DNA of 64,000 nucleotides, from positions 8,270,234 to 8,334,233 of the forward strand of contig OZ316894.1 of assembly GCA_973895155.1 (NCBI GenBank), given 5' to 3'. Origin of the DNA: Marsupella aquatica. Lineage: Eukaryota; Plantae; Marchantiophyta. Positions 1 to 64,000 of the stretch are shown here, one piece after another. The notes below the pieces were generated by a model. The model was not told the DNA's origin. It saw only the letters and a program-made list of their open reading frames with translations, and made no database searches. Numbering within the stretch: position 1 is the first letter of the stretch; the number at the start of each line of letters is the position of its first letter. Made by a program: the position numbers and the translations under genes.

Positions 1-1019
1 CTCCAACCGAGACTCTCAGATACTGGAACACTTGGCCTTGAGGAGCATCAGATAAGATATCAAAAGCTCCTTTCCAAATGCCAATTGATCCTCGCTGACT
101 TTGAGGGCCTGCAGTGGAGAAGCAGCCAGATGGCGATGGAGGTGAGTAGAGCACAGTACATGGGCCCAGACAAGTGTGTTGCTGCGCCACCGGACTCACT
201 AGCTTGAATGTGTCATGTTGTCAAGTTGCCATGCTATTTGTTGATCCGTTCCGAAGTTGTGAACATGACAACGATAACAGCCTGTGATCGAAAGGCAGTT
301 TTTGGTCCGCTCATCAAGTGCCGTTGAGAACCTTGCAGCGAGCTTTTCAGGGTGATGTCACAGCTGGGAGCTCGCTGGGACGATATCACAACAGTCGTGG
401 CGGATTGAGTTTCATAATGTATACATTTTTGGGTTAAGAGGTCGGGATTTCTCCGGACCTCGACTTCTGCCAAGCTAGGGGTAATTCCGACGACGCATCT
501 TAATGCTGATATCTGTTTGGGCAATTTGCACGAGTATGTAGCTTAGGTGATCTGTCCCATGTTTCGAGGGGCATTTGTATCGACGACAGGCAGCTGCTTG
601 TATGACCCAGCCAATTCCAGTTGGAAACGAGATGTGCACGCATCAAATTGAAACGTTGGCATGGGCGAGCAACATTGCGTTTTCTTCATAGTGAGAGGTG
701 ACGAAATCTCAGTGGCGGTGGTCGTCTTATACATATGATCGAGGCATTTACTGAGCTAGATTCTGATTCGGTCAGTGGAGAAATTAACTTAGGCTTCTTT
801 CAATTTAATTTTGCAGTGCTACTGAAAAAGACGATCAAGAGAATAATGGGATTAACGTTTGGCCAGTGGAGAAATTAACCTAGCTAGTCGAATTGATCTG
901 TGTTTACTTCGATTGCGGTACGCGCTAGCACTGAGTGTAAAGATCAACATTGCACTACACGTACTCGCTCCTAGGTGACCTCCGTCACGCGTACACTGAT
1001 TACTTCGAAGTGCCTAGTT

Positions 1020-4000
1020 GGAAGGACGGAAGAGGTATTATTGCTGGGATTCTGCGCTTGCTGCTGATTACATCGACCGTCGGTCCAATTTTAGCTCAAA
1101 GTGGTGAGTTTCCCCTGGGCCGTAAATTGGTTAGATCGAGAGTTGGTGGCTTTGGTCGGCCTGGCCTCTACTCTCTGTGTCAAATCTAACGCTCTACAAT
1201 TTCCACTAAAACGTTTCCGGCAACTGTGCAAATCACATTGCATTCTCTAGACTCAGTTGGAATATTTCAATTGTACAAGACTACTTTCAAGGTGATACAA
1301 CCTTAATCATTGCATTCTCTAGACTCAGTTGGAATATTTCAATTGTACAAGACTACTTTCAAGGTGATACAACCTTAATCAGTTATCAAAGCCCATTATT
1401 GACGCTGTTGCCGTATCTTATTGTCATGGGCGACCCTCAAGGAGCTTTCAGCACGGATTAATATATAGGGCCTGCAACCTTAATTGACTCCTTCACGTCA
1501 AGCTGTGTAAGTTCATGGACGTGTAGCTAAATTACCCTGAATTGTGCGCTTGTTTATAGGTATCCAGAGGATGACTATGACCGCATCTGGTCAGCACCAG
1601 AGGATTGGGCCAAAGAGCTTCTGACTGTCAACACGAACCAATCTCGCTTCAAATGGGCTGAAAGAGCGACCACCAGTGAAGGTAATGGAAGATGCTTGGC
1701 ACTATTCGCTCAGGTTCAGTTACACTCACATATACGAAGGGGTCACTTCCGTTGGTCAAATTGCTACCTACAGCTACTTCCAGGACATCAGTGGATCAGC
1801 CAACGCTACCTACGTCAGAGGGATGCAGTACATCATCAATAGTTTGCTCATCGATACGTTCAATTTGACGTCAGATCAACCGTACGAGGTCAAAAGTTGC
1901 ATCCTGGATATCTACGATCGAAATAGCGTGACCATCGCTGTGCAAAAAGATCCTTTGTCCGATTTGGATCCCATCTTAAATGCCTTTGAGATCTACTTAG
2001 TGCAGGATTGGGACGGAATATCAACTGCCAGCCAAGAAGGTCAGTCCAAAATGTTCTTCTGAATTTGAAGCTTTGAATTTTACTAGCTGTTTTTAGGACA
2101 GTAACATATATACATGATTTATCCTGACAGGTGGGACATCGAATGTAGAAGTGCTCGTCAGTTGACTTCCAGCCGGGCGTCCATTTTACTACTAGTATCT
2201 GCCATGCTAGGGTTTAATATAAGGACTGAAAGAAAGAAAATTAAATTGATTCAAAGGACAGCGTTTCAGTGGCACTCTGTTTGGAATTTTGAGCTCCAAT
2301 CTGTTTGAGTACTTAAAGTCTACACATTCTTGAATAGATTCGTTTGGGGCCAAGGTACTAGGAAGACAAGTTTCATTCTCTCTAGCTAGACCGACCCACT
2401 AGTTACCCAAGCTAGATGTAAGAGTACAAGCTAGCATCACTTCCAAGCACATTAATCACGATAAACCCTACGGTCCACTTTGTTACGTCAAAGCTCTATT
2501 AGTCATGCAACAGTGAAGTTCAAAATTGCTCACAGACAGGTCTTCAAAATATTACCCGCATAGAATTCAATGAGTTGAAATTTCTCGATGCCAGTACGCA
2601 CCCATGTACAGCTGTAGATATTTGCTTGTTTGAAATGGTGACGCGGCGTATCTGTAGTGAAAATAATTGAAAGTATCAAGGTCCTCCTCAACTTGAGCGA
2701 CTGGACTGGCGATCCATGCGTCCCAGTTCCTTACGATTGGTTGCGTTGCGAAAACTATTCCGCCAACCACAATTACGCCTCCCTAAACAATCAAACAATA
2801 TCGGGGGGAAGGGTGACCACTACTACAGTCATCACAAATATGTAAGTACTCTTTCGTGATGGAATTCGCTGCCGTTGAGCCCAAGACAGATCAGAATTTA
2901 GTGACAAATATGTGAATTGAATCGGTGAGTACATCTAGAATTCCTGCAAAACTCTGTGAGGCAAATCCCTAAAAAAATTATTCGAAGCGTTAATTTTCGG
3001 CAAATATGTTAGACAATTAATTGACATATTAACAGAGTTCATGATTATTAATGCATCATATTGCATTGTCGTGTCGTTTACTCATTTTGTTTCCTTGTGT
3101 CTGATCGACTCATGGTGATAGGAACTTGAGCTATACAGACATGGCGAGTATTCCTTCCATTGACTGGAGCACACTGGGGAATCTTACTGGCTTGGACTTA
3201 TCTATGAACAATTTCGGTGGCGATGTTTTAACGTTTGTACAAAACGTCAGTATGATCAAAAGTCTACAACAACTCTGAGTGCGAACCATCACATCCGCGT
3301 TATATTTGACGTTCTGTGTTCATTTTTGTACGAGATAGAGGATGTCGGACCTCCTTAGTCATTTGAGCACTTACTAATGCAGGATCTCAACCAATTGCAA
3401 TACATAATATGTTAATATTCTCAGCTGATCTAGCTAGCTTTACCATTGTTTCGACCAAGTTTACCGTCCTTTCTACTGAATCGAATTCAATTCTAGACAG
3501 ATGTGAAGTGGCGTCCTCTGGAGGGGTGTTGGGGTTGTATATAACGCAAACCAAATGTTCTCTACTAACTTGTTCCATCCCTTTGATTTCAGAAATGCGG
3601 CGAATATGAATTTGCTTGGAGAGTTTCCACTTGGCCATTTACATGACACTGGGATGTTCCCAAACTTAACAGAAGCGTGAGTATTGATAGTGCGATCTTG
3701 TATTTTATGAATTTAGTTCGTGATTTAGGCCATACATTCGAGCTTCTCACATAGCCAGACACAGGTGCTATTTGCTCTTATTTCCTTCCGCAGCTTACAA
3801 CCCGCCCTATCCTATATGGATCATCTAAATTGGTTGAAGCTGGATGATCAATACGTACCTTATATGGTCCGTGGCACAGAATGACCTGCAAAATTTGTAA
3901 ATCGTTGAATGTTCAGATATTTCGACGAAAATCCGAACATCCATGGGATTTTAGACCTCACTAGTTGGCGAAAGGCTTTGATATCTTGGAACGCTGCCAA

Positions 4001-7000
4001 TGCCAACGACAATGTGAAAGTAGCTGGGAATTTTTCTCTGTTCACCGGGCCATCGCCAGGGTTTCCAACGATTTCTTTGAGGAACAACAATATTATTGAC
4101 ATACATCCCAGTCTGGAGGATATGATGTCGGACATCGACACATTTCTGAGGGGTTTTGTGAATCGAGCCGACTCTTTCGTCAACTATGGCATTCTGTAAG
4201 CTACCTACCTACGTCCCTTTCCATTTCTGGTTTCAGATGGGAAGAAAACAAATCGGACAGGTCTCTCAATCGCTTGTGCCTCACCAATTTGTACAGTCGT
4301 ATTTGGCACGTAACTAGTGCCTGGTCGTGTGAATGGACGAGCTTCCCAGAAAGCAACCGCATATAATTAATTCATCTGAGGGGCATGGCACATTCCGTGG
4401 TCATTATTCGTGTGTACGTACATATTCTGCTTGTTGCTATTGGTTCGTTAGACTTTTGACAGCGAAGGAGCTGATCATCCCATCGATCTTGCCAGGCTTG
4501 GTGGCAACCCATGGTGCCTGCAAACGGACTTTAGCGCTCAACCTCTTTCTCAACAATACCTATGCCGTTCGTCCGCCAGCGATTATCTTCCCGGTAAGGT
4601 TGCAACATTCACAGAAATCAATTGTTTCTCTCTCAACTTACATTCACTGATCATCACAAGATACAGTTCATGCATACCCGTCGTCTATATTTGAGCGATT
4701 CAGTACGTACTCACAGAATTGGTTACTCTGAAATTGGTCATCGTGATAGCCCTGTACACGAGAGCACAATTCGCATTTTAGGGTTTTGCTTCTGCGCCCT
4801 TAAAAGACTGAAACTTTTTGTGAGGTATAGGTCATGAATTTATTCCCTGGGAAGCCGGCCTTGAAAGTATCGTGCTGGCCAGAGCTGACAAAAACTGTCT
4901 ACTGTCAGGCTTATCGAGCTTGAATTCTCCCCCAAAGGCTAAAGACATGGGCGCTATTATTGGTGTCGTAGTCGGAGCCTCCGCCTTGGTTGCTATCGTT
5001 TGCTTCGCAGCTATGTGGTGGTCCAGGAGCAGGTTGAAGAAACAAACGTCTGCTCTCAAGGAGATCCAGGACGGTGAGAATTGAGTCTACATTCCGTTGG
5101 CCATTTCTCTTTCGCAAACCTGTTCTGCATTCTTCAGGCTTGGGATTGTTGAGCCCTTCTTAATTCCTCGATCCAAAAGTATCGTGACTTCGTACTTTCT
5201 TCACCCGCACTCTGCAGCTTTGGGGAGACAGAAAGTACAGCCGCCGTTCTATAAGTACGCTGACCTACGAGCGGCTACAAATGAGTTCTCCTCCGGAAAT
5301 GAACTGGGACATGGAGCTTTTGGTAACGTTTACAAGGTAATTGATGTAAATTAACTTTGTTCCTATCTATCCGCCAACTGACAGTTCTGAACCAACTTAA
5401 GACTTCGGTGCATAGATATATATAAAGGGCTGATAATTGTTCAACAATTGCTTGAAGTAATATGAAAGCCAAACAAAGCTGCTTCACTTTGCACATCGCA
5501 TGCATGTGCATGCTCTCACAGCCTCAAAAGTTAGCATTGGTCCAAGTGACGAACATGCGACGATCGATGTGACATGCTCCACGCAGGGAACGTTATTGGA
5601 CAGTAGAGATGGAACAGTAGAGCAAGTTGCGGTGAAAAAGCTGTACCCCTCGAAGCAAGCGCTGACAGAGTTTCTGAACGAGGTAGTCCTGATCACCGGG
5701 ATTAAGCACCGTAACCTGGTTCAGCTGAAAGGCTGTTGCATTCATAAGACCGACATGCGCATGCTGGTGGACGAGTATGCTGAGAATGGCAATCTAGCAG
5801 AAGCACTATGGGGTATGTACGAGTCGATCTTCGTCTTAATTTGAGTACATTTCAACAATGCAGATCTTGTTCATGTGGAGTGATGATTGATCGGTACGTA
5901 GATATATTGCAAGGATATATCAGGTCTGTGCTTCGGATGTGTAGCAAAGTCTGCATGTTGTCATAATATACTTACTCTAACTAAATGGTGTTTTAGATCG
6001 GATAGAAATACATGCTTATAGTATATCAGATTGATAAAAGTTGCATTTCGATGTGTTATTTGCAAACAGATGAGGGTGGTAAAGCGGAGCCGAGCAGATC
6101 TACTCTAGACTGGCAGCGCGCAGCGGTTGAATATTTGCGTGGGAATTGCTCGTGGTCTCTCATATCTCCACGAAGAGCTGCAACCTCGGATCATTCACAG
6201 AGACATAAAACCTCCCACCATTCTAATGGACAAGAATTTCAATCCCAAGATTGCGGACTTTGGAACCGCTCGCTCTCTATCGGAAGAAATTGAAGCCGAA
6301 GACAGCTTCACAAAAAATGTTGCTGGGACTAAGTATGTAAATAGCTTGTAACACCTGTCCATTTGCAGGAGAGAAATCAAATTGAGTTCTTAAATGTAGC
6401 CAATAAAATGTAGCAACTCTCGACACGAGAAACCGTTCGATTTACGGATTTGTCAATTAATTACCTTGTGCTCCTATAGTAAGTTGTGGTAGCCACGTAC
6501 TGATCTGTCGACATGTTGTGTTTGGTTAAATTGACAGAGGTTACTTTTCTCCAGAGTACGCAACTAACGGCCAGCTGACGGAGAAGGCCGATGTCTATAG
6601 TTTCGGAATTGTTCTATTGGAAATTGTTAGCGGGAGGAGATGCATTGACCCTCACTTACCTGTTGAAAGACAATTCCTCCACAATTGGGTAAGCTCAAAA
6701 TGTCCACCAGTACATGACTCGTATATATTAGCAGATCCTATCTGATCGATAGGCTTGGCTATTCGTTGATGATTACACGTGCTGTGCAGTATATAAGTGA
6801 AATACAAGTCCAGGTTTCGAGAAAATTTTACGTATGAGACCTCGATCACGGTATCTATCATGTGGAGATTTGAGAGAAAATTCATGAAATCTGGAAACGA
6901 AAAAGTGGGCCGGCGGAGAATGAGCAACTAGCTCATTTGTGTTGGCGTGAACAACTTTGTGCCGAAAAATATTTTTGTCCTCTGAAACAACTCTCTTTAA

Positions 7001-7564
7001 ATATAGAAATGTTGTGACATTTTGTACAGCTCCCGTTCCTGCCTCGTGTCCTGCCTCTATATTTATCAATTTCGGTCTAGCTTATTCATGACGCATGTCT
7101 CAGGTGCACGTTCAGATATGGCGCTCTTGCGCATAATATAATCTTTGGTGTATCAGAATCTGATCAAGCAATTATAATTGTTCACATGTGCAGGCTCGAA
7201 AGTTGAAGGACGATGGTGGGAACCTGCTAGATTTGGTTGATCCACTGTACGAAAGACTGCCAACGATGAAGAGGTCTTCCGAGTGATCAATATCGCATTT
7301 TTATGTCTCGACTTCTATCCAGAAAAGAGACCAAGAATGTCAGAGGCAGTAAGCATGCTCCATGGACTAATGGATGTCACACTCTACAAGCCGGAATCAG
7401 CTACCAATAGTTTAAATTTTGGCCGACCAAGGTCTCAACACAACTATGTGAAGCTTGCTTTGGACCAAGTTTGTGAAGAAGATTCAATGGACAGCCTCTT
7501 GATGACTGGTACCTCAAGCGAGAGTAACCGTGACTTGGAGTTGACTAGGCTGTCAGCCAGATAG
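1020..7564 (+). pseudogene. Malectin-like + LRR receptor-like Ser/Thr kinase, multi-exon, disabled
   Basis: Signal-peptide-like exon ending LAQSG|gtgag (~1103); malectin-like motifs YPEDDYDRIW (1561), PPVKVM, PILNAFEIY; WTGDPC (2702); LRR exons (3122-3274, 3593-3676, 3920-4195); TM AIIGVVVGASALVAIVCFAAMWW; kinase motifs [40 protein letters not shown]. Frameshifts at ~1640, ~6118 and ~7250; LRR splice donor reads CTGAGT at ~3275. Start approximate. Confidence 0.9.
1236..1381. repeat. Exact 72-bp tandem duplication in first RLK intron
   Basis: cattgcattctctagactcagttgg...caaccttaatca at 1236 and 1308. Confidence 0.95.
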
Positions 7565-9159
7565 CTCCTACTGAAATTCAAAAGTGCAGCCTTAATTAGT
7601 CGGCAGTTTGTAGTAATCGTACACAGCGACCAGTCAATTATCCTACGAGAAGTATGTCTGTATGAATCCCGGTATGAATTAGGCAGGGAATTAGGAGCTT
7701 GAATTGGGACGGATCATTGCAGTGGGACGTGGTCATTCGATCCATAATTAACTCACAAGCCTCAGTGATTGTGTGCTCAAGAGATGAACTGGCACTGACT
7801 TCGAAGGATGATACAAGACAGTGAGGAACATTGTTCTGACAGCTTCATCATTCAGCTTGTTTCAAGCGCAAACTTCAGACTGAATACAACTCAAATTGGA
7901 AGGGCCTCCAATTGTACATTATGCAATCCGGTTAGGACTTACAGCTTGTACATCCAATTCTTTTAATTTTTTCTTGAAACGAGCACTAACTTTGTACATC
8001 TACTTGTAAGGTCAATAGTAAGCTAGAGTGAGGCAGTATGGACACCCAAAAAGAAAAATGTTTGCTTGATTGTACCCTGAGTTTGGTACCTTGATTGATC
8101 ACTAACGTATCCCATGAAATAACACTTTTCAATTTGTGGTCCCTCCAACATACTCCAAGAATCCAGAGCTCGATCTTGTCACCTTTACTTAATCAAGCTT
8201 TACTTAATGAAGAAGGAACTTACAGTAAGAGCACCCTTAAGAATTAATTAAATAGACATGCGGTGTACCTGGAAACCATTAATGATGGGAGTTGTCACCA
8301 TGGCAATAAAAAATGAGTGTACCTTAACAGTGTTTAGGGTTCATGAATAAAAAAATTAGACTTAAAGATTTCTCCAGGAAACAAATTCACCGTTTCAGAC
8401 CTGTAAGTCCAGGGAAAAAATATGTTGCCCATTCGTGATCCAGACTCGAGATTCCAAAACAATAAAATACATGGGGCAAAACACTTTGGAAATTTTATTT
8501 TTTTCTATTGAAATGAGTTGCCAACACACGTTTTGGCTAGGTGGCACCAAAATATAGGAAACACCTGCCAAACTGCATGGAAAAGATTCTGCTGATAGAT
8601 ATAGCGACTGCAGGAAAGTAAATTAAATTAATATTTTGCTATCAAAAACTGCAAACAGGTGGCGACTAATACACAATCTCGATGGCCATGATGGGGGTGG
8701 ATGGAGACTTCACATTATTTACCTGCCCCCTATATGTCTGCAATCAATATTATATAGCATGTTCATTCTGGAACATGTTTCATTTTTTTGTTTGTTTTAG
8801 TGATACATGGTATTCTAATTAGAATATAAAGAGTACATTGACGAGGAAGATGTACAATCTATGATATTGAAACTTGTGCACATAAAGTACCAAAATAAAA
8901 ATACACATGTAAAAAAAACAATGAACAAGAAAACTTAAGTTTATGGTATTAGGATGTGCACATAATGTAGTAGAGATACTTATCTATTTACTGTAGGTAA
9001 TGACACTCAAAATAATTAAAACCATAAATTTAGGACACAAACCATGAGTAGTACTTAAAGACATAAGGTGTCACATTATTTAGATCATTTCTTTCTATAT
9101 TCATCAGAACAAGGGCTAAAAATTCAACGAGCTTTGTTAAAGGGTGGATGATGGGTGCC

Positions 9160-9525
9160 AGAATAAATTGGAAATCTAAACTATACAAGAGATACACCTT
9201 GGTAAGATACATTGAAATAAAAATGCATAACAAAAGAAGTTTGAAATAAGACAAAATATTGAAAGTTACATTCACCATATAGCAGCTCCAAACAAATCAA
9301 TACTTCCGGAATAAATTGGAAATCTAAACTATACAAGGGATGCACCTTGGTAAGACACATTGAAATAAAAATGCATAATAAAAGTGGAAATCTAAACTAT
9401 ACAAGGGATGCACCTTGGTAAGACACATTGAAATAAAAATACATAACAAAGGTTTGAAATAAGACAAAATACTGAAAGTTGCATTCACCATTAATATATA
9501 GCAGCTTCAAAAAAATCAATACTAC
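9160..9525. repeat. Local tandem duplications
   Basis: ggaaatctaaactatacaag(a/g)gat(a/g)caccttggtaagacacattgaaataaaaat at ~9170, ~9318 and ~9386, with shared downstream sequence. Confidence 0.85.
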
Positions 9526-10099
9526 ACTGCCCGGTGATAGGGAAAATCTGAAGTGAAATGTCACAATGTCATCTGACGTGAAATGTCCCTTGTTTGACCT
9601 ATGGTGACAGAGGAAATGGCAGCGTCACAAACTAAACCAGTGATAGAACACCTATTTGAGTAATAGTGTGACTTTTCATTTCCAGAAATTCCCAAATGTA
9701 AATTGTTGATATTAATTAATTAATTAATATTATTAATATATTACAAAAAATACATGACATTAGCAATTCGTTGCCTAAAGTTTCTAATTATCACAAAAGT
9801 TACCATTTAAGTTCAATAGTAAATTGAACTCTCACTTTTGGGACTCCAAAACCAAAGGACATACATTCAAACTTGAAATGTGGAACACAATAAGGATAAA
9901 GCCTGTGAATAAAATCAATATATTTTTATTCATCATAAAACTGAATAAAAAACAACCAATTATTATAATGTAAGTAAGAATAATCTTGTATAATTATTCA
10001 CTCAAAAGAATATGAGACTAAAATATTATTTATACTACCCTTAGTTCTCATCTCTCAAAGTCTACATCTATTAAACTAGCATGCTGAGCATAGAATCTA

Positions 10100-10816
10100 A
10101 CTAAATATTAGATTCCACCAAACTTGAATTCATATTCGCTAAACCTTTTCATATGTTCTATGTCACCTTTCTCTTTAATCCATCTACATTTCCACACGTC
10201 CCTTTTTTTTTGCCAGTCTAAAGCGAGTGATTCTTGCAACCATTCTGGGTAGTTACTCTATATATTCATATGAGGAAGAATTCGACTTGTAGAGTTTCGA
10301 AAGGAAAGGAATAAGTCTATCTTTCAAGAAAGTGTCTTCTTCATTGCCCATATATGTAGGTGGGTATAAAGATGAGAAAAAGGGATTGCATATGGTCTTA
10401 AGGAGTGAATCCTCCAAAAGAGTAATGTTTTCCCTTATCTTGTGTGGCATTCGGATAAATACATAGTTTATGATTTTGGCATAAAGGTCATTAGTGTCTT
10501 GATCTCGACCAATCAGCTGCAATTTCTCTTTGCCAAAGATAAATTTGAGAGAAACTCTTTCTTCTTTGCTGAGCAAGAGACCCAAGTGTTGCAGAAGGTC
10601 CCTTACTGGCAAGCACGACCAAACTCCCACGTCAAAAAACTTGAAACAAAATTTCATGAACTCATGCAAGTATGGTCTGAGGAGTATTGTTTTATTTCCA
10701 ATGTTGAATCCCTTTGAGCTGTTCACAATATGAAATGATTTTGAATAGTAAATTAAGAAGAAAGCCATCCATGTCAATAACAAGCAATCTCTTCGCCTTT
10801 GACAAATTCACCACCT
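10100..10816 (-). pseudogene. FCP1/SCP (NIF)-like HAD phosphatase domain, transposon cargo copy A
   Basis: KRLLVIDMDGFL (DxD motif) lies in a frame shifted from the listed ORF containing RPYLHEFMKFCFKFFDVGVWS...NITLLEDS; the stop at 10253 is followed by further coding-like sequence. Confidence 0.75.
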
Positions 10817-11033
10817 GTTGATTGCAAATAAAAAATAAATCAATAAACACTGATATATGCAATTTGATAAACTAAATCAAAACAATACTTAACAATTGAT
10901 AAGATCAAATTTAAAACAAGTCTTTTTGAGTTATATATTTATATTTTTTGAATATACAAGGAGTATGTTTAAACAATTGTCCAGCTGGATAATCTCAATT
11001 ATATCTTTCATTCTTTCTATACTAAGAATGAAA

Positions 11034-11830
11034 CTACATAATCTTTTTCTCCAACAGTTGGAGAACCACTTTTCGTCTATTTTCAGGTCTATCACTCCAG
11101 TTCAACCTAAATGGTTTTCCTAAACTTTCACAATCTGCGAACATTATCAAAAACATTCCACAATTGTGAGAATCATTCTGCTTGGGAATATCTTTTGGAT
11201 ACAAATGTATCCAATTGCAAGCATTGACTGGTTCTAATTGTTGGGCATCAGCCTCATCTGCAATGTATCGTGATAAGTTTAGGAGCACTTCGGAGTCTTC
11301 ATTGTGGTAGGAATCAAGATAGGTTAAAGTTTTACTCTTGAGGTCAATTACAGCGAGAGTCCAGTGAGTAGGAATCAAGATAGGTTAAAGTTTTACTCTT
11401 GAGGTCAATTACAGCGAGAGTCCAGTGAAACCCACAATGAATTGGAACAAGTAATTTGTCACAGTCAAATATACTGTATCCCAATATATTTGGTTGACCA
11501 TCGAGAGATTTTGGAGTTGTAATTAAGAATAACCTACCCCAGCAAGTTTTGTATAGAACCAGGTATTGAAAAAGAGACATCTAAATGATTTGTACAACAT
11601 CAATGTTTCTCTCTCCTTCAATAAAATCATATAAGAGTTAATAACATCAGACTTCAACCATTCTCGTGGGCAGAGACATCTCATTACTTTACGAGTAATA
11701 TGGAAATCTTCGATTGTTGTCAAAACCTCATTCTGATCCAGGCTTCGACTGAGGCATGTGACTACTGCAGTCTCGTTAGTTTTATCAATTTGAAGAGAAA
11801 TTATCTGCAAGCATACAATTTCCTTTCAGA
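11034..11830 (-). pseudogene. Ulp1/SENP (peptidase C48) SUMO protease domain, cargo copy A
   Basis: CLCPREWLKSDVINSY, FFNTWFYTKL, LLVPIH-HWTLAVID (His), YLDS (Asp), PKQNDSHNCGMF (Gln/Cys); broken by frameshifts including a 61-bp tandem duplication (11307-11428). Confidence 0.9.
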
Positions 11831-11984
11831 AATTGATTCTGTACCCAAGAGCTACACCCCATGTGAACATGTATCCAATATTGTAGAAACTTACACAAAA
11901 TTGCATGTGTTGTACCTTTGAAATGTTTGATCCAGATGTTTCCGATGTTGAGTTTATCTCCATCAGGTCAGATTGTGAAAGTCT

Positions 11985-13490
11985 CTATTTTCCTCTTTGA
12001 AATGTTGACTCTTCTTGCGGATCCTGTCCATTTGGTTGTATGAACATTGGATGGTCAATTGACAAAACACTGTTCCGCTTATCATGAATGTTTGGCAATT
12101 CGCTGCATGGTACGAACCCGCTCATCAAACCTGCTTCAAGGAATGAATCATCTTTCACATCTTGTGACTTGCAATTGAAGGAAAGCCTTTTCATATCAGA
12201 CTCAGACTCTGTGCCAGGAGATAATTTTCCTTTTCTCAACTTCCGTCCACCAATGGGGGTCAAAGTTCTCGCAAAGTCTGTTGCAGAATCAATTTTAGGA
12301 TTCTCATCCACAATTTCAGTGAGTTGAATGCCTTCTTCTTGTCTCTTAGCTTGTTGTCCTTCCCGTTAAAGTTTCTCTGCTTTTTGCTCTCCTCCTTTTC
12401 TTGACCCTTTTTTCTTCTGTCTGTCTCTTTGTCAACCTTATACTTCTTTGTCCTCTCCGCATCAACCTTATCGTTCTCCTCCATCTCTTTCCTATCCGTC
12501 TCTTTCCTGTACTTATCCTCCTCCTCCTGCTTATCTTTTCGCTCCCTCTCTTTCCTATCCTTCTCCTGCTTATCTTTCTCCTCCTTATCTTTCCTATCCT
12601 TCTTCTCTTTCTCTTGCTTATCTTTCCGCTCCCTAGCCTCTCCTCGCTCTCTTCCCTATACTTCTCCTCCTCATGTTTATCTTTTTGCTCCCTCTCCTCC
12701 CTCTCTTTCCTATCCTTCTCCTCTTTATCCTCCTTATCTTTCCTATCCTTCTCCTCTTTCTCCTCCTTATCCGTCGCTTCCCTCTCCTCCCTCACTTTCT
12801 CTTCCTTATACCTCTCCTCCCTCTCCTTGTGTTGTTTTTCCTTATGAACCATCTCCTCCTTGAGCTTTCTTGCTTCCTCTTCAACTTTGGCCTTTTGTTT
12901 CTCTTCGGCCTTTTGAACTTCTTGCTCCCTTTTTTGTGCATCATGTGTATTCCTTATCGCCTCTCTTTGCAATATCTACAATACGGTTGAGGTCCCACCC
13001 CAAGACTTTGAATAGGAATATGGATACATTTTTTTGAATTTTCCTCAATCAGATAGCTCATTTGTTCTTCGTCATCATCTTTGTCGCTATCCTCATCCCA
13101 CGGTCCCCGAAAACCTTCACCTTGCAATTCCTGGCCCAATTGTGGAACATCTTCATTCTCACGGTCATCCCCTATTTCACTTGCCATTTCCTCCAAAGAA
13201 CCTACATCTTCACCTTCACTCTCAGGAATAGTTTCTCGACTGTCTGAATTGTCTTTAGAGGGGGTATCATCTTGGCATTCAAATGTGATCTCTCCTTTTT
13301 TTTCCTCTAAAACTTTGGAACACCACTCTTTCCTCTTGGGTTCATCCTCACTCAGGTTGGACCTCTTCTCGATTTCCTTATCAGCAGACAATTTTCCACT
13401 CACTCTCAATTGATCCTCTTCACTTATACCTCTCTTAGACCTCTTATGATATTCCCCAATGATCTCGACCCGATGGTCACCTAGTGCAAT
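11985..13490 (-). pseudogene. Acidic and K/E/R-rich low-complexity linker upstream of Ulp1, cargo copy A
   Basis: Frameshifted overlapping ORFs 12954-13493, 12346-12972, 12260-12484, 11985-12311 with EKDRKDKE-type repeats; same strand and contiguous with the Ulp1 domain. Confidence 0.7.
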
Positions 13491-13919
13491 CAAAGGAAAA
13501 CTTTAATATACTAGACAAGTTAATGGAGATGGAAATGTACAAATTTCTATACATGATATATGTACAGTTCACGGAACGGTGTTCCGCCATAGATGCCAAG
13601 AGACTTACTCAAATATACTCAATAACTGTATTTGATGTCAATTTGAATAATCAATAACCAATCTGACAAGTACGTGCTTGGATTTCATTGCAGATCCTGA
13701 GAAATCTAAAACGCTCCATATTACACTAACATAAACAGACTGAACCCAACACATTCGAATGAAAAATCTAAGATGGAACAATCTTTCAGCACCCATCTTA
13801 AACTGAATAAACTGAATAACCACATTTAAATATTTACTGAAATTCAGAGAATGGTTTTCTGCAATTATTCTAGTTCATTACTCAAACAACTATTTAGTCC
13901 TTAATTAGTTGTCTCAATG

Positions 13920-15270
13920 TTACCTCTTAAAGGTCCTTTTGGGATAATTGTAGGAAGCTCATAAGGTAAGGAGTCCACGATAGGATCACTTTGTTCCTGA
14001 AGTCCATACTCTCGAATGACTTGATAGATCTCATCATCACCGAGTCGATAGTTTTCTTTTAATGTGTCAGTCAAATCATCTCAGACATGATAAATGCTTC
14101 TCTTTTTCTCGACCTTTCTCTTTAGGAGGTTTTCAAAAGATTCTCTGTCAGGACATTTTTCAGGCACTTCCTCAAATCTTGGAAACAAAGTGTTGACAGA
14201 AGTAATTTGTGGTTGCTTCATGACTTTCTATTGAGCAATAGCTTCTGACATGATTGACTTCGAACTCCTGAAATTGGCAATGTGAAATTAGTCTCAAACC
14301 ATCTTCAGAAAGCAATAGGGAAACTTGTACTGCAAATTAAATTTGAGGAAAGATCATTCTTACCATAAGACATTGAGTTAACCTGCGGCCTTCACCAAAA
14401 CAGATTGTTGTATCTTGATGCTTCATGAGAAGTTTCACTAGGTACTGATAAAATTCAGTGCTCTTCTCTTCGACAAGACTCTCTTCCGTTTCGGCTTCTT
14501 CAAAATTCCTGATGTTGTCGTTTAGGCAAGCCTGAATGGCCTCCTGCCTATCTGGTTGATCTTTTGAAGCATCAAATGCCTGATTGAAAAAGATATACAA
14601 GACATATTGGACGACTTTGCCATCATTTTCCAAAAGTTGTGTTCCATCCCGATCTCCTCCTGTTTTCTTCCACATGTATTGAGCCTACACTGTGATGTAC
14701 CCCGGGATGCGACACATTGCCGAAGTCATGTCCATTACCTCCATTGGATTCATGATCAAAACAATCTTGTGTTTTGGACAACCGACGACCACTGTTTCTT
14801 TGAAAAATCCGTCATAAAACTCTCGGTTGTATGGACCAAACGCTGGGGACGTTGTCAGGTCAAAGAAGAAAAAGTTGGCTTTGTTTTTGTAACCCTTGGC
14901 CAATTTTCTAAAAAACGTAACTATGCTCCCAAATCCACTTATTGATCTAAGACGGAAGAGGTCATTTGTCTTGACAACTCTCAAGTTTCCAGCCTGGTCA
15001 AACATCATTTGAATAGACTCAACAAGGTTCTCAAAAGGCGCAGGAAGTTTTTCAATCAAGTAAGTCCACTTGCAATTTTGATTAATTCCCATCTTCAGAA
15101 CTTTCTCTCCCATAGCCTTGCGCAGCAAAGCAATCCTCTCAGAATCAAGATGGAAGAACTCCTTCACCTCTTTGAACTTACGCTTGAGCTGCACCTTGTT
15201 CAACTTCTTGAAATCATTCACCCTAGTTTTCTCTATAAATTGCTTCGGCAAGTAAACTTGGATATGGTTA
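13920..15270 (-). pseudogene. Degenerate N4/N6 DNA methyltransferase-like region, cargo copy A, 5' truncated
   Basis: Homologous by eye to 48780-50160: FHLD/FKLD, RLRS/KLRS, KNKANFFFFD/KNLASLIYFD, FYDGFF/FYEGLF, ICFGEG...QCLM followed by gtaag in both. The MTase fold is inferred from motif spacing only. Confidence 0.55.
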
Positions 15271-15511
15271 CCAAAAGGGTGTAGGAAAATTGCACTATTG
15301 AAAGTGAGTTGAGCCTTACTGTTGCCCCAAGGGGTCTCAGCATTGGGGCGGCCAAAGCCAAATGAACTACTATAGCAACTTAGTTTAAGCATAGCTTAAA
15401 ATAACCAAAATTGAGGTTACCAATGGGGTTCAGGGATACAGTCCACATGTTTTACTTCACAGTCACAATCTTTCACTAACAACATCCCTTTACTTATCAA
15501 TTGTTTTGTAT

Positions 15512-15800
15512 CTTGGGGTCTCACTATATGGGGACCTCCCCATCACCTGCGACGTTTTTAGGCCTCGGACCCCCTAAAATGTAAGAATTTTAAATAATTT
15601 TTTAACCCCTACAAAGTTGGAATATTCCAAAATTTGGATTAAAAAGACCTTAATGTTCTTATAAGTCTCAAAATTGAATTTAAAAGACCCTATTGTTCTT
15701 CTACAAAAATTCTTAAATATTCCCTTAGTTAGAACCAATAAAATGACCCTATCCTTTGTCGCACGTGATATGCCATTTTTGTGGAAGTGAAACTCCCGAG
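15512..15800 (+). mobile_element. MITE copy 1 (289 bp), 8-bp TSD
   Basis: Ends CTTGGGGTCTCACT...AGTGAAACTCCCGAG; flanks TTTTGTAT/CTTTGTAT (7/8); close copies at 27269 and 57347. Confidence 0.93.
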
Positions 15801-15819
15801 CTTTGTATTTAACAACATC

Positions 15820-16215
15820 TTGATTTATTTAACACCATCATTTACCAACTGTGACATAGTGACATCTTTGACATAACGACATCTTTGGCTTCACAACAAA
15901 TTTTTACTTGACGACATCTTTGACATAACAACATCTTTTTACTTGATGATATCCATCACATAACGACATCTTTGGCGCCCGCTTGGTGCCACAACATATT
16001 TTTACTTGACGTCATCTTTCAAATAATGACATTGTGTAACTTGAAAACACCTTTCACATAAAGACTCATTGGCGACATGTCTTCTTTTGACTTGACAACA
16101 TCTCGGGCAACACGATATATATTTTTTGAACGACATCTTGGGAACACTACCCTTTTCTCTTAATGAATTCTTGGGTGACATGGCATCTGTTTTCTTAACA
16201 ACATCTTGGGTGACA
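15820..16215. repeat. Degenerate short-motif array (ACGACATCTT-like)
   Basis: More than ten copies of (a/g)acatctt(t/g) at ~20-bp spacing. Confidence 0.7.
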
Positions 16216-17655
16216 GGATTTGCAATAGTATTGAGCTAGTATTTCATATTTTTAAGTGCAGTTATGGGACCCATCAATTTGCATGGGTAGTAGGTAGAGT
16301 GAGGAGTAATACCTAGCCTGTAGAACTACTCTTAATGGTTGAGCACCTTCTTTTTGCATGGGGAACTGGTGGAGGTGGAATATCCATAACAGTATAACAC
16401 TTGTCTAGACTTCATGGCCTCATTAATTGAAAGTACCCACCCCACTTTTCTCACTTAATTCTAGTGAACTCTGGATAAGTGCACACTTCATAGATGCTTA
16501 CCCTTGATTAGTGCATGTCATCTTGTTCTTCCCTTTTTTTACGCTGGATAAGCCGTTTTTACGCGGTTTTTCTAAGCGCACATAGGGCTCAAATAATTTT
16601 GCTAAATGACAACTTTATAAGCACTTACACTGGATAAGTGATTGAATGCGCTTATATGTCAATTCATTGATTACATTCATTGTTACAACTATTGCTGTAA
16701 GAGTCTACAACGTACGCGGACACAAAAACCAAGAGATAGGATCCCAAAGGTACATAAATATGAAGAGCGAAACCAATGGCTAACAGAAGGAGAATCTGAA
16801 GCTCAGGTGCTTTTTGTCCACCTTAACCTACTCACCTTTGAGTAAAACCATGGTATATAACAAGTGGCTTCCGTATCAGGGTCACACGGTGAAAGTTGGC
16901 TACATAAATATTAAAATTATAAGAAATATTATAAAATCATAGTTACTTTAGCCATAGTCAGATGTTTGGTTGAGGTTAAATGTGCTACTATTATATTCTG
17001 TGCCAAAACTTAGTTGGCAATCAAGTGAAACTTTGGCTCATTATTACAAAGTCATCTAGGAGACAAGGATAGCTTAGTCTATGAAAACTCGATATGGTTG
17101 ACGGATTTAGAGTTCAATAAGGTTCCTTTATATGTTCCCGAGAATATAACTTCTGGTGAAGTGAATTACATATCTCCTATGTTGACTACTTGTGTGCTTG
17201 TTGAATGCGGGGTTGAATGTTGACATGTGCATGCTATCCGGGATGCAGTCTTAGAGTAATGTCACTTACATAGTTGTACGTACCAACTAAAGTCCCTGTT
17301 TCTTGTTGAGTGTTTGGTAAGGTTTGCAAAGCATCTCCAAACAAGTGTTAGAAAAGCCAAAGTTTAACAGACTGAGAATGCAATTCATTAAATGCTTCTC
17401 AATCTTGCATTATTTTGTGCTAGTCTCTTCTATTCCATTGTCACTGTTAGTATTAGTAAATTGTCACATACTTAGTTGTGACTTACTGGATTACGTAAAG
17501 TAATGTCAAAATCTTTGATTCCACACTTAATCTGGGAAAGGAGGTGGGTGCCCACAACAAATATATACCAGGATCCTAACTAAAGATTGACGCTCTCAAG
17601 ATTATAAAAAGTTGCATGGATTCTTACCTAACTCACTTTCCATAAAGTAGTACAT

Positions 17656-19400
17656 GTTTTTTTAATATAAACACTCACCTAAATTTCCATGTTAAAAGAA
17701 GAAAAAGGCACAAACTGTTTACAGAAAAGTGCCAAACAGAGTACAAAAGAATAAACAAAAGAGGTCCCAAGTGGGCAAAAGCAAATGCAAAAGAAGTGAG
17801 CAAAAGGAAACCTCTAAGAACCAAGAAAGGGGAACTAAAACCAAGACTAAAACGACCGCAAATGGACCAAGGTCCTTATCATTCCTAGCTAATGTGGCTA
17901 ACAGCTAATGGTCCACATCAAGTGTCAAAACTAAATCGGCAAGTGGGATTGGAATGTCCTCTAGGGGGGCTAGCTGCTGCGGAGGCACACTAGCACCTAC
18001 TATCAGAGCTCGATGATGGATGGCCCAAGCTTGAGCACGCTGTAAGGTGATTGAAATGCGTTGGCAAAAATGCGTGGTCAAAACAGATAGTGGGGATCCG
18101 GTGGGACCCATCCAACCATGAACATCCCAAGCAGCTTGTCGAAGAAGCTCGTCAAATTGATGGTGGAGATGCCCAAATATCTCAAGAGCAAGGGGGAGGA
18201 AGCTGTCAAATGAAGCTCGGGCAGCATATTTGGCCTCCTTTGTTGTTGCCGCTCATGATGCCGCTACCCCTGCCATTGTTGCCACTGACCCAATGATGTC
18301 TTGGCGCAATAGGTTTGCCACTACTACATCTACCAAAGTACGTTGACCCTCACGGACCATGGTAAGATCCACCTGTAACCGGTGTGATGGAGGACCCGGT
18401 AACTCGAGCACCACCTCCTGCCGCACGCTGACCAAAGAGCCAAAGAGAACCTGAGTAGTTGCATCTCTCATAGTATCGTGAACAAAAATGGTTTCACCGC
18501 CCAAACTGTACCAAAGAAGATGGACACTTGTGGCATCACAAGGCTTCCCACAAGTGCAAGAGGGAGGTAAACCAGCAAGAAGTGGGTGGGGTAGCCCCAT
18601 ACGAAGACGCATGGCTATCGAGAACTCCGTTGAAGACATCCGTAGATGAGGAATGACTGGATTGGCCTGAAGCCATCCTCTTGCACCCTTCCCTCCAAAA
18701 GAAAGAATCTGAGCTTGGTCCATGTCAGGTGCCTCGGTGAGGATGCTAGAGAGGGTGAAAGCGTGCATACGCCCAACAAGGTCTGCCTGAAGACGGACGG
18801 GGTCCAAGGATAAAAACTCCTGAAATGAAGGTAACGCATCTTGGACGGGATCTGGTAATGATGACCGCGCTGCGCGCAAATGAACCTGAAATGGGAGGGA
18901 ACCCTCCTCTACCTCCATGAGAGACAAAAGTAAAAAAGGTCGATCCTCAGTAAGGAAATAATCTACCAACTATGAGAAGGCGGGCTGCCCACGCGCCCAA
19001 GAAGGCCAAAGGTGCAAGGCACTCAATGGAAGTAAGCCCAAACCCGCCTTGAGAAATAGGAAGGCTGAGCTGTTGATGAAGCCACTGAGATGAGAGCAAT
19101 GTACCCGGCCCTAAAAGAGAGGCCAAAGTCTCTTGAATGGAGACATCAAAGGCTCGAAGGTGGAGACAAAGATCCTCGATAGGGGGATGCGTCCTAGCCA
19201 AATAAGACGCACGAAGGTGGATCAACCTCAACAACATCCCAAATGCTGCTTGAGAATCTGCTAACTTAGGGAGCATACGAGTAGGGGCTAAGGTTGCCTG
19301 TAGAGTGTCACCAATGAAAGATGAGCTAAAGGAGGCGGTACCGACTGGGGAGCCAAGGACCCGAAGACCGTTGGCTGGACGTAAGAACCCAGCTGGACAC
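17656..19400 (-). mobile_element. 5'-truncated non-LTR retrotransposon with restriction-like endonuclease (CRE/NeSL-like), degenerate
   Basis: RT C-terminal GLRVLGSPVG, LPISQGGFGLTS; GARGWLQANP; zinc motif CTCGKPCDATSVH; HDTMRD, RLQVDL...LVDVVVA, KEAKYA, FLPLALEIFG, ITLQRAQA; short poly(A) on minus strand at ~17656-17663; frameshifts. Confidence 0.85.
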
Positions 19401-19458
19401 TAGGCACAACTCTTCATAGGCTAAACCCATAAACCGAGGCCTGTCAGATGGGTGGAAA

Positions 19459-19754
19459 TGTTAGGAATTGACTCGAGTTCCCGACTTAGTTAGCTTGGCC
19501 TTACTAGGGTTAGTTAACCCTAGATTACATTACTAGGATAAGATCCACTTAGTTTAGGCCCACTCATCTTGGCCCCCTTAGGGAGTATAGGCTGGAGGGA
19601 GAGCACTCTCTCCCTCATTCTTCACATGTACTCTCATTTGCTATGGAGCCTTCAGGAATTTCTCCACTCGGGGTGTCTTGTCGGTGTAGCGTCTGATTGA
19701 GTGTCTCTCATGTTTCCGCATTGCTGTCTAGTCCGGAGCCGATGGTTTCTTACA
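19459..19754 (+). mobile_element. 5' LTR of Ty1/Copia retrotransposon
   Basis: TGTTAGGAA...TTCTTACA termini, directly followed by a PBS and upstream of gag. Confidence 0.8.
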
Positions 19755-19756
19755 AG

Positions 19757-19768
19757 TGGTATTAGAGC
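19757..19768 (+). promoter_or_regulatory. Primer binding site (tRNA-iMet type)
   Basis: TGGTATTAGAGC, one mismatch to canonical TGGTATCAGAGC, 2 nt after the LTR CA. Confidence 0.85.
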
Positions 19769-20645
19769 TTTGTGTTTGTGGTTTGGTGGCCTGGGCAATG
19801 GTGAGAGTGTTCGTGTGTTGGATCATGGTGGAAGATTGAATCATCATCGACGATTGCATGATCATTTCACTGGTCATTTTGCGTTGATAGTTTTGTGTTT
19901 GGAAGCAGTGACGGTTTCCCGATTGAAACTTTGTTGAAGTATCGGAGGAGTCATTGTGTTTTCAAAGGGTACTATCGGGAGGATAGTCCGGCAATTTATC
20001 GTGCGCATTGATGGGCACTTCGTCTCAGTGAAAGTTTCATAGCATTTCATCTGGCGAGTGCGGAGCAATATCATTTTATGTTTTGCTGGTTAGAGCTCTA
20101 AGCTCTTGGCTATGGTGTTAAGTGCTCGGTTTAATCTTATGTGGGGCCAATGGAGCCTTTTCTCTTGTAAAATGTCAAAAAATCTTCGCTCAAAGTTGCA
20201 ATTTTTCTTCTACCTTTGTTTGTGGTTATGGTAGCCTCTGCACAATCATTTGCGGCGGCACGGCTGGGCATATACGCTATGCCACACGGATGGTCGTACG
20301 CAAGTACGCAGTAGACGGAAGATAAAGAGCGAGTACAAGGAAGGATGTGCAAAGGTATTCTATAATGCAAGCAAACAGGAGTTTTGTCAGCGAGGGGAGT
20401 ATTGTTAGTGAGACACTTGTGGTTTTAAATTTATTTTGCTTTTTGCTGCCTTTTCTATTTTTTGTGTGTTTTTTATGACTCCAGATGGCTAGCGAGATCG
20501 CTAGCAAAAAGAGGAGTCCCCAAAATGGATGTTATCAAGCAGTTTACTGTTAGCGAGGCAATTGCATATGGAAAAATTAGGGGTCATGTGAGAAAACTTT
20601 TTGCTCATGCGAGAAAAATTTCTACTGTTTTCTCACACGCTACAA

Positions 20646-21110
20646 TGACCCGGATGTGCAAGTCAAGTACCATCATACTTGCAAGTACAGGCATTAAGTG
20701 AGGATCAGGTACGCTAGTACCAGGCTCGAGGCTCCTAGCAGGAAGGTGAAGAGGTTTCGAAGGTACAAGCCTGGTACAAGGTGCATTATGGAGAGGGAGC
20801 ATACTTGCTCCTTTCCCACGGGAGGCCTAATTAATTTAGTACACAGGCCTGTGCAAGGGACTCTTCCAATATACCAAGTACAAAGGAGAGGGGAGGGAGC
20901 CTATGTGCTCCCATTCCTTTGGGGAGTTTAAGAAGGTACTTATTGTACCGCCTGGTACAGCATAATTGCAGAACTTGAGTATGCAAGTACTACAAGTTTG
21001 GTTGGAGCTTTAAAGGACGCACTATGGGGAGCCCACTAAGTACAACGTATGAGTGGAGGGCGACACATGGCGAAGGCATAAAGGTCACAAAGTTTAGAAG
21101 GGGAACCAGG
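20646..21110 (+). pseudogene. Possible highly diverged histone H3-like relic in the Copia leader
   Basis: Frame 1 APSRKVKRFRRYKPGTRCIME resembles H3 [22 protein letters not shown]; same frame ELEYASTTSLVGALKDALWGAH*VQRMS resembles [28 protein letters not shown]; stops present. Confidence 0.4.
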
Positions 21111-21659
21111 CGATTGTTGCCTTAAGCCTTCCGATTGTTGTTTTTTTCTTTTAAACAATTTTCTTGTTTCTTTTCCTTTGTGCAAATTGTTTCTTTTGAG
21201 CCGGACAGGTGTTGATTTCTGGTGCCTTCTGCTGTAGAATTCGACTGTACTTTGAATCCTCTAGAAAGATTCTTTTCCAGAGAGCTGATTTTTGGCCAAA
21301 ATTTCCAAATTTGGTGGTCGTCGAGACAGAATTTTTCCGTGACACTTGCAAGGGGATACTCAAGGGAGTTGAGCATAGGCTAGTGAAATTGATTTGTGCG
21401 TTGTTGTTGCAAATTTTTTTCGGGACCTAAGATACCTGACGGGGGTCAAAACGGCCGATTTTGACCCCCCTCCAGCCCGGGTTGAATAAGTTTTTGCTGA
21501 AGAAGTTTTTTGCCAAATCATTTTCAGATCTTGGCAGTGTACCTTGCAGGCTACGCGGCGGTGCATTTCATTTCCACTTTTGCCAACTTTCATTTTTTGG
21601 TGATTTTTTGGGTGGAGGTATTTCGGTTGTGTGTTTCTTGTGTGTTTGTAGCAGCATCA

Positions 21660-22711
21660 ATGACTTCAAGAAAGCTTGCGGCGCCAAAGTTTGAGGTGGA
21701 GAAGTTTGATGGGAAGGTCAGATTCAGCCTCTAGACTTGAAAGGTGACCAACGTATTGATCCAGCAGGGTCTTGAGAAGACCCTCACTGGAGTGAAACCC
21801 TTGAATCTAACAGATGAGGAGTGGGAGGACATGTCGGTGCAGGCGTGTAGCACAATTGAGTTGTTCTTGGCAGACAACATTCTTAAGAATGTGTTGGGGA
21901 TGGATCATAACGCCAAGAAGATCTGGGATATGCTTACTCAGCTATACCAGAGTACTTCATTGACTACTCGCATTTATCACTTGGACCGGCTGTTCAGGTT
22001 GAAGTTGAAGGATGGTGGCAACATGCGTGATCACCTCAGTCTCTTCAATTAGATTGTGCATGAGGTGATCACGACGGGAGACAAGTTGACCGATGAGTAT
22101 CTTGCAATACATTTGTTGATGTCGCTTCCTCAGAGCTATTCGACGTTGGTGACAATCATCACACATGACAAGTCTACGTTGAAGAAGGCTACCATTCTTG
22201 CAGAATGGGGCAAGCGACAACTTTATGGCCGTGATAATGAGTCTGCTGCCTTAGTGGTTAGAGGCAGATCGATAGAGCGTACTATGGATCAGTCTAGATC
22301 TAAATCACACAGTAGATCTAAATCTAAGTCCCATAGTAAGAAAGTTCAGTGTTGGCATTGCCATGAGAAGGGCCACACCAAGTGGAATTGTCCTTCTCTA
22401 TTGAAGCATAAGCGTCCTGCTTCCAATGGTGCGTCCTCATCGTCAGCTGGAATTGTGATTGATGATAATGAGGATACTGATGAAGTGCTATGTATTGGTG
22501 CTATGAATTCTATGTATGAAAATAAATGGATGTTGGATTCGGGTTCCTCTTATCACGTGTGTCCAATGCAATTGTATTTCTCCACTTACCAACCTTGTAC
22601 CGGTACTGTGGAAATCAGAAATGGTGTCCGATGTGCGATTGTTGGCATGGGGACTATCAAATTCCGGATGTTTGATGGTGTTGTGCGAGCATTGACGGGA
22701 GTCAGGCACAT
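21660..22711 (+). pseudogene. Copia gag-protease, 5' part, with premature stops
   Basis: KFEVEKFDGK, LLMSLPQSY, CCHC knuckle CWHCHEKGHTKWNC, protease WMLDSGSSYHVC; stops at ~21732, ~21738 and 22050; interrupted at VRH/I. Confidence 0.95.
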
Positions 22712-23018
22712 AACCCCAATTTAAGGAAAACCAAACTTTGGAAATTCCAAAAATCACTAAATATTATTATTTTAATAAAAAGGGGGCGACATGACGCGTG
22801 GCTGCGCGTGAAACCCTGAAAATGACTGCAACGTCATATTTTAACCAATCCAACTTGACGGGACCAAGAGACATGCTCACACGAATAATAACAATAGAGA
22901 AATAAATCTCTGAGATCCTTTATATATGATAACCAGTATATAAGGAGATTACAAATCATTTCTAGAATGACAATACAAATTAATCTGATCTCATGCCGAC
23001 TATTATTTTAGAAGCGTC

Positions 23019-23712
23019 CTAAATTGGGCGTCTGTTAAATTGCTCTACTAGATATCTATCTCCATGCCTCTGAATCACAGGGTCTTCCCATAGAGTATGA
23101 TTATAATCATAATCTCTAAAAATAGATTTAACTGACCAATCAAGATAATCTCTTCCATTGGCAATGACAAGCGGTTCACAAGATTTTGCTAGCTTGCTAA
23201 GATACGGAATCAACAAGTTAATCAGGAAATTGTCGTCAACCGACTCAAAATATTTGGGCGGAAATAATGATCCAACAACAGGATCTAAACAAGCATGAAA
23301 TGCATTGGATTTGATAAGCATTATATTTTGCTGCAGATACGTCTTCGTATAAATTCTAACCTTCTCAAAACACTTCAAAAATATCCGCTTATTTGATGTC
23401 ACCCCATCGCATAAGTAACAATGAGACTGATCCCAAATATACTTAAATGAGGCCATTTCCGTCGCAGTAAAAATAGATGCTAAAATCTGATCTAAAAGGT
23501 TCTTCCCAAGAGAGGACCAGATCCCTGCATCGAAATTCTCAAAACAGAATCTCAAGAATTCGTGAAGATGAAGCCTTGGAAAAACGTATATATTCCCAAT
23601 CCGAATTCCAATTGAGACCGCCATCAGTCAGGAATGCGGTGCAGTGTAACAGACTAGATGCTCCACGTCAAAAACTATGAGCCCATTAATTTTCTCTGCT
23701 ACAATGAATCTC
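23019..23712 (-). pseudogene. FCP1/NIF-like HAD domain 2, last exon of cargo gene
   Basis: LIVFDVEHLV (degenerate DxD, shifted frame), PRLHLHEFLRFCFENFDAGIWSS, FKYIWDQSHC, NIMLI; acceptor ctacag at ~23713. Confidence 0.75.
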
Positions 23713-23869
23713 CTGTAGAGAAACACAAGAAGATGCATGAGCCCGTATGGATGTAGTCACGCGAATGGTCGCATCACATATTACAGAGACAACATCCTCT
23801 ACACTCTGGCCATTGATAAGTGACGTCTATTGAAGTGCTTGATAAGAACTTGATCCGCATGTCTCTGCA

Positions 23870-24841
23870 CGTACAGATGCTCCCATATATCCTCATTCAG
23901 ATCCCAATCTCGATGTAAATTTCTAATCGACCAGATGGGATAATCCAACCGGTCTTATCGGACTTATCCCGGTCTTTTTTGGCAGATAAGTATTTCATAT
24001 ATTCGTCAAACTTTTCTAAATGGTCTTTATTCCCCCGATTACAAATGATCACATTTCTCCTCCAAAGATTCGTCTTATCAATATAATCTCTCTCAAGATT
24101 GTCTTGAGAGAACGTTGGAATCCCATATCCACTAAGGAGCTCGCGGAATGTCAACTTGTCAATTGACATGTCGCATAGATATGGATATAGTTTCTTTCTA
24201 AAAAATAGGTCATCATCAAGCCCAAAATATGCATCGGGATACAGCGATGAATAGAAGTTATTAAGGCTCGTCTTATATGCAGCATCATCGATAAGAATGA
24301 CATTCTCAATGTTGTAATCTTTAATATTGGCGGCAATGTCGGAGAGACATTTGACAAATTAGGGGATGTCATTATTATTCTTCCCAATAGGTCAAGTTGA
24401 TTCTTGTCCCCATATAAATTTAATACGTTTCAAAACTTTGGGTCGAAGTATTAGCCTTACACAAGATAAAATATTCCGTTTGAACATGCACGACCAGATC
24501 GCAATGTCGTATAGATCTGCCACCTTCTCAAGAAATTCCATTAAATCAGGCCTTGGATAGATAACCTTGTGCATCTGTCTCACACCCCTTGACCGAATGG
24601 GCATCCCAGGGCTGATCTTCTCTGACCAAATAAGTACCCAATTCAGATCAAAAATTACAAGTCTCTTCTGAACCGGTGACTTCTTTGCCAATGGATTAGG
24701 CGCCATCTGTACCTGTGATTTTTGTGCCGCAGGGTTTGGAGAACGTACTAGAACGGTCTATTTGTTTCCCACCTCCGAACGATCACCGGACTTCCGAACT
24801 GGTGCCTTCGATACTCGATCAGGGGGTTTCGGGATAGGCTT
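23870..24841 (-). pseudogene. FCP1/NIF-like HAD domain 1 of cargo gene
   Basis: KRLVIFDLNWVLI, YPRPDLMEFLE...YDIAIWS, KFIWGQEST*, NVILIDDA; stop and frameshifts. Confidence 0.8.
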
Positions 24842-24926
24842 CTGTAAAACATTAAGAAATGAAAATAAGTTTATAACGCGAATGGTCGCGTGACTACAAA
24901 GAGAGACACTGAAATGAAGTGTATTA

Positions 24927-25716
24927 CTTGTACAAGACGGTCGTTCAGTGCTGGAATTCCGCTAGAAATGTCAATCATAGCAGCCCGGATCCCGATAACT
25001 AGGTTATTTGTGGACGTCGGCTTGCGAAAGTCCATGTCAAATAATGACAAGACTATCTCCCTACGGAATTTCTCAATTTGATCCGTGGCAAAATTAATTT
25101 TGTTTCCTTGACACAAGCACTTGGCGTATCTCAAGATAAACACACCACAATTATGCCCGTCACTCTAGTGAGGAATATCATTCCGATATATCCATTCCCA
25201 ACCTGAGAGATCCAAGTTGACACCAGTTCTCCAGCCAATTTCGTCGGCGTAATACTTCCCAACAATATCTAGCACCCCAGGATTTTGTCGACTATGAACT
25301 AGAGAATCTAGGTACTCGAGCCGTTTCTCCTTTGGATACACAACTACCAATGACCAATGTTCTTTCATAGCATTGTGTACTGGAAAGACCAGTTTGTCGT
25401 ATTCACTGATTTTTAGCGGAAACTCCTTTGTCCAAGCTGCTCTCTCCTCATCGAAAATGGTAGGATCCATGGAGAGAAGCTCAAAATGGTGTGTTTGGAA
25501 GAATTTGACAAGGTCTAACTTTCCAACTCTATCAAGAATCAGTTCGAGAAAACTCAAATAAGCGTTAATTATATCATCGGTGAGCAACTCGCATGGTCTC
25601 AGACACATCATATGTTTCCTATTGATCGAGTGTTGTAAGAACTTGGTCAATAGCTCTTCCATATCCTTAGAAGGATCAAGGCATTGATCTATTTGACTAG
25701 CCAAATTTTCAAAAAA
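24927..25716 (-). pseudogene. Ulp1/SENP (C48) protease domain of cargo gene
   Basis: CLRPCELLTDDIINAY, LVFPVHN...EHWSLVVV, YLDS, IPH*SDGHNCGVF (conserved Gln codon now TAG at 25165-25167). Confidence 0.9.
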
Positions 25717-25819
25717 CTGCAAAAAATAGAGATTTCAATACGCCTTCAAACAACGTAGAAAACAGAAACAATAACAAATCAATAATAACATAATGACGAC
25801 TATAATAGAAACTTTAAGC

Positions 25820-26398
25820 TTATAGTTTGCAAATGACCTTTGGATTGGGTGGATCCGGCCTTTTCGCAGTTGATTTCTTGGGTGCCTCCTTCGCAACAAA
25901 ATCCTTCAGCCCTCCTCGAGACCGTAGTGATCGCTCCATCGGACCAGTTTGCGAAGGTTGGAGCGATGAGGCGGGAAGACCTTCGAATGGTTGTGGCATT
26001 TGATTTAAATATTCCACAATCTGGGAATCCGATTCCAAAATATCCGGTGCCACCATTTCTGTGCGAGTGACCTCTGCAGTATATCGGGGTCGAGATCACA
26101 AACCCGGTCGCGTCAAGTCAGCTGTTAGTCTCTTAACGACTTGAGCCAAGTCTTGTGCCAAAGACGTTCCCAGGTCTTGCACTCGATTCTTGGAAAAGCG
26201 GACATTATTGATGATTGTCTCCACTCTGGATGCAGTGGCAGTCTTCTCCGTGGTAATCAAAAGACCCTTCCAATATTGCAAAGCCAAGACAGCCTGGACT
26301 CAAAGTTGCTCCGGTGAATATTTATTCCAATCATCCAACGAGACTGTACTTAAGGGTGGATCGTTAAACTCAAACTCCGGGCGAAGAAAATAGTCTAA
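25820..26398 (-). pseudogene. Cargo gene linker exon, 3' side of the nested insertion
   Basis: DYFLRPEF...EQL*VQAVLALQYW joins in frame to ...VAVKKKIL at 47832 when 26399-47831 is removed. Confidence 0.75.
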
Positions 26399-27009
26399 AA
26401 CACAATTTCCGACCGAATGAGAACTATTTCCGCAAACAAGAAGTGTGTTTTCATTTTCCGCCAAATCTCGCAAAATTGGTGGTTTTTTTAATCAAAAACA
26501 GGTTTTTGGGGAAATAATGTAATCCGTATCGGAGTTCAGATTGAATCAAGAAATTCATGAATGGTCCAAACCACTGAAACTAATGCTCACAAACATTTAA
26601 TTTATCAAGGAAAAATTAGATCCTAAAAACTTTCGCCTGAACCTGATATTCACACTCTCCAAAGATATATGAAAGATCTTATCTAGAAATCCATATCCAC
26701 TTTTCAAGCAAAGTCCGATAAAGTCTATATCGGATTCCGGATTTCAACCATGAAAGTTCCGACCCAATCTCAGTTTTCTCAGTTTTTGGTTATTTACCGT
26801 AACTATTTTACATCACAATCGATAAGAAATTACTACACGGTTTGTCAAACTTACCTTGCAGTTACCTCTGCGATTGACCATAGTTACCTCTGCAAGTGAC
26901 CATAGTCAACATGTCGTTGTCTCAACCGCAATGTGTCATCCGATAAAACTATCGCGAAAACTCCGGACGGCCAAAATACTTGCCGACAATACTAACATCC
27001 TTCGGTTCA

Positions 27010-27700
27010 TCCGTTAAATTTCAAAATTGCAACTCTCCATATGAAGAAAACACTTTTGCAATACCAACATCAGATAAATTTATCGCTTAAATTTCAAAAT
27101 TTCAACTATCCATATGAAGAAAACACTTTTGCAATACCAACATCAGATAAATTTATCACTTAAATTTCAAAATTGCAACTATCCATATGAAGAAAACACT
27201 TTTGCAATACCAACATCAGATAAATTTATCGCTTAAATTTCAAAATTACAACTATCCATATGAAGAAACTCGGGGGTTTCACTTCCACAAAAATGGCATA
27301 TCACGTGCGACGAAGGATAGGGTCATTTTATTGGTTCTAAGGGAAGACTTAAGAATTTTTGTAGAAGAACAATAGGGTCTTTTAAATTCAATTTTGAGAC
27401 TTATAAGAACATTAGGGTCCTTTTAATCCAATTTTTAGAATATTCCAAGAATATTCCAACTTTATAGGGGTTAATAAATAAATTTTTTTTCTTACATTTT
27501 AGGGGGTCCGAGGCCTAAAAACGTCGCAGGCGATGGGGAGGTCCCCATATAGTGAGACCCCTGAGTGAAGAAAACACTTTTTGCAATACCAATATCAAAT
27601 AAATTTATCACTTAAATTCCAAAATTGCAAACATCCATGTGAATAAAATCTATTTTGCAATACAAAGATAGATATATTTATCTCTCAAATTTCAAATCTA
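27010..27700. repeat. 73-bp tandem array containing GATAAATTTATC, interrupted by MITE copy 2
   Basis: tatgaagaaa at ~27040, 27113, 27186, 27259; the unit resumes after 27566. Confidence 0.9.
27269..27565 (-). mobile_element. MITE copy 2 (297 bp), 8-bp TSD
   Basis: CTCGGGGGTTTCACT...AGTGAGACCCCTGAG; perfect TSD TGAAGAAA at 27261-27268 and 27566-27573. Confidence 0.95.
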
Positions 27701-28789
27701 CATAATTTTGCCAAGATGCACATGTAAGAATCAAATTGGATATTCAAAAAATATACCCTTCTCTGTTATTTTATCGTTTAGCGAGACGGTCAATCAAAAG
27801 TGGCCACGTGGGCCAACCCCTCAACAGACACGTACTATTAAAGGGCCACCGCCGATGAGTTTTTGGCTATGAGTTTTTGGCGTCATTATCCAGAGTAGAG
27901 TTTTTTTGGAGTTGTGTTCTTGAAGCAATATTTTGTCTGTTGAACCATTCGTTTTCCTTGATTGAGGGGAGGTATGCAAAGCCCCATAGTGTCTCGGATA
28001 GCCATGTCTCAATCAGACACAGATTCACCTTCAAGTTTAGTTAAAATCCTCTCCTAATGTTGTCGCTTGCTCTTTGCCAAGTCGCATCCCTAAAGCTCTA
28101 CCTCTCGCATAGTAGATTGTGCTTGAAATCTTTGACTTTGATTGGGATTCTGATGCAAGTTCTGGTCCTAAGCCCAATTCTTACTATGTGTCGCCTAATA
28201 AACCTGAGAAGCGTCATCTCTTGAGCGTTCCTTCGCCAAGAATTGAGAAATTTTCAATCCCACGTTTAGGTCTGAGATGTCGCTTCAGACCATCCATCCC
28301 AAGTTATGGAGAGGGTATTTGGCAACCGATACGCGTATCGCACTTGGCATTCAAGTCGCCACATTCAACTCACATTCAACGATGGATTTTTCAGTCTCCG
28401 AGTGAGGAACAGGAAGCAGAAAAGAGTAAATTTCTAAACCCGTGTGTTACTCCCGATAATTTTATTGGGTTGAAGGATTCCAATGCTTCTTCTTTGGTAA
28501 TTGTGTGTGAATATATTGTTTGAATAGTTTGAATACTTATCCCAATAAATTTATCGCTGTCATGGTTTAACATTATGGTAATCAAATCAAGTGTTTGAAT
28601 ACTGAACCCGATAAATTTATTGTTATCAATCCAGCAAAATTCTAAACTTTTTTATTATTGAGGAAAATTCTCAACATTGCTAAACGAGCATCGAAAGGCA
28701 CAAGAATTGGAGAGGGAGAAGTTAGCAAAGCACCGGAGCAAATATAACAAAAAATCTGAGAAATATTTGGAACACGAATTCGGACCAAA

Positions 28790-29555
28790 GATAACATGGA
28801 TAACATAAGACCACTATTAGACTGGGCTCATTGAGGGCTTCAAAATGAGTCCAAACATGACTATCTATAAACACCCACAAACAACATATCAACCATTCTT
28901 AGTTTTGTAACTTTCTATAATGATAAAACAATATCAATCTTTGGAATACAAACAACAATAAATTTATCGCAACTTTCATTCCTCCTTATATTTTGGGTAC
29001 TCCTGGTTGGTCTTTCAAGGTTAGATCCATTAGCACAAGGTTTTGAGGAACAAATCTTGCCCCTATTATTATCTTGTATTGAAAGATAATATGGACAACA
29101 TAACACCACTATTAGATTGGGCTCATTGAGGGCTTCAAAATGAGTCCAAACATGACTATCTATAAACACCCACAAACAACATGTCAACCATTATTATTTT
29201 TGTAATTTTCTATAATGATAAAACAATATCAATCTTTGGAATACAAACAATGATAAATTTATCACAACTTTCATTCTTCCTTATATTTTGGGTACTCCTG
29301 GTTGATCTCTCGAGGTTAGATCCATTAGCACAAGGTTTTGAGTAACAAATATTGTCCCTATTATTATCTTGTATTGAAAGATAATATGGACGACATAACA
29401 CCACTATTAGACTGGGCTCATTGAGGGCTTCAAAATGAGTCCAAACATGACTATCTATGTACACTCACAAACAACATACCAACAATTCTTAGTTTTTTAA
29501 CTTTCTATATGATAAAACAATATCAATCTTTGGAATACAAACAACGATAAATTTA
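28790..29555. repeat. ~295-bp tandem repeat, about 2.6 copies
   Basis: ccactattaga(c/t)tgggctcattgagggcttc at 28811, 29107 and 29401. Confidence 0.92.
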
Positions 29556-32500
29556 TCAAAAATTTATCAAAATTTATCAAACAAAGGAATCCAAAATGTG
29601 ATAAATTTATCGCATGTTTGCTGGAATCTTGAATCCAACAGAGGAATGCAAACTACGATAAAATTATCGCATGTTTGTTGAAATCATGAATCTAACCAAG
29701 GAATGCAGACTACGATAGTTTTATCGCATGTTTGGCCTCATTCACAATTGGAGGACTCAAAAGGAGTGTCACACCTGAATTTGTTACAAAATGATCGTTC
29801 TCAAGGAAAGTTCTTTGAGCATTGGGTTGATGATTTAGTTATTTGATATGTTTAACATAGAAACCACATCATAGCCTTATAATATTAAGTGACCCATATG
29901 TTTTTTGAAAGCTCTAAGGTTTCCTGTTTCCTCTCGCAAGATATTTGTCAGGACTGGTCACACAAAAAGTCACAATACTTGATCTCCCAAAAGGACTGCA
30001 AGTTTTAATTTTTTTTCTAGTAACAAGTTTTGAGGGTATGCATAGGGAGACACTACATGATGTCCTATCAAAATGGAACCAAAAAAGTCATTAGTTTGAA
30101 TTAGCAGGAAAGAAATGAACAGGAATTTAGGGCTCAGTTAGGGCCATTTCCGCCAGGACAACTTCAAAATTTTGTTTTTGAGATTTCTTTGCATTTCCAA
30201 GTACCCTATAACATGATTAAGAATGTGATGAATCTATATGAAAATTTTGACTTTGTATGTAATCGCAAATATCAAATGGAAAGGATTCAGGAGTTCTCCC
30301 TAAAAGTCCTTCCCATTCCTTTCTCATACTCAAAGTCAGGACTATCGAAAGATCTGATCCGTTCATTTAAAATGTTTGTTTAATCGGGATGGTGTGGATG
30401 CAAGGTTCTTTGAATCCTTTCTAGTTCTAACAGTAACTCTACTATCCATGTCGTTTTCCACTACGGGGCCGGTGCTTCCCGCTTAGAGTTCCCTGCCAGC
30501 ATTATCGGGATTCAAAGGGAGTCAATCTTTATTCTCGCTCTGTGTTATCCTCTGTGCGCTAGCATTAGCTGGTTTTAGAAGGAGTTGATTCACATTTCAA
30601 TGGAGAAGGCCCTTGAGATAATGGACTGATTTCAATGTTGCCCGTTCAACGCTACAAGTGAGGGGACAATGGCAGAACAAAATGGCCTGGTTGGAAGTTG
30701 AACAAAACTGAGAGAGGGACTATCTTGACGTAGAAGCGAAGCGTCAATGGCAAAACTAAGGTGTACGTGCTGGTCAATGGCGGAGAACTATGTACAGAGA
30801 GCTCTCATAGGACATTGAGCTGTTTTGGGAGAGGATCGAATTGAGGCAACGGGAATGGTAGGGCAGGCCACAATGCAGAGCCGCTACCCTCTCAAGGTAG
30901 GCTATACCTAAATGGGCTCACCATTCGTATTTATTTACTTCAACTGAAATTGCTCGAAAGTCATGGGAATTTTTGCTTGTATTATGTTTGCTTCAAGAAT
31001 CTATACAAAAGTGGGCATTCTCTAGAGAGCATTCATGGATCAGAACTGTTGTAATGGTGTCCCTATGAGTTGCATGAAAATAAGTCACAAGCTTTGTCTT
31101 TTGGACTTGCATCCGAAGTTGTCCTTGCTTACAATCCAGACAGTCCAAGTTAACTGAAGAAATCTGCATTCGGGCAACGTCTAGGATAAGGAAAACTGCT
31201 ACTATTCAAGGTTTAGGGTTATGGTAGATATTTTTTAAATGGATCGGAGGAAATTGACATACCATAGAGGTTCCAGGTAAGATAATGTTTGGAGCGACTT
31301 GAAGCGAAGCGCCTTTCGGCAGAGCGGAGCGCCTTTCTTTAAGCGGAGCGCCTTTCAGCGCCTTTAGTTGCAGCATGCGCATGGGGTGAAAGATTGCGTA
31401 TCAAAATAATACTAACCCAATGTTGAGAGTGCTATGTGCAATCAATAACTGGTGCCTCAACTTGCCAAACTGTAGGTTCTCGACTACTAAAGGTGCCCAG
31501 TGCCATCAACACACAACGATGTTGGACCATTTCCCTGCCCAATGAGCCGGTTGATCGCAGCTGTGCAACTGCTTACAGCCCACGACCTTAAATGTTGATC
31601 AGACGCCGCCTTCAGTTGAGGTATTAAATTTTCTATTACCTACTTACCCATCCCTCTGCTGCGGCGCTCTAAACTGAAATGAAAGAAATTGTCTACTATA
31701 TATCTTGCTGAGATAGTAGACTGTAGCCCCAAACTTGCCATTGCCGGTCCAAAAGCAATGGTTCCCACTAGCTGAATGCGGAGCTTTTCGGACCTATAGT
31801 TTGATACTATTTACGGTTCTTCCTTTGCATATAAAAGTGAGAAAATCAGAGAACAATCCAACAACCAAGTCCAAGGGGGAGTCTAGTGTCGATGCCAATG
31901 ATCCTCTCGATCTGGCCATGCAACGGCATACATCTTCACAACCAAGAGGATCACACTGCGCCAGAAGAAGCTTCCGGCCAATGATCTCGTGAAACGACAG
32001 GTTTCTCCCATGTCTGTCTGTTTGACACTTTGACTCTTGAAGCTTGGACTCCAAGCGGCCATGCTCACCACAAACCTAGTGAGCCAAGTGGCCACAATCT
32101 CCTAATAGTCGTTGCATTTCCATTTCCATTTCCATTTCATTTATAAGAATCATCTCCGAGTCGTTCATGTAGCAATCACTGGCACACTCTGGCACAATAG
32201 TCGTTGCAAAGAATGTGAACTGCTTGACAATGTGCTAATCAATCAATCCATCGTTTGGAGATTGGTTTGTTGAATCTGAGAGGTTCAGCGTTTTCCAGAA
32301 CTGTTTGAGAGGTGGGCTTTCTGTACGATCTGTTTGTTGTGTTGTTGCCTCTTTTGTCTCTGTTTTTTTATGGTGTTCGTGGGTTTTTGCCTTTTTCTGA
32401 ATCATTTCTCTTGGCTTCATGAACTTTGAAATTCCAATGCATTTGCCTATTAGGCTGACGTGCAAATGCCCATTTGCTAATTGGAGGTTTCATTTATCAG

Positions 32501-33975
32501 TAGCCTACTTTATGGTGTGCAAAAAGGGCTAAGATAACTTTGATTTTCACATGTTCACCCCGGCCTTAGATATGTAGTTTTCCCAATCAAAGGACTGTCA
32601 GACGATCCAGTAGATCTTGTTTTGGTGAGACAACTTTTTCAATATGCCCGCTCATCTTCTGTATCATTGCCAAATACTCAACGTAACGGATATTCGATTC
32701 TCTCTGTGGAGATGGATTTCTATTGTTTCCTGCTCATCTATCCCTTTTGCTGTTATGGAGTTCATTGTAGTACTTGATTGCTCCTTATCTCTCCTTTGAT
32801 GGTAGTATGCTTAGAACTAGATTTGTTTATCAACTCACGCAGGCACAATTCATCACCGACCGTTTAGGACTTTTCAAGCTCACACTCGACTTGGATTTTG
32901 GGCCCAACTAGGATAATTTCCGGTTGAATTCACTTGTTGATGATTAATTCGATGCAGTTTGTGTCCGAATTTGCTTTGATGTAATTTTTCAACATCAATG
33001 ATTGTTCTTCCCTGGTCAACTCCCGGCATTGTGCCTTTTATGCTTTGTCCAACACTTATGGGGCCCGACTTTTAGAGATGGGTCCTTGTGCCATTGATCA
33101 TCTTGTATGTGGAGTAAGAATGAAGTTATTTTGAGCCTTGTCCAGTGTCTACCACGATGCTCTGCTTTGATTCACAGGGATAAGAGATCAGTCAAACGGA
33201 GGCAGATGGTCTAAGCCCATCACTATCTTGCTACCCTAGCACGACTACTGCATCCCTCGGTAGTTTGGAATGCCTTCAAGGTCAAGGACTAGAATGAGGA
33301 TGAAATTGGTGGCAAGGGAGAGGAAGCAAGTCGACTGCAAAGCTCAAGCCGTAGAGACACCGTCACAGCAAGAGCTTGAGACCGTGCCATTAGGACAGAC
33401 TGATGTGCAAGTGCCTAAGCTTGGAGTGGAGGCTTGGTCTTGGGGAGATGCTTTTTTTGTGGCATGAAGGTGGCTGGGATGGTGAGTGCCTCGTTGCTCT
33501 ACTTCTTTGCCCTGATCACTAGCTTCTGGACAGTTGGACTTCAAAAAATCAGTAAATATTGAGAGGAACATTTTATCCGATTACATAGTAGTTTCTCCTG
33601 GCTATATTATGTTTCCATCCTTCCCCTAACATGCCTCATTCTATTTGAAATGCAAATGAATAATAAATTTTAAGTATGTTGTTTAATCTAGAATTTGGAT
33701 AGGTTCGATCCCATGAAACTCAGCCAGGTTCCTTGCTCCCATCTATTTTTTCTTTCATTATGTTGATTCAGTCTATTGTTTTTGGAATAATTTCTTCTTT
33801 TAACATGGTATTGCTTGCATAGCAGGAGAGGCAATGACGGGTAGCTCGGGCACAAAATCCATTTGAAGGAGTTAGGAGGAAACATCCTCACTTGGCTACA
33901 TGCAGTTTATCTTCAAGATCATTCTGGGTAGTTGACTCAGAGACCTGAGACTGAAGCTTTGATTGTATTGCATCA

Positions 33976-36900
33976 ATGGCAAATTGCTGTAATACTCCAC
34001 GACAAGGGGAGTCAGCTAGATGAAGAATAGCCCGAGATGAAGAGAAGAAAAGGCTCCAAAGAGAACGACAGAGGAAATGCAGAATTGCAAAACGAGATAG
34101 GTTCAAGAAAATTCAGGCAATTAGAGGGGAATCTTGCATCCAATTCTATGGAGACATGCAAAGGTCTACTTCTCGGCTAGCTGGTCATATTGCTCCACTT
34201 TTGCATGACTTGACTTGCCACAAGGGTGTTGAGTATCAACGCATGACCATGGAGAAAGTCTTGCAACATCCGGCTTTGAAGAGTGTTTTGCCAAACACTA
34301 TTGTCCATTCCAAAAGGTACAAGGCAGCTTATGAAATATGTAAGAGTGTGAAACAAGGATGGCAAGGGGTAAAAGGGGCTCATTCCATTGATGATCTACG
34401 TGTAAGAAATGTCATCACCTCCATGCTTGTATCAGACTGCACACAAAACTTCAATGCTACTGGAGCTTTGATTGGTGCTAAAGCTCGAGCTTTAAGATTG
34501 GGCTATGCTAGAAGAAAATGCATCGAGGATGGATCTCTTACAGAGTGGGCTGTTGGTTCCAAGGCAAAGAGGATAGATGCTCTCTCTGCCGAGATTCAAT
34601 TCTTAGTAACAGAGTGGTGGACATCTCAAACTCGGGTTAGCCCAAGATCAGACGACGTTGTAAGGCACCGTGATAACCAAAGTTCTCCATGGGTGAAACA
34701 CGCTGCTCATTATCTTCTAGAAGCACAGGTAAACTTATTATTTTATTACTTGATTTTGTGGACTGAGTCATTTCCTTCCTTCAACTTCAGTGAATGATTC
34801 ATGACTGAAGGTCATTTGTTGGGTCCTTGAAATTGAATAATGTGTGCTTCATTTAATATGTGAATCTCGTATCCTTGCCGTGAAGGTCATGAATCCTTAA
34901 TTGGAATTCAATCCTGTGTCTTGAAGGTTGAGCCTATTTTCTCTAAATCCTGTATCCTTCTAAGTCGAGTCTTGTTTTCTTTGATTCCTGTCTTAAAGTA
35001 CTATCTTGTATCCTGTGTCCTTTATGTAGTGTCTTGACATTTCCTTGCATCCTATGTCGTTCAATTAGAGTCTTGCATGTTTCTTTGAATCCTGTCTCCT
35101 TATATAGGGTTGAGTCTTGTTTCCTTGAATCCTGTGTCATTAATGTACATAGAATCTTGTTTCCTTCCATCTTTTGTCCTTAAACTTGAGTCTTGCATGT
35201 TCCTTGAATCATGTGTCCTTAGGGGTTGAGTCTTGTTTCCTTAAATCCTGTGCCCTTAATGTAATGTCTTGTGTCCTTTCTTCCTGCGTCCTTACATTTG
35301 AGTCTTGTTTCCATAAATTTGAGTCTTGAATCAAGTGCCCTTTACATTCCATTTCATTGTTATAGAGCCTATAGATTGGTATGTACTTCTGAGCTATTGT
35401 ATCTAACTCCAATTATTCTAGAACATTGACCGTATGGTGATGAGGTTTTGAATAGTAAAGAACATTGAAGAAGATTTGTTGTGCTTGCAGAACTCAACAA
35501 TTCTGGCCCGTTTCATGTGCAGTTGTATTTCTACACGAGGTTTATGTCAGCCAACCCTACTGTGAAGATTGGTTACATATCATTTCACAAGTTAAAGCCA
35601 TGGTTTGTAAAACACTTGAAAACCTTTGATAGTTGTTGCTGCAAATATTGCACTGAGATTCGAGAGCTGAAAGATGGGTTGAATAATTTGCGGGTCTCAG
35701 ATTTACACAAGAATTGTATGTGTGCCTGCTCACAGATATGTAGACCTGTAGACCTTGTACAACCAGGGAATCAGAATGATTGCTTGGAAAATCTAATGGC
35801 TGTAAAAGGTGTTACAGAGTTGTGGCAGTCTGTGGTTTGCCCCCTCAAGGAGAATGCCATATGGCATGATCTAGCTTGTATAAAAGGTCAGTGTAGAAGC
35901 TGTGGCTTCAAGCTTCTGAAATTTTGCCCCCACGAACAAGATGAAGCAAATAGTATTGTGGTACCTTGGCGTCGTTTTGAAGACGTTGATGCTGGTAGTA
36001 CGCGAGCAGGTGATCCCAAAAAGGTTATCCGTTTAGTTCATAAGGAAACTAACCCAAGTACCTTTGTAGGATATTTGAAACCAAAGTTAGAACAATTCCT
36101 TCTACACAATTTCACTGCACGATGGCAACATCAAATGTATAAGGATTGTTTAGCCAGACAAAAGCCTGACACTCTTGTCTCAGTGATAGACTTTGCAAAG
36201 AATTATAGTTTTCAGGAACAGAATGAGATACAAACGATGCATTGGTTCAATTTTCAGATTACTATACTTGTTCATATAACCTGGAAGCCAAACTCTGATT
36301 ATGATCCGGATAATGTGAAGTCACGGAGTCATATAGCTACATATCACTACTATATATCAGATGACAAAAAGCATGATAGTCTTTTTGCCCAACACTGTTT
36401 TGAGCTTCACTGGAATTGGTTGCAGTTAACAGATCCACCTCTACCCGTAGAGCATATTGTATTTAGCGATGGCTGTAGTGGGCAATTTAAGTGTGCTCGT
36501 GCTTGGTACCATGTAGCTAGATACCAAGAGAAGACAAAATGCCCTGAATTACCAATTGGTTGTGTAATGGGTTGGCATTTCTTTGGATCTGGGCATGGCA
36601 AGGGTACTTGGGATGGAGCAGGGGCACATTTGAAGAACTTCCTCCGATCAGAGCAAGTCAAATCCAGCAGCCAAAAATTGCACAATGCAGCTGATGTTGT
36701 CAAGTTTTGCAATAAACACATGAGTATGCCACATGCTGCATACGAGAGGGCAAAAATGGAGGTCAGACGATATTTTCACTTGGTTGGCGTGGGAGACGTG
36801 AATCGTACGGTTGGCTGGGATTGCAAAACTGTGGATGGAAGTCAAAGCAAACACTCAATTCAAAGTGTAAGTCATGTGAATCCGACCCTTCTTCGAGTGA

Positions 36901-37478
36901 GAGAGTTCTCATGCTTCTGTGATTACTGTGTGGATGGAGGAGATGGGCCCTGCACTAATGCAACCCATGTGAAGAAGTATGACCTAGTTACATTGGAGCC
37001 GTGCATCTCAATTGAGCGTAGTGATGAATCTGATGGTTTTGAAGATGATTATGAGCAACGAATATCTACTGATGGAGAGATGTTGGCCTCTACCTTAGAA
37101 GAGGGTGATCACTTTGCAGTACTTGCAGAATCAGGTAGCGAGAACGGGGCTCAATTTTGGATATTGTTATGTACTGAACGTGTTCACATGGTTGAAGAAG
37201 AAAGCAAAGTAGATGTGTATGGGCAGACTGTCACAAGAGGAGAACAAATAGTGGTAGGCAAGTATTATAAGCAGCAAGGTCGCAGTCCGTATTCTTATGT
37301 GCTTTGCAGTGAAGGCGAAGCTTATATTTACTCACATCTAGTTCGGGCTGTAAAATTTCCAATGTTGCAAGCTGCACATAGACAACGAGGAAATATTACA
37401 GTGTACAAACTTGATAGCACAACTCATGCTAGGCTTGATTCAGTCATACAAGAGCATCTTGAAGATGCAGAGGAATAA
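33976..37478 (+). CDS. DDD transposase, Sola2-like, two exons (33976-34728, 35523-37478), near intact
   Basis: VIDFAKNYSFQEQNEIQTMHW, ISDDKKHD, FSDGCSGQFK, WHFFGSGHGKGTWDGAG, Cys-rich segments; phase-0 intron cag|gtaaac...gtgcag|; one in-frame TGA at 34021. Subgroup named from motif recall. Confidence 0.85.
34860..35345. repeat. Degenerate repeat array in transposase intron
   Basis: Repeated gagtcttgtttccttgaatcctgtgtc-like units. Confidence 0.75.
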
Positions 37479-40400
37479 AGAAGAACAAGTAAGGAGGTCT
37501 AGAAGGGCCCTTGATAGGGGGGCATGGTGCTGGCGGAGTTGTGCGAGCTGAGCTTGAGTTGGGTGAGCTCGTAGGGATGGTGGTTGCTGGTCACTGTGAT
37601 CGGCTGACATTGTTGTTTCTTTCCGGTTCTGATTAGAATTGAGATTTCTAAAAAGTTGATGAGACATCTGCTTCCGGATTATGAGCTTCCGGAAGCTTTT
37701 GGAACTTTCGTGACTGAAAAGGGTATGTCGTGGAGAACGTGCTGATGGGCTGTGGCAGCGGAGCACAAGCTTTTGAGAGCTTGCATGGCAGTTGAGCTGA
37801 GGAGGGGTTCGGCCAGAGGTTGGGATGATTCTCAGCTTGAGCTTAGAGGGCATGAATAGGAGCAATAGGCTTTGCTCTATCTTTGCTGAGATGTTACTTA
37901 CTCTGGTTCAGCGCAGTGTTTGAGGTTGCGTCGGGTGAAGCTTGGATTGACGACCAAGTTATCAGCATTGGCTTTACGTGCTTGATTTGGGATACTGGCT
38001 TGGGAAGTTTTCAAGGGAGGGCGGAGCAGCGAGAAGGTGAAACTGGGGAGAGGCAGTCGGGAAAGTAAAGGACCTTTGGACGTTGGGTGGTGCCGACATT
38101 ATTGATGAAATGGAGATTCGGGCGAAGCTATGAAGAGTTGTGAGAGCTCTGAGAGCTGCTAGTGCTCATCTGGTTGGGGAGCTTTGGAGATTGTTGGGAG
38201 AAAATGGTGTACTTGTTTTTGGTATGGATTGATTGAGCTGATTTGAGGTGCAATTGGAACCTGGATAAGGGAGCTATTGGAAGCTTCCGATCTTTTTCTA
38301 CAACTTCTGAATTGCAATTGGGAAGGTTTGAGGGATCCGTGAATGATGGAGTGGGAAAGAATTGGCACCTTGTTCTCTTTTCTGGGTGCTATTTTTACAC
38401 TATTTAGTGTCTTATGATCGAGAGGGAGGAGCATTTGGTAGTTTGCATCAGAGCTGGTTCTTGTTAAGATCTTGGTTAAGATTTAACCTGCTAGCTTGCA
38501 AAAGGCTTAGAAGCATTTTGACCTGGAATTAGAGAGGGATGGACGGCTATGGTTGGCAGGAAACTTTTGCTCTATGTTTAGCAGCTCAAGTTTACTACAA
38601 TTTGACTATGGAAGAGACTGGACGAGTGCGACAGTGTTTGAGGAGCTTGGGAGCTTGCAAAGGGGAGTCTATAAGGCGATGGCTTATTGAAGTTTAAGGG
38701 CGAAAGAACATTTGAGCCTTGTCACTCAAGTTTGCTTTAAGTTGTTGTTCCAGCCGTGTTGGTAATGGCGCTGACGGGAGTAAGGAGATTGCGGCTAGAA
38801 GATGGTCCACTAGTGCTGATCATTTGTTGGAAGGGAGCAGACTGGCAAGGTGCTTGCAATGTTGGATATGAAGACACTGGTCAAAAGATGGCGTTGGTTG
38901 CTGCCGGAGTGAAGAGCTGATTTTGACTTGGGCCATTCAGAAGAAAGCAATGTTGATTGCGAGGTTGATTGTATTGGTTTCGACAACACGGTAGACAAAG
39001 GAATTGGGTTGAAATTGAAATCTTTGTTGTGAATGAGAGAAGTTGAGGGTTTGAGCTGGATTTGGACATTGAGACGGCGTCGCTGATGATGTTGAGTATG
39101 GATTATTAGGGAAATTGGCTTTTGTTGCCTTAGCTGTTGTGCGCTGACGGCTAATGGCCTGAATGAGGGCTTAAAGTACCTCGTTAGTATGGATAAGAGG
39201 ATTCGGCCTTCAGGGCGATCTCGGCTCTACTTTGATACTTGGTGGGGAACGGGTAGATGACTGCGCGGCACTGAGCGAAGGGCGGAGATGTGGGATCTTG
39301 AAACTTGGGCGCGATGGCTCTTTGGTCATGGATGAGAGATGGGATGAGGAGCTTGACAAGCCCTATGCTGCTATTGGTTATTGCCCGGGCTTTAGGGTAG
39401 AACGGATGTTTTTTCTCTGAAAACAGTTTTTGAGTGCAATGGTTTCCGTGCTCTGAAGGAGGGGATACAGCCCTACACTGACTTGCTGCTGAGGTCTATT
39501 GATGCGTGGGGAACCTGAACTGGTTGTAGGAATTTCAAAGTGGATAGAATTAGGACTTATACTTGACCCCGGGTGACATTGTATTCTGGCCTGAGCGCAA
39601 ATCTCACTAGGCTGCCTACTTATGCTTCTTAGGTTGCTTTTACTTTCCGGACTTCCATGTCAGCTTTCGGGAATGACTTTACTTTGAATGAATGTGGATG
39701 CCCGGTTATGATTTAATGACATTCTCTCTTTCTCCTTTCTGAAGTCACAAATGCAAGTACGCTTCAAGGATAGGTGACTTTTTGGGGGGGCGAGACTCCC
39801 AACATTGTTTGGGGGAATCCTCATTATCCGAAGACTGATCCGGTCCGAACTCGAAGTTGGAAAGCATTTTGTTGGCTAAGATTTAGTTTTTAGGGTGTAG
39901 CTCGTGCAGTTGAGTAGTATGTGCAGCTGAATGAGCGTGCTTGTGATCTTGCAATGTTAGTATAGACACTTAGGTTTAATTTGTTCTCTGTTTTTTATAA
40001 CTGAACTAAGACATCGAACTTGCATACAAAAATTCTTGCAAATACAGTCATACACGCTCGAGCTTAATTTACTCCCCGTGGATCGATACTTGCATGTATG
40101 GAATGATTCCACCCCCTCGATCACTTGTCACCCTATCTAGACAAAGTAGAAGGCCACACTCCTGATTAGGCCCTGCTTGGATCGGGCCTTAAGCATTGTA
40201 TTACTTTAAAACTAACAGTGCAAAAAATAAAAATTGTGGAAGAATGTGTAGAGTCGCTCAATCTCTATACACTTTAGTCATTCAGTTCATTCTCAAAACA
40301 TAGCCATTCTCTCCAGAAAATAAGTTGAATTTTTGGGTGTCTTTTCTTCTTTATTTGATATGTGTTTTAGTGCCTTTTTGGACTAACTTTCAGACACATC

Positions 40401-40965
40401 AAGTACTTTGCGTCAAGTGCTTCACAGCAAGTGCTTATTTTTTTAACAAGTGGTGTGTATGCAGCTGATGTTGGTCGTGAAGCCAAATAGGATTGTATGC
40501 TTGACCGTTGTTGGCTGATGTCCAGGTGAGTGACCCTGTCATCAGATTGCAATGTAGTGCAGCAGAGACACTTAAAGTTCAATTTACGCCCAGTCTTTGT
40601 AACGAATGAACTGAGATGGCCTTACCTTAGGTCTTGTTCCTCAATCAAGCCAGAAACACAACAAAAAAGGACCTGGCAGTATTACCAAAAGCCATGGGTT
40701 CGGGCACCATTCCAAGCAACAAGGTAAAGTTCTGCGCACAATCAACTAATAGGACTTGATCCACAAATTTTATTGCAAATATAGAAATTGCTTCCCTTGC
40801 CATCAAATGTCTGGAAAGCAATTGTGCAAGCGCGCAGGTAATACAATGCTTTAAAAAACACTCAGCTATATACCTACTTAGTTGAAAGGAATCTATCACT
40901 CCTGAAATCTCTAAATAATCACGGAAAGCCACACCAAGCTATTCTCGCACTGTAAAGATATTCTA

Positions 40966-43529
40966 TCATGAAAAGGAGTTGAAATTTTTTGGTGCCCTGG
41001 ATTTCTTCTTTGGCCTACGTGTTTTAGTGACTTTCGGGACTTCCATGTCAGCTGCTTCACCCCGAGTGATCCTCTTTTCACAAGTAGGGTTTGGGGACAA
41101 TGGATTTCTCTTCCTCTTTCCCCCAATAGTTCCAGATTTCTTCTCGGTCACAAAACTCTCATGCTGTATATCTTCATTCTCCTTCAGCAAAGAACCCTTG
41201 GATTCTTGCTCTATCTTCTCAAGCTTCACAACAATGCCATTCTTGCTAATGTTCTTGTCTATTGTAACCTCTCGAGCTCTAAGGAGCGAATTATCCTCAC
41301 CTTCTGTATCCGAGTCATCCGAGGATAAGAATGAAATGTGCTCATGCTTCATGTCCCTCCCCAAAATAGGCCGAGGAGGGTAGTGCACTAATCCAGATTG
41401 AAACAATGGTTCAGAATCTGAATCACCTGACTTATCCTCCAATACAGTTTCGTTTTGAGCTCCACTAATCTCCATCTGCAGACTTGGTTTGGTATTCTGC
41501 TTCTTAACTCTTCTTGATTCTGTTTGCTCAATCTGTATCACTATCAAGGTATCAAACGCGATATTCAGATTAAGTGCTTGAGAGGTAGGAGGCCTCACAA
41601 AAGTTGGTACTTCACTTCTGAATTCTGCAGACTGTCTAATCTTCAATGGACTTGTAACTTCCAACAGTGGGCTGATGTCTGGAATTGAAGATCCTTGTTT
41701 GCTCTCCAAAGAAGAGATAATTGGCTCATGCTGTCCAGCGTGGGTCATGAAGGAATATGATAAATCAGGTTGCTCATTTACACAACTATCCCACCCATGA
41801 GCCTCAATATCATCAGCAAGCATATTGAAGTGGTCATTTTGTAGCGCAATGATCTGCTGGTCTTGAGCTAGGACCTCCTCTTGCATAGTAGGACCTGAAA
41901 GCATTTGAAATAGAGTTAGACTCGAGATGATCTTTCAATAAGCTGTACATAACATTTCAAACCTTTAGTATCTGAGAACAAATGATCAGATTTGCATTGA
42001 TTTAGAATTAATTTCAAATAAGACATGACCAAAACTGTCAAGAAAGAGAATTAAAAATACATACATGCTCCAGTGAGCTTGTCCATCCTCTTTCGTTCGC
42101 CTTCCTTTGCAGCATTTCCATTTTGAAGCAAAGGTCGCACTCCAACAGACACAAGCCAGTCTTTGTGGAAATCCTTTCCACAAGAAGGAACTTTACAACG
42201 CAAAGCTTGTTTGGCATGTGAAAACATACAAATCATGTGATATGTATGTCCACAACTGGCCACCAAAATGTCATTCAACTTAAAACCATGTCCACAAACA
42301 GGACAGTCATTGACTTCAATGAGCGGATTACAACCAGAGACATAAGATACTTCACTGTTGTAGTCAAGGCAGCTGACTACAGGTTGAGGATAAAAGCAAC
42401 TTCCACCTCCCTCTTTCATCTGTGTAAACTGCTGATCAACAAGGAGAATCTGGGCCATTATATCTTGTACTTTTTGTTTCTTGGCAGCAAGTGTAGCGAG
42501 AGAAACAATGACCTTACTGCTAGCTGTCTCACACTCCTTACGGCTGATGTTGAGCATGCTTAATGCAATCTCGTCACTCTTTGTGGCCCATTCTAGCTTT
42601 TGTTGGACTTCACGGATCTCAGAAGGTGCTGAAACAATGCTAGAGGAATCTATGTTTAGCAGCGTTTGAAAACAGTCATTCTCACAAATTTCTCCATCTC
42701 TAGCAAGTCCTGGTAACTCTCCTTGAAGTCCATGTTTTGTTACCAAATGATTCAGTTCTCTCACTAGTTCTAGTCTATGAGATTCAGAATCAAGATAGAC
42801 TTTCTCTCGACCTTCTAACTGCATTTTGGACACCTGCGAAGTTGCCACATCAGTTGTGTACTGTTCTTGAGACTCTAGAACATTTTTCCTTGCCACAAGC
42901 AAAAACGTCTTCAAGGTTGTTGATAAATCACCCACTCGAGAAATTTCTTCTTCTTTCCAATCTGGAATCTCGGGTAGGCTGATCCGAGTTGGACCTCCAG
43001 AGCAGCTGATCTTCAACGGGATAACTGGCATGCTAGAATCGCCACTCTCCAATTTCACACGTGAAGGGCGCCTTGTGCCGCGAGTACCACATTTTCCAAT
43101 TGCAAGCTGCTGTCCACTTTTAGACTCTTCATGGCCTACTGTACCTTGCTCTTTTCGTTCACGATTTAATGCCTTGGTTGTCTTCAGGTCAGTTGCATAC
43201 CTATGACTATGCACAGCATATTTTGCCCAATCCAAAGCTTGGCCTTTCAGCCAAGCCACCACACCTCGGGCAAAGCATTGGTTTATTGTAGAGTTCATCA
43301 CTTTACTTTTTCCAGTGACTCTTCGATACAACTCCTCAATACTTGAAACCACCTTTGGTTGTGGTTTCCGATCATACCTGTATCCACTCTTGGAATACAT
43401 TGGTCCGAACACTACTTCAATCTCTGCCACAGAAATATCCTCATTTGTCAAAGTTGTGATGTCCATCCCGCCTGTAGCCAAACCTCTATTCTTAACAAAC
43501 CAATGGACATCTCGAATCTCCTCCCCCAT
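40966..43529 (-). CDS. Coiled-coil + RING-H2 protein (putative E3 ligase) with a second disordered exon; Sola2 cargo
   Basis: 492-aa open frame with CPVC...SCGHTYHMIC...CKVPSC (C3H2C3); donor gtatgt at ~42064; 312-aa downstream ORF 40966-41904 with basic NLS-like tail; convergent with the transposase. Confidence 0.75.
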
Positions 43530-43799
43530 GTTGCCAAATTCTTAATCTGCACATTCAATTGCAAGAACAAATCAGCTCCAGCTCATTTGCTAAACCTATA
43601 GGCCACATATATAAATTGAAGTCCATCATGCACAGAGACAGCTAGATACTAAATGACCAAAGAGTGCATCTATCATAGGGCTGATAATCTATATAATGCG
43701 CTTCACGTACACCAGTTTTCTCAGGTAAACAACAACTTAATTAAATAGCAGGGCTTGCTGACAAGCAATCATGTCAAGTAAGCGACATACATGTCTAGA

Positions 43800-44330
43800 C
43801 TTCAGGGACTTAACAGGAAAACAGGAAAACTGGAAACAAGAGTGGACATCGATAACAGGAATCAACAGGAAAATAAGTATACACAACTTCAAGAAAATGA
43901 ACAGGAACAAGGACTCAAGGAGATTAATAGGATAAAGGAAATTTGCATGTACACTTCAAGGAAATTAACAGGAACAAGGACTCGAGAAAGCAAGATGCCT
44001 GGACTCAAGGAAATTAACAGGATAACAGGATTATGTATAGTTCAAGGAAATTAACAGGGAAAAAGGACTCAAGAAAGCTGACAGGATAAAAGGATTACGT
44101 ACACTTCAACAAAAGTACTAGGGAAAAAGGACTGGTATGTATACATCAAGGACATAGGACTAGACATGAAGGAAAATAACAAGGAAGGAGGAAATAGGAC
44201 ACGACACTGTCAAGAAAGCTGGATGACAAGGAACGGGCCAGGAAAATAGAATGGCACTGCTTGTGGATACAGGAAAACAGTCATAACAAAATGTCAAGGA
44301 TAGAGGTCCCGGTAGAATTAAGGAACATGC
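43800..44330. repeat. Degenerate A/G-rich repeat array upstream of the RING ORF
   Basis: Repeated caaggaaattaacaggaacaagga-like units. Confidence 0.7.
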
Positions 44331-45674
44331 ATGACTAGAACTCCAAGGAACAAAGAGCATACTTAGCACGCAAGGAAAAAATAGTAACTTCAATGGACAT
44401 AATCAATCTTCAGAAAATGAACCAGATTTAGCTTCACAAGACACAAGATTTCAAGCTTGACCAAGCAGCAAGAGAGTCGATTCATCTACCTAGCAATCCT
44501 TAGCTTAATTAAGCACACATGACTGGACATAAAAAATGGAACAAGCTAAAATAATGACACGGCGTACATGATTGGGATTCCAGATCAAAGTCGTAAGTTG
44601 AAATTCTGGTGATAAACCTTTTGCTCGATCGGATGCAAGGACAAGTTTGACTGCATGAGGGTTGATCTCAATCTATGAGCTGTATTACGATCATGGCAGA
44701 ATAGAACACACACAACAACACAAATCAGTATGCTGAGAATTGGGGTTCCTGATCTTTGAAACTTACTAATGACATTTAATTAATTAACCTGAATCCTACC
44801 CGGCTTCCTACTTAGATAAACCAGAATCCACGATATTCAAGCTAGGCGCACCAGATTGAGCTTCAAGGGACTACACTTAGGTTAAAGACAGAGATTTCAA
44901 CCTCAGATAGGGTACACCCAAGGATACGTACACCTATCCAACAATCTTCAACTAGTTAAATTAAACGTACATGAATGGACATTGAATAGTTGAAGCGAGA
45001 AGGGACGTACCGAGCTCAAATATAATGACACATACATGTGTCAGTTTTAAGATGAAATTATGTTTATAAACCTTGTATAGAACTGGAATGCAATGACAAC
45101 TTCAACTGCGCGCTGCATGAGCTAATTTCTACAACTTAAACCCTGGAATCATATTAGGGTTGTCTTTGGCAACTAGCGCACCATCTCTAGGGATCTACTC
45201 TTACCAAGAGCTATTGAATCAAGCATAGCTTTGGGCAAATTGAAGCTAGTTACGCACCTTCTCTTTCCACTTGGTTTGCATATCAAGGATGTAAAATATG
45301 CTCACAGGACATTGCGGACATCGAAAGATTTTAAAACTTTTAGTCACCCGTTCATTTTTTATACATCCCGCCCGTGGACCACTAGCCTTGGCGTCGTCAA
45401 TGTCCTGAGTAAAAGAAATACAGTCCACATAATGTTATCATCATGGCTTCTTGATTCTATAACTAAGCAGAAAAACCTGAAATGTCTCGACAATTTAGCT
45501 AGGATTGGGAGGCGCACCTGTTGTTTCCGTATCTTTGATTGAGGACATGTGCAAGACCATACTCGCAGATTGATGGAATGCTTTCAAAGTAAGGTTGAGA
45601 ACTTCAATGATAGGAAGCAGGAATGTCAGAAAAACAAGGGCGCAAAGACCAAGCGGGACGGAAAATTTCAAAAG

Positions 45675-46100
45675 TAGTGGAGTGGAGCCAAGATTGAAAT
45701 GCTCATAAAATCTGCCCAAGTTTCAGCGCAAAATGCAACGCTACGATGAGGTAAAGCCAAGATTGAATCAGCTGGCTCCGAAGTTCCGCCCAGATTTCAG
45801 TGCAAAAAACAACGATGTAATGAGGTTGAGCCAAGACTGATTCGACTAGCTCATAATTTTGACCAAAATTTCAGGGCAGGCGGCAAAGCCAGCATGAGGT
45901 GGAGCCAAGAATTAATCAACTGGCTCATAAAATCAGCCAAAATTTCAGCGCAAATGGCAAAGCAAAGATGAGGTGGAGCTAAAAATAAATCAACCAGCTC
46001 ATCAAATCAGCCCAAATTTCAGCGCAAATAGCAAAGCAGAGATGAGGTGGAGCCAAGATTGAATGAGTTGGCTCATTAGTTCACCCCAAATTTAAGCGCA
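45675..46100. repeat. ~73-bp subterminal tandem repeat, about 6 copies
   Basis: gaggtggagccaagattgaatc...ggctcat...aaatttcagcgcaaa at ~45682, 45751, 45824, 45899, 45973, 46047. Confidence 0.88.
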
Positions 46101-46849
46101 AGAAGATATATTCGTGATTAAAGCTTTTGGATCCTTGCAGAGTTTCGGACACTTGAAAGTTGCTGTAGCATTTGACTTAACGTCCATCGTAGATTGATAT
46201 CTGTATCAAATCCTTACCATCCATTCAAAATAAGACTCATCTTTTATTTCTGACTTGCTTTGATTGCGGCTGGTTTGGTCATTAGTTATACTTTTAAATT
46301 CAAAATTATCAAAGGATTCTAAATACAAAGTCCTTTCATGTAATCCTTGTTTTTCATACTATTAGATACAAGAGAATTCATATCAAAGTCCTTTACTTAG
46401 TTGTTCCTTAAGGGTACACCCAATTGTGAATGGGGCCGTTTGCTTGGAATCCTAAATCCAACAGAGGAATGCGGATTGTGGTCGACTCTTGATTACATGA
46501 TTGGGACCAAGTTACTCACAGTTGGGACTTTGGGCAACTTTTGAAAGTTACAAATGTAAAACCCAATGCACGTATCACTGCCTACATTCATGCGATGATG
46601 CAATGTCCAGAACTGATGTTTTTTTATTTGACATCCATTTTATTGGAGTTTGGATTGCCTTAGAAAAAAATAGAGTCGGGCTAAACGAGAAGTGTGTCAC
46701 ATTTCTTGGTTGGTCCAAAATCGTGGTGCCATTTTATCGCACTTTGCATTCACCTAGAAGACATGACCCCATCAAACACCTAAGCCTTGAATCCATCACA
46801 GGAATGCGCGCTCTGATAATTTTAGCGGATGTACTCTAAACCATCTTCA

Positions 46850-47170
46850 ATCCATTAAAGGAATGAAGACTTCGATAAAATTATTGGAGTCTCAAATAAT
46901 CTTCAATCAATCACAGGAATGGAGACTCCGATAAATTTATCGGAGTCTCAAATAATCTTCAATCCATTAGATGAATGAAGACTCCGATAAATTTATCGGA
47001 GTCTCAACTAATCCTCAATCCGTCAAAGGAATGAAGACTCCGATAAATTTATCAGAGTCTCAAACAATCCTTAATCCGTCAAAAGAATGAAGACTCCGAT
47101 AAATTTATCGGAGTCTCAAATAATTTTTAATCCGTCAAAGGAATGAAGACTCCGATAAATATATCGGACC
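46850..47170. repeat. 56-bp tandem array with palindrome ACTCCGATAAATTTATCGGAGT
   Basis: Six units, core at ~46874, 46930, 46986, 47042, 47098, 47154. Confidence 0.92.
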
Positions 47171-47831
47171 TTGAATATAGTCTATGGAATGAATGCTCAC
47201 TCTTATAATTCTATTTGATGTTCTTCAAACATATTCAATTCTTCAAAGGAATGCAACTGAGGAATGCAGAATGCGATAAATTTATCGCAATCCGCTTGGG
47301 TCAAGACATTGACACCAAGTCAACCTTACATAGATGTTACTCGAACTGGAATGGTAGTTCCGATAAATTTATCGGGTTCTCTGGAGAAAGAGTCAAGTCT
47401 CTTGTGAGGAATGTAAGACTTGATAGGAGTCCAGTATTCGCTCTGAGTGAGGTGTTGTTTGCTCCGGCAAAAATAAACCTTTCATGGGCAGCCCACTCCT
47501 CTTTATATAGGGGATGCTCTAACCATGGTTACTTTTTGCAATAACTCGGGTTAACCATGGTTACATTTGCACTAACCCAGGTTAGTGCGTGGTCGACCCT
47601 CGATTACGTGGTTCGGACCAATTTACTCGCAGTTCGGACTTTTTCACAGACCAAATGTAAAACCCGATGCACGTATCGCTCCCTGCATTCCCGCGGCGAT
47701 GCAATGTAGGCAACTTGTGTTTATTCAATTTTTTGGCAGTTTTATTAGAGATTGCATTGCCTTAGAAAGAAAAATGGAATCGGGCTAAACGAGAAGTGTG
47801 TCACACTTCTCGGTCGGTCCAAAATCGTGTT

Positions 47832-48650
47832 CTAATATTTTCTTTTTAACTGCAACTGAGGGTGAAGAAGGCTTCTTCAAATTCAGCTTTATTTTTGGTA
47901 GATGTTGTGCCTCAGGAATAAGCGAAAGATCCTTGGCCCTCTCGGCCTCCTTCCTCACTGCCTCCACCTTCTCCGCCTCCACCCTCTCTTGTCTTGTGGC
48001 TTCTTCTCTCTCCAGTCTTGCGGAATCGACCTTTTCCGCCTCCAACTTCTCTGCCTCCACCCTCTCCGGTCTTGCAGTCTGTTTGCTCTCGTCCGCCATC
48101 CTCTCGGCCAGCAGTCTCTCAGCCGCCACACTCTCCGCCTTGGCCCTATTTGCCTTTGTCATTAAAAGGACTCTCGCAGACTGGGCTTTCTCAGCCTGGG
48201 CTTTCTCAGCCTTCGCTTTCTCAGCCTCCGCTTTCTCAGCCTCGGCTTTTTCCTTCTTCATCGCGGCAGTTGCTTTTCTAGCTGCCGCCTTTTTTAGCTC
48301 CTCTTGCTGGGCCGCCTCTTGTAGGGCCGCCTCCTGCCGGGCCGCCTCCTCTCAGTCCGCCTCATGTCGAGGCTCCTGTGTGGCCTCTTCATTAGAGTCC
48401 TCAGCGTCCTCAGAACCCTCCATCTCCTCGTTCTCTTCATCAGCGTCCTCAGCGTCCTTCATCTCCTCTCCGTCACTCTCTTCCTCGCTTTTGTTGGAAT
48501 CTCCGACGTTGTTTTGCGTATCGGTCATCCACTCTGGATCTTGGTCATTGACATCCCCATCTGCGTCACCTTCCGCGTCACCTTCCCCCTCACCATCCGC
48601 ATCACCATTGCTCCCTGCATCCTCAACATTGAAGCCGTAGTCGACTTGAT
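47832..48650 (-). pseudogene. Acidic and A/E/K-rich coiled-coil exon of cargo gene
   Basis: GDADGEGEGDAEGDAD acidic tract, then AARQE and AEKAE repeats; one stop at ~48353; acceptor cttcag at ~48651. Confidence 0.75.
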
Positions 48651-48779
48651 CTGAAGAAAATCATATCATTAAATAAGAATGACTCACGCGCATATTCGCG
48701 TGAAAAGAAATGTTAAGAATGTCCACGCGCATGTTCGCGTGACGCAAGAAAAAGTAAGAGGGTTCAAAAGTAACCTACC

Positions 48780-50492
48780 TTGGATTGGCCCACAAGGGTA
48801 CTCCGTTGGTCGAATGTACAATCAATTGGAATCTTCAGAGAGGGCATACTCTTGCAATAATTGATTACAAATATTATCAGGGATATGTTGTTCGTGGAGG
48901 ACATCCAAAACATCAGCCCTGAGAGCAGTTACGGATGGACGGTGCTTCATTAATTTATCTATACATTTTTCTATACTAGCCCGTACTGGGTCAATCAATG
49001 ACAGTGTTGTATCAATTATCGCCATGGTGTGTTGCAAGAAACAAGACAACTCCCTATGCGTTGCCACGAGGCAGTAATATTTTACATTGGATTAACATCC
49101 TATAAAAAAAGCCAAAATTAGTTCACAATATTAATTGAGAAAATAAAAATCGAAATAATCATAAAATCGAAACCCCAAAATATAAATCTCAAAACTTACC
49201 ATTAAGCACTGGATCAAGTTTGTTCCCTCGCCGAAGCATATAGCCCATTCCCCACATTGGACGAATTGACTAACAATACTTTCAAAGAATGGAAGTATCA
49301 TTTTTGGGGAAGGTGTCATGAACTCGCCGCTCTCTTCAAAATTGGCTATCTTCTCAATCCAATATTTGGAGACCAATTGGAACTCGAGGGCTTGTGGATC
49401 GCCCATTGTGCTAAAGGCCAAGCTGTGAAAAGCGTAGGTTACAATAAGCTTCTTCTCCTTTGGCCGCTTCTAAATATAATGGCTATCGACAGCAACGTAG
49501 TGTGTACTTCCCTAATTACCGTTTGATTAAATAAGACTCAACGGGAGAGGCTACAATAATAACCACATGGTGTGGTTTTGCCCCTATCTCGCTAGTAGCA
49601 CAAAATAACCCCTCATAGAATGAGCAATTTGGCGGACGCAAATCTCCCATTGATGAGGAATCAAAATAAATCAAGCTCGCAAGGTTCTTGTCTCCACGTA
49701 TGATATAGTCTGCAAACCTAGCATTTTATATCCTGCAGGGATCGCAATTTCAGCCTCTCACCGACCGGTCGCAATAGTTGGTTTCCTTGACTATCAACTG
49801 ATTTCTGTATTCCTTCCACCAACCTGTGGAATATCGGGTCGATCTCTTTCAACAAATTATCATTACTAATATTTACTTTTAAGCACTTCTTCAGATAACC
49901 ACTCAGCGCATCTCTCAACTGCTTCAGCACCATCTTGTCGAGCTTAAAGTGATCAATCATTCCTTTGACCCGCAATTTCTGCACTGAATCTGTCAGACTT
50001 TTCAGCTCCATCCGGGTGGATGTATCCCCGTTGAGTTTACTCAATAATAAAATCTCAAACTCAACTTTCGTCTTCTTAGAATTGCTCCAAACTCATGCTG
50101 GTCGTTGACAACACCGGAGCCTCAGAGGACGTCCTCGCCTTCCCACATTTCACTTTGATGCTTCGGTTTTTGAGTATAGACAGTCTTCCGCTCAACATAT
50201 ATTCCGCTGCCTTTCAAAGAACCGAGTCCGAGCACCCTTGACAAGAACGGAACGTCTTCTTCAGAAGATGATAAGCACAGGGATTATCCGCAATTTTGAC
50301 GGTGTCCCTCTGTAAAATTCCATTGTAAATTACAAGCTCTCCTGTCCTTGATAGTTCGTAGACCTCCATCCATTTCTTGAATGTTTCGTCCTCTATTGTA
50401 AAGAGAAACGGAGCCAATTCTCCAAATTTCATCATTTCGTTCTTCCCCATTTGAGCCCATGGGCAAACAAAATTCGTAGCTCTCATAAATAC
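48780..50492 (-). pseudogene. Central cargo exons including degenerate N4/N6 DNA methyltransferase-like domain
   Basis: KNLASLIYFDSSSMG and PKMILPFFESIVSQFVQCGEWAICFGEGTNLIQCLM follow beta-class amino-MTase order (motif IV first, then KPxxLxxxLIxxxSxxGDxVLDxFxGSG); several frameshifts. Confidence 0.55.
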
Positions 50493-50624
50493 CTGAAACA
50501 ATGGAAACATGACAATTCTAAGATTGATGTGACCGTTCGCGTGAGAAAAATTCTAAGATTGAAGCGCCAGTTTGCGTGACAAAATTTTTAAAGATAATGT
50601 GATCAAAGAGGGTTATTTATATAC

Positions 50625-51882
50625 CTTCCAATTTGGATGACGATAATGTGATCCAGGCCGCCCAAATGAGTTCCAGACATTACGACACTGTCGTACAATG
50701 GTGAGAAACTATCCTTCTTCCATTGATGTTTGATGACAGTGGTTCAGAGCCTTTGATAGTCCCATCAAATGAACATTATTGTCGTTGTTGAGCGTTGCCC
50801 AAAACATTACAGCTTCTACAGTACCGCATGCGTCTCGTACAACTTGGTTGACTTTGTCGTCCTTTTTCAGCAATTTGTACGCCATTATTGTGTGTTGGTC
50901 TTCGAGTATCCAAAAATGACTGGTCATAATGTCCTCCTCCGTTGGCGCCGAATCGTAGGGCGCCCCATTGTAGTCGGGATCTCTGTCGGACTCCAATTGA
51001 ACCCACTTCATAGGGACTAAAAAGCAGCATCGCTTTTCAAACTTTATAGTTGAATGAGAGAGGAGTGAATTCTTTAGCCTATCTGTGTAATCCTGATTCC
51101 ACTCTCGGCACTTGATGTGGTCCGGTGCAAGATGACAACGGGATGTCTCAACAAAAAATGACTTGCTGTTAAATATATTCACAGCACTATATTCTTTGAG
51201 GAAAGAATCGAACAGAGCCCCGACATTTGCTGAGGTAATTACTTTCGGAAGATTCTTCGCCGAGTATACTTCAACCTTGGTCACTGGGGGGGCCTTTCCT
51301 AAGCAAAATCCCTGGTTGAAAGGAACTCTCTGGAACTCAAGTACGTCAATAATGTATTGACAAATCAAATCTCCCATTGATCCCTCTGGATTGGAAGGGT
51401 ATCCCACACTAGTAACCTTTTCCAAGGCGTGCCTTGCACCTAGAAGATCATCGATTCTGGGCTGATTGAAGGTTACATATTGCGTTCGATCCAAACAAAT
51501 GCTTATTTTGTCCTCCTGCTGGTCGTCGCTGACTAGCAAAACCAATCCCTCTGTACACTCTTTAACTTTCATGCTCTTCTCAAACAAACACCCAAGAATT
51601 TGTGATCTCTCCAAAACTGTAGCTTTATCATTTTTTGCCACCACAAGACGGACAGCCCCATTGCGAATGACTATTCCAAGATCGGATATCTTAGTCGAAT
51701 CAAAGAGATGGATACTCTTTGTCTCCGTTGTTCTCTCTTTGATTGACTTTCCTCGATATGCAAGTATGGATGTCTTCGCGGGAGTCATTCTTGTCTTGGC
51801 TTTCATTCTTGTCTTGGCTTTCTTTTGAGAAGCAGGTTTAGACGAGTCTCTTTTCCGCTTTGAAGTTCCGATAGGATCTATT
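50625..51882 (-). pseudogene. ParB/Srx-like domain exon of cargo gene
   Basis: HLAPDHIKCREWNQDYTDRLKNSL...CFLVP...FWILEDQHTIMAYKLL resembles ParB-N (R...L..SI...IIDGxHRxxA); premature TAG at 50709-50711. Confidence 0.55.
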
Positions 51883-51960
51883 CTGAAACAAACAAATATT
51901 GAAAGTTAAACATTTATTATAAGATACTAACACGCGCATGGTCGCGTTGTGCCGAATTAC

Positions 51961-52450
51961 ATTTTAGGAACGTTTTTCCTGACCCAATCCTTTCGCTCAT
52001 CTTCATCTAACCAAAACCAAAGGTTCCTAAATGTGTCAAGTTCAGATCCTTCAAATCCACGCAGAATGTCCAGCGGCGGGAGTGTTATGATGGATTCTCT
52101 AAATCTGAATGCTATATTTCGTGAAGTCAAATTCCTTCGAAGCGATTCATATCCTGGTCTATCAGTGAAGTCGTAAGCTACCAAGGTGACCGTCGCCCAA
52201 GTACTACTATAAGTAACTATGTGGCACCACTTCTTACTGACTGTTCGAATGGCGATCAAGTCCATGACCCAATTTTTAATCGCATTATCCGACAAATTCC
52301 CAAGACAGTGGAAAAACTCTTTGACTAATGGCCAAATATATTTCTTGACAATATCGTTTGGAAGACCGGGTATCAGGTCTTCAGCTTGACTCCATTTCAT
52401 GTTTCGGTTCATAACCTTTGCACGTGCAATGCGCTCCATCATCCCCTGGG
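51961..52450 (-). CDS. F-box-like exon, probably first exon of the cargo gene
   Basis: LIPGLPNDIVKKYIWPLV...LIAIRTVSKKW; a GTAATT...TTTCAG 78-nt intron (51960-51883) would splice in frame to the ParB-like exon. Confidence 0.6.
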
Positions 52451-53249
52451 CCCCCAGCATTATTAATAATGGGTTGGACGTGCGAACGGATGAAGGGTGC
52501 AAAAAATCTGATTTGAGATTAATTTTTATAATTGACTTAGAAATATCAAGGGATGGTTTTATTCTAAGAACCCTTTCTAACTAATATAGGCTTATATAAA
52601 TGTCGCCCAAGTTAATATGCTTCAAGAGGTGATGTAATATGGATGTGACACGCGTCACAATAGGATTGGTCTTTGTGGCCACCCTTTATTGGAACATGTG
52701 TATATGACATATAATTATGCTTGCAACATCTATGATTCAGAGTAGTTTAGGACTTTGGAGCTTTTGAACCCTGACTACCCTGCCTTGTGGTTCAGAAATG
52801 CCCCAAAGTTGAAGTTTGGGGTTAAAGGGTCACAAACACAAAAATGTATGTACCCAAAACCCTTCCAAAACACTCCCTTCAGTTTTAGAACCATTTGCAC
52901 ATGATGAATTTATAACTTTTCAAGGCTTTCATAAATGGTGTAAAATGTGAAATTATAATATCTCAAAGGGGCAGATTTATTCTCCAAAATTAAGTTTTTA
53001 AGAATAACAAGAGAAATTTTTATAGGCTTCCAAAAATAATAAGGGGTACTAGGGAGGGGGGTGTACGCACGTATACCTCTTTAGTTTACAAAGGCTGGGG
53101 GCCCAGGGCCATCATCATTTGACGATGAGATTTTTGATTCATGTCAAAGGACTGCAACATAATATGGAAAAGATTAAGAACAAGAACCTATCCATTAACA
53201 ATTGGGACCACCTAGATTCTGAGAAAATCTACCAAACCTTTCGATTAGA

Positions 53250-53720
53250 ACATCTCGTTTTTCCTCATCTAAATAGTTATATTTGTTTGTAAATAATGCG
53301 ATTTCGTCAGAAGTAGTAGTCCCAAGAACAAATATTTCTGGAAACATAGAAATATCCTGTCAAATAACTCGACAGACTGAGTCAAACTCCAACTCATCAG
53401 TTTTGGGTATGTAGTAAAGTGCTTCATTTGCGTCATCGACAATCCGGTTTGCTCGTTTGAGGATAGCCCATAACCTTGTATTTGTAACTAAAAAGTTCCA
53501 CTTCTTGCTACAAGCTCCAAGCCGAATAAGGTCTTGGACCCTATCGATAACCAAATCATTATCGGGGTGTTGATATCGACGCAATCCTTCAATTGAAATA
53601 AAGTGTTTGTAGAGTATTGGTCAAATGTTTGAAATGACCAAAACATTTGGTATTCCTCCAATGAGACTAGAGGAGGTTTCATCCAGCGTATCCCATATTG
53701 TTTTCTGTTTCCTTTCATGA
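53250..53720 (-). pseudogene. Second F-box-like paralog
   Basis: LIGGIPNVLVISNI*PIL...LIRLGACSKKWNFLVTNTRLWA aligns by eye with the 52-kb copy; W-to-stop. Confidence 0.6.
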
Positions 53721-54689
53721 GATGAAAGGAAATCTCGAGCCTCATTCAAAAGTTGGCTCATCCTACTTTTATCATATCACAAAACATTGTTAGAAGACAT
53801 ACAACGCGCCCGGTCGCGTAAGTTAACTAGCATTCAGGTCATCCTTAAAAGCGTAGATGTCACCCTCAAGGTATCCAACTTTGTGGCATCTGACTATAAA
53901 TTTCCATTTTTCAAGAGGGTGAAGAGCATCGTAAGTCTTCGTGAAGAGTTCCCTGGGCTCTCAGCGGGGGCTGATCCAAGGCACATTTGAGGTGGAGCAG
54001 ATTGGATCATTCGACTATTCCAGGCGGAGGCGGAGCTCATTCAAGCAATGCTGGCGCAGTTCTTGTTGTATCACATTCTTGGGGAGGGCACATCCAATCA
54101 AGCGGGAGAGAGTTGCGACGAAGTGAGACGACAAAGATTTAGAACCTCCATAGTCTGCCTCATTCATCGAAGCATTCTAGCGGACCAACAAAGAGCGGCT
54201 ATTCTAAAATCAATGTCTGGTCAAGGATTTTGATCTCAATACGATCAACAAGTTGTCATTCTCTGGTGGTGGGATTTGGTCATGATACTCAAGGAAATTG
54301 GAGTTCGAAGGAGGAGGCTTAGTTGGCTGGACGAGGAGGAGGCCATGCTGGAAGGAAGAGGCTTGGCTGGGAGGAGGGATGCCGCCAACATTGGAGGGTT
54401 TCCGCCAACATCGCTGAGACCACACGCAACTGAATAACTTGTAAGTATCAATCAACATTAATTCCACAATAAATGAGGAGAGTAGTTGCCTTAAATCACG
54501 CATTCAATGCATGAATTGAGTCAATGAAGTTATGGTCCAATTTCTCACTCTGATTTTGATCAATCCGTGTTTCAAGTCCAATACAAAAGCAATGTATCAG
54601 AAGTACTAGTAGAGGATCCGAATGAATTCTCTAGTCTAAAATTGTATGGCGTTCAATTATAGTTGTCCGTACGTTTTGGTATTGTTTAT

Positions 54690-55975
54690 TGTAGTCGACG
54701 GCCTAGCAAAACAAAACGTAATCGAGGTCCATTTCTCAGATCTGACTGATCTCAACTTGTTAGTAGGATGACTTGATTTTTTGGTTACACATGTAGTTCA
54801 TCACGCACACAGTCGCGTGAACCAATTTATCTCAGGTCTTTTGATATTGTTTATTGTAGTCGACAACCTAGCAAATTGGCCAGAAATCTATTCTAAAACC
54901 AAAGTCTTCGTATCATCACGCGCCCGGTCGCGTTAATGTTTTAGAGGTCAACAAAAGCTCTGCACTCTTAGACGTAATCGCTCTTTATTTCTCAGATCTG
55001 TCTGATTTCAACTTGTTAGTAGGATAACCTGATTTTTTGGTTACACATGTAGTTTATCACGCGCACAGTCGCGTGAACCAATTTCTCTCGTGTCTTTTGA
55101 TATTGTTTATTGTAGTCGACAGCCTAGCAAATTGGCCAGCAATCTATTTTAAAACCGAGGTCTTTGTTTCATCACGCGCCCGGTCGCGTTAATGTTTTAG
55201 AGGTCAGCAAAAGCTTTGCACTCTTAGACGTAATCGCGCTTTATTTCTCAGATCTGACTGATCTCAACTTGTTAGTTGGATGACCTATTTTTTTGGTTAC
55301 ACATGTAGTTCATCACGCGCACAATCGCGTGAACCAATTTATCTTAGGTCTTTTGATATTGTTTATTGTAGTCGACAGCCTAGCGAATTGGCCAGCAATC
55401 TATTTTAAAACCAACGTCTTCGTTTCATCACGCGCCCGATCGCGTTAATGTTTAGAGGTCAGCGAAAGCTCTGCACTCTTAAACGTAATCGCACTTTATT
55501 TCTCATATCTGACTAATCTCAACTTGTTAGTTGGATGACCTGTTTTTTTGGTTACACATGTAGTTCATCATGCGCACAGTCTCGTGAACCAATTTATCTC
55601 AGGTCTTTTTGATATTTTTTATTGTAGTCAACAGCCTAGCGAATTGGCCAGCAATCTATTTTAAAACCAACGTCTTTGTTTCATCACGCGCCCGGTCGCA
55701 TTAATGTTTTAGAGGTCAACAAAAGCTCTACACTCTTAAACATAATCGCGTTTTATTTCTCAGATCTGACTGATCTCAACTTGTTAGTTGGATGACCTAT
55801 TTTTTGTTACACATGTAGTTCATCACGCGCACAGTTGCGTGAACCAATTTATCTCAGGTCTTTTTTGATATTGTTTATTGTAGTCGACAGCCCAGCGAAT
55901 TGGCCAACAATCTATTTTAAAACCAACGTCTTCGTTTCATCACGCGCCCGGTCGCGTTAATGTTTTAGAGGTCAA
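54690..55975. repeat. 256-bp tandem repeat, 5 copies, two ACGCG-N6-CGCGT palindromes per unit
   Basis: gttacacatgtagt anchor near 54781, 55037, 55293, 55548 and 55804. Confidence 0.95.
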
Positions 55976-56219
55976 AGGAATCTTGTGGATGATTTTTCCT
56001 TGATTGCAAAAATGGTTACATCGATCCCGAAGGACTTTGGATGTGGAATCCATATCCACTAGCATTATCCAGGAATTTAACTGACCTGGTCTTTCAAACA
56101 CTATTTTCCACGGGATGAAATTAAGCTACACAGTATCTATAACAAGTTCTAACTTGAACTACTCTTGAATCTGTAGTTCTAATCTTTGACTACTCAAAAT
56201 ATTGTAGACTTCGATCGAG

Positions 56220-56761
56220 TTAGTCATTCCAAGATGAAGGCATCCACTCATCGGTGTCTGGTGTGGATTCCCTTGAATCCAGGAATTCTTCCTTTGCCCA
56301 AGTCCTAATGTCCATAGATTTTCTCGGCTTGCTCTTTCTGTAATACAAATCAGAATCTTTGTTCATCTCTAATTGCATTTTCTTCGGTGCGTCCACTTTC
56401 TTGGCCTCCTTCTTGACTGTCTTAGCGTCTGCTGTTGCTTCCCCCAAAATGGATTTGATGCATGCTTTGGCCTTCAACTTCTCCCCCCCGAAATGGATTT
56501 GACGAGGGCTTTGCCCTTTAACTTCTCCCCTGATGCCATCTTTGTAGTCATCTCTGTCGGATTTCTCTCCATCTGATCTTCCATCGACAAATGTGGCGAA
56601 CAATGTCGTCTCTCACAAAACATTTGACCCGATTTAGTCACCGTAAACATTATATTACATCGCTGACACATTCTATAAGGAATACCACAAATTTGATACG
56701 TCGAATCTTCTGAATCATCCGTCGGAACATCCTCATTCTTTGAGCTCAGCAGAGTAGTCAT
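56220..56761 (-). pseudogene. Small frameshifted ORF with Cys cluster, unknown function
   Basis: ICGIPYRMCQRC...FCERRHC, then a K/E/D-rich ORF in an overlapping frame. Confidence 0.35.
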
Positions 56762-57346
56762 CGCCCTTCAAACAAGAGATGCGGACCGAGACTAAGAATT
56801 GGAAATGAGAGAGCTGATGTGCGAATAGATTATCCAGTAGCCAGAAAGTGGAATGCGTGGGGCAATGAGCAGTAGGGATCATCTCAATGCTTTATACTGT
56901 TTAGTCTCCACTAGTCACTATACATAGTGGTTTCTAGAAGAGAGTGCGCATTTGACTGGCGCGTATTAGAATTGGCGGGAAGTTCAATTGTCCTCTAATT
57001 ATGGCTTTAATTTCACGTTTGGCAACTGCCCCGGGAATACTAATTGCTAGTGAAGTACTGAGATTGCTTATGAGGGTCAGTAGTTACTGATTGTCCGGTG
57101 TCCACTCATTGGTAAACTGATATTGTCCACTCATTTTTTCTGAGTGGAGTTGAAATGATTGTTCGTAATCGATTGTAGTCGTTCTCATTCACTTGAAATG
57201 ACTGACGGACCATGCATAATCTATTACCGGTATGTGTGATGCCTTCAGATCCGTAATTGTATCTTACTGTCTCACGCGCAATTGTATCTTACTTATGAAG
57301 TACCAAGTACAAGCTAGAGTTTGGGCCTAGGCTTCTAGCTTCTACG

Positions 57347-57643
57347 CTCGGGGGTCTCACTTTTTGGGGGACCTCCCCATCACCTGCGACATTTTTAGGC
57401 CTCAAACCCCCTAAAATTGTAAGAATTTTTTTATTTTAAAACCCCTATAAAGTTGGAATGTTCCTGGAATATTCCAAAATTTGGATTAAAAAGATCCTAA
57501 TGTTCTTATAAGTCTCAAAATTGAATTTCAAAGACACTATTGTACTTCTACAAAAATTCTTAAGTCTTCCCTTAGAACCAATAAAACAACCCTATCCTTC
57601 GTCGCACATGATATGCCATTTTTGTGGAAGTGAAACCCTCAAG
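57347..57643 (+). mobile_element. MITE copy 3 (297 bp), 8-bp TSD
   Basis: CTCGGGGGTCTCACT...AGTGAAACCCTCAAG; perfect TSD CTTCTACG at 57339-57346 and 57644-57651. Confidence 0.95.
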
Positions 57644-58123
57644 CTTCTACGTCGTAGACCCTATTATCCCTACACCCTCTGACTAAGGTCATGCGACTAG
57701 TCGCATGCAGGGCAGTGCATTGACTACATTCTGCTTACTTGTTGACGGTCATGACAGGACAATGCAGTTCATGAACATTTTACTGGCACTTATTAGAATT
57801 ACAGTCCTCAGTAGTTACTGACTGTCCAGTGTCCACTTGGTAAACTAGTACTGTCCACTCATTTTTTCTGAGTGGATGTGAAATGATTGATCGTAATCGA
57901 TTGTAGTCGTTCTCATTCACTTGAAATGACTGACGGACCATGCATAGTCTGTTGCCAGTATGTGTGGTACATCTAGGGTCACGCGACCAGTCACGTGCAG
58001 TGCAATGCATTGACTACATTTTGCTTGTTGACCGACGTGACAGGACAGTGCAGTGAAGTTGACGGACATGACAGGACTGTACGCTTACAGTGATATTCTC
58101 TGATGTGCAGGATCATAATTATT

Positions 58124-61100
58124 ATGGTGACATCGAAAATCTGGATCAGGGAAGGCGGACAAGTTATTATAGGCATACGTGAGAAACAGGTTGGAAAAGG
58201 TCGCGTGATAAGTCTTGATCTTTCCAGGGTTTGTCACAATGTTCCTCTTGGGGCGGACAAAGTTCTTCTTCTATTGGAGGAAGTTTTTGAAGAGACCATT
58301 CTATGCGAAGATGATGAACTTTTGAAGGACATGATTGGGGGTTACCTTGTATGGGAAAGGAATCAGCTTTTTCGAGCTCCCATGGAATCGGAGGATGTGT
58401 TTGGCAATGTTGGTGATGATCAAGATCCAGTCAATCAAAATTCTGATGGGAACAACCATAATGAGAGTCGGTCTGGTGTGGAAGTAGTTTTACCAAAGGC
58501 CTTGTGGATGGGCATGCCTGTAAAGGTGGTGGATGAGAACAAGTTGATTTTTGCAGTGGCAACTATACATGTTCTAGATCCTATAGTGAAGCTTGGGGAT
58601 GTCACCCTTGGGAATACACATGTGGGAATTCTGATCAACGATTTTGTCGAGGGAGCTACCATAGATCATCTGAAGCATAGAGAAATCTGCTTAAAATCTT
58701 GGTCGATGGACCAACTCATTGCCAAGGATGGCAACTTGTTTTCTTTCCACAACATCAGGCAAGCTGTGGGAGGGAACACATCTCCAACAAGTGGCAAGCG
58801 GTTCTACGTCCATAAAAGTAGGAAAAGAAAGAGTCCATCTTCCCAGACATCTAGAAGAGACACATCTTTGGCACGTCAAGATGTGTTGTTGATAAACACT
58901 AAGGACTGTTGTAGTGAACATTGTTGCCAATATTTGGACCCCAACTTGGCTATGGCAATTAGGCAAAAGTGGTGGTCAAAATCTTTTGCGGAGCGCAAGG
59001 AGGAGGAAATCAAGGCTATTAAAAATACAATACACTTGGGTACTGGAGAAAGGATTCTAGCAGTGGAGGGCAAAGTATTGTGCTTGGAGGCATGGAGAAT
59101 CATTCATTCAAGAGGAAAGACTCAATTTTATGCCTTGAAGAAGACTGTGATGGCTGGAATGAACATAGGTACCCATAGTAATGCTGGAAAAGGCGTATGT
59201 CCGAGAAAGTATCTCAAGCGTTCATGTCAATGAAAGAGATTATTGAGGAGGCAGTTGATCATCATCCAGCCAAGTTGAGAACCATGGCAGATAATACAAG
59301 GATGGTTTTGAGAGAATTGCCAACGAATCTTACTTGGGAGAATATTAGAAACAGGGTTAATGTTGTCAACAAGGAGGCTGGTCTTCCTCCAATTTCCCAA
59401 CCCACCTTGAGTCATCTACATCAGATGTATTTCAAGGAGTTCTCGCGTCACAAAAAGGGCAACAACTTTTCAAAGTGTACAACTTGTAATGAGTTGCTTC
59501 AACGGAAAGCAAACCTTACAGGAGCTAAGGAAGAGTTAGAGGGCCTAAGGCGTGACGAGGAGGAACATCACCAAGACCACACACAACAAACAATGTGCTA
59601 TCATACTTGGAGATATGAGTCCATCCATCGTCCAAAGGAAGTGTTATGCCTTATTCATGATAAAATGGATCATTCAAAGACAGCTCTCCCAAGAATGTCC
59701 TTCAATCCTAAGCATGTGGATGGTGCCCAAAAGTTCCCAATTACTGTCACTGGTATCCTTACTCATGGTCATGGTCCCAAGGCCATAGCCCAATATCATG
59801 TTGGAGTCACTAGTACATTTTACCTCCTTTTTCCGATTCTCTCCACATCGGACGCCTTTGTAAAATAAAATTTGAAAAACCATATATCCGATACTACTAG
59901 CATCGCAACATGCCATTTTAATAGTATCGGATATCGACAATCGGACTTCTATCGGAAAGTCCGATGGTGGGAGAATGGGAAAGTCCGATGGTGGGAGAAT
60001 GGGAAAGTCCGATGCTAGGAGAATGGGATAGTCCGATGGTGAGAGAATGGGAAAGTCCGATGCTAGGAGAATGGGAAAGTCCGAAGCAATCAAAATGGGA
60101 TATGCATTTCAGCGGACGCGACATGCTCAGGTCACCCATCTCTTCCTTTAATTGGGTTTCTACTTTCATTTGGAACTATGAGCTAGGTGCCCATCTCCCT
60201 TGACATGTGAACTCTTCAAATTTTCTCAACTAATTGGTCACCCATCCCAATTGCTATTCCTCCAACATGAGCTTAACTTTGTGGTTCTTATTCCTTACAT
60301 TGTACATGCAAGCTTAGCACTTTTGTTGTTTGACTTAGAGTGTTTGGGGATTTTATACACTTGTGAGTTTACTAAGACCCATAATTTGGACCCATTCTTG
60401 ATCCATTTTTCTCTATCATGAGATTAGATCTTTGCATCAAGTGACCTATTCTAGTTACCCTATTACATTCCCCTAGGAGAAACCAATAGAAATCTGGCAG
60501 GGGTCATTCATCGATAGTAAAGCCCTCCTTCATTAGATTTGATATGGGATAATTATGGCTTATTAGTTATGGATGATATTTTGGTCCTTCCAAAGCCTTA
60601 GCGTCAATGGCTCCTGATTGTCTCATCTTTTATCAACTATGTTGTTGTTGGACTTGCAACAAAGACTACATGGGACAAGCAACCTCCTTCTAGATGATGT
60701 ATTTTGGACTTGGCATGTTGAGCACATATTTCCGTAAGGGAATAATATGTTGGGTCTTGGAATGAGGCAAAAACAACACTCAAGTCCATTTGCCTCAAGT
60801 ATGAAGTTATTCATGCATGCAAGAATGATTGCATCTTTTGGGAAGAGTATGTCGGTGCAACCACATACCCCATCTAACACATCAAAACTTTTCATTCTAA
60901 CACAATCAAAAATTTTCTTTTTGTCATAACCAGACTTTCCCATACTCCCAGCATCGGACTTTCCCATTCTTCTAGCATCGGACTTTCCCATACTCCCAGC
61001 ATCGGACTTTCCCATTCCTCTAGCATCGAACTTTCCCATTCTTCTAGCATCGGACTTTCCCATACTCCCAGCATCGGACTTTCCCATTCTCCCAACATCG

Positions 61101-63142
61101 GACTTTGCCATGTTAGCACAATCGGATATAATATCCGTTATTATTAACTACGGAAAGTTTCCGATCAATATTGTAACGCACATCATTTTCGTTACAAAAA
61201 ACATCGGACATATCAATCAAGTTTCTGTTGAGGGATCCGATGTGTTTTCTAACGGATATGATCCGTTTTTTAACGCATCGGAAAGGTTCCGTTGTCAATT
61301 ATATCGGAAATGAAGATATCCGAAGCCGAGAGTATGGCATATTGCCATTTTTTGATAATCGGAATTTCCGATGCTAAAAGAATCGGACGCCGATTGTTCG
61401 CAAAAATTGAGCATCGGAAATCAGCTTAATATGTACTAGTGAGTGTGGCCAGGTGATGTCAACATCACTATTGGGTCAATTGATTCAATACTAAGGATGT
61501 TGGAAAACCCAAATCCAATGATCAAATCACTTGTGGAGGGGCCAGACTCGACAAGTCTTTTTAAAGATCTCCTTTTTAGGAGAAAAGATATCTTGGAGGC
61601 AAGTGTCCTTAGAGCATTTGAGGATGACATTGCCTACATCTCAAGCCTAGGTACTTTACTCACAATCCTTTAATTTATTATTATTTAATAATATAAGCTC
61701 ACACACACTGACACTCAGTCTACTTTGTGTAGTTGTTGCTCCTCCTAGCCAAGGTTTCATTAATAGGGTTTAAACCCTAAACCCTAAATTGGGGTTTAGG
61801 GTCTGACTAGGGTTTTATTTAAAAGCATTTTGAGATTGTTACATTGTGATGTAGCACCTGAGGCACCAAAGTTCAGGCCCCTTCCACGAGTATTGAAGCT
61901 ACAACTGGATAATTGTGCCTCAAACAACAAGAACAGATATATGATGGCTTATTTGTCATTGTTGACGGCAAGGGAGGTGTTTGAAGAGGTTCATCTTGGT
62001 TTTATGGTAGTTGGGCATACTCATGAGGACGTTGACGGTATGTTTGGGAATTTTTCAGAGTCTATGATGCATAACCCCACATACTCATTGCCTGAGTTAA
62101 TGTCCTTGTTCATGAGAGCAAGGACACCCAATGCAGTCCCACATTTTCTATAGGAGGTCCCAGATTTCAAAAACTACTTTAGCTCGATTCATGTTGAAGG
62201 GCCCTGAGGCATTGGTGGGGCATTTAAAACCCAGGCTGTTTAGGTTCTATGTTTGTCATGATAGTATGCCATGCTTCCAATACAAAATGAAATCAACTGA
62301 TCAGGGATGATTACCCAAGGAAGGTATTGAAATGTGGTCATGGAAAGATGACAAAAGTCCTCACATCCCAATTGGGGTGCCCAAACGGCTACCAATGATG
62401 GAGTTGAAAATGCTTCCTGAAGTGCTGACAGGGTTGAAGAAGCATGTGTCATTCTTTGAGTTTATTCTAAAGCGAACAAAAGAGGAAGAACCAAAGCGAC
62501 GTTGGACAACTCTCATCAATTATTGGAATGACATTGTAGATACTCTAGAGGGTGAGCAGATGCAATATGAACCTGAAGGTGCACACAACTTGGAATACAG
62601 GTTTTGGCCTTTATCAATATGGAGAGAGCACGTTCCACCAGAATATCAAAACGTGGCATGTGAGTTGGAGGCAACAGTGGATTATGTGGGACCAGCAAAA
62701 GATAAACCTCCTGAGAGTTTTAACCCTATGGTTGATGTTGTGAAGGGCTGTTATGTGTTGGTACGGCCGGACGACTCAGACCTGGATGTTTATCCCGTCC
62801 ATATGGGGTTAGTTGTTATAGATGTGGTAGAAGGACCAGTGAATGAACAAAACCTTCTTACTCATGTATGTGGCGTTGAGTGGTTTAGACCATTTATGGC
62901 AAAGAAGCAACGTGCATGGTCAATCAGACTGGCAGCCAAGAGAGCGGTGGGCAGATTCTTGGGATAAGAAATGGGAACGTGATCCAGCTCCAATATACAA
63001 GGAAGCTGAGACAATAGATGTTTCCTCTGCCTTGTGGTGTTTCAAAGCTAGCACGCAAAGGACCAGTGACAGGGCTGGTAGGAATTCCAAAGAATGTTGC
63101 TGCCAAGGCAAGAGACTATCTCTTGACATGCATAGCAAGTGA
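58124..63142 (+). pseudogene. Sola1/DUF7869-type DDD transposase, disrupted
   Basis: CCSEHCC, FSKCTTC, LIHDKMDHSKTALPR, GILTHGHG, LQLDNCASNNKN, FMVVGHTHEDVDGMFG; frameshifts at ~59200, ~62200 and ~62930, stop at 62151, intron ~61651-61854, CACTA insertion. Confidence 0.9.
59808..61441. mobile_element. Non-autonomous CACTA (En/Spm) element, 1634 bp
   Basis: CACTAGTACAT...ATGTACTAGTG; 3-bp TSD AGT; 21-bp subterminal repeats in opposite orientation (59955-60084, 60932-61107); excision restores AQYHVGVWPGDVN. Confidence 0.95.
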
Positions 63143-63713
63143 CAAATCCTAGACAATAATGAAGCATGTAGTTTAGCATACAGTTTAAAAGGCAACTCAG
63201 AATAGTAGTAGCCAGAGAACTCAAGTTTAGACAAGTCTTATTGTCTAAGTTAGTTAGTTGGTTAGTTTATTTAAGATATAATATTAGTTAGTGGGGCCTT
63301 AGCTTGGTGATATTAAGGCATGATATTATTGACATTCAAATGAATGTCCATTAGACATTGTAATATACAACAATCCTATTAATTGTTGTAAAGAAACTAA
63401 CTAATTAAAGGGTGGTACTTACTATGATTGTAGGTCACGCACCCTGGTGCGTGTCAATTTTTTTTGTATTCAACCCTATAGTAATTAAATAGACAATTGA
63501 AACAATGAATGATAGTTTAATTAAGGATTTGTGCATGGATCAAGAAGTACTTGATGTCATTTAGTGATGCATTGTTATAAAGATCTTGCAACAAAACATT
63601 TGAAGTTTTTGACTATCCCACCAAATGTTAAAGAGGTTGATCATTCATTAACTAATAATATTTAGATAAAATTGGAATTAATCTAATACTTCAGTATTCC
63701 TTAAATTGGGGTT

Positions 63714-64000
63714 ACATACCAGACATCTCTAAGAACTTGATTTCTCTTGGTGCTTTGGAAGCTGGTGGATCTCATTTCACTACACGTGATGGTGCGCTCT
63801 TTGTTGTCAAAGATGATATGTCTTTGATTAAGGTGCTATGGCAGAATAATTTTTACATCTTGGAAGGAGATGTCATTACTCCTAGAGTGTAGCATGTGGA
63901 TTCTGTGGCCGTGGAACGTTTGGATGTAGCAGCAACATCTGTTGTAGAGTCATCTTTGGCTGCTTCAATTGAAGCACCCTCCACATCTGGTCGCACACAA
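63714..64000 (+). pseudogene. Continuation of Copia polyprotein after the 41-kb insertion
   Basis: (H)IPDISKNLISLGALEAGG...NNFYILEGDV, typical Copia post-protease segment; stop at ~63890. Confidence 0.9.

Follow-up and report, generated by a model that had tools for sequence, protein, structure and literature searches.

A long cargo gene was found on the minus strand of a large, multi-copy plant transposon with terminal inverted repeats (TIRs) in the 64,000-nt stretch of DNA that was analysed here (the window). It is interpreted, with confidence that is evenly balanced, as an accessory gene of this element whose protein would bind the element's own palindrome and prevent silencing.

The outer transposon and its palindromic motif

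The outer element is a TIR DNA transposon at positions 22712-63713, and its 41 kb in the window are reduced to ca. 19 kb when an inner element and a MITE are subtracted. Both of its ends start with AACCCCAATTTAAGG, and they are flanked by a 4-bp target-site duplication (ACAT). The element sits inside a Copia gag-pol gene (Copia domains were detected by Pfam in the left flank), and its empty site is present in contigs from sequencing runs X3 and X4. The window copy is decayed, and the pattern of its substitutions indicates that it had itself been methylated, because 36 of the 46 listed C>T/G>A changes were located at CG or CHG, compared to 32% of cytosines; this weighs against the anti-silencing reading.

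The transposase is encoded on the plus strand, opposite the cargo gene, by several broken exons at 58094..63140 (exon limits are approximate). It matched DUF7869 in Pfam (E = 7.9e-31), a domain that is presumably linked to Sola transposases, and three acidic motifs (DKMD, QLDNC, and GHTHEDVD) were present in the translation. By these motifs and the DUF7869 match, it may be a DDD transposase of the Sola clade. Sola-type transposons are defined by a 4-bp target-site duplication and TIRs (PMC10741241), and the outer element has both. A scan with the transposase returned one short, unrelated-looking locus, and a search with the TIR pattern returned one viral match.

A 21.4-kb TIR element (26399..47831) is nested in the outer element and interrupts an exon of the cargo gene. 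Its termini (5'-AACAC) and a CTAA duplication bound it at exactly 26399-47831. It carries its own transposase (34024-37478, plus strand) and a RING-finger cargo gene (42051-43541, minus strand). The MITE (52444-53108, 665 nt) has an 8-bp duplication and is skipped by contigs of all four runs, in which 52435 is joined to 53109.

In an unbiased scan, ACGCG-N6-CGCGT was the top gapped palindrome of the outer element. With no more than one mismatch it occurs 17 times, where chance would give 0.14, and none of 100 shuffles did as well. When two mismatches were allowed, 23 sites were found between 22784 and 63452, and all 23 are non-coding, yet 64% of the element is coding. Two sites are near the left end (22784 and 22794), eight are in introns (23759, 24876, 48686, 48725, 50527, 50562, 51932, and 53804), three are in the right part (57691, 57981, and 63437), and ten are in an array of 256-nt tandem units (54716..55995) with two sites per unit. 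The motif is present in five of the seven cargo-gene introns; none of the 23 sites is in the inner element or in the first 22.7 kb of the window. The degenerate site at 50527 becomes exact with the majority letters of related copies. A motif that is specific to the element and limited to non-coding DNA suggests a strengthened case for anti-silencing.

The same sites could be bound by the transposase, and the cargo protein would then be a transposition helper or scaffold (for SUMO removal from the transposase, or targeting) that has no role in silencing. Sites near both ends (22784, 22794, and 63437) are consistent with this. So is the inner element, which has subterminal arrays of its own palindrome (CCGATAAATTTATCGG) and in which no ParB or Ulp1 cargo was found by Pfam; such arrays therefore need no ParB-type protein. 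However, 20 of the 23 outer sites are distant from the ends, in the cargo introns, in the central array, and ahead of the transposase, whereas the 21 sites of the inner element lie no farther than ca. 3.4 kb from one end or 1 kb from the other. Binding by the transposase was thus considered unlikely, if still worth real weight, and the reading of the motif as the target of the cargo protein was retained.

Structure of the cargo gene

In the order of transcription, the minus-strand exons encode F-box 2 (51961..53142, which has the MITE inside and is open once the MITE is skipped); a basic patch, a conserved domain of no known family, and a ParB/sulfiredoxin-fold domain (50625..51882); a helical region and then a methylase-like region (49200..50492, with three frameshifts in the window copy); the remainder of the methylase-like region, followed by a helical tail (48779..49099, with one frameshift); an acidic tract and an E/K/A-rich predicted coil, the latter called from composition alone (47836..48650), which continue on the other side of the inner element as a linker (25838..26398); a Ulp1/SENP protease (24928..25716); NIF/HAD domain 1 (23805..24841, with at least 130 nt missing at 23949-23970); and, in the last exon, NIF/HAD domain 2 (22980..23712, in which a 4-nt insertion at 23685 and a stop at 23019 are copy-specific). 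The preliminary description had placed short GT-AG introns between the minus-strand parts, and this was borne out: all seven gaps measure 78-132 nt, run from GT to AG, and have fitting phases. They include the 78-nt intron that had been predicted after the F-box exon (51883-51960, phase AT/A).

The ends that were first given to the gene had to be revised. Position 52450 was discarded as the gene start because it falls inside the MITE, and the frame continues to 53142; the stop at 23019 was discarded as the true end because it is a mutation private to the window copy, the majority letter of related copies being different at 23020. The removal of 26399-47831 had been said to join KKKIL and DYFLR in frame. 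The insertion is as described, but four extra bases remain, and an in-frame joint requires that one copy of the duplication (47832-47835) be excised too. The joint is taken as real because contigs of related copies (X3 and X4) show the empty site, passing from 26398 to 47836 onward. The passage was read from loose contig ends in both runs, and X4 also has a loose end at 47831.

The window copy is a pseudogene, with four frameshifts and, before majority insertions were applied, 77 stops in the joined exons. Four small insertions taken from related copies lowered the stops to 12 over 2,150 codons; half of these 12 are reverted by listed majority letters, and each of the other six could have arisen from CAG or CGA by a single C>T change. 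The exon at 49200..50492 could be aligned to homologues P0021 and P0037, of which the former, read in the frame as repaired, continues across the frameshift at 50077, and the latter splices intron 2; liverwort gene models splice this intron likewise. A suspected frameshift near 50735 was dropped, as homologue P0001 reads through a single stop. Pfam queries at 49201-49500 and 25818-26399 were out of frame and were given no weight.

A diverged, decayed paralogue is located outside the element (10099..15400, minus strand) and contains methylase-like, acidic, coil, Ulp1, and single NIF parts; no ParB exon was seen in it. Its identity to the methylase-like region is 27% over 289 residues, and it is collinear across the two frameshifts of the 49200..50492 exon other than that at 50077 (score 253; the best shuffle scored 52). 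It keeps its parts in the same order and has retained the intron 3 and intron 4 donors. A stop follows its Ulp1 part, and an in-frame splice from there to NIF was not found.

A single gene of ca. 7.5-8 kb had been proposed. For the part that begins with the ParB exon and ends with the last NIF domain, one spliced gene is probable, because the phases fit each gap, related copies repair the frame, liverwort models splice intron 2 in the same manner, and the 27%-identical paralogue keeps the order. Two to four separate head-to-tail genes (F-box genes; ParB-methylase-coil-Ulp1; NIF) would account for several features: without splicing, stops occur at or soon past the donors of introns 1, 6, and 7; the homologues begin at the basic patch; the Ulp1-NIF junction of the paralogue is out of frame; and the upstream F-box 1 exon ends with a stop at 53197. 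The gaps of 78-92 nt, however, which have GT and AG borders, a pyrimidine tract, and phases that match, offer little space for a terminator and a promoter, and NIF2 has no in-frame ATG upstream of its first motif and therefore needs an upstream exon. Separate genes are thus rather improbable, and the single spliced gene is used below.

The fusion of the F-box to the rest is the weakest link of this model. F-box 1 (53197..53773, minus strand, two stops) matched Pfam F-box-like with E = 0.0025 and F-box 2 matched Pfam F-box with E = 0.0024; at 16.6-18.2 bits, both matches are below the Pfam cut-off of 20.5 bits, and the SCF adaptor that had been claimed is putative. Inclusion of the F-box is less sure because this part is not aligned by any of the 27 ParB-exon homologues and because, in two gene models from Calypogeia, the basic patch directly after intron 1 comes first. 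No homologue alignment was found before model residue 175, where P0037 and P0016 begin. On balance, membership of the F-box in the long gene is slightly favored.

Domains of the predicted protein

The proposed ParB-type domain (about 50724-51173, minus strand) is supported by a predicted ParB/sulfiredoxin fold (model pLDDT 81; 31 for a two-sequence model) and by Foldseek and VIA matches. In VIA, all eight chains with Z of at least 5 were ParB/Srx relatives, among them PadC (Z = 7.7, rmsd 3.0, 99 residues aligned) and KorB (Z = 7.5, rmsd 2.6, 94 residues aligned). The best Foldseek match to the PDB had E = 9.4e-3, with none at 1e-3, and identity to the structural relatives is 6-14%. The GxxR motif binds nucleotide in ParB CTPases; its arginine is absent from all 17 homologous rows that cover the position, which read [GD]GQ[HY][TS]. 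Its absence weighs against the proposed reading of DNA by the cargo protein. Homologues with 24-58% identity keep the motifs and intron 2, and no relatives of the ParB exon were found in metagenome or viral contigs, phage records, or solved sequences. Word-index searches, which were limited to 2,000-2,090 residues and so are weak evidence, returned no longer homologue of the cargo protein; a search for proteins of near length returned one. The best Atlas neighbours of the ParB region were at 0.96, and DUF3723 was found on 31-47% of members.

The deSUMOylase assignment stands: Peptidase_C48 passed the Pfam cut-off (E = 1e-19), and the domain matched SENP2 (E = 1.3e-8). The His, Asp, and Cys of the triad are all present in the window copy; the codon of the oxyanion Gln is a stop there and Gln in the paralogue. 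Two NIF domains, as claimed, were above the Pfam cut-off (E = 2e-11 each). DxDx(T/V) is the catalytic motif of the FCP1/CPL CTD phosphatases. It is altered in both domains (DLNWV in NIF1, DVEHL in NIF2; DMDGF in the paralogue), and the label of Pol II CTD phosphatase is unsupported because DxDxT is lacking. The nearest solved chain was UBLCP1 (E = 0.006). For FCP1/CPL CTD phosphatases, a BRCT domain is also listed in the cited passage (PMC8774115); Pfam gave no BRCT match in the cargo gene, of which the window copy misses at least 130 nt.

The methylase fold fared less well. The degenerate region that resembles beta-class N4/N6 methylases (from about 49700, ending in the 48779..49099 exon, minus strand) gave a borderline profile match in hhalign (score 18.8, E = 0.047), which was exceeded by 0 of 60 local and 1 of 60 global shuffles; with a mis-phased tail, the score was 18.6 against a shuffled maximum of 19.8, and in hmmsearch 8 and 10 of 200 shuffles scored equally high. 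No methylase family match was obtained in Pfam, PHROGs, NCBIfam, or Atlas, and Atlas gave no methylase neighbour for the 90-residue C-terminal piece (recognition below threshold). By this weak alignment, the catalytic DPPY is missing and reads DSSS here and DLTT in the 27%-identical paralogue. An active N4/N6 methylase might still be encoded by intact copies and mark the motif, with the loss seen here being decay; the alignment to 25 YhdJ-like methylases is collinear but weak, with CFGEG at motif I, and such marking has been proposed for the algal proteins that combine ParB and methylase domains (PMC12477816, cited passage). Yet the loss looks old, because the paralogue is also altered and none of the 40 majority-letter rows listed (of 235) restores DPPY, and an active enzyme is very improbable. 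A functionless, Pack-type collection of captured host fragments, for which the neutral-looking differences listed between the window copy and the majority might speak (16 synonymous, 39 non-synonymous, and 7 stops), is highly improbable, as those differences are the window copy's own decay, the homologues retain motifs and intron 2 despite their divergence, and the paralogue retains the order along with the intron 3 and intron 4 donors.

Proposed function

The preferred reading is that of an anti-silencing accessory protein. A single transcript would span the ParB exon through NIF2, probably preceded by F-box 2, and once spliced would encode ca. 2,500 residues. The ParB, helical, and methylase-like block may read, as a dimer, the two CGCG half-sites. 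Because its catalytic motif is gone, the methylase-like portion would bind or shield cytosines without methylating them. The tethered Ulp1 domain could strip SUMO from chromatin proteins on the element, the NIF domains may bind phosphoproteins while having little or no phosphatase activity, and bound silencing factors could be routed to SCF by the F-box. A more specific version, which is doubtful, is a eukaryotic parS/ParB-like system within a transposon: the protein would load at the 16-bp intronic palindromes and spread, its dead methylase fold would cover CpGs, it would carry the deSUMOylase, phosphoprotein-binding HAD domains, and SCF adaptor, and the motif would differ in each family.

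Comparison with known systems

The preliminary description did not recognise the architecture from any described protein, yet part of it has a precedent: in Ectocarpus, the cited passage describes Sola1-1_Ec32, in which a gene opposite the transposase has ParB and N4/N6-methylase domains, and binding to the element that carries it has been proposed (PMC12477816). Both are giant TIR elements of ca. 20 kb whose accessory gene has ParB-like and methylase-like domains on the strand opposite the transposase. They are likened by description, and they differ in that the Ectocarpus protein has 1,104 residues as opposed to ca. 2,500, the catalytic motif is lost here, and the present protein additionally has Ulp1 and a pair of NIF domains and, probably, an F-box. 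The present element is from a land plant and has a candidate target motif, whereas the Ectocarpus passage names no target site.

The cited passages on VANDAL MULEs describe VANC21 as binding a motif that its own element carries in introns, in tandem repeats, and in non-coding DNA that is intergenic or terminal (PMC5735166), and Ulp1-bearing VANCs (Kaonashi, KIU) as binding own-element motifs likewise (PMC13317346). VANC21, VANC6, and KIU share with the cargo protein the setting of a transposon accessory protein, a short motif that is particular to the family and recurs in introns, tandem repeats, and intergenic DNA, and, for KIU, a Ulp1 domain. The outer element, with its 4-bp duplication and DUF7869 transposase, does not belong to the MULEs, Pfam matched no VANC-type domain on the cargo pieces scanned, and the element's motif is a gapped palindrome with predicted binding, in contrast to the direct 9-mer of VANC.

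Bacterial ParB, Noc, and KorB, as well as sulfiredoxin, SerK, and SbnI, share the ParB/Srx fold, and the nearby 16-bp palindrome may be compared to parS-type palindromes. Unlike the bacterial ParB, Noc, and KorB, the cargo protein has GQHT/S in place of GxxR, has only 6-14% identity to these folds, and has no ParA. UBLCP1 and the small CTD phosphatase-like HAD proteins have the NIF domain in common with it; in the cargo protein DxDx(T/V) is altered twice, with no BRCT or ubiquitin-like match.

ParB-methylase cargo (Ectocarpus Sola) and Ulp1-bearing VANCs are thus each already published; in the literature searched, no land-plant case was found that unites the two and offers a candidate target motif. 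Sequence-specific anti-silencing by transposons has so far been shown for the VANDAL MULEs of flowering plants. The outer element supplies a precise candidate site, and the proposal of self-binding is therefore directly testable. If it is true, a fold of prokaryotic type gave rise once more, and in a superfamily unrelated to the MULEs, to motif-guided self-protection. The ParB-like cargo of other giant elements would then gain a working hypothesis, possibly including DUF3723, a conserved cargo of fungal Starships whose function is given as unknown in the cited passage (PMC9156397). The likeness to DUF3723 is one of features and not of alignment; both are cargo of giant elements, and Starships use tyrosine recombinases where the outer element has a DUF7869 transposase.

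The outer transposon and its nested inserts

The window is made up of repeat-rich plant DNA. The outer element, a TIR DNA transposon at 22712-63713, broke a Copia gag-pol on insertion; its ends start AACCCCAATTTAAGG, and its target duplication is ACAT. Its empty site was present in contigs of sequencing runs X3 and X4. Its transposase (ca. 58094-63140, plus strand) matched DUF7869, and the element appears consistent with Sola on the 4-bp duplication and three acidic motifs given in the relevant part of a Sola description (PMC10741241). A 24-nt unit forms inverted arrays within an apparent transposase intron (59860-61400; possibly another insert), and plant telomere-like TAAACCC/GGGTTTA repeats are located at 61765-61815, also in a transposase intron.

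AACAC marks the termini of the inner element (26399-47831), which is flanked by a CTAA duplication; contigs of related copies exit the window at 26398 and continue as sequence from 47836 onward. Its transposase is of another type (motifs DFAKNY, FSDG and GHGKG..DG) and had no match in Pfam or NCBIfam; 5'-AAC termini and a 4-bp duplication are nonetheless common to both elements. The inner element also bears a RING-finger gene, and its own palindrome occurs at 21 sites close to its ends. A 665-nt MITE (52444-53108) was bypassed in contigs of all four runs. A 300-nt element occurs in three copies, 86-89% alike (15515-15803, 27264-27572 and 57340-57648); the larger units, also three in number, each have one copy nearby. 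Outside the outer element are receptor-kinase-like exon fragments (1625-5841) and a broken stretch that is reverse-transcriptase-like by eye (17905-19399).

A palindromic motif of the outer element

The motif ACGCG-N6-CGCGT ranked first among gapped palindromes of the outer element, with 17 matches at one mismatch or fewer (0.14 expected). Allowing two mismatches, 23 sites were found; none lies outside the outer element or in coding sequence, although 64% of that element is coding. They occupy five of the seven introns of the cargo gene, the gap before the F-box 1 exon, a 256-nt array (ten sites), the vicinity of the ends (three) and the region ahead of the transposase (two). The site at 50527 becomes exact with majority letters, i.e. 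those that most related copies carry. The inner element has no such site, only its own palindrome near its ends.

Structure and decay of the cargo gene

The preliminary description had joined the minus-strand exons in frame across 26399-47831. That join is real, because contigs pass from 26398 to 47836 onward, provided that one duplication copy is also removed. The proposed start at 52450 had to be abandoned: it falls inside the MITE, which spans 52444-53108 and is skipped by the contigs. The frame reaches 53142; further upstream is a second F-box exon. The sequence fits the short GT-AG introns, all seven gaps (78-132 nt) being GT..AG with pyrimidine tracts. Some X3/X4 contigs carry a further insertion in intron 5 (25754-25759).

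Joined without indels, the exons contained 77 stops in 2,146 codons. From the best 12 of 24 indel rows, four majority insertions (49092, 49499, 49726 and 50077) were applied; the rest of those rows within the coding span preserved the frame, fell in introns or were minor, and were omitted. Stops fell to 12, and majority letters cleared six more among the differences listed (the best 40 of 235 and the best 40 of 101). A single C>T change in CAG or CGA would account for each of the six leftover stops, and one of these is read through in P0001, a homologue of the ParB exon. Another homologue, P0021, continues across 50077 in the frame as repaired, and intron 2 is spliced as modelled in P0037 and P0027. 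The paralogue, a related decayed gene at 10099-15400, stayed collinear over the two remaining frameshifts of the same exon (27% identity across 289 aa; score 253 vs. 52 for the best of 300 shuffles). At the 3' end, the majority sequence is without 4 nt at 23685, has at least 130 nt at 23949-23970 that the window copy lacks, and reads through 23019. The product would be ca. 2,500 aa. Among the homologues were gene models from Calypogeia fissa, a liverwort.

The window copy is a pseudogene that decayed under methylation: of the 46 transitions listed, 36 fall at CG or CHG. Counting against a single gene, the homologues start after intron 1, and the Ulp1-NIF junction of the paralogue is not in frame. 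The first full codon past intron 1, where the homologues start, is ATA (51879-51881), one G>A step from ATG. More broken minus-strand frames lie upstream of F-box 1 (53835-54450 and 56223-56612). The former had no Pfam match, the gap between it and the F-box 1 exon carries the motif, and 54269-54358 briefly matched the inner element at 41667-41756 in tblastx.

Domains of the predicted product

The Ulp1 assignment was upheld: the Pfam match had E 1e-19, SENP2 came nearest and the triad is in place. Both claimed FCP1/NIF phosphatase-like domains exceeded the Pfam cut-off, with UBLCP1 as the nearest solved chain, but the catalytic motif is altered in each. In the paralogue (ca. 27-35% identical), DxD is intact in the NIF domain; element ends, the ParB exon and the palindrome were not found around it. 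The F-boxes matched Pfam below cut-off and the homologues start past intron 1, leaving their fusion to the gene doubtful.

Atlas neighbours of the ParB region were DUF3723 and ParB_N clusters, and a profile search yielded 27 homologues. A structure was predicted (pLDDT 81) from a 30-row alignment of the window piece, 21 rows (profile-search homologues or P0001) and eight cluster members. Foldseek ranked ParB, PadC, Noc and sulfiredoxin at the top (best E 9.4e-3, none at 1e-3), a viral library likewise gave ParB/sulfiredoxin-type folds first, and all eight VIA chains with Z of at least 5 belonged to the ParB/sulfiredoxin superfamily (best Z 8.0, rmsd 4.2, 102 aligned). The model thus lends fold-level support to the ParB-like domain as claimed. 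The family motif [GD]GQ[HY][TS] was found in all 17 homologous rows, with the arginine absent; EDQH in the window copy is decay. The 200 residues ahead of this domain (51300-51800), conserved in many homologues, had no family match and no confident fold.

The methylase-like region had no match in family-database searches. It was compared with 25 YhdJ-like sequences, drawn from 75 loci by keeping the 57 that were full-length and thinning these at 70%. The initial profile comparison did not beat shuffles; in the later one, alignment was collinear but weak (E 0.047; 0/60 and 1/60 shuffles scored higher), and 8/200 and 10/200 shuffles scored as high in hmmsearch. By this weak alignment, DPPY is lost in both paralogues. 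The claimed methylase fold is weak and probably dead. Overall, the cargo gene is real and mostly as first described, although the window copy is no longer intact, the fusion to the F-boxes is doubtful, the methylase fold is poorly supported and the phosphatase domains have lost their motif.

Proposed mechanism

The best reading, by analogy, is self-recognition: the cargo protein would recognize its own element via the motif, protecting it from silencing. Because the motif is a palindrome, a dimer may bind it. Binding, the binding domain and every effector step are what we infer. In the main rival explanation, the motif is instead used by the transposase. The cargo gene would most likely work like a VANC. 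The main point of interest is that the motif turns a standing proposal into a testable one.

Comparison with known systems

In the parts of the literature covered, there was no report of a ParB, methylase-like, Ulp1 and NIF union or of ACGCG-N6-CGCGT, and the portions seen of PMC4738411, PMC6431247 and PMC8774115 contain nothing with that domain set; green/red-algal sources, the KIU paper and supplements may describe more of the architecture. Excerpts on Starships (PMC9156397, PMC10175614) describe DUF3723 as cargo whose function is unknown. According to part of PMC12477816, Sola1-1_Ec32 (21.5 kb) carries a 1,104-aa ParB and N4/N6-methylase gene opposite its transposase, and similar proteins are cited there from green and red algae. 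Sections of PMC13317346 describe like self-recognition for Ulp1-bearing VANCs. The cargo gene resembles the algal ParB-methylase cargo, while corresponding in full neither to it nor to a VANC. According to the part of PMC5735166 concerned, VANC21, the analogue behind the protection reading, binds a motif that is located in the introns, the intergenic and terminal DNA and the tandem repeats of its own element; introns, terminal DNA and tandem repeats likewise hold ACGCG-N6-CGCGT in the outer element.
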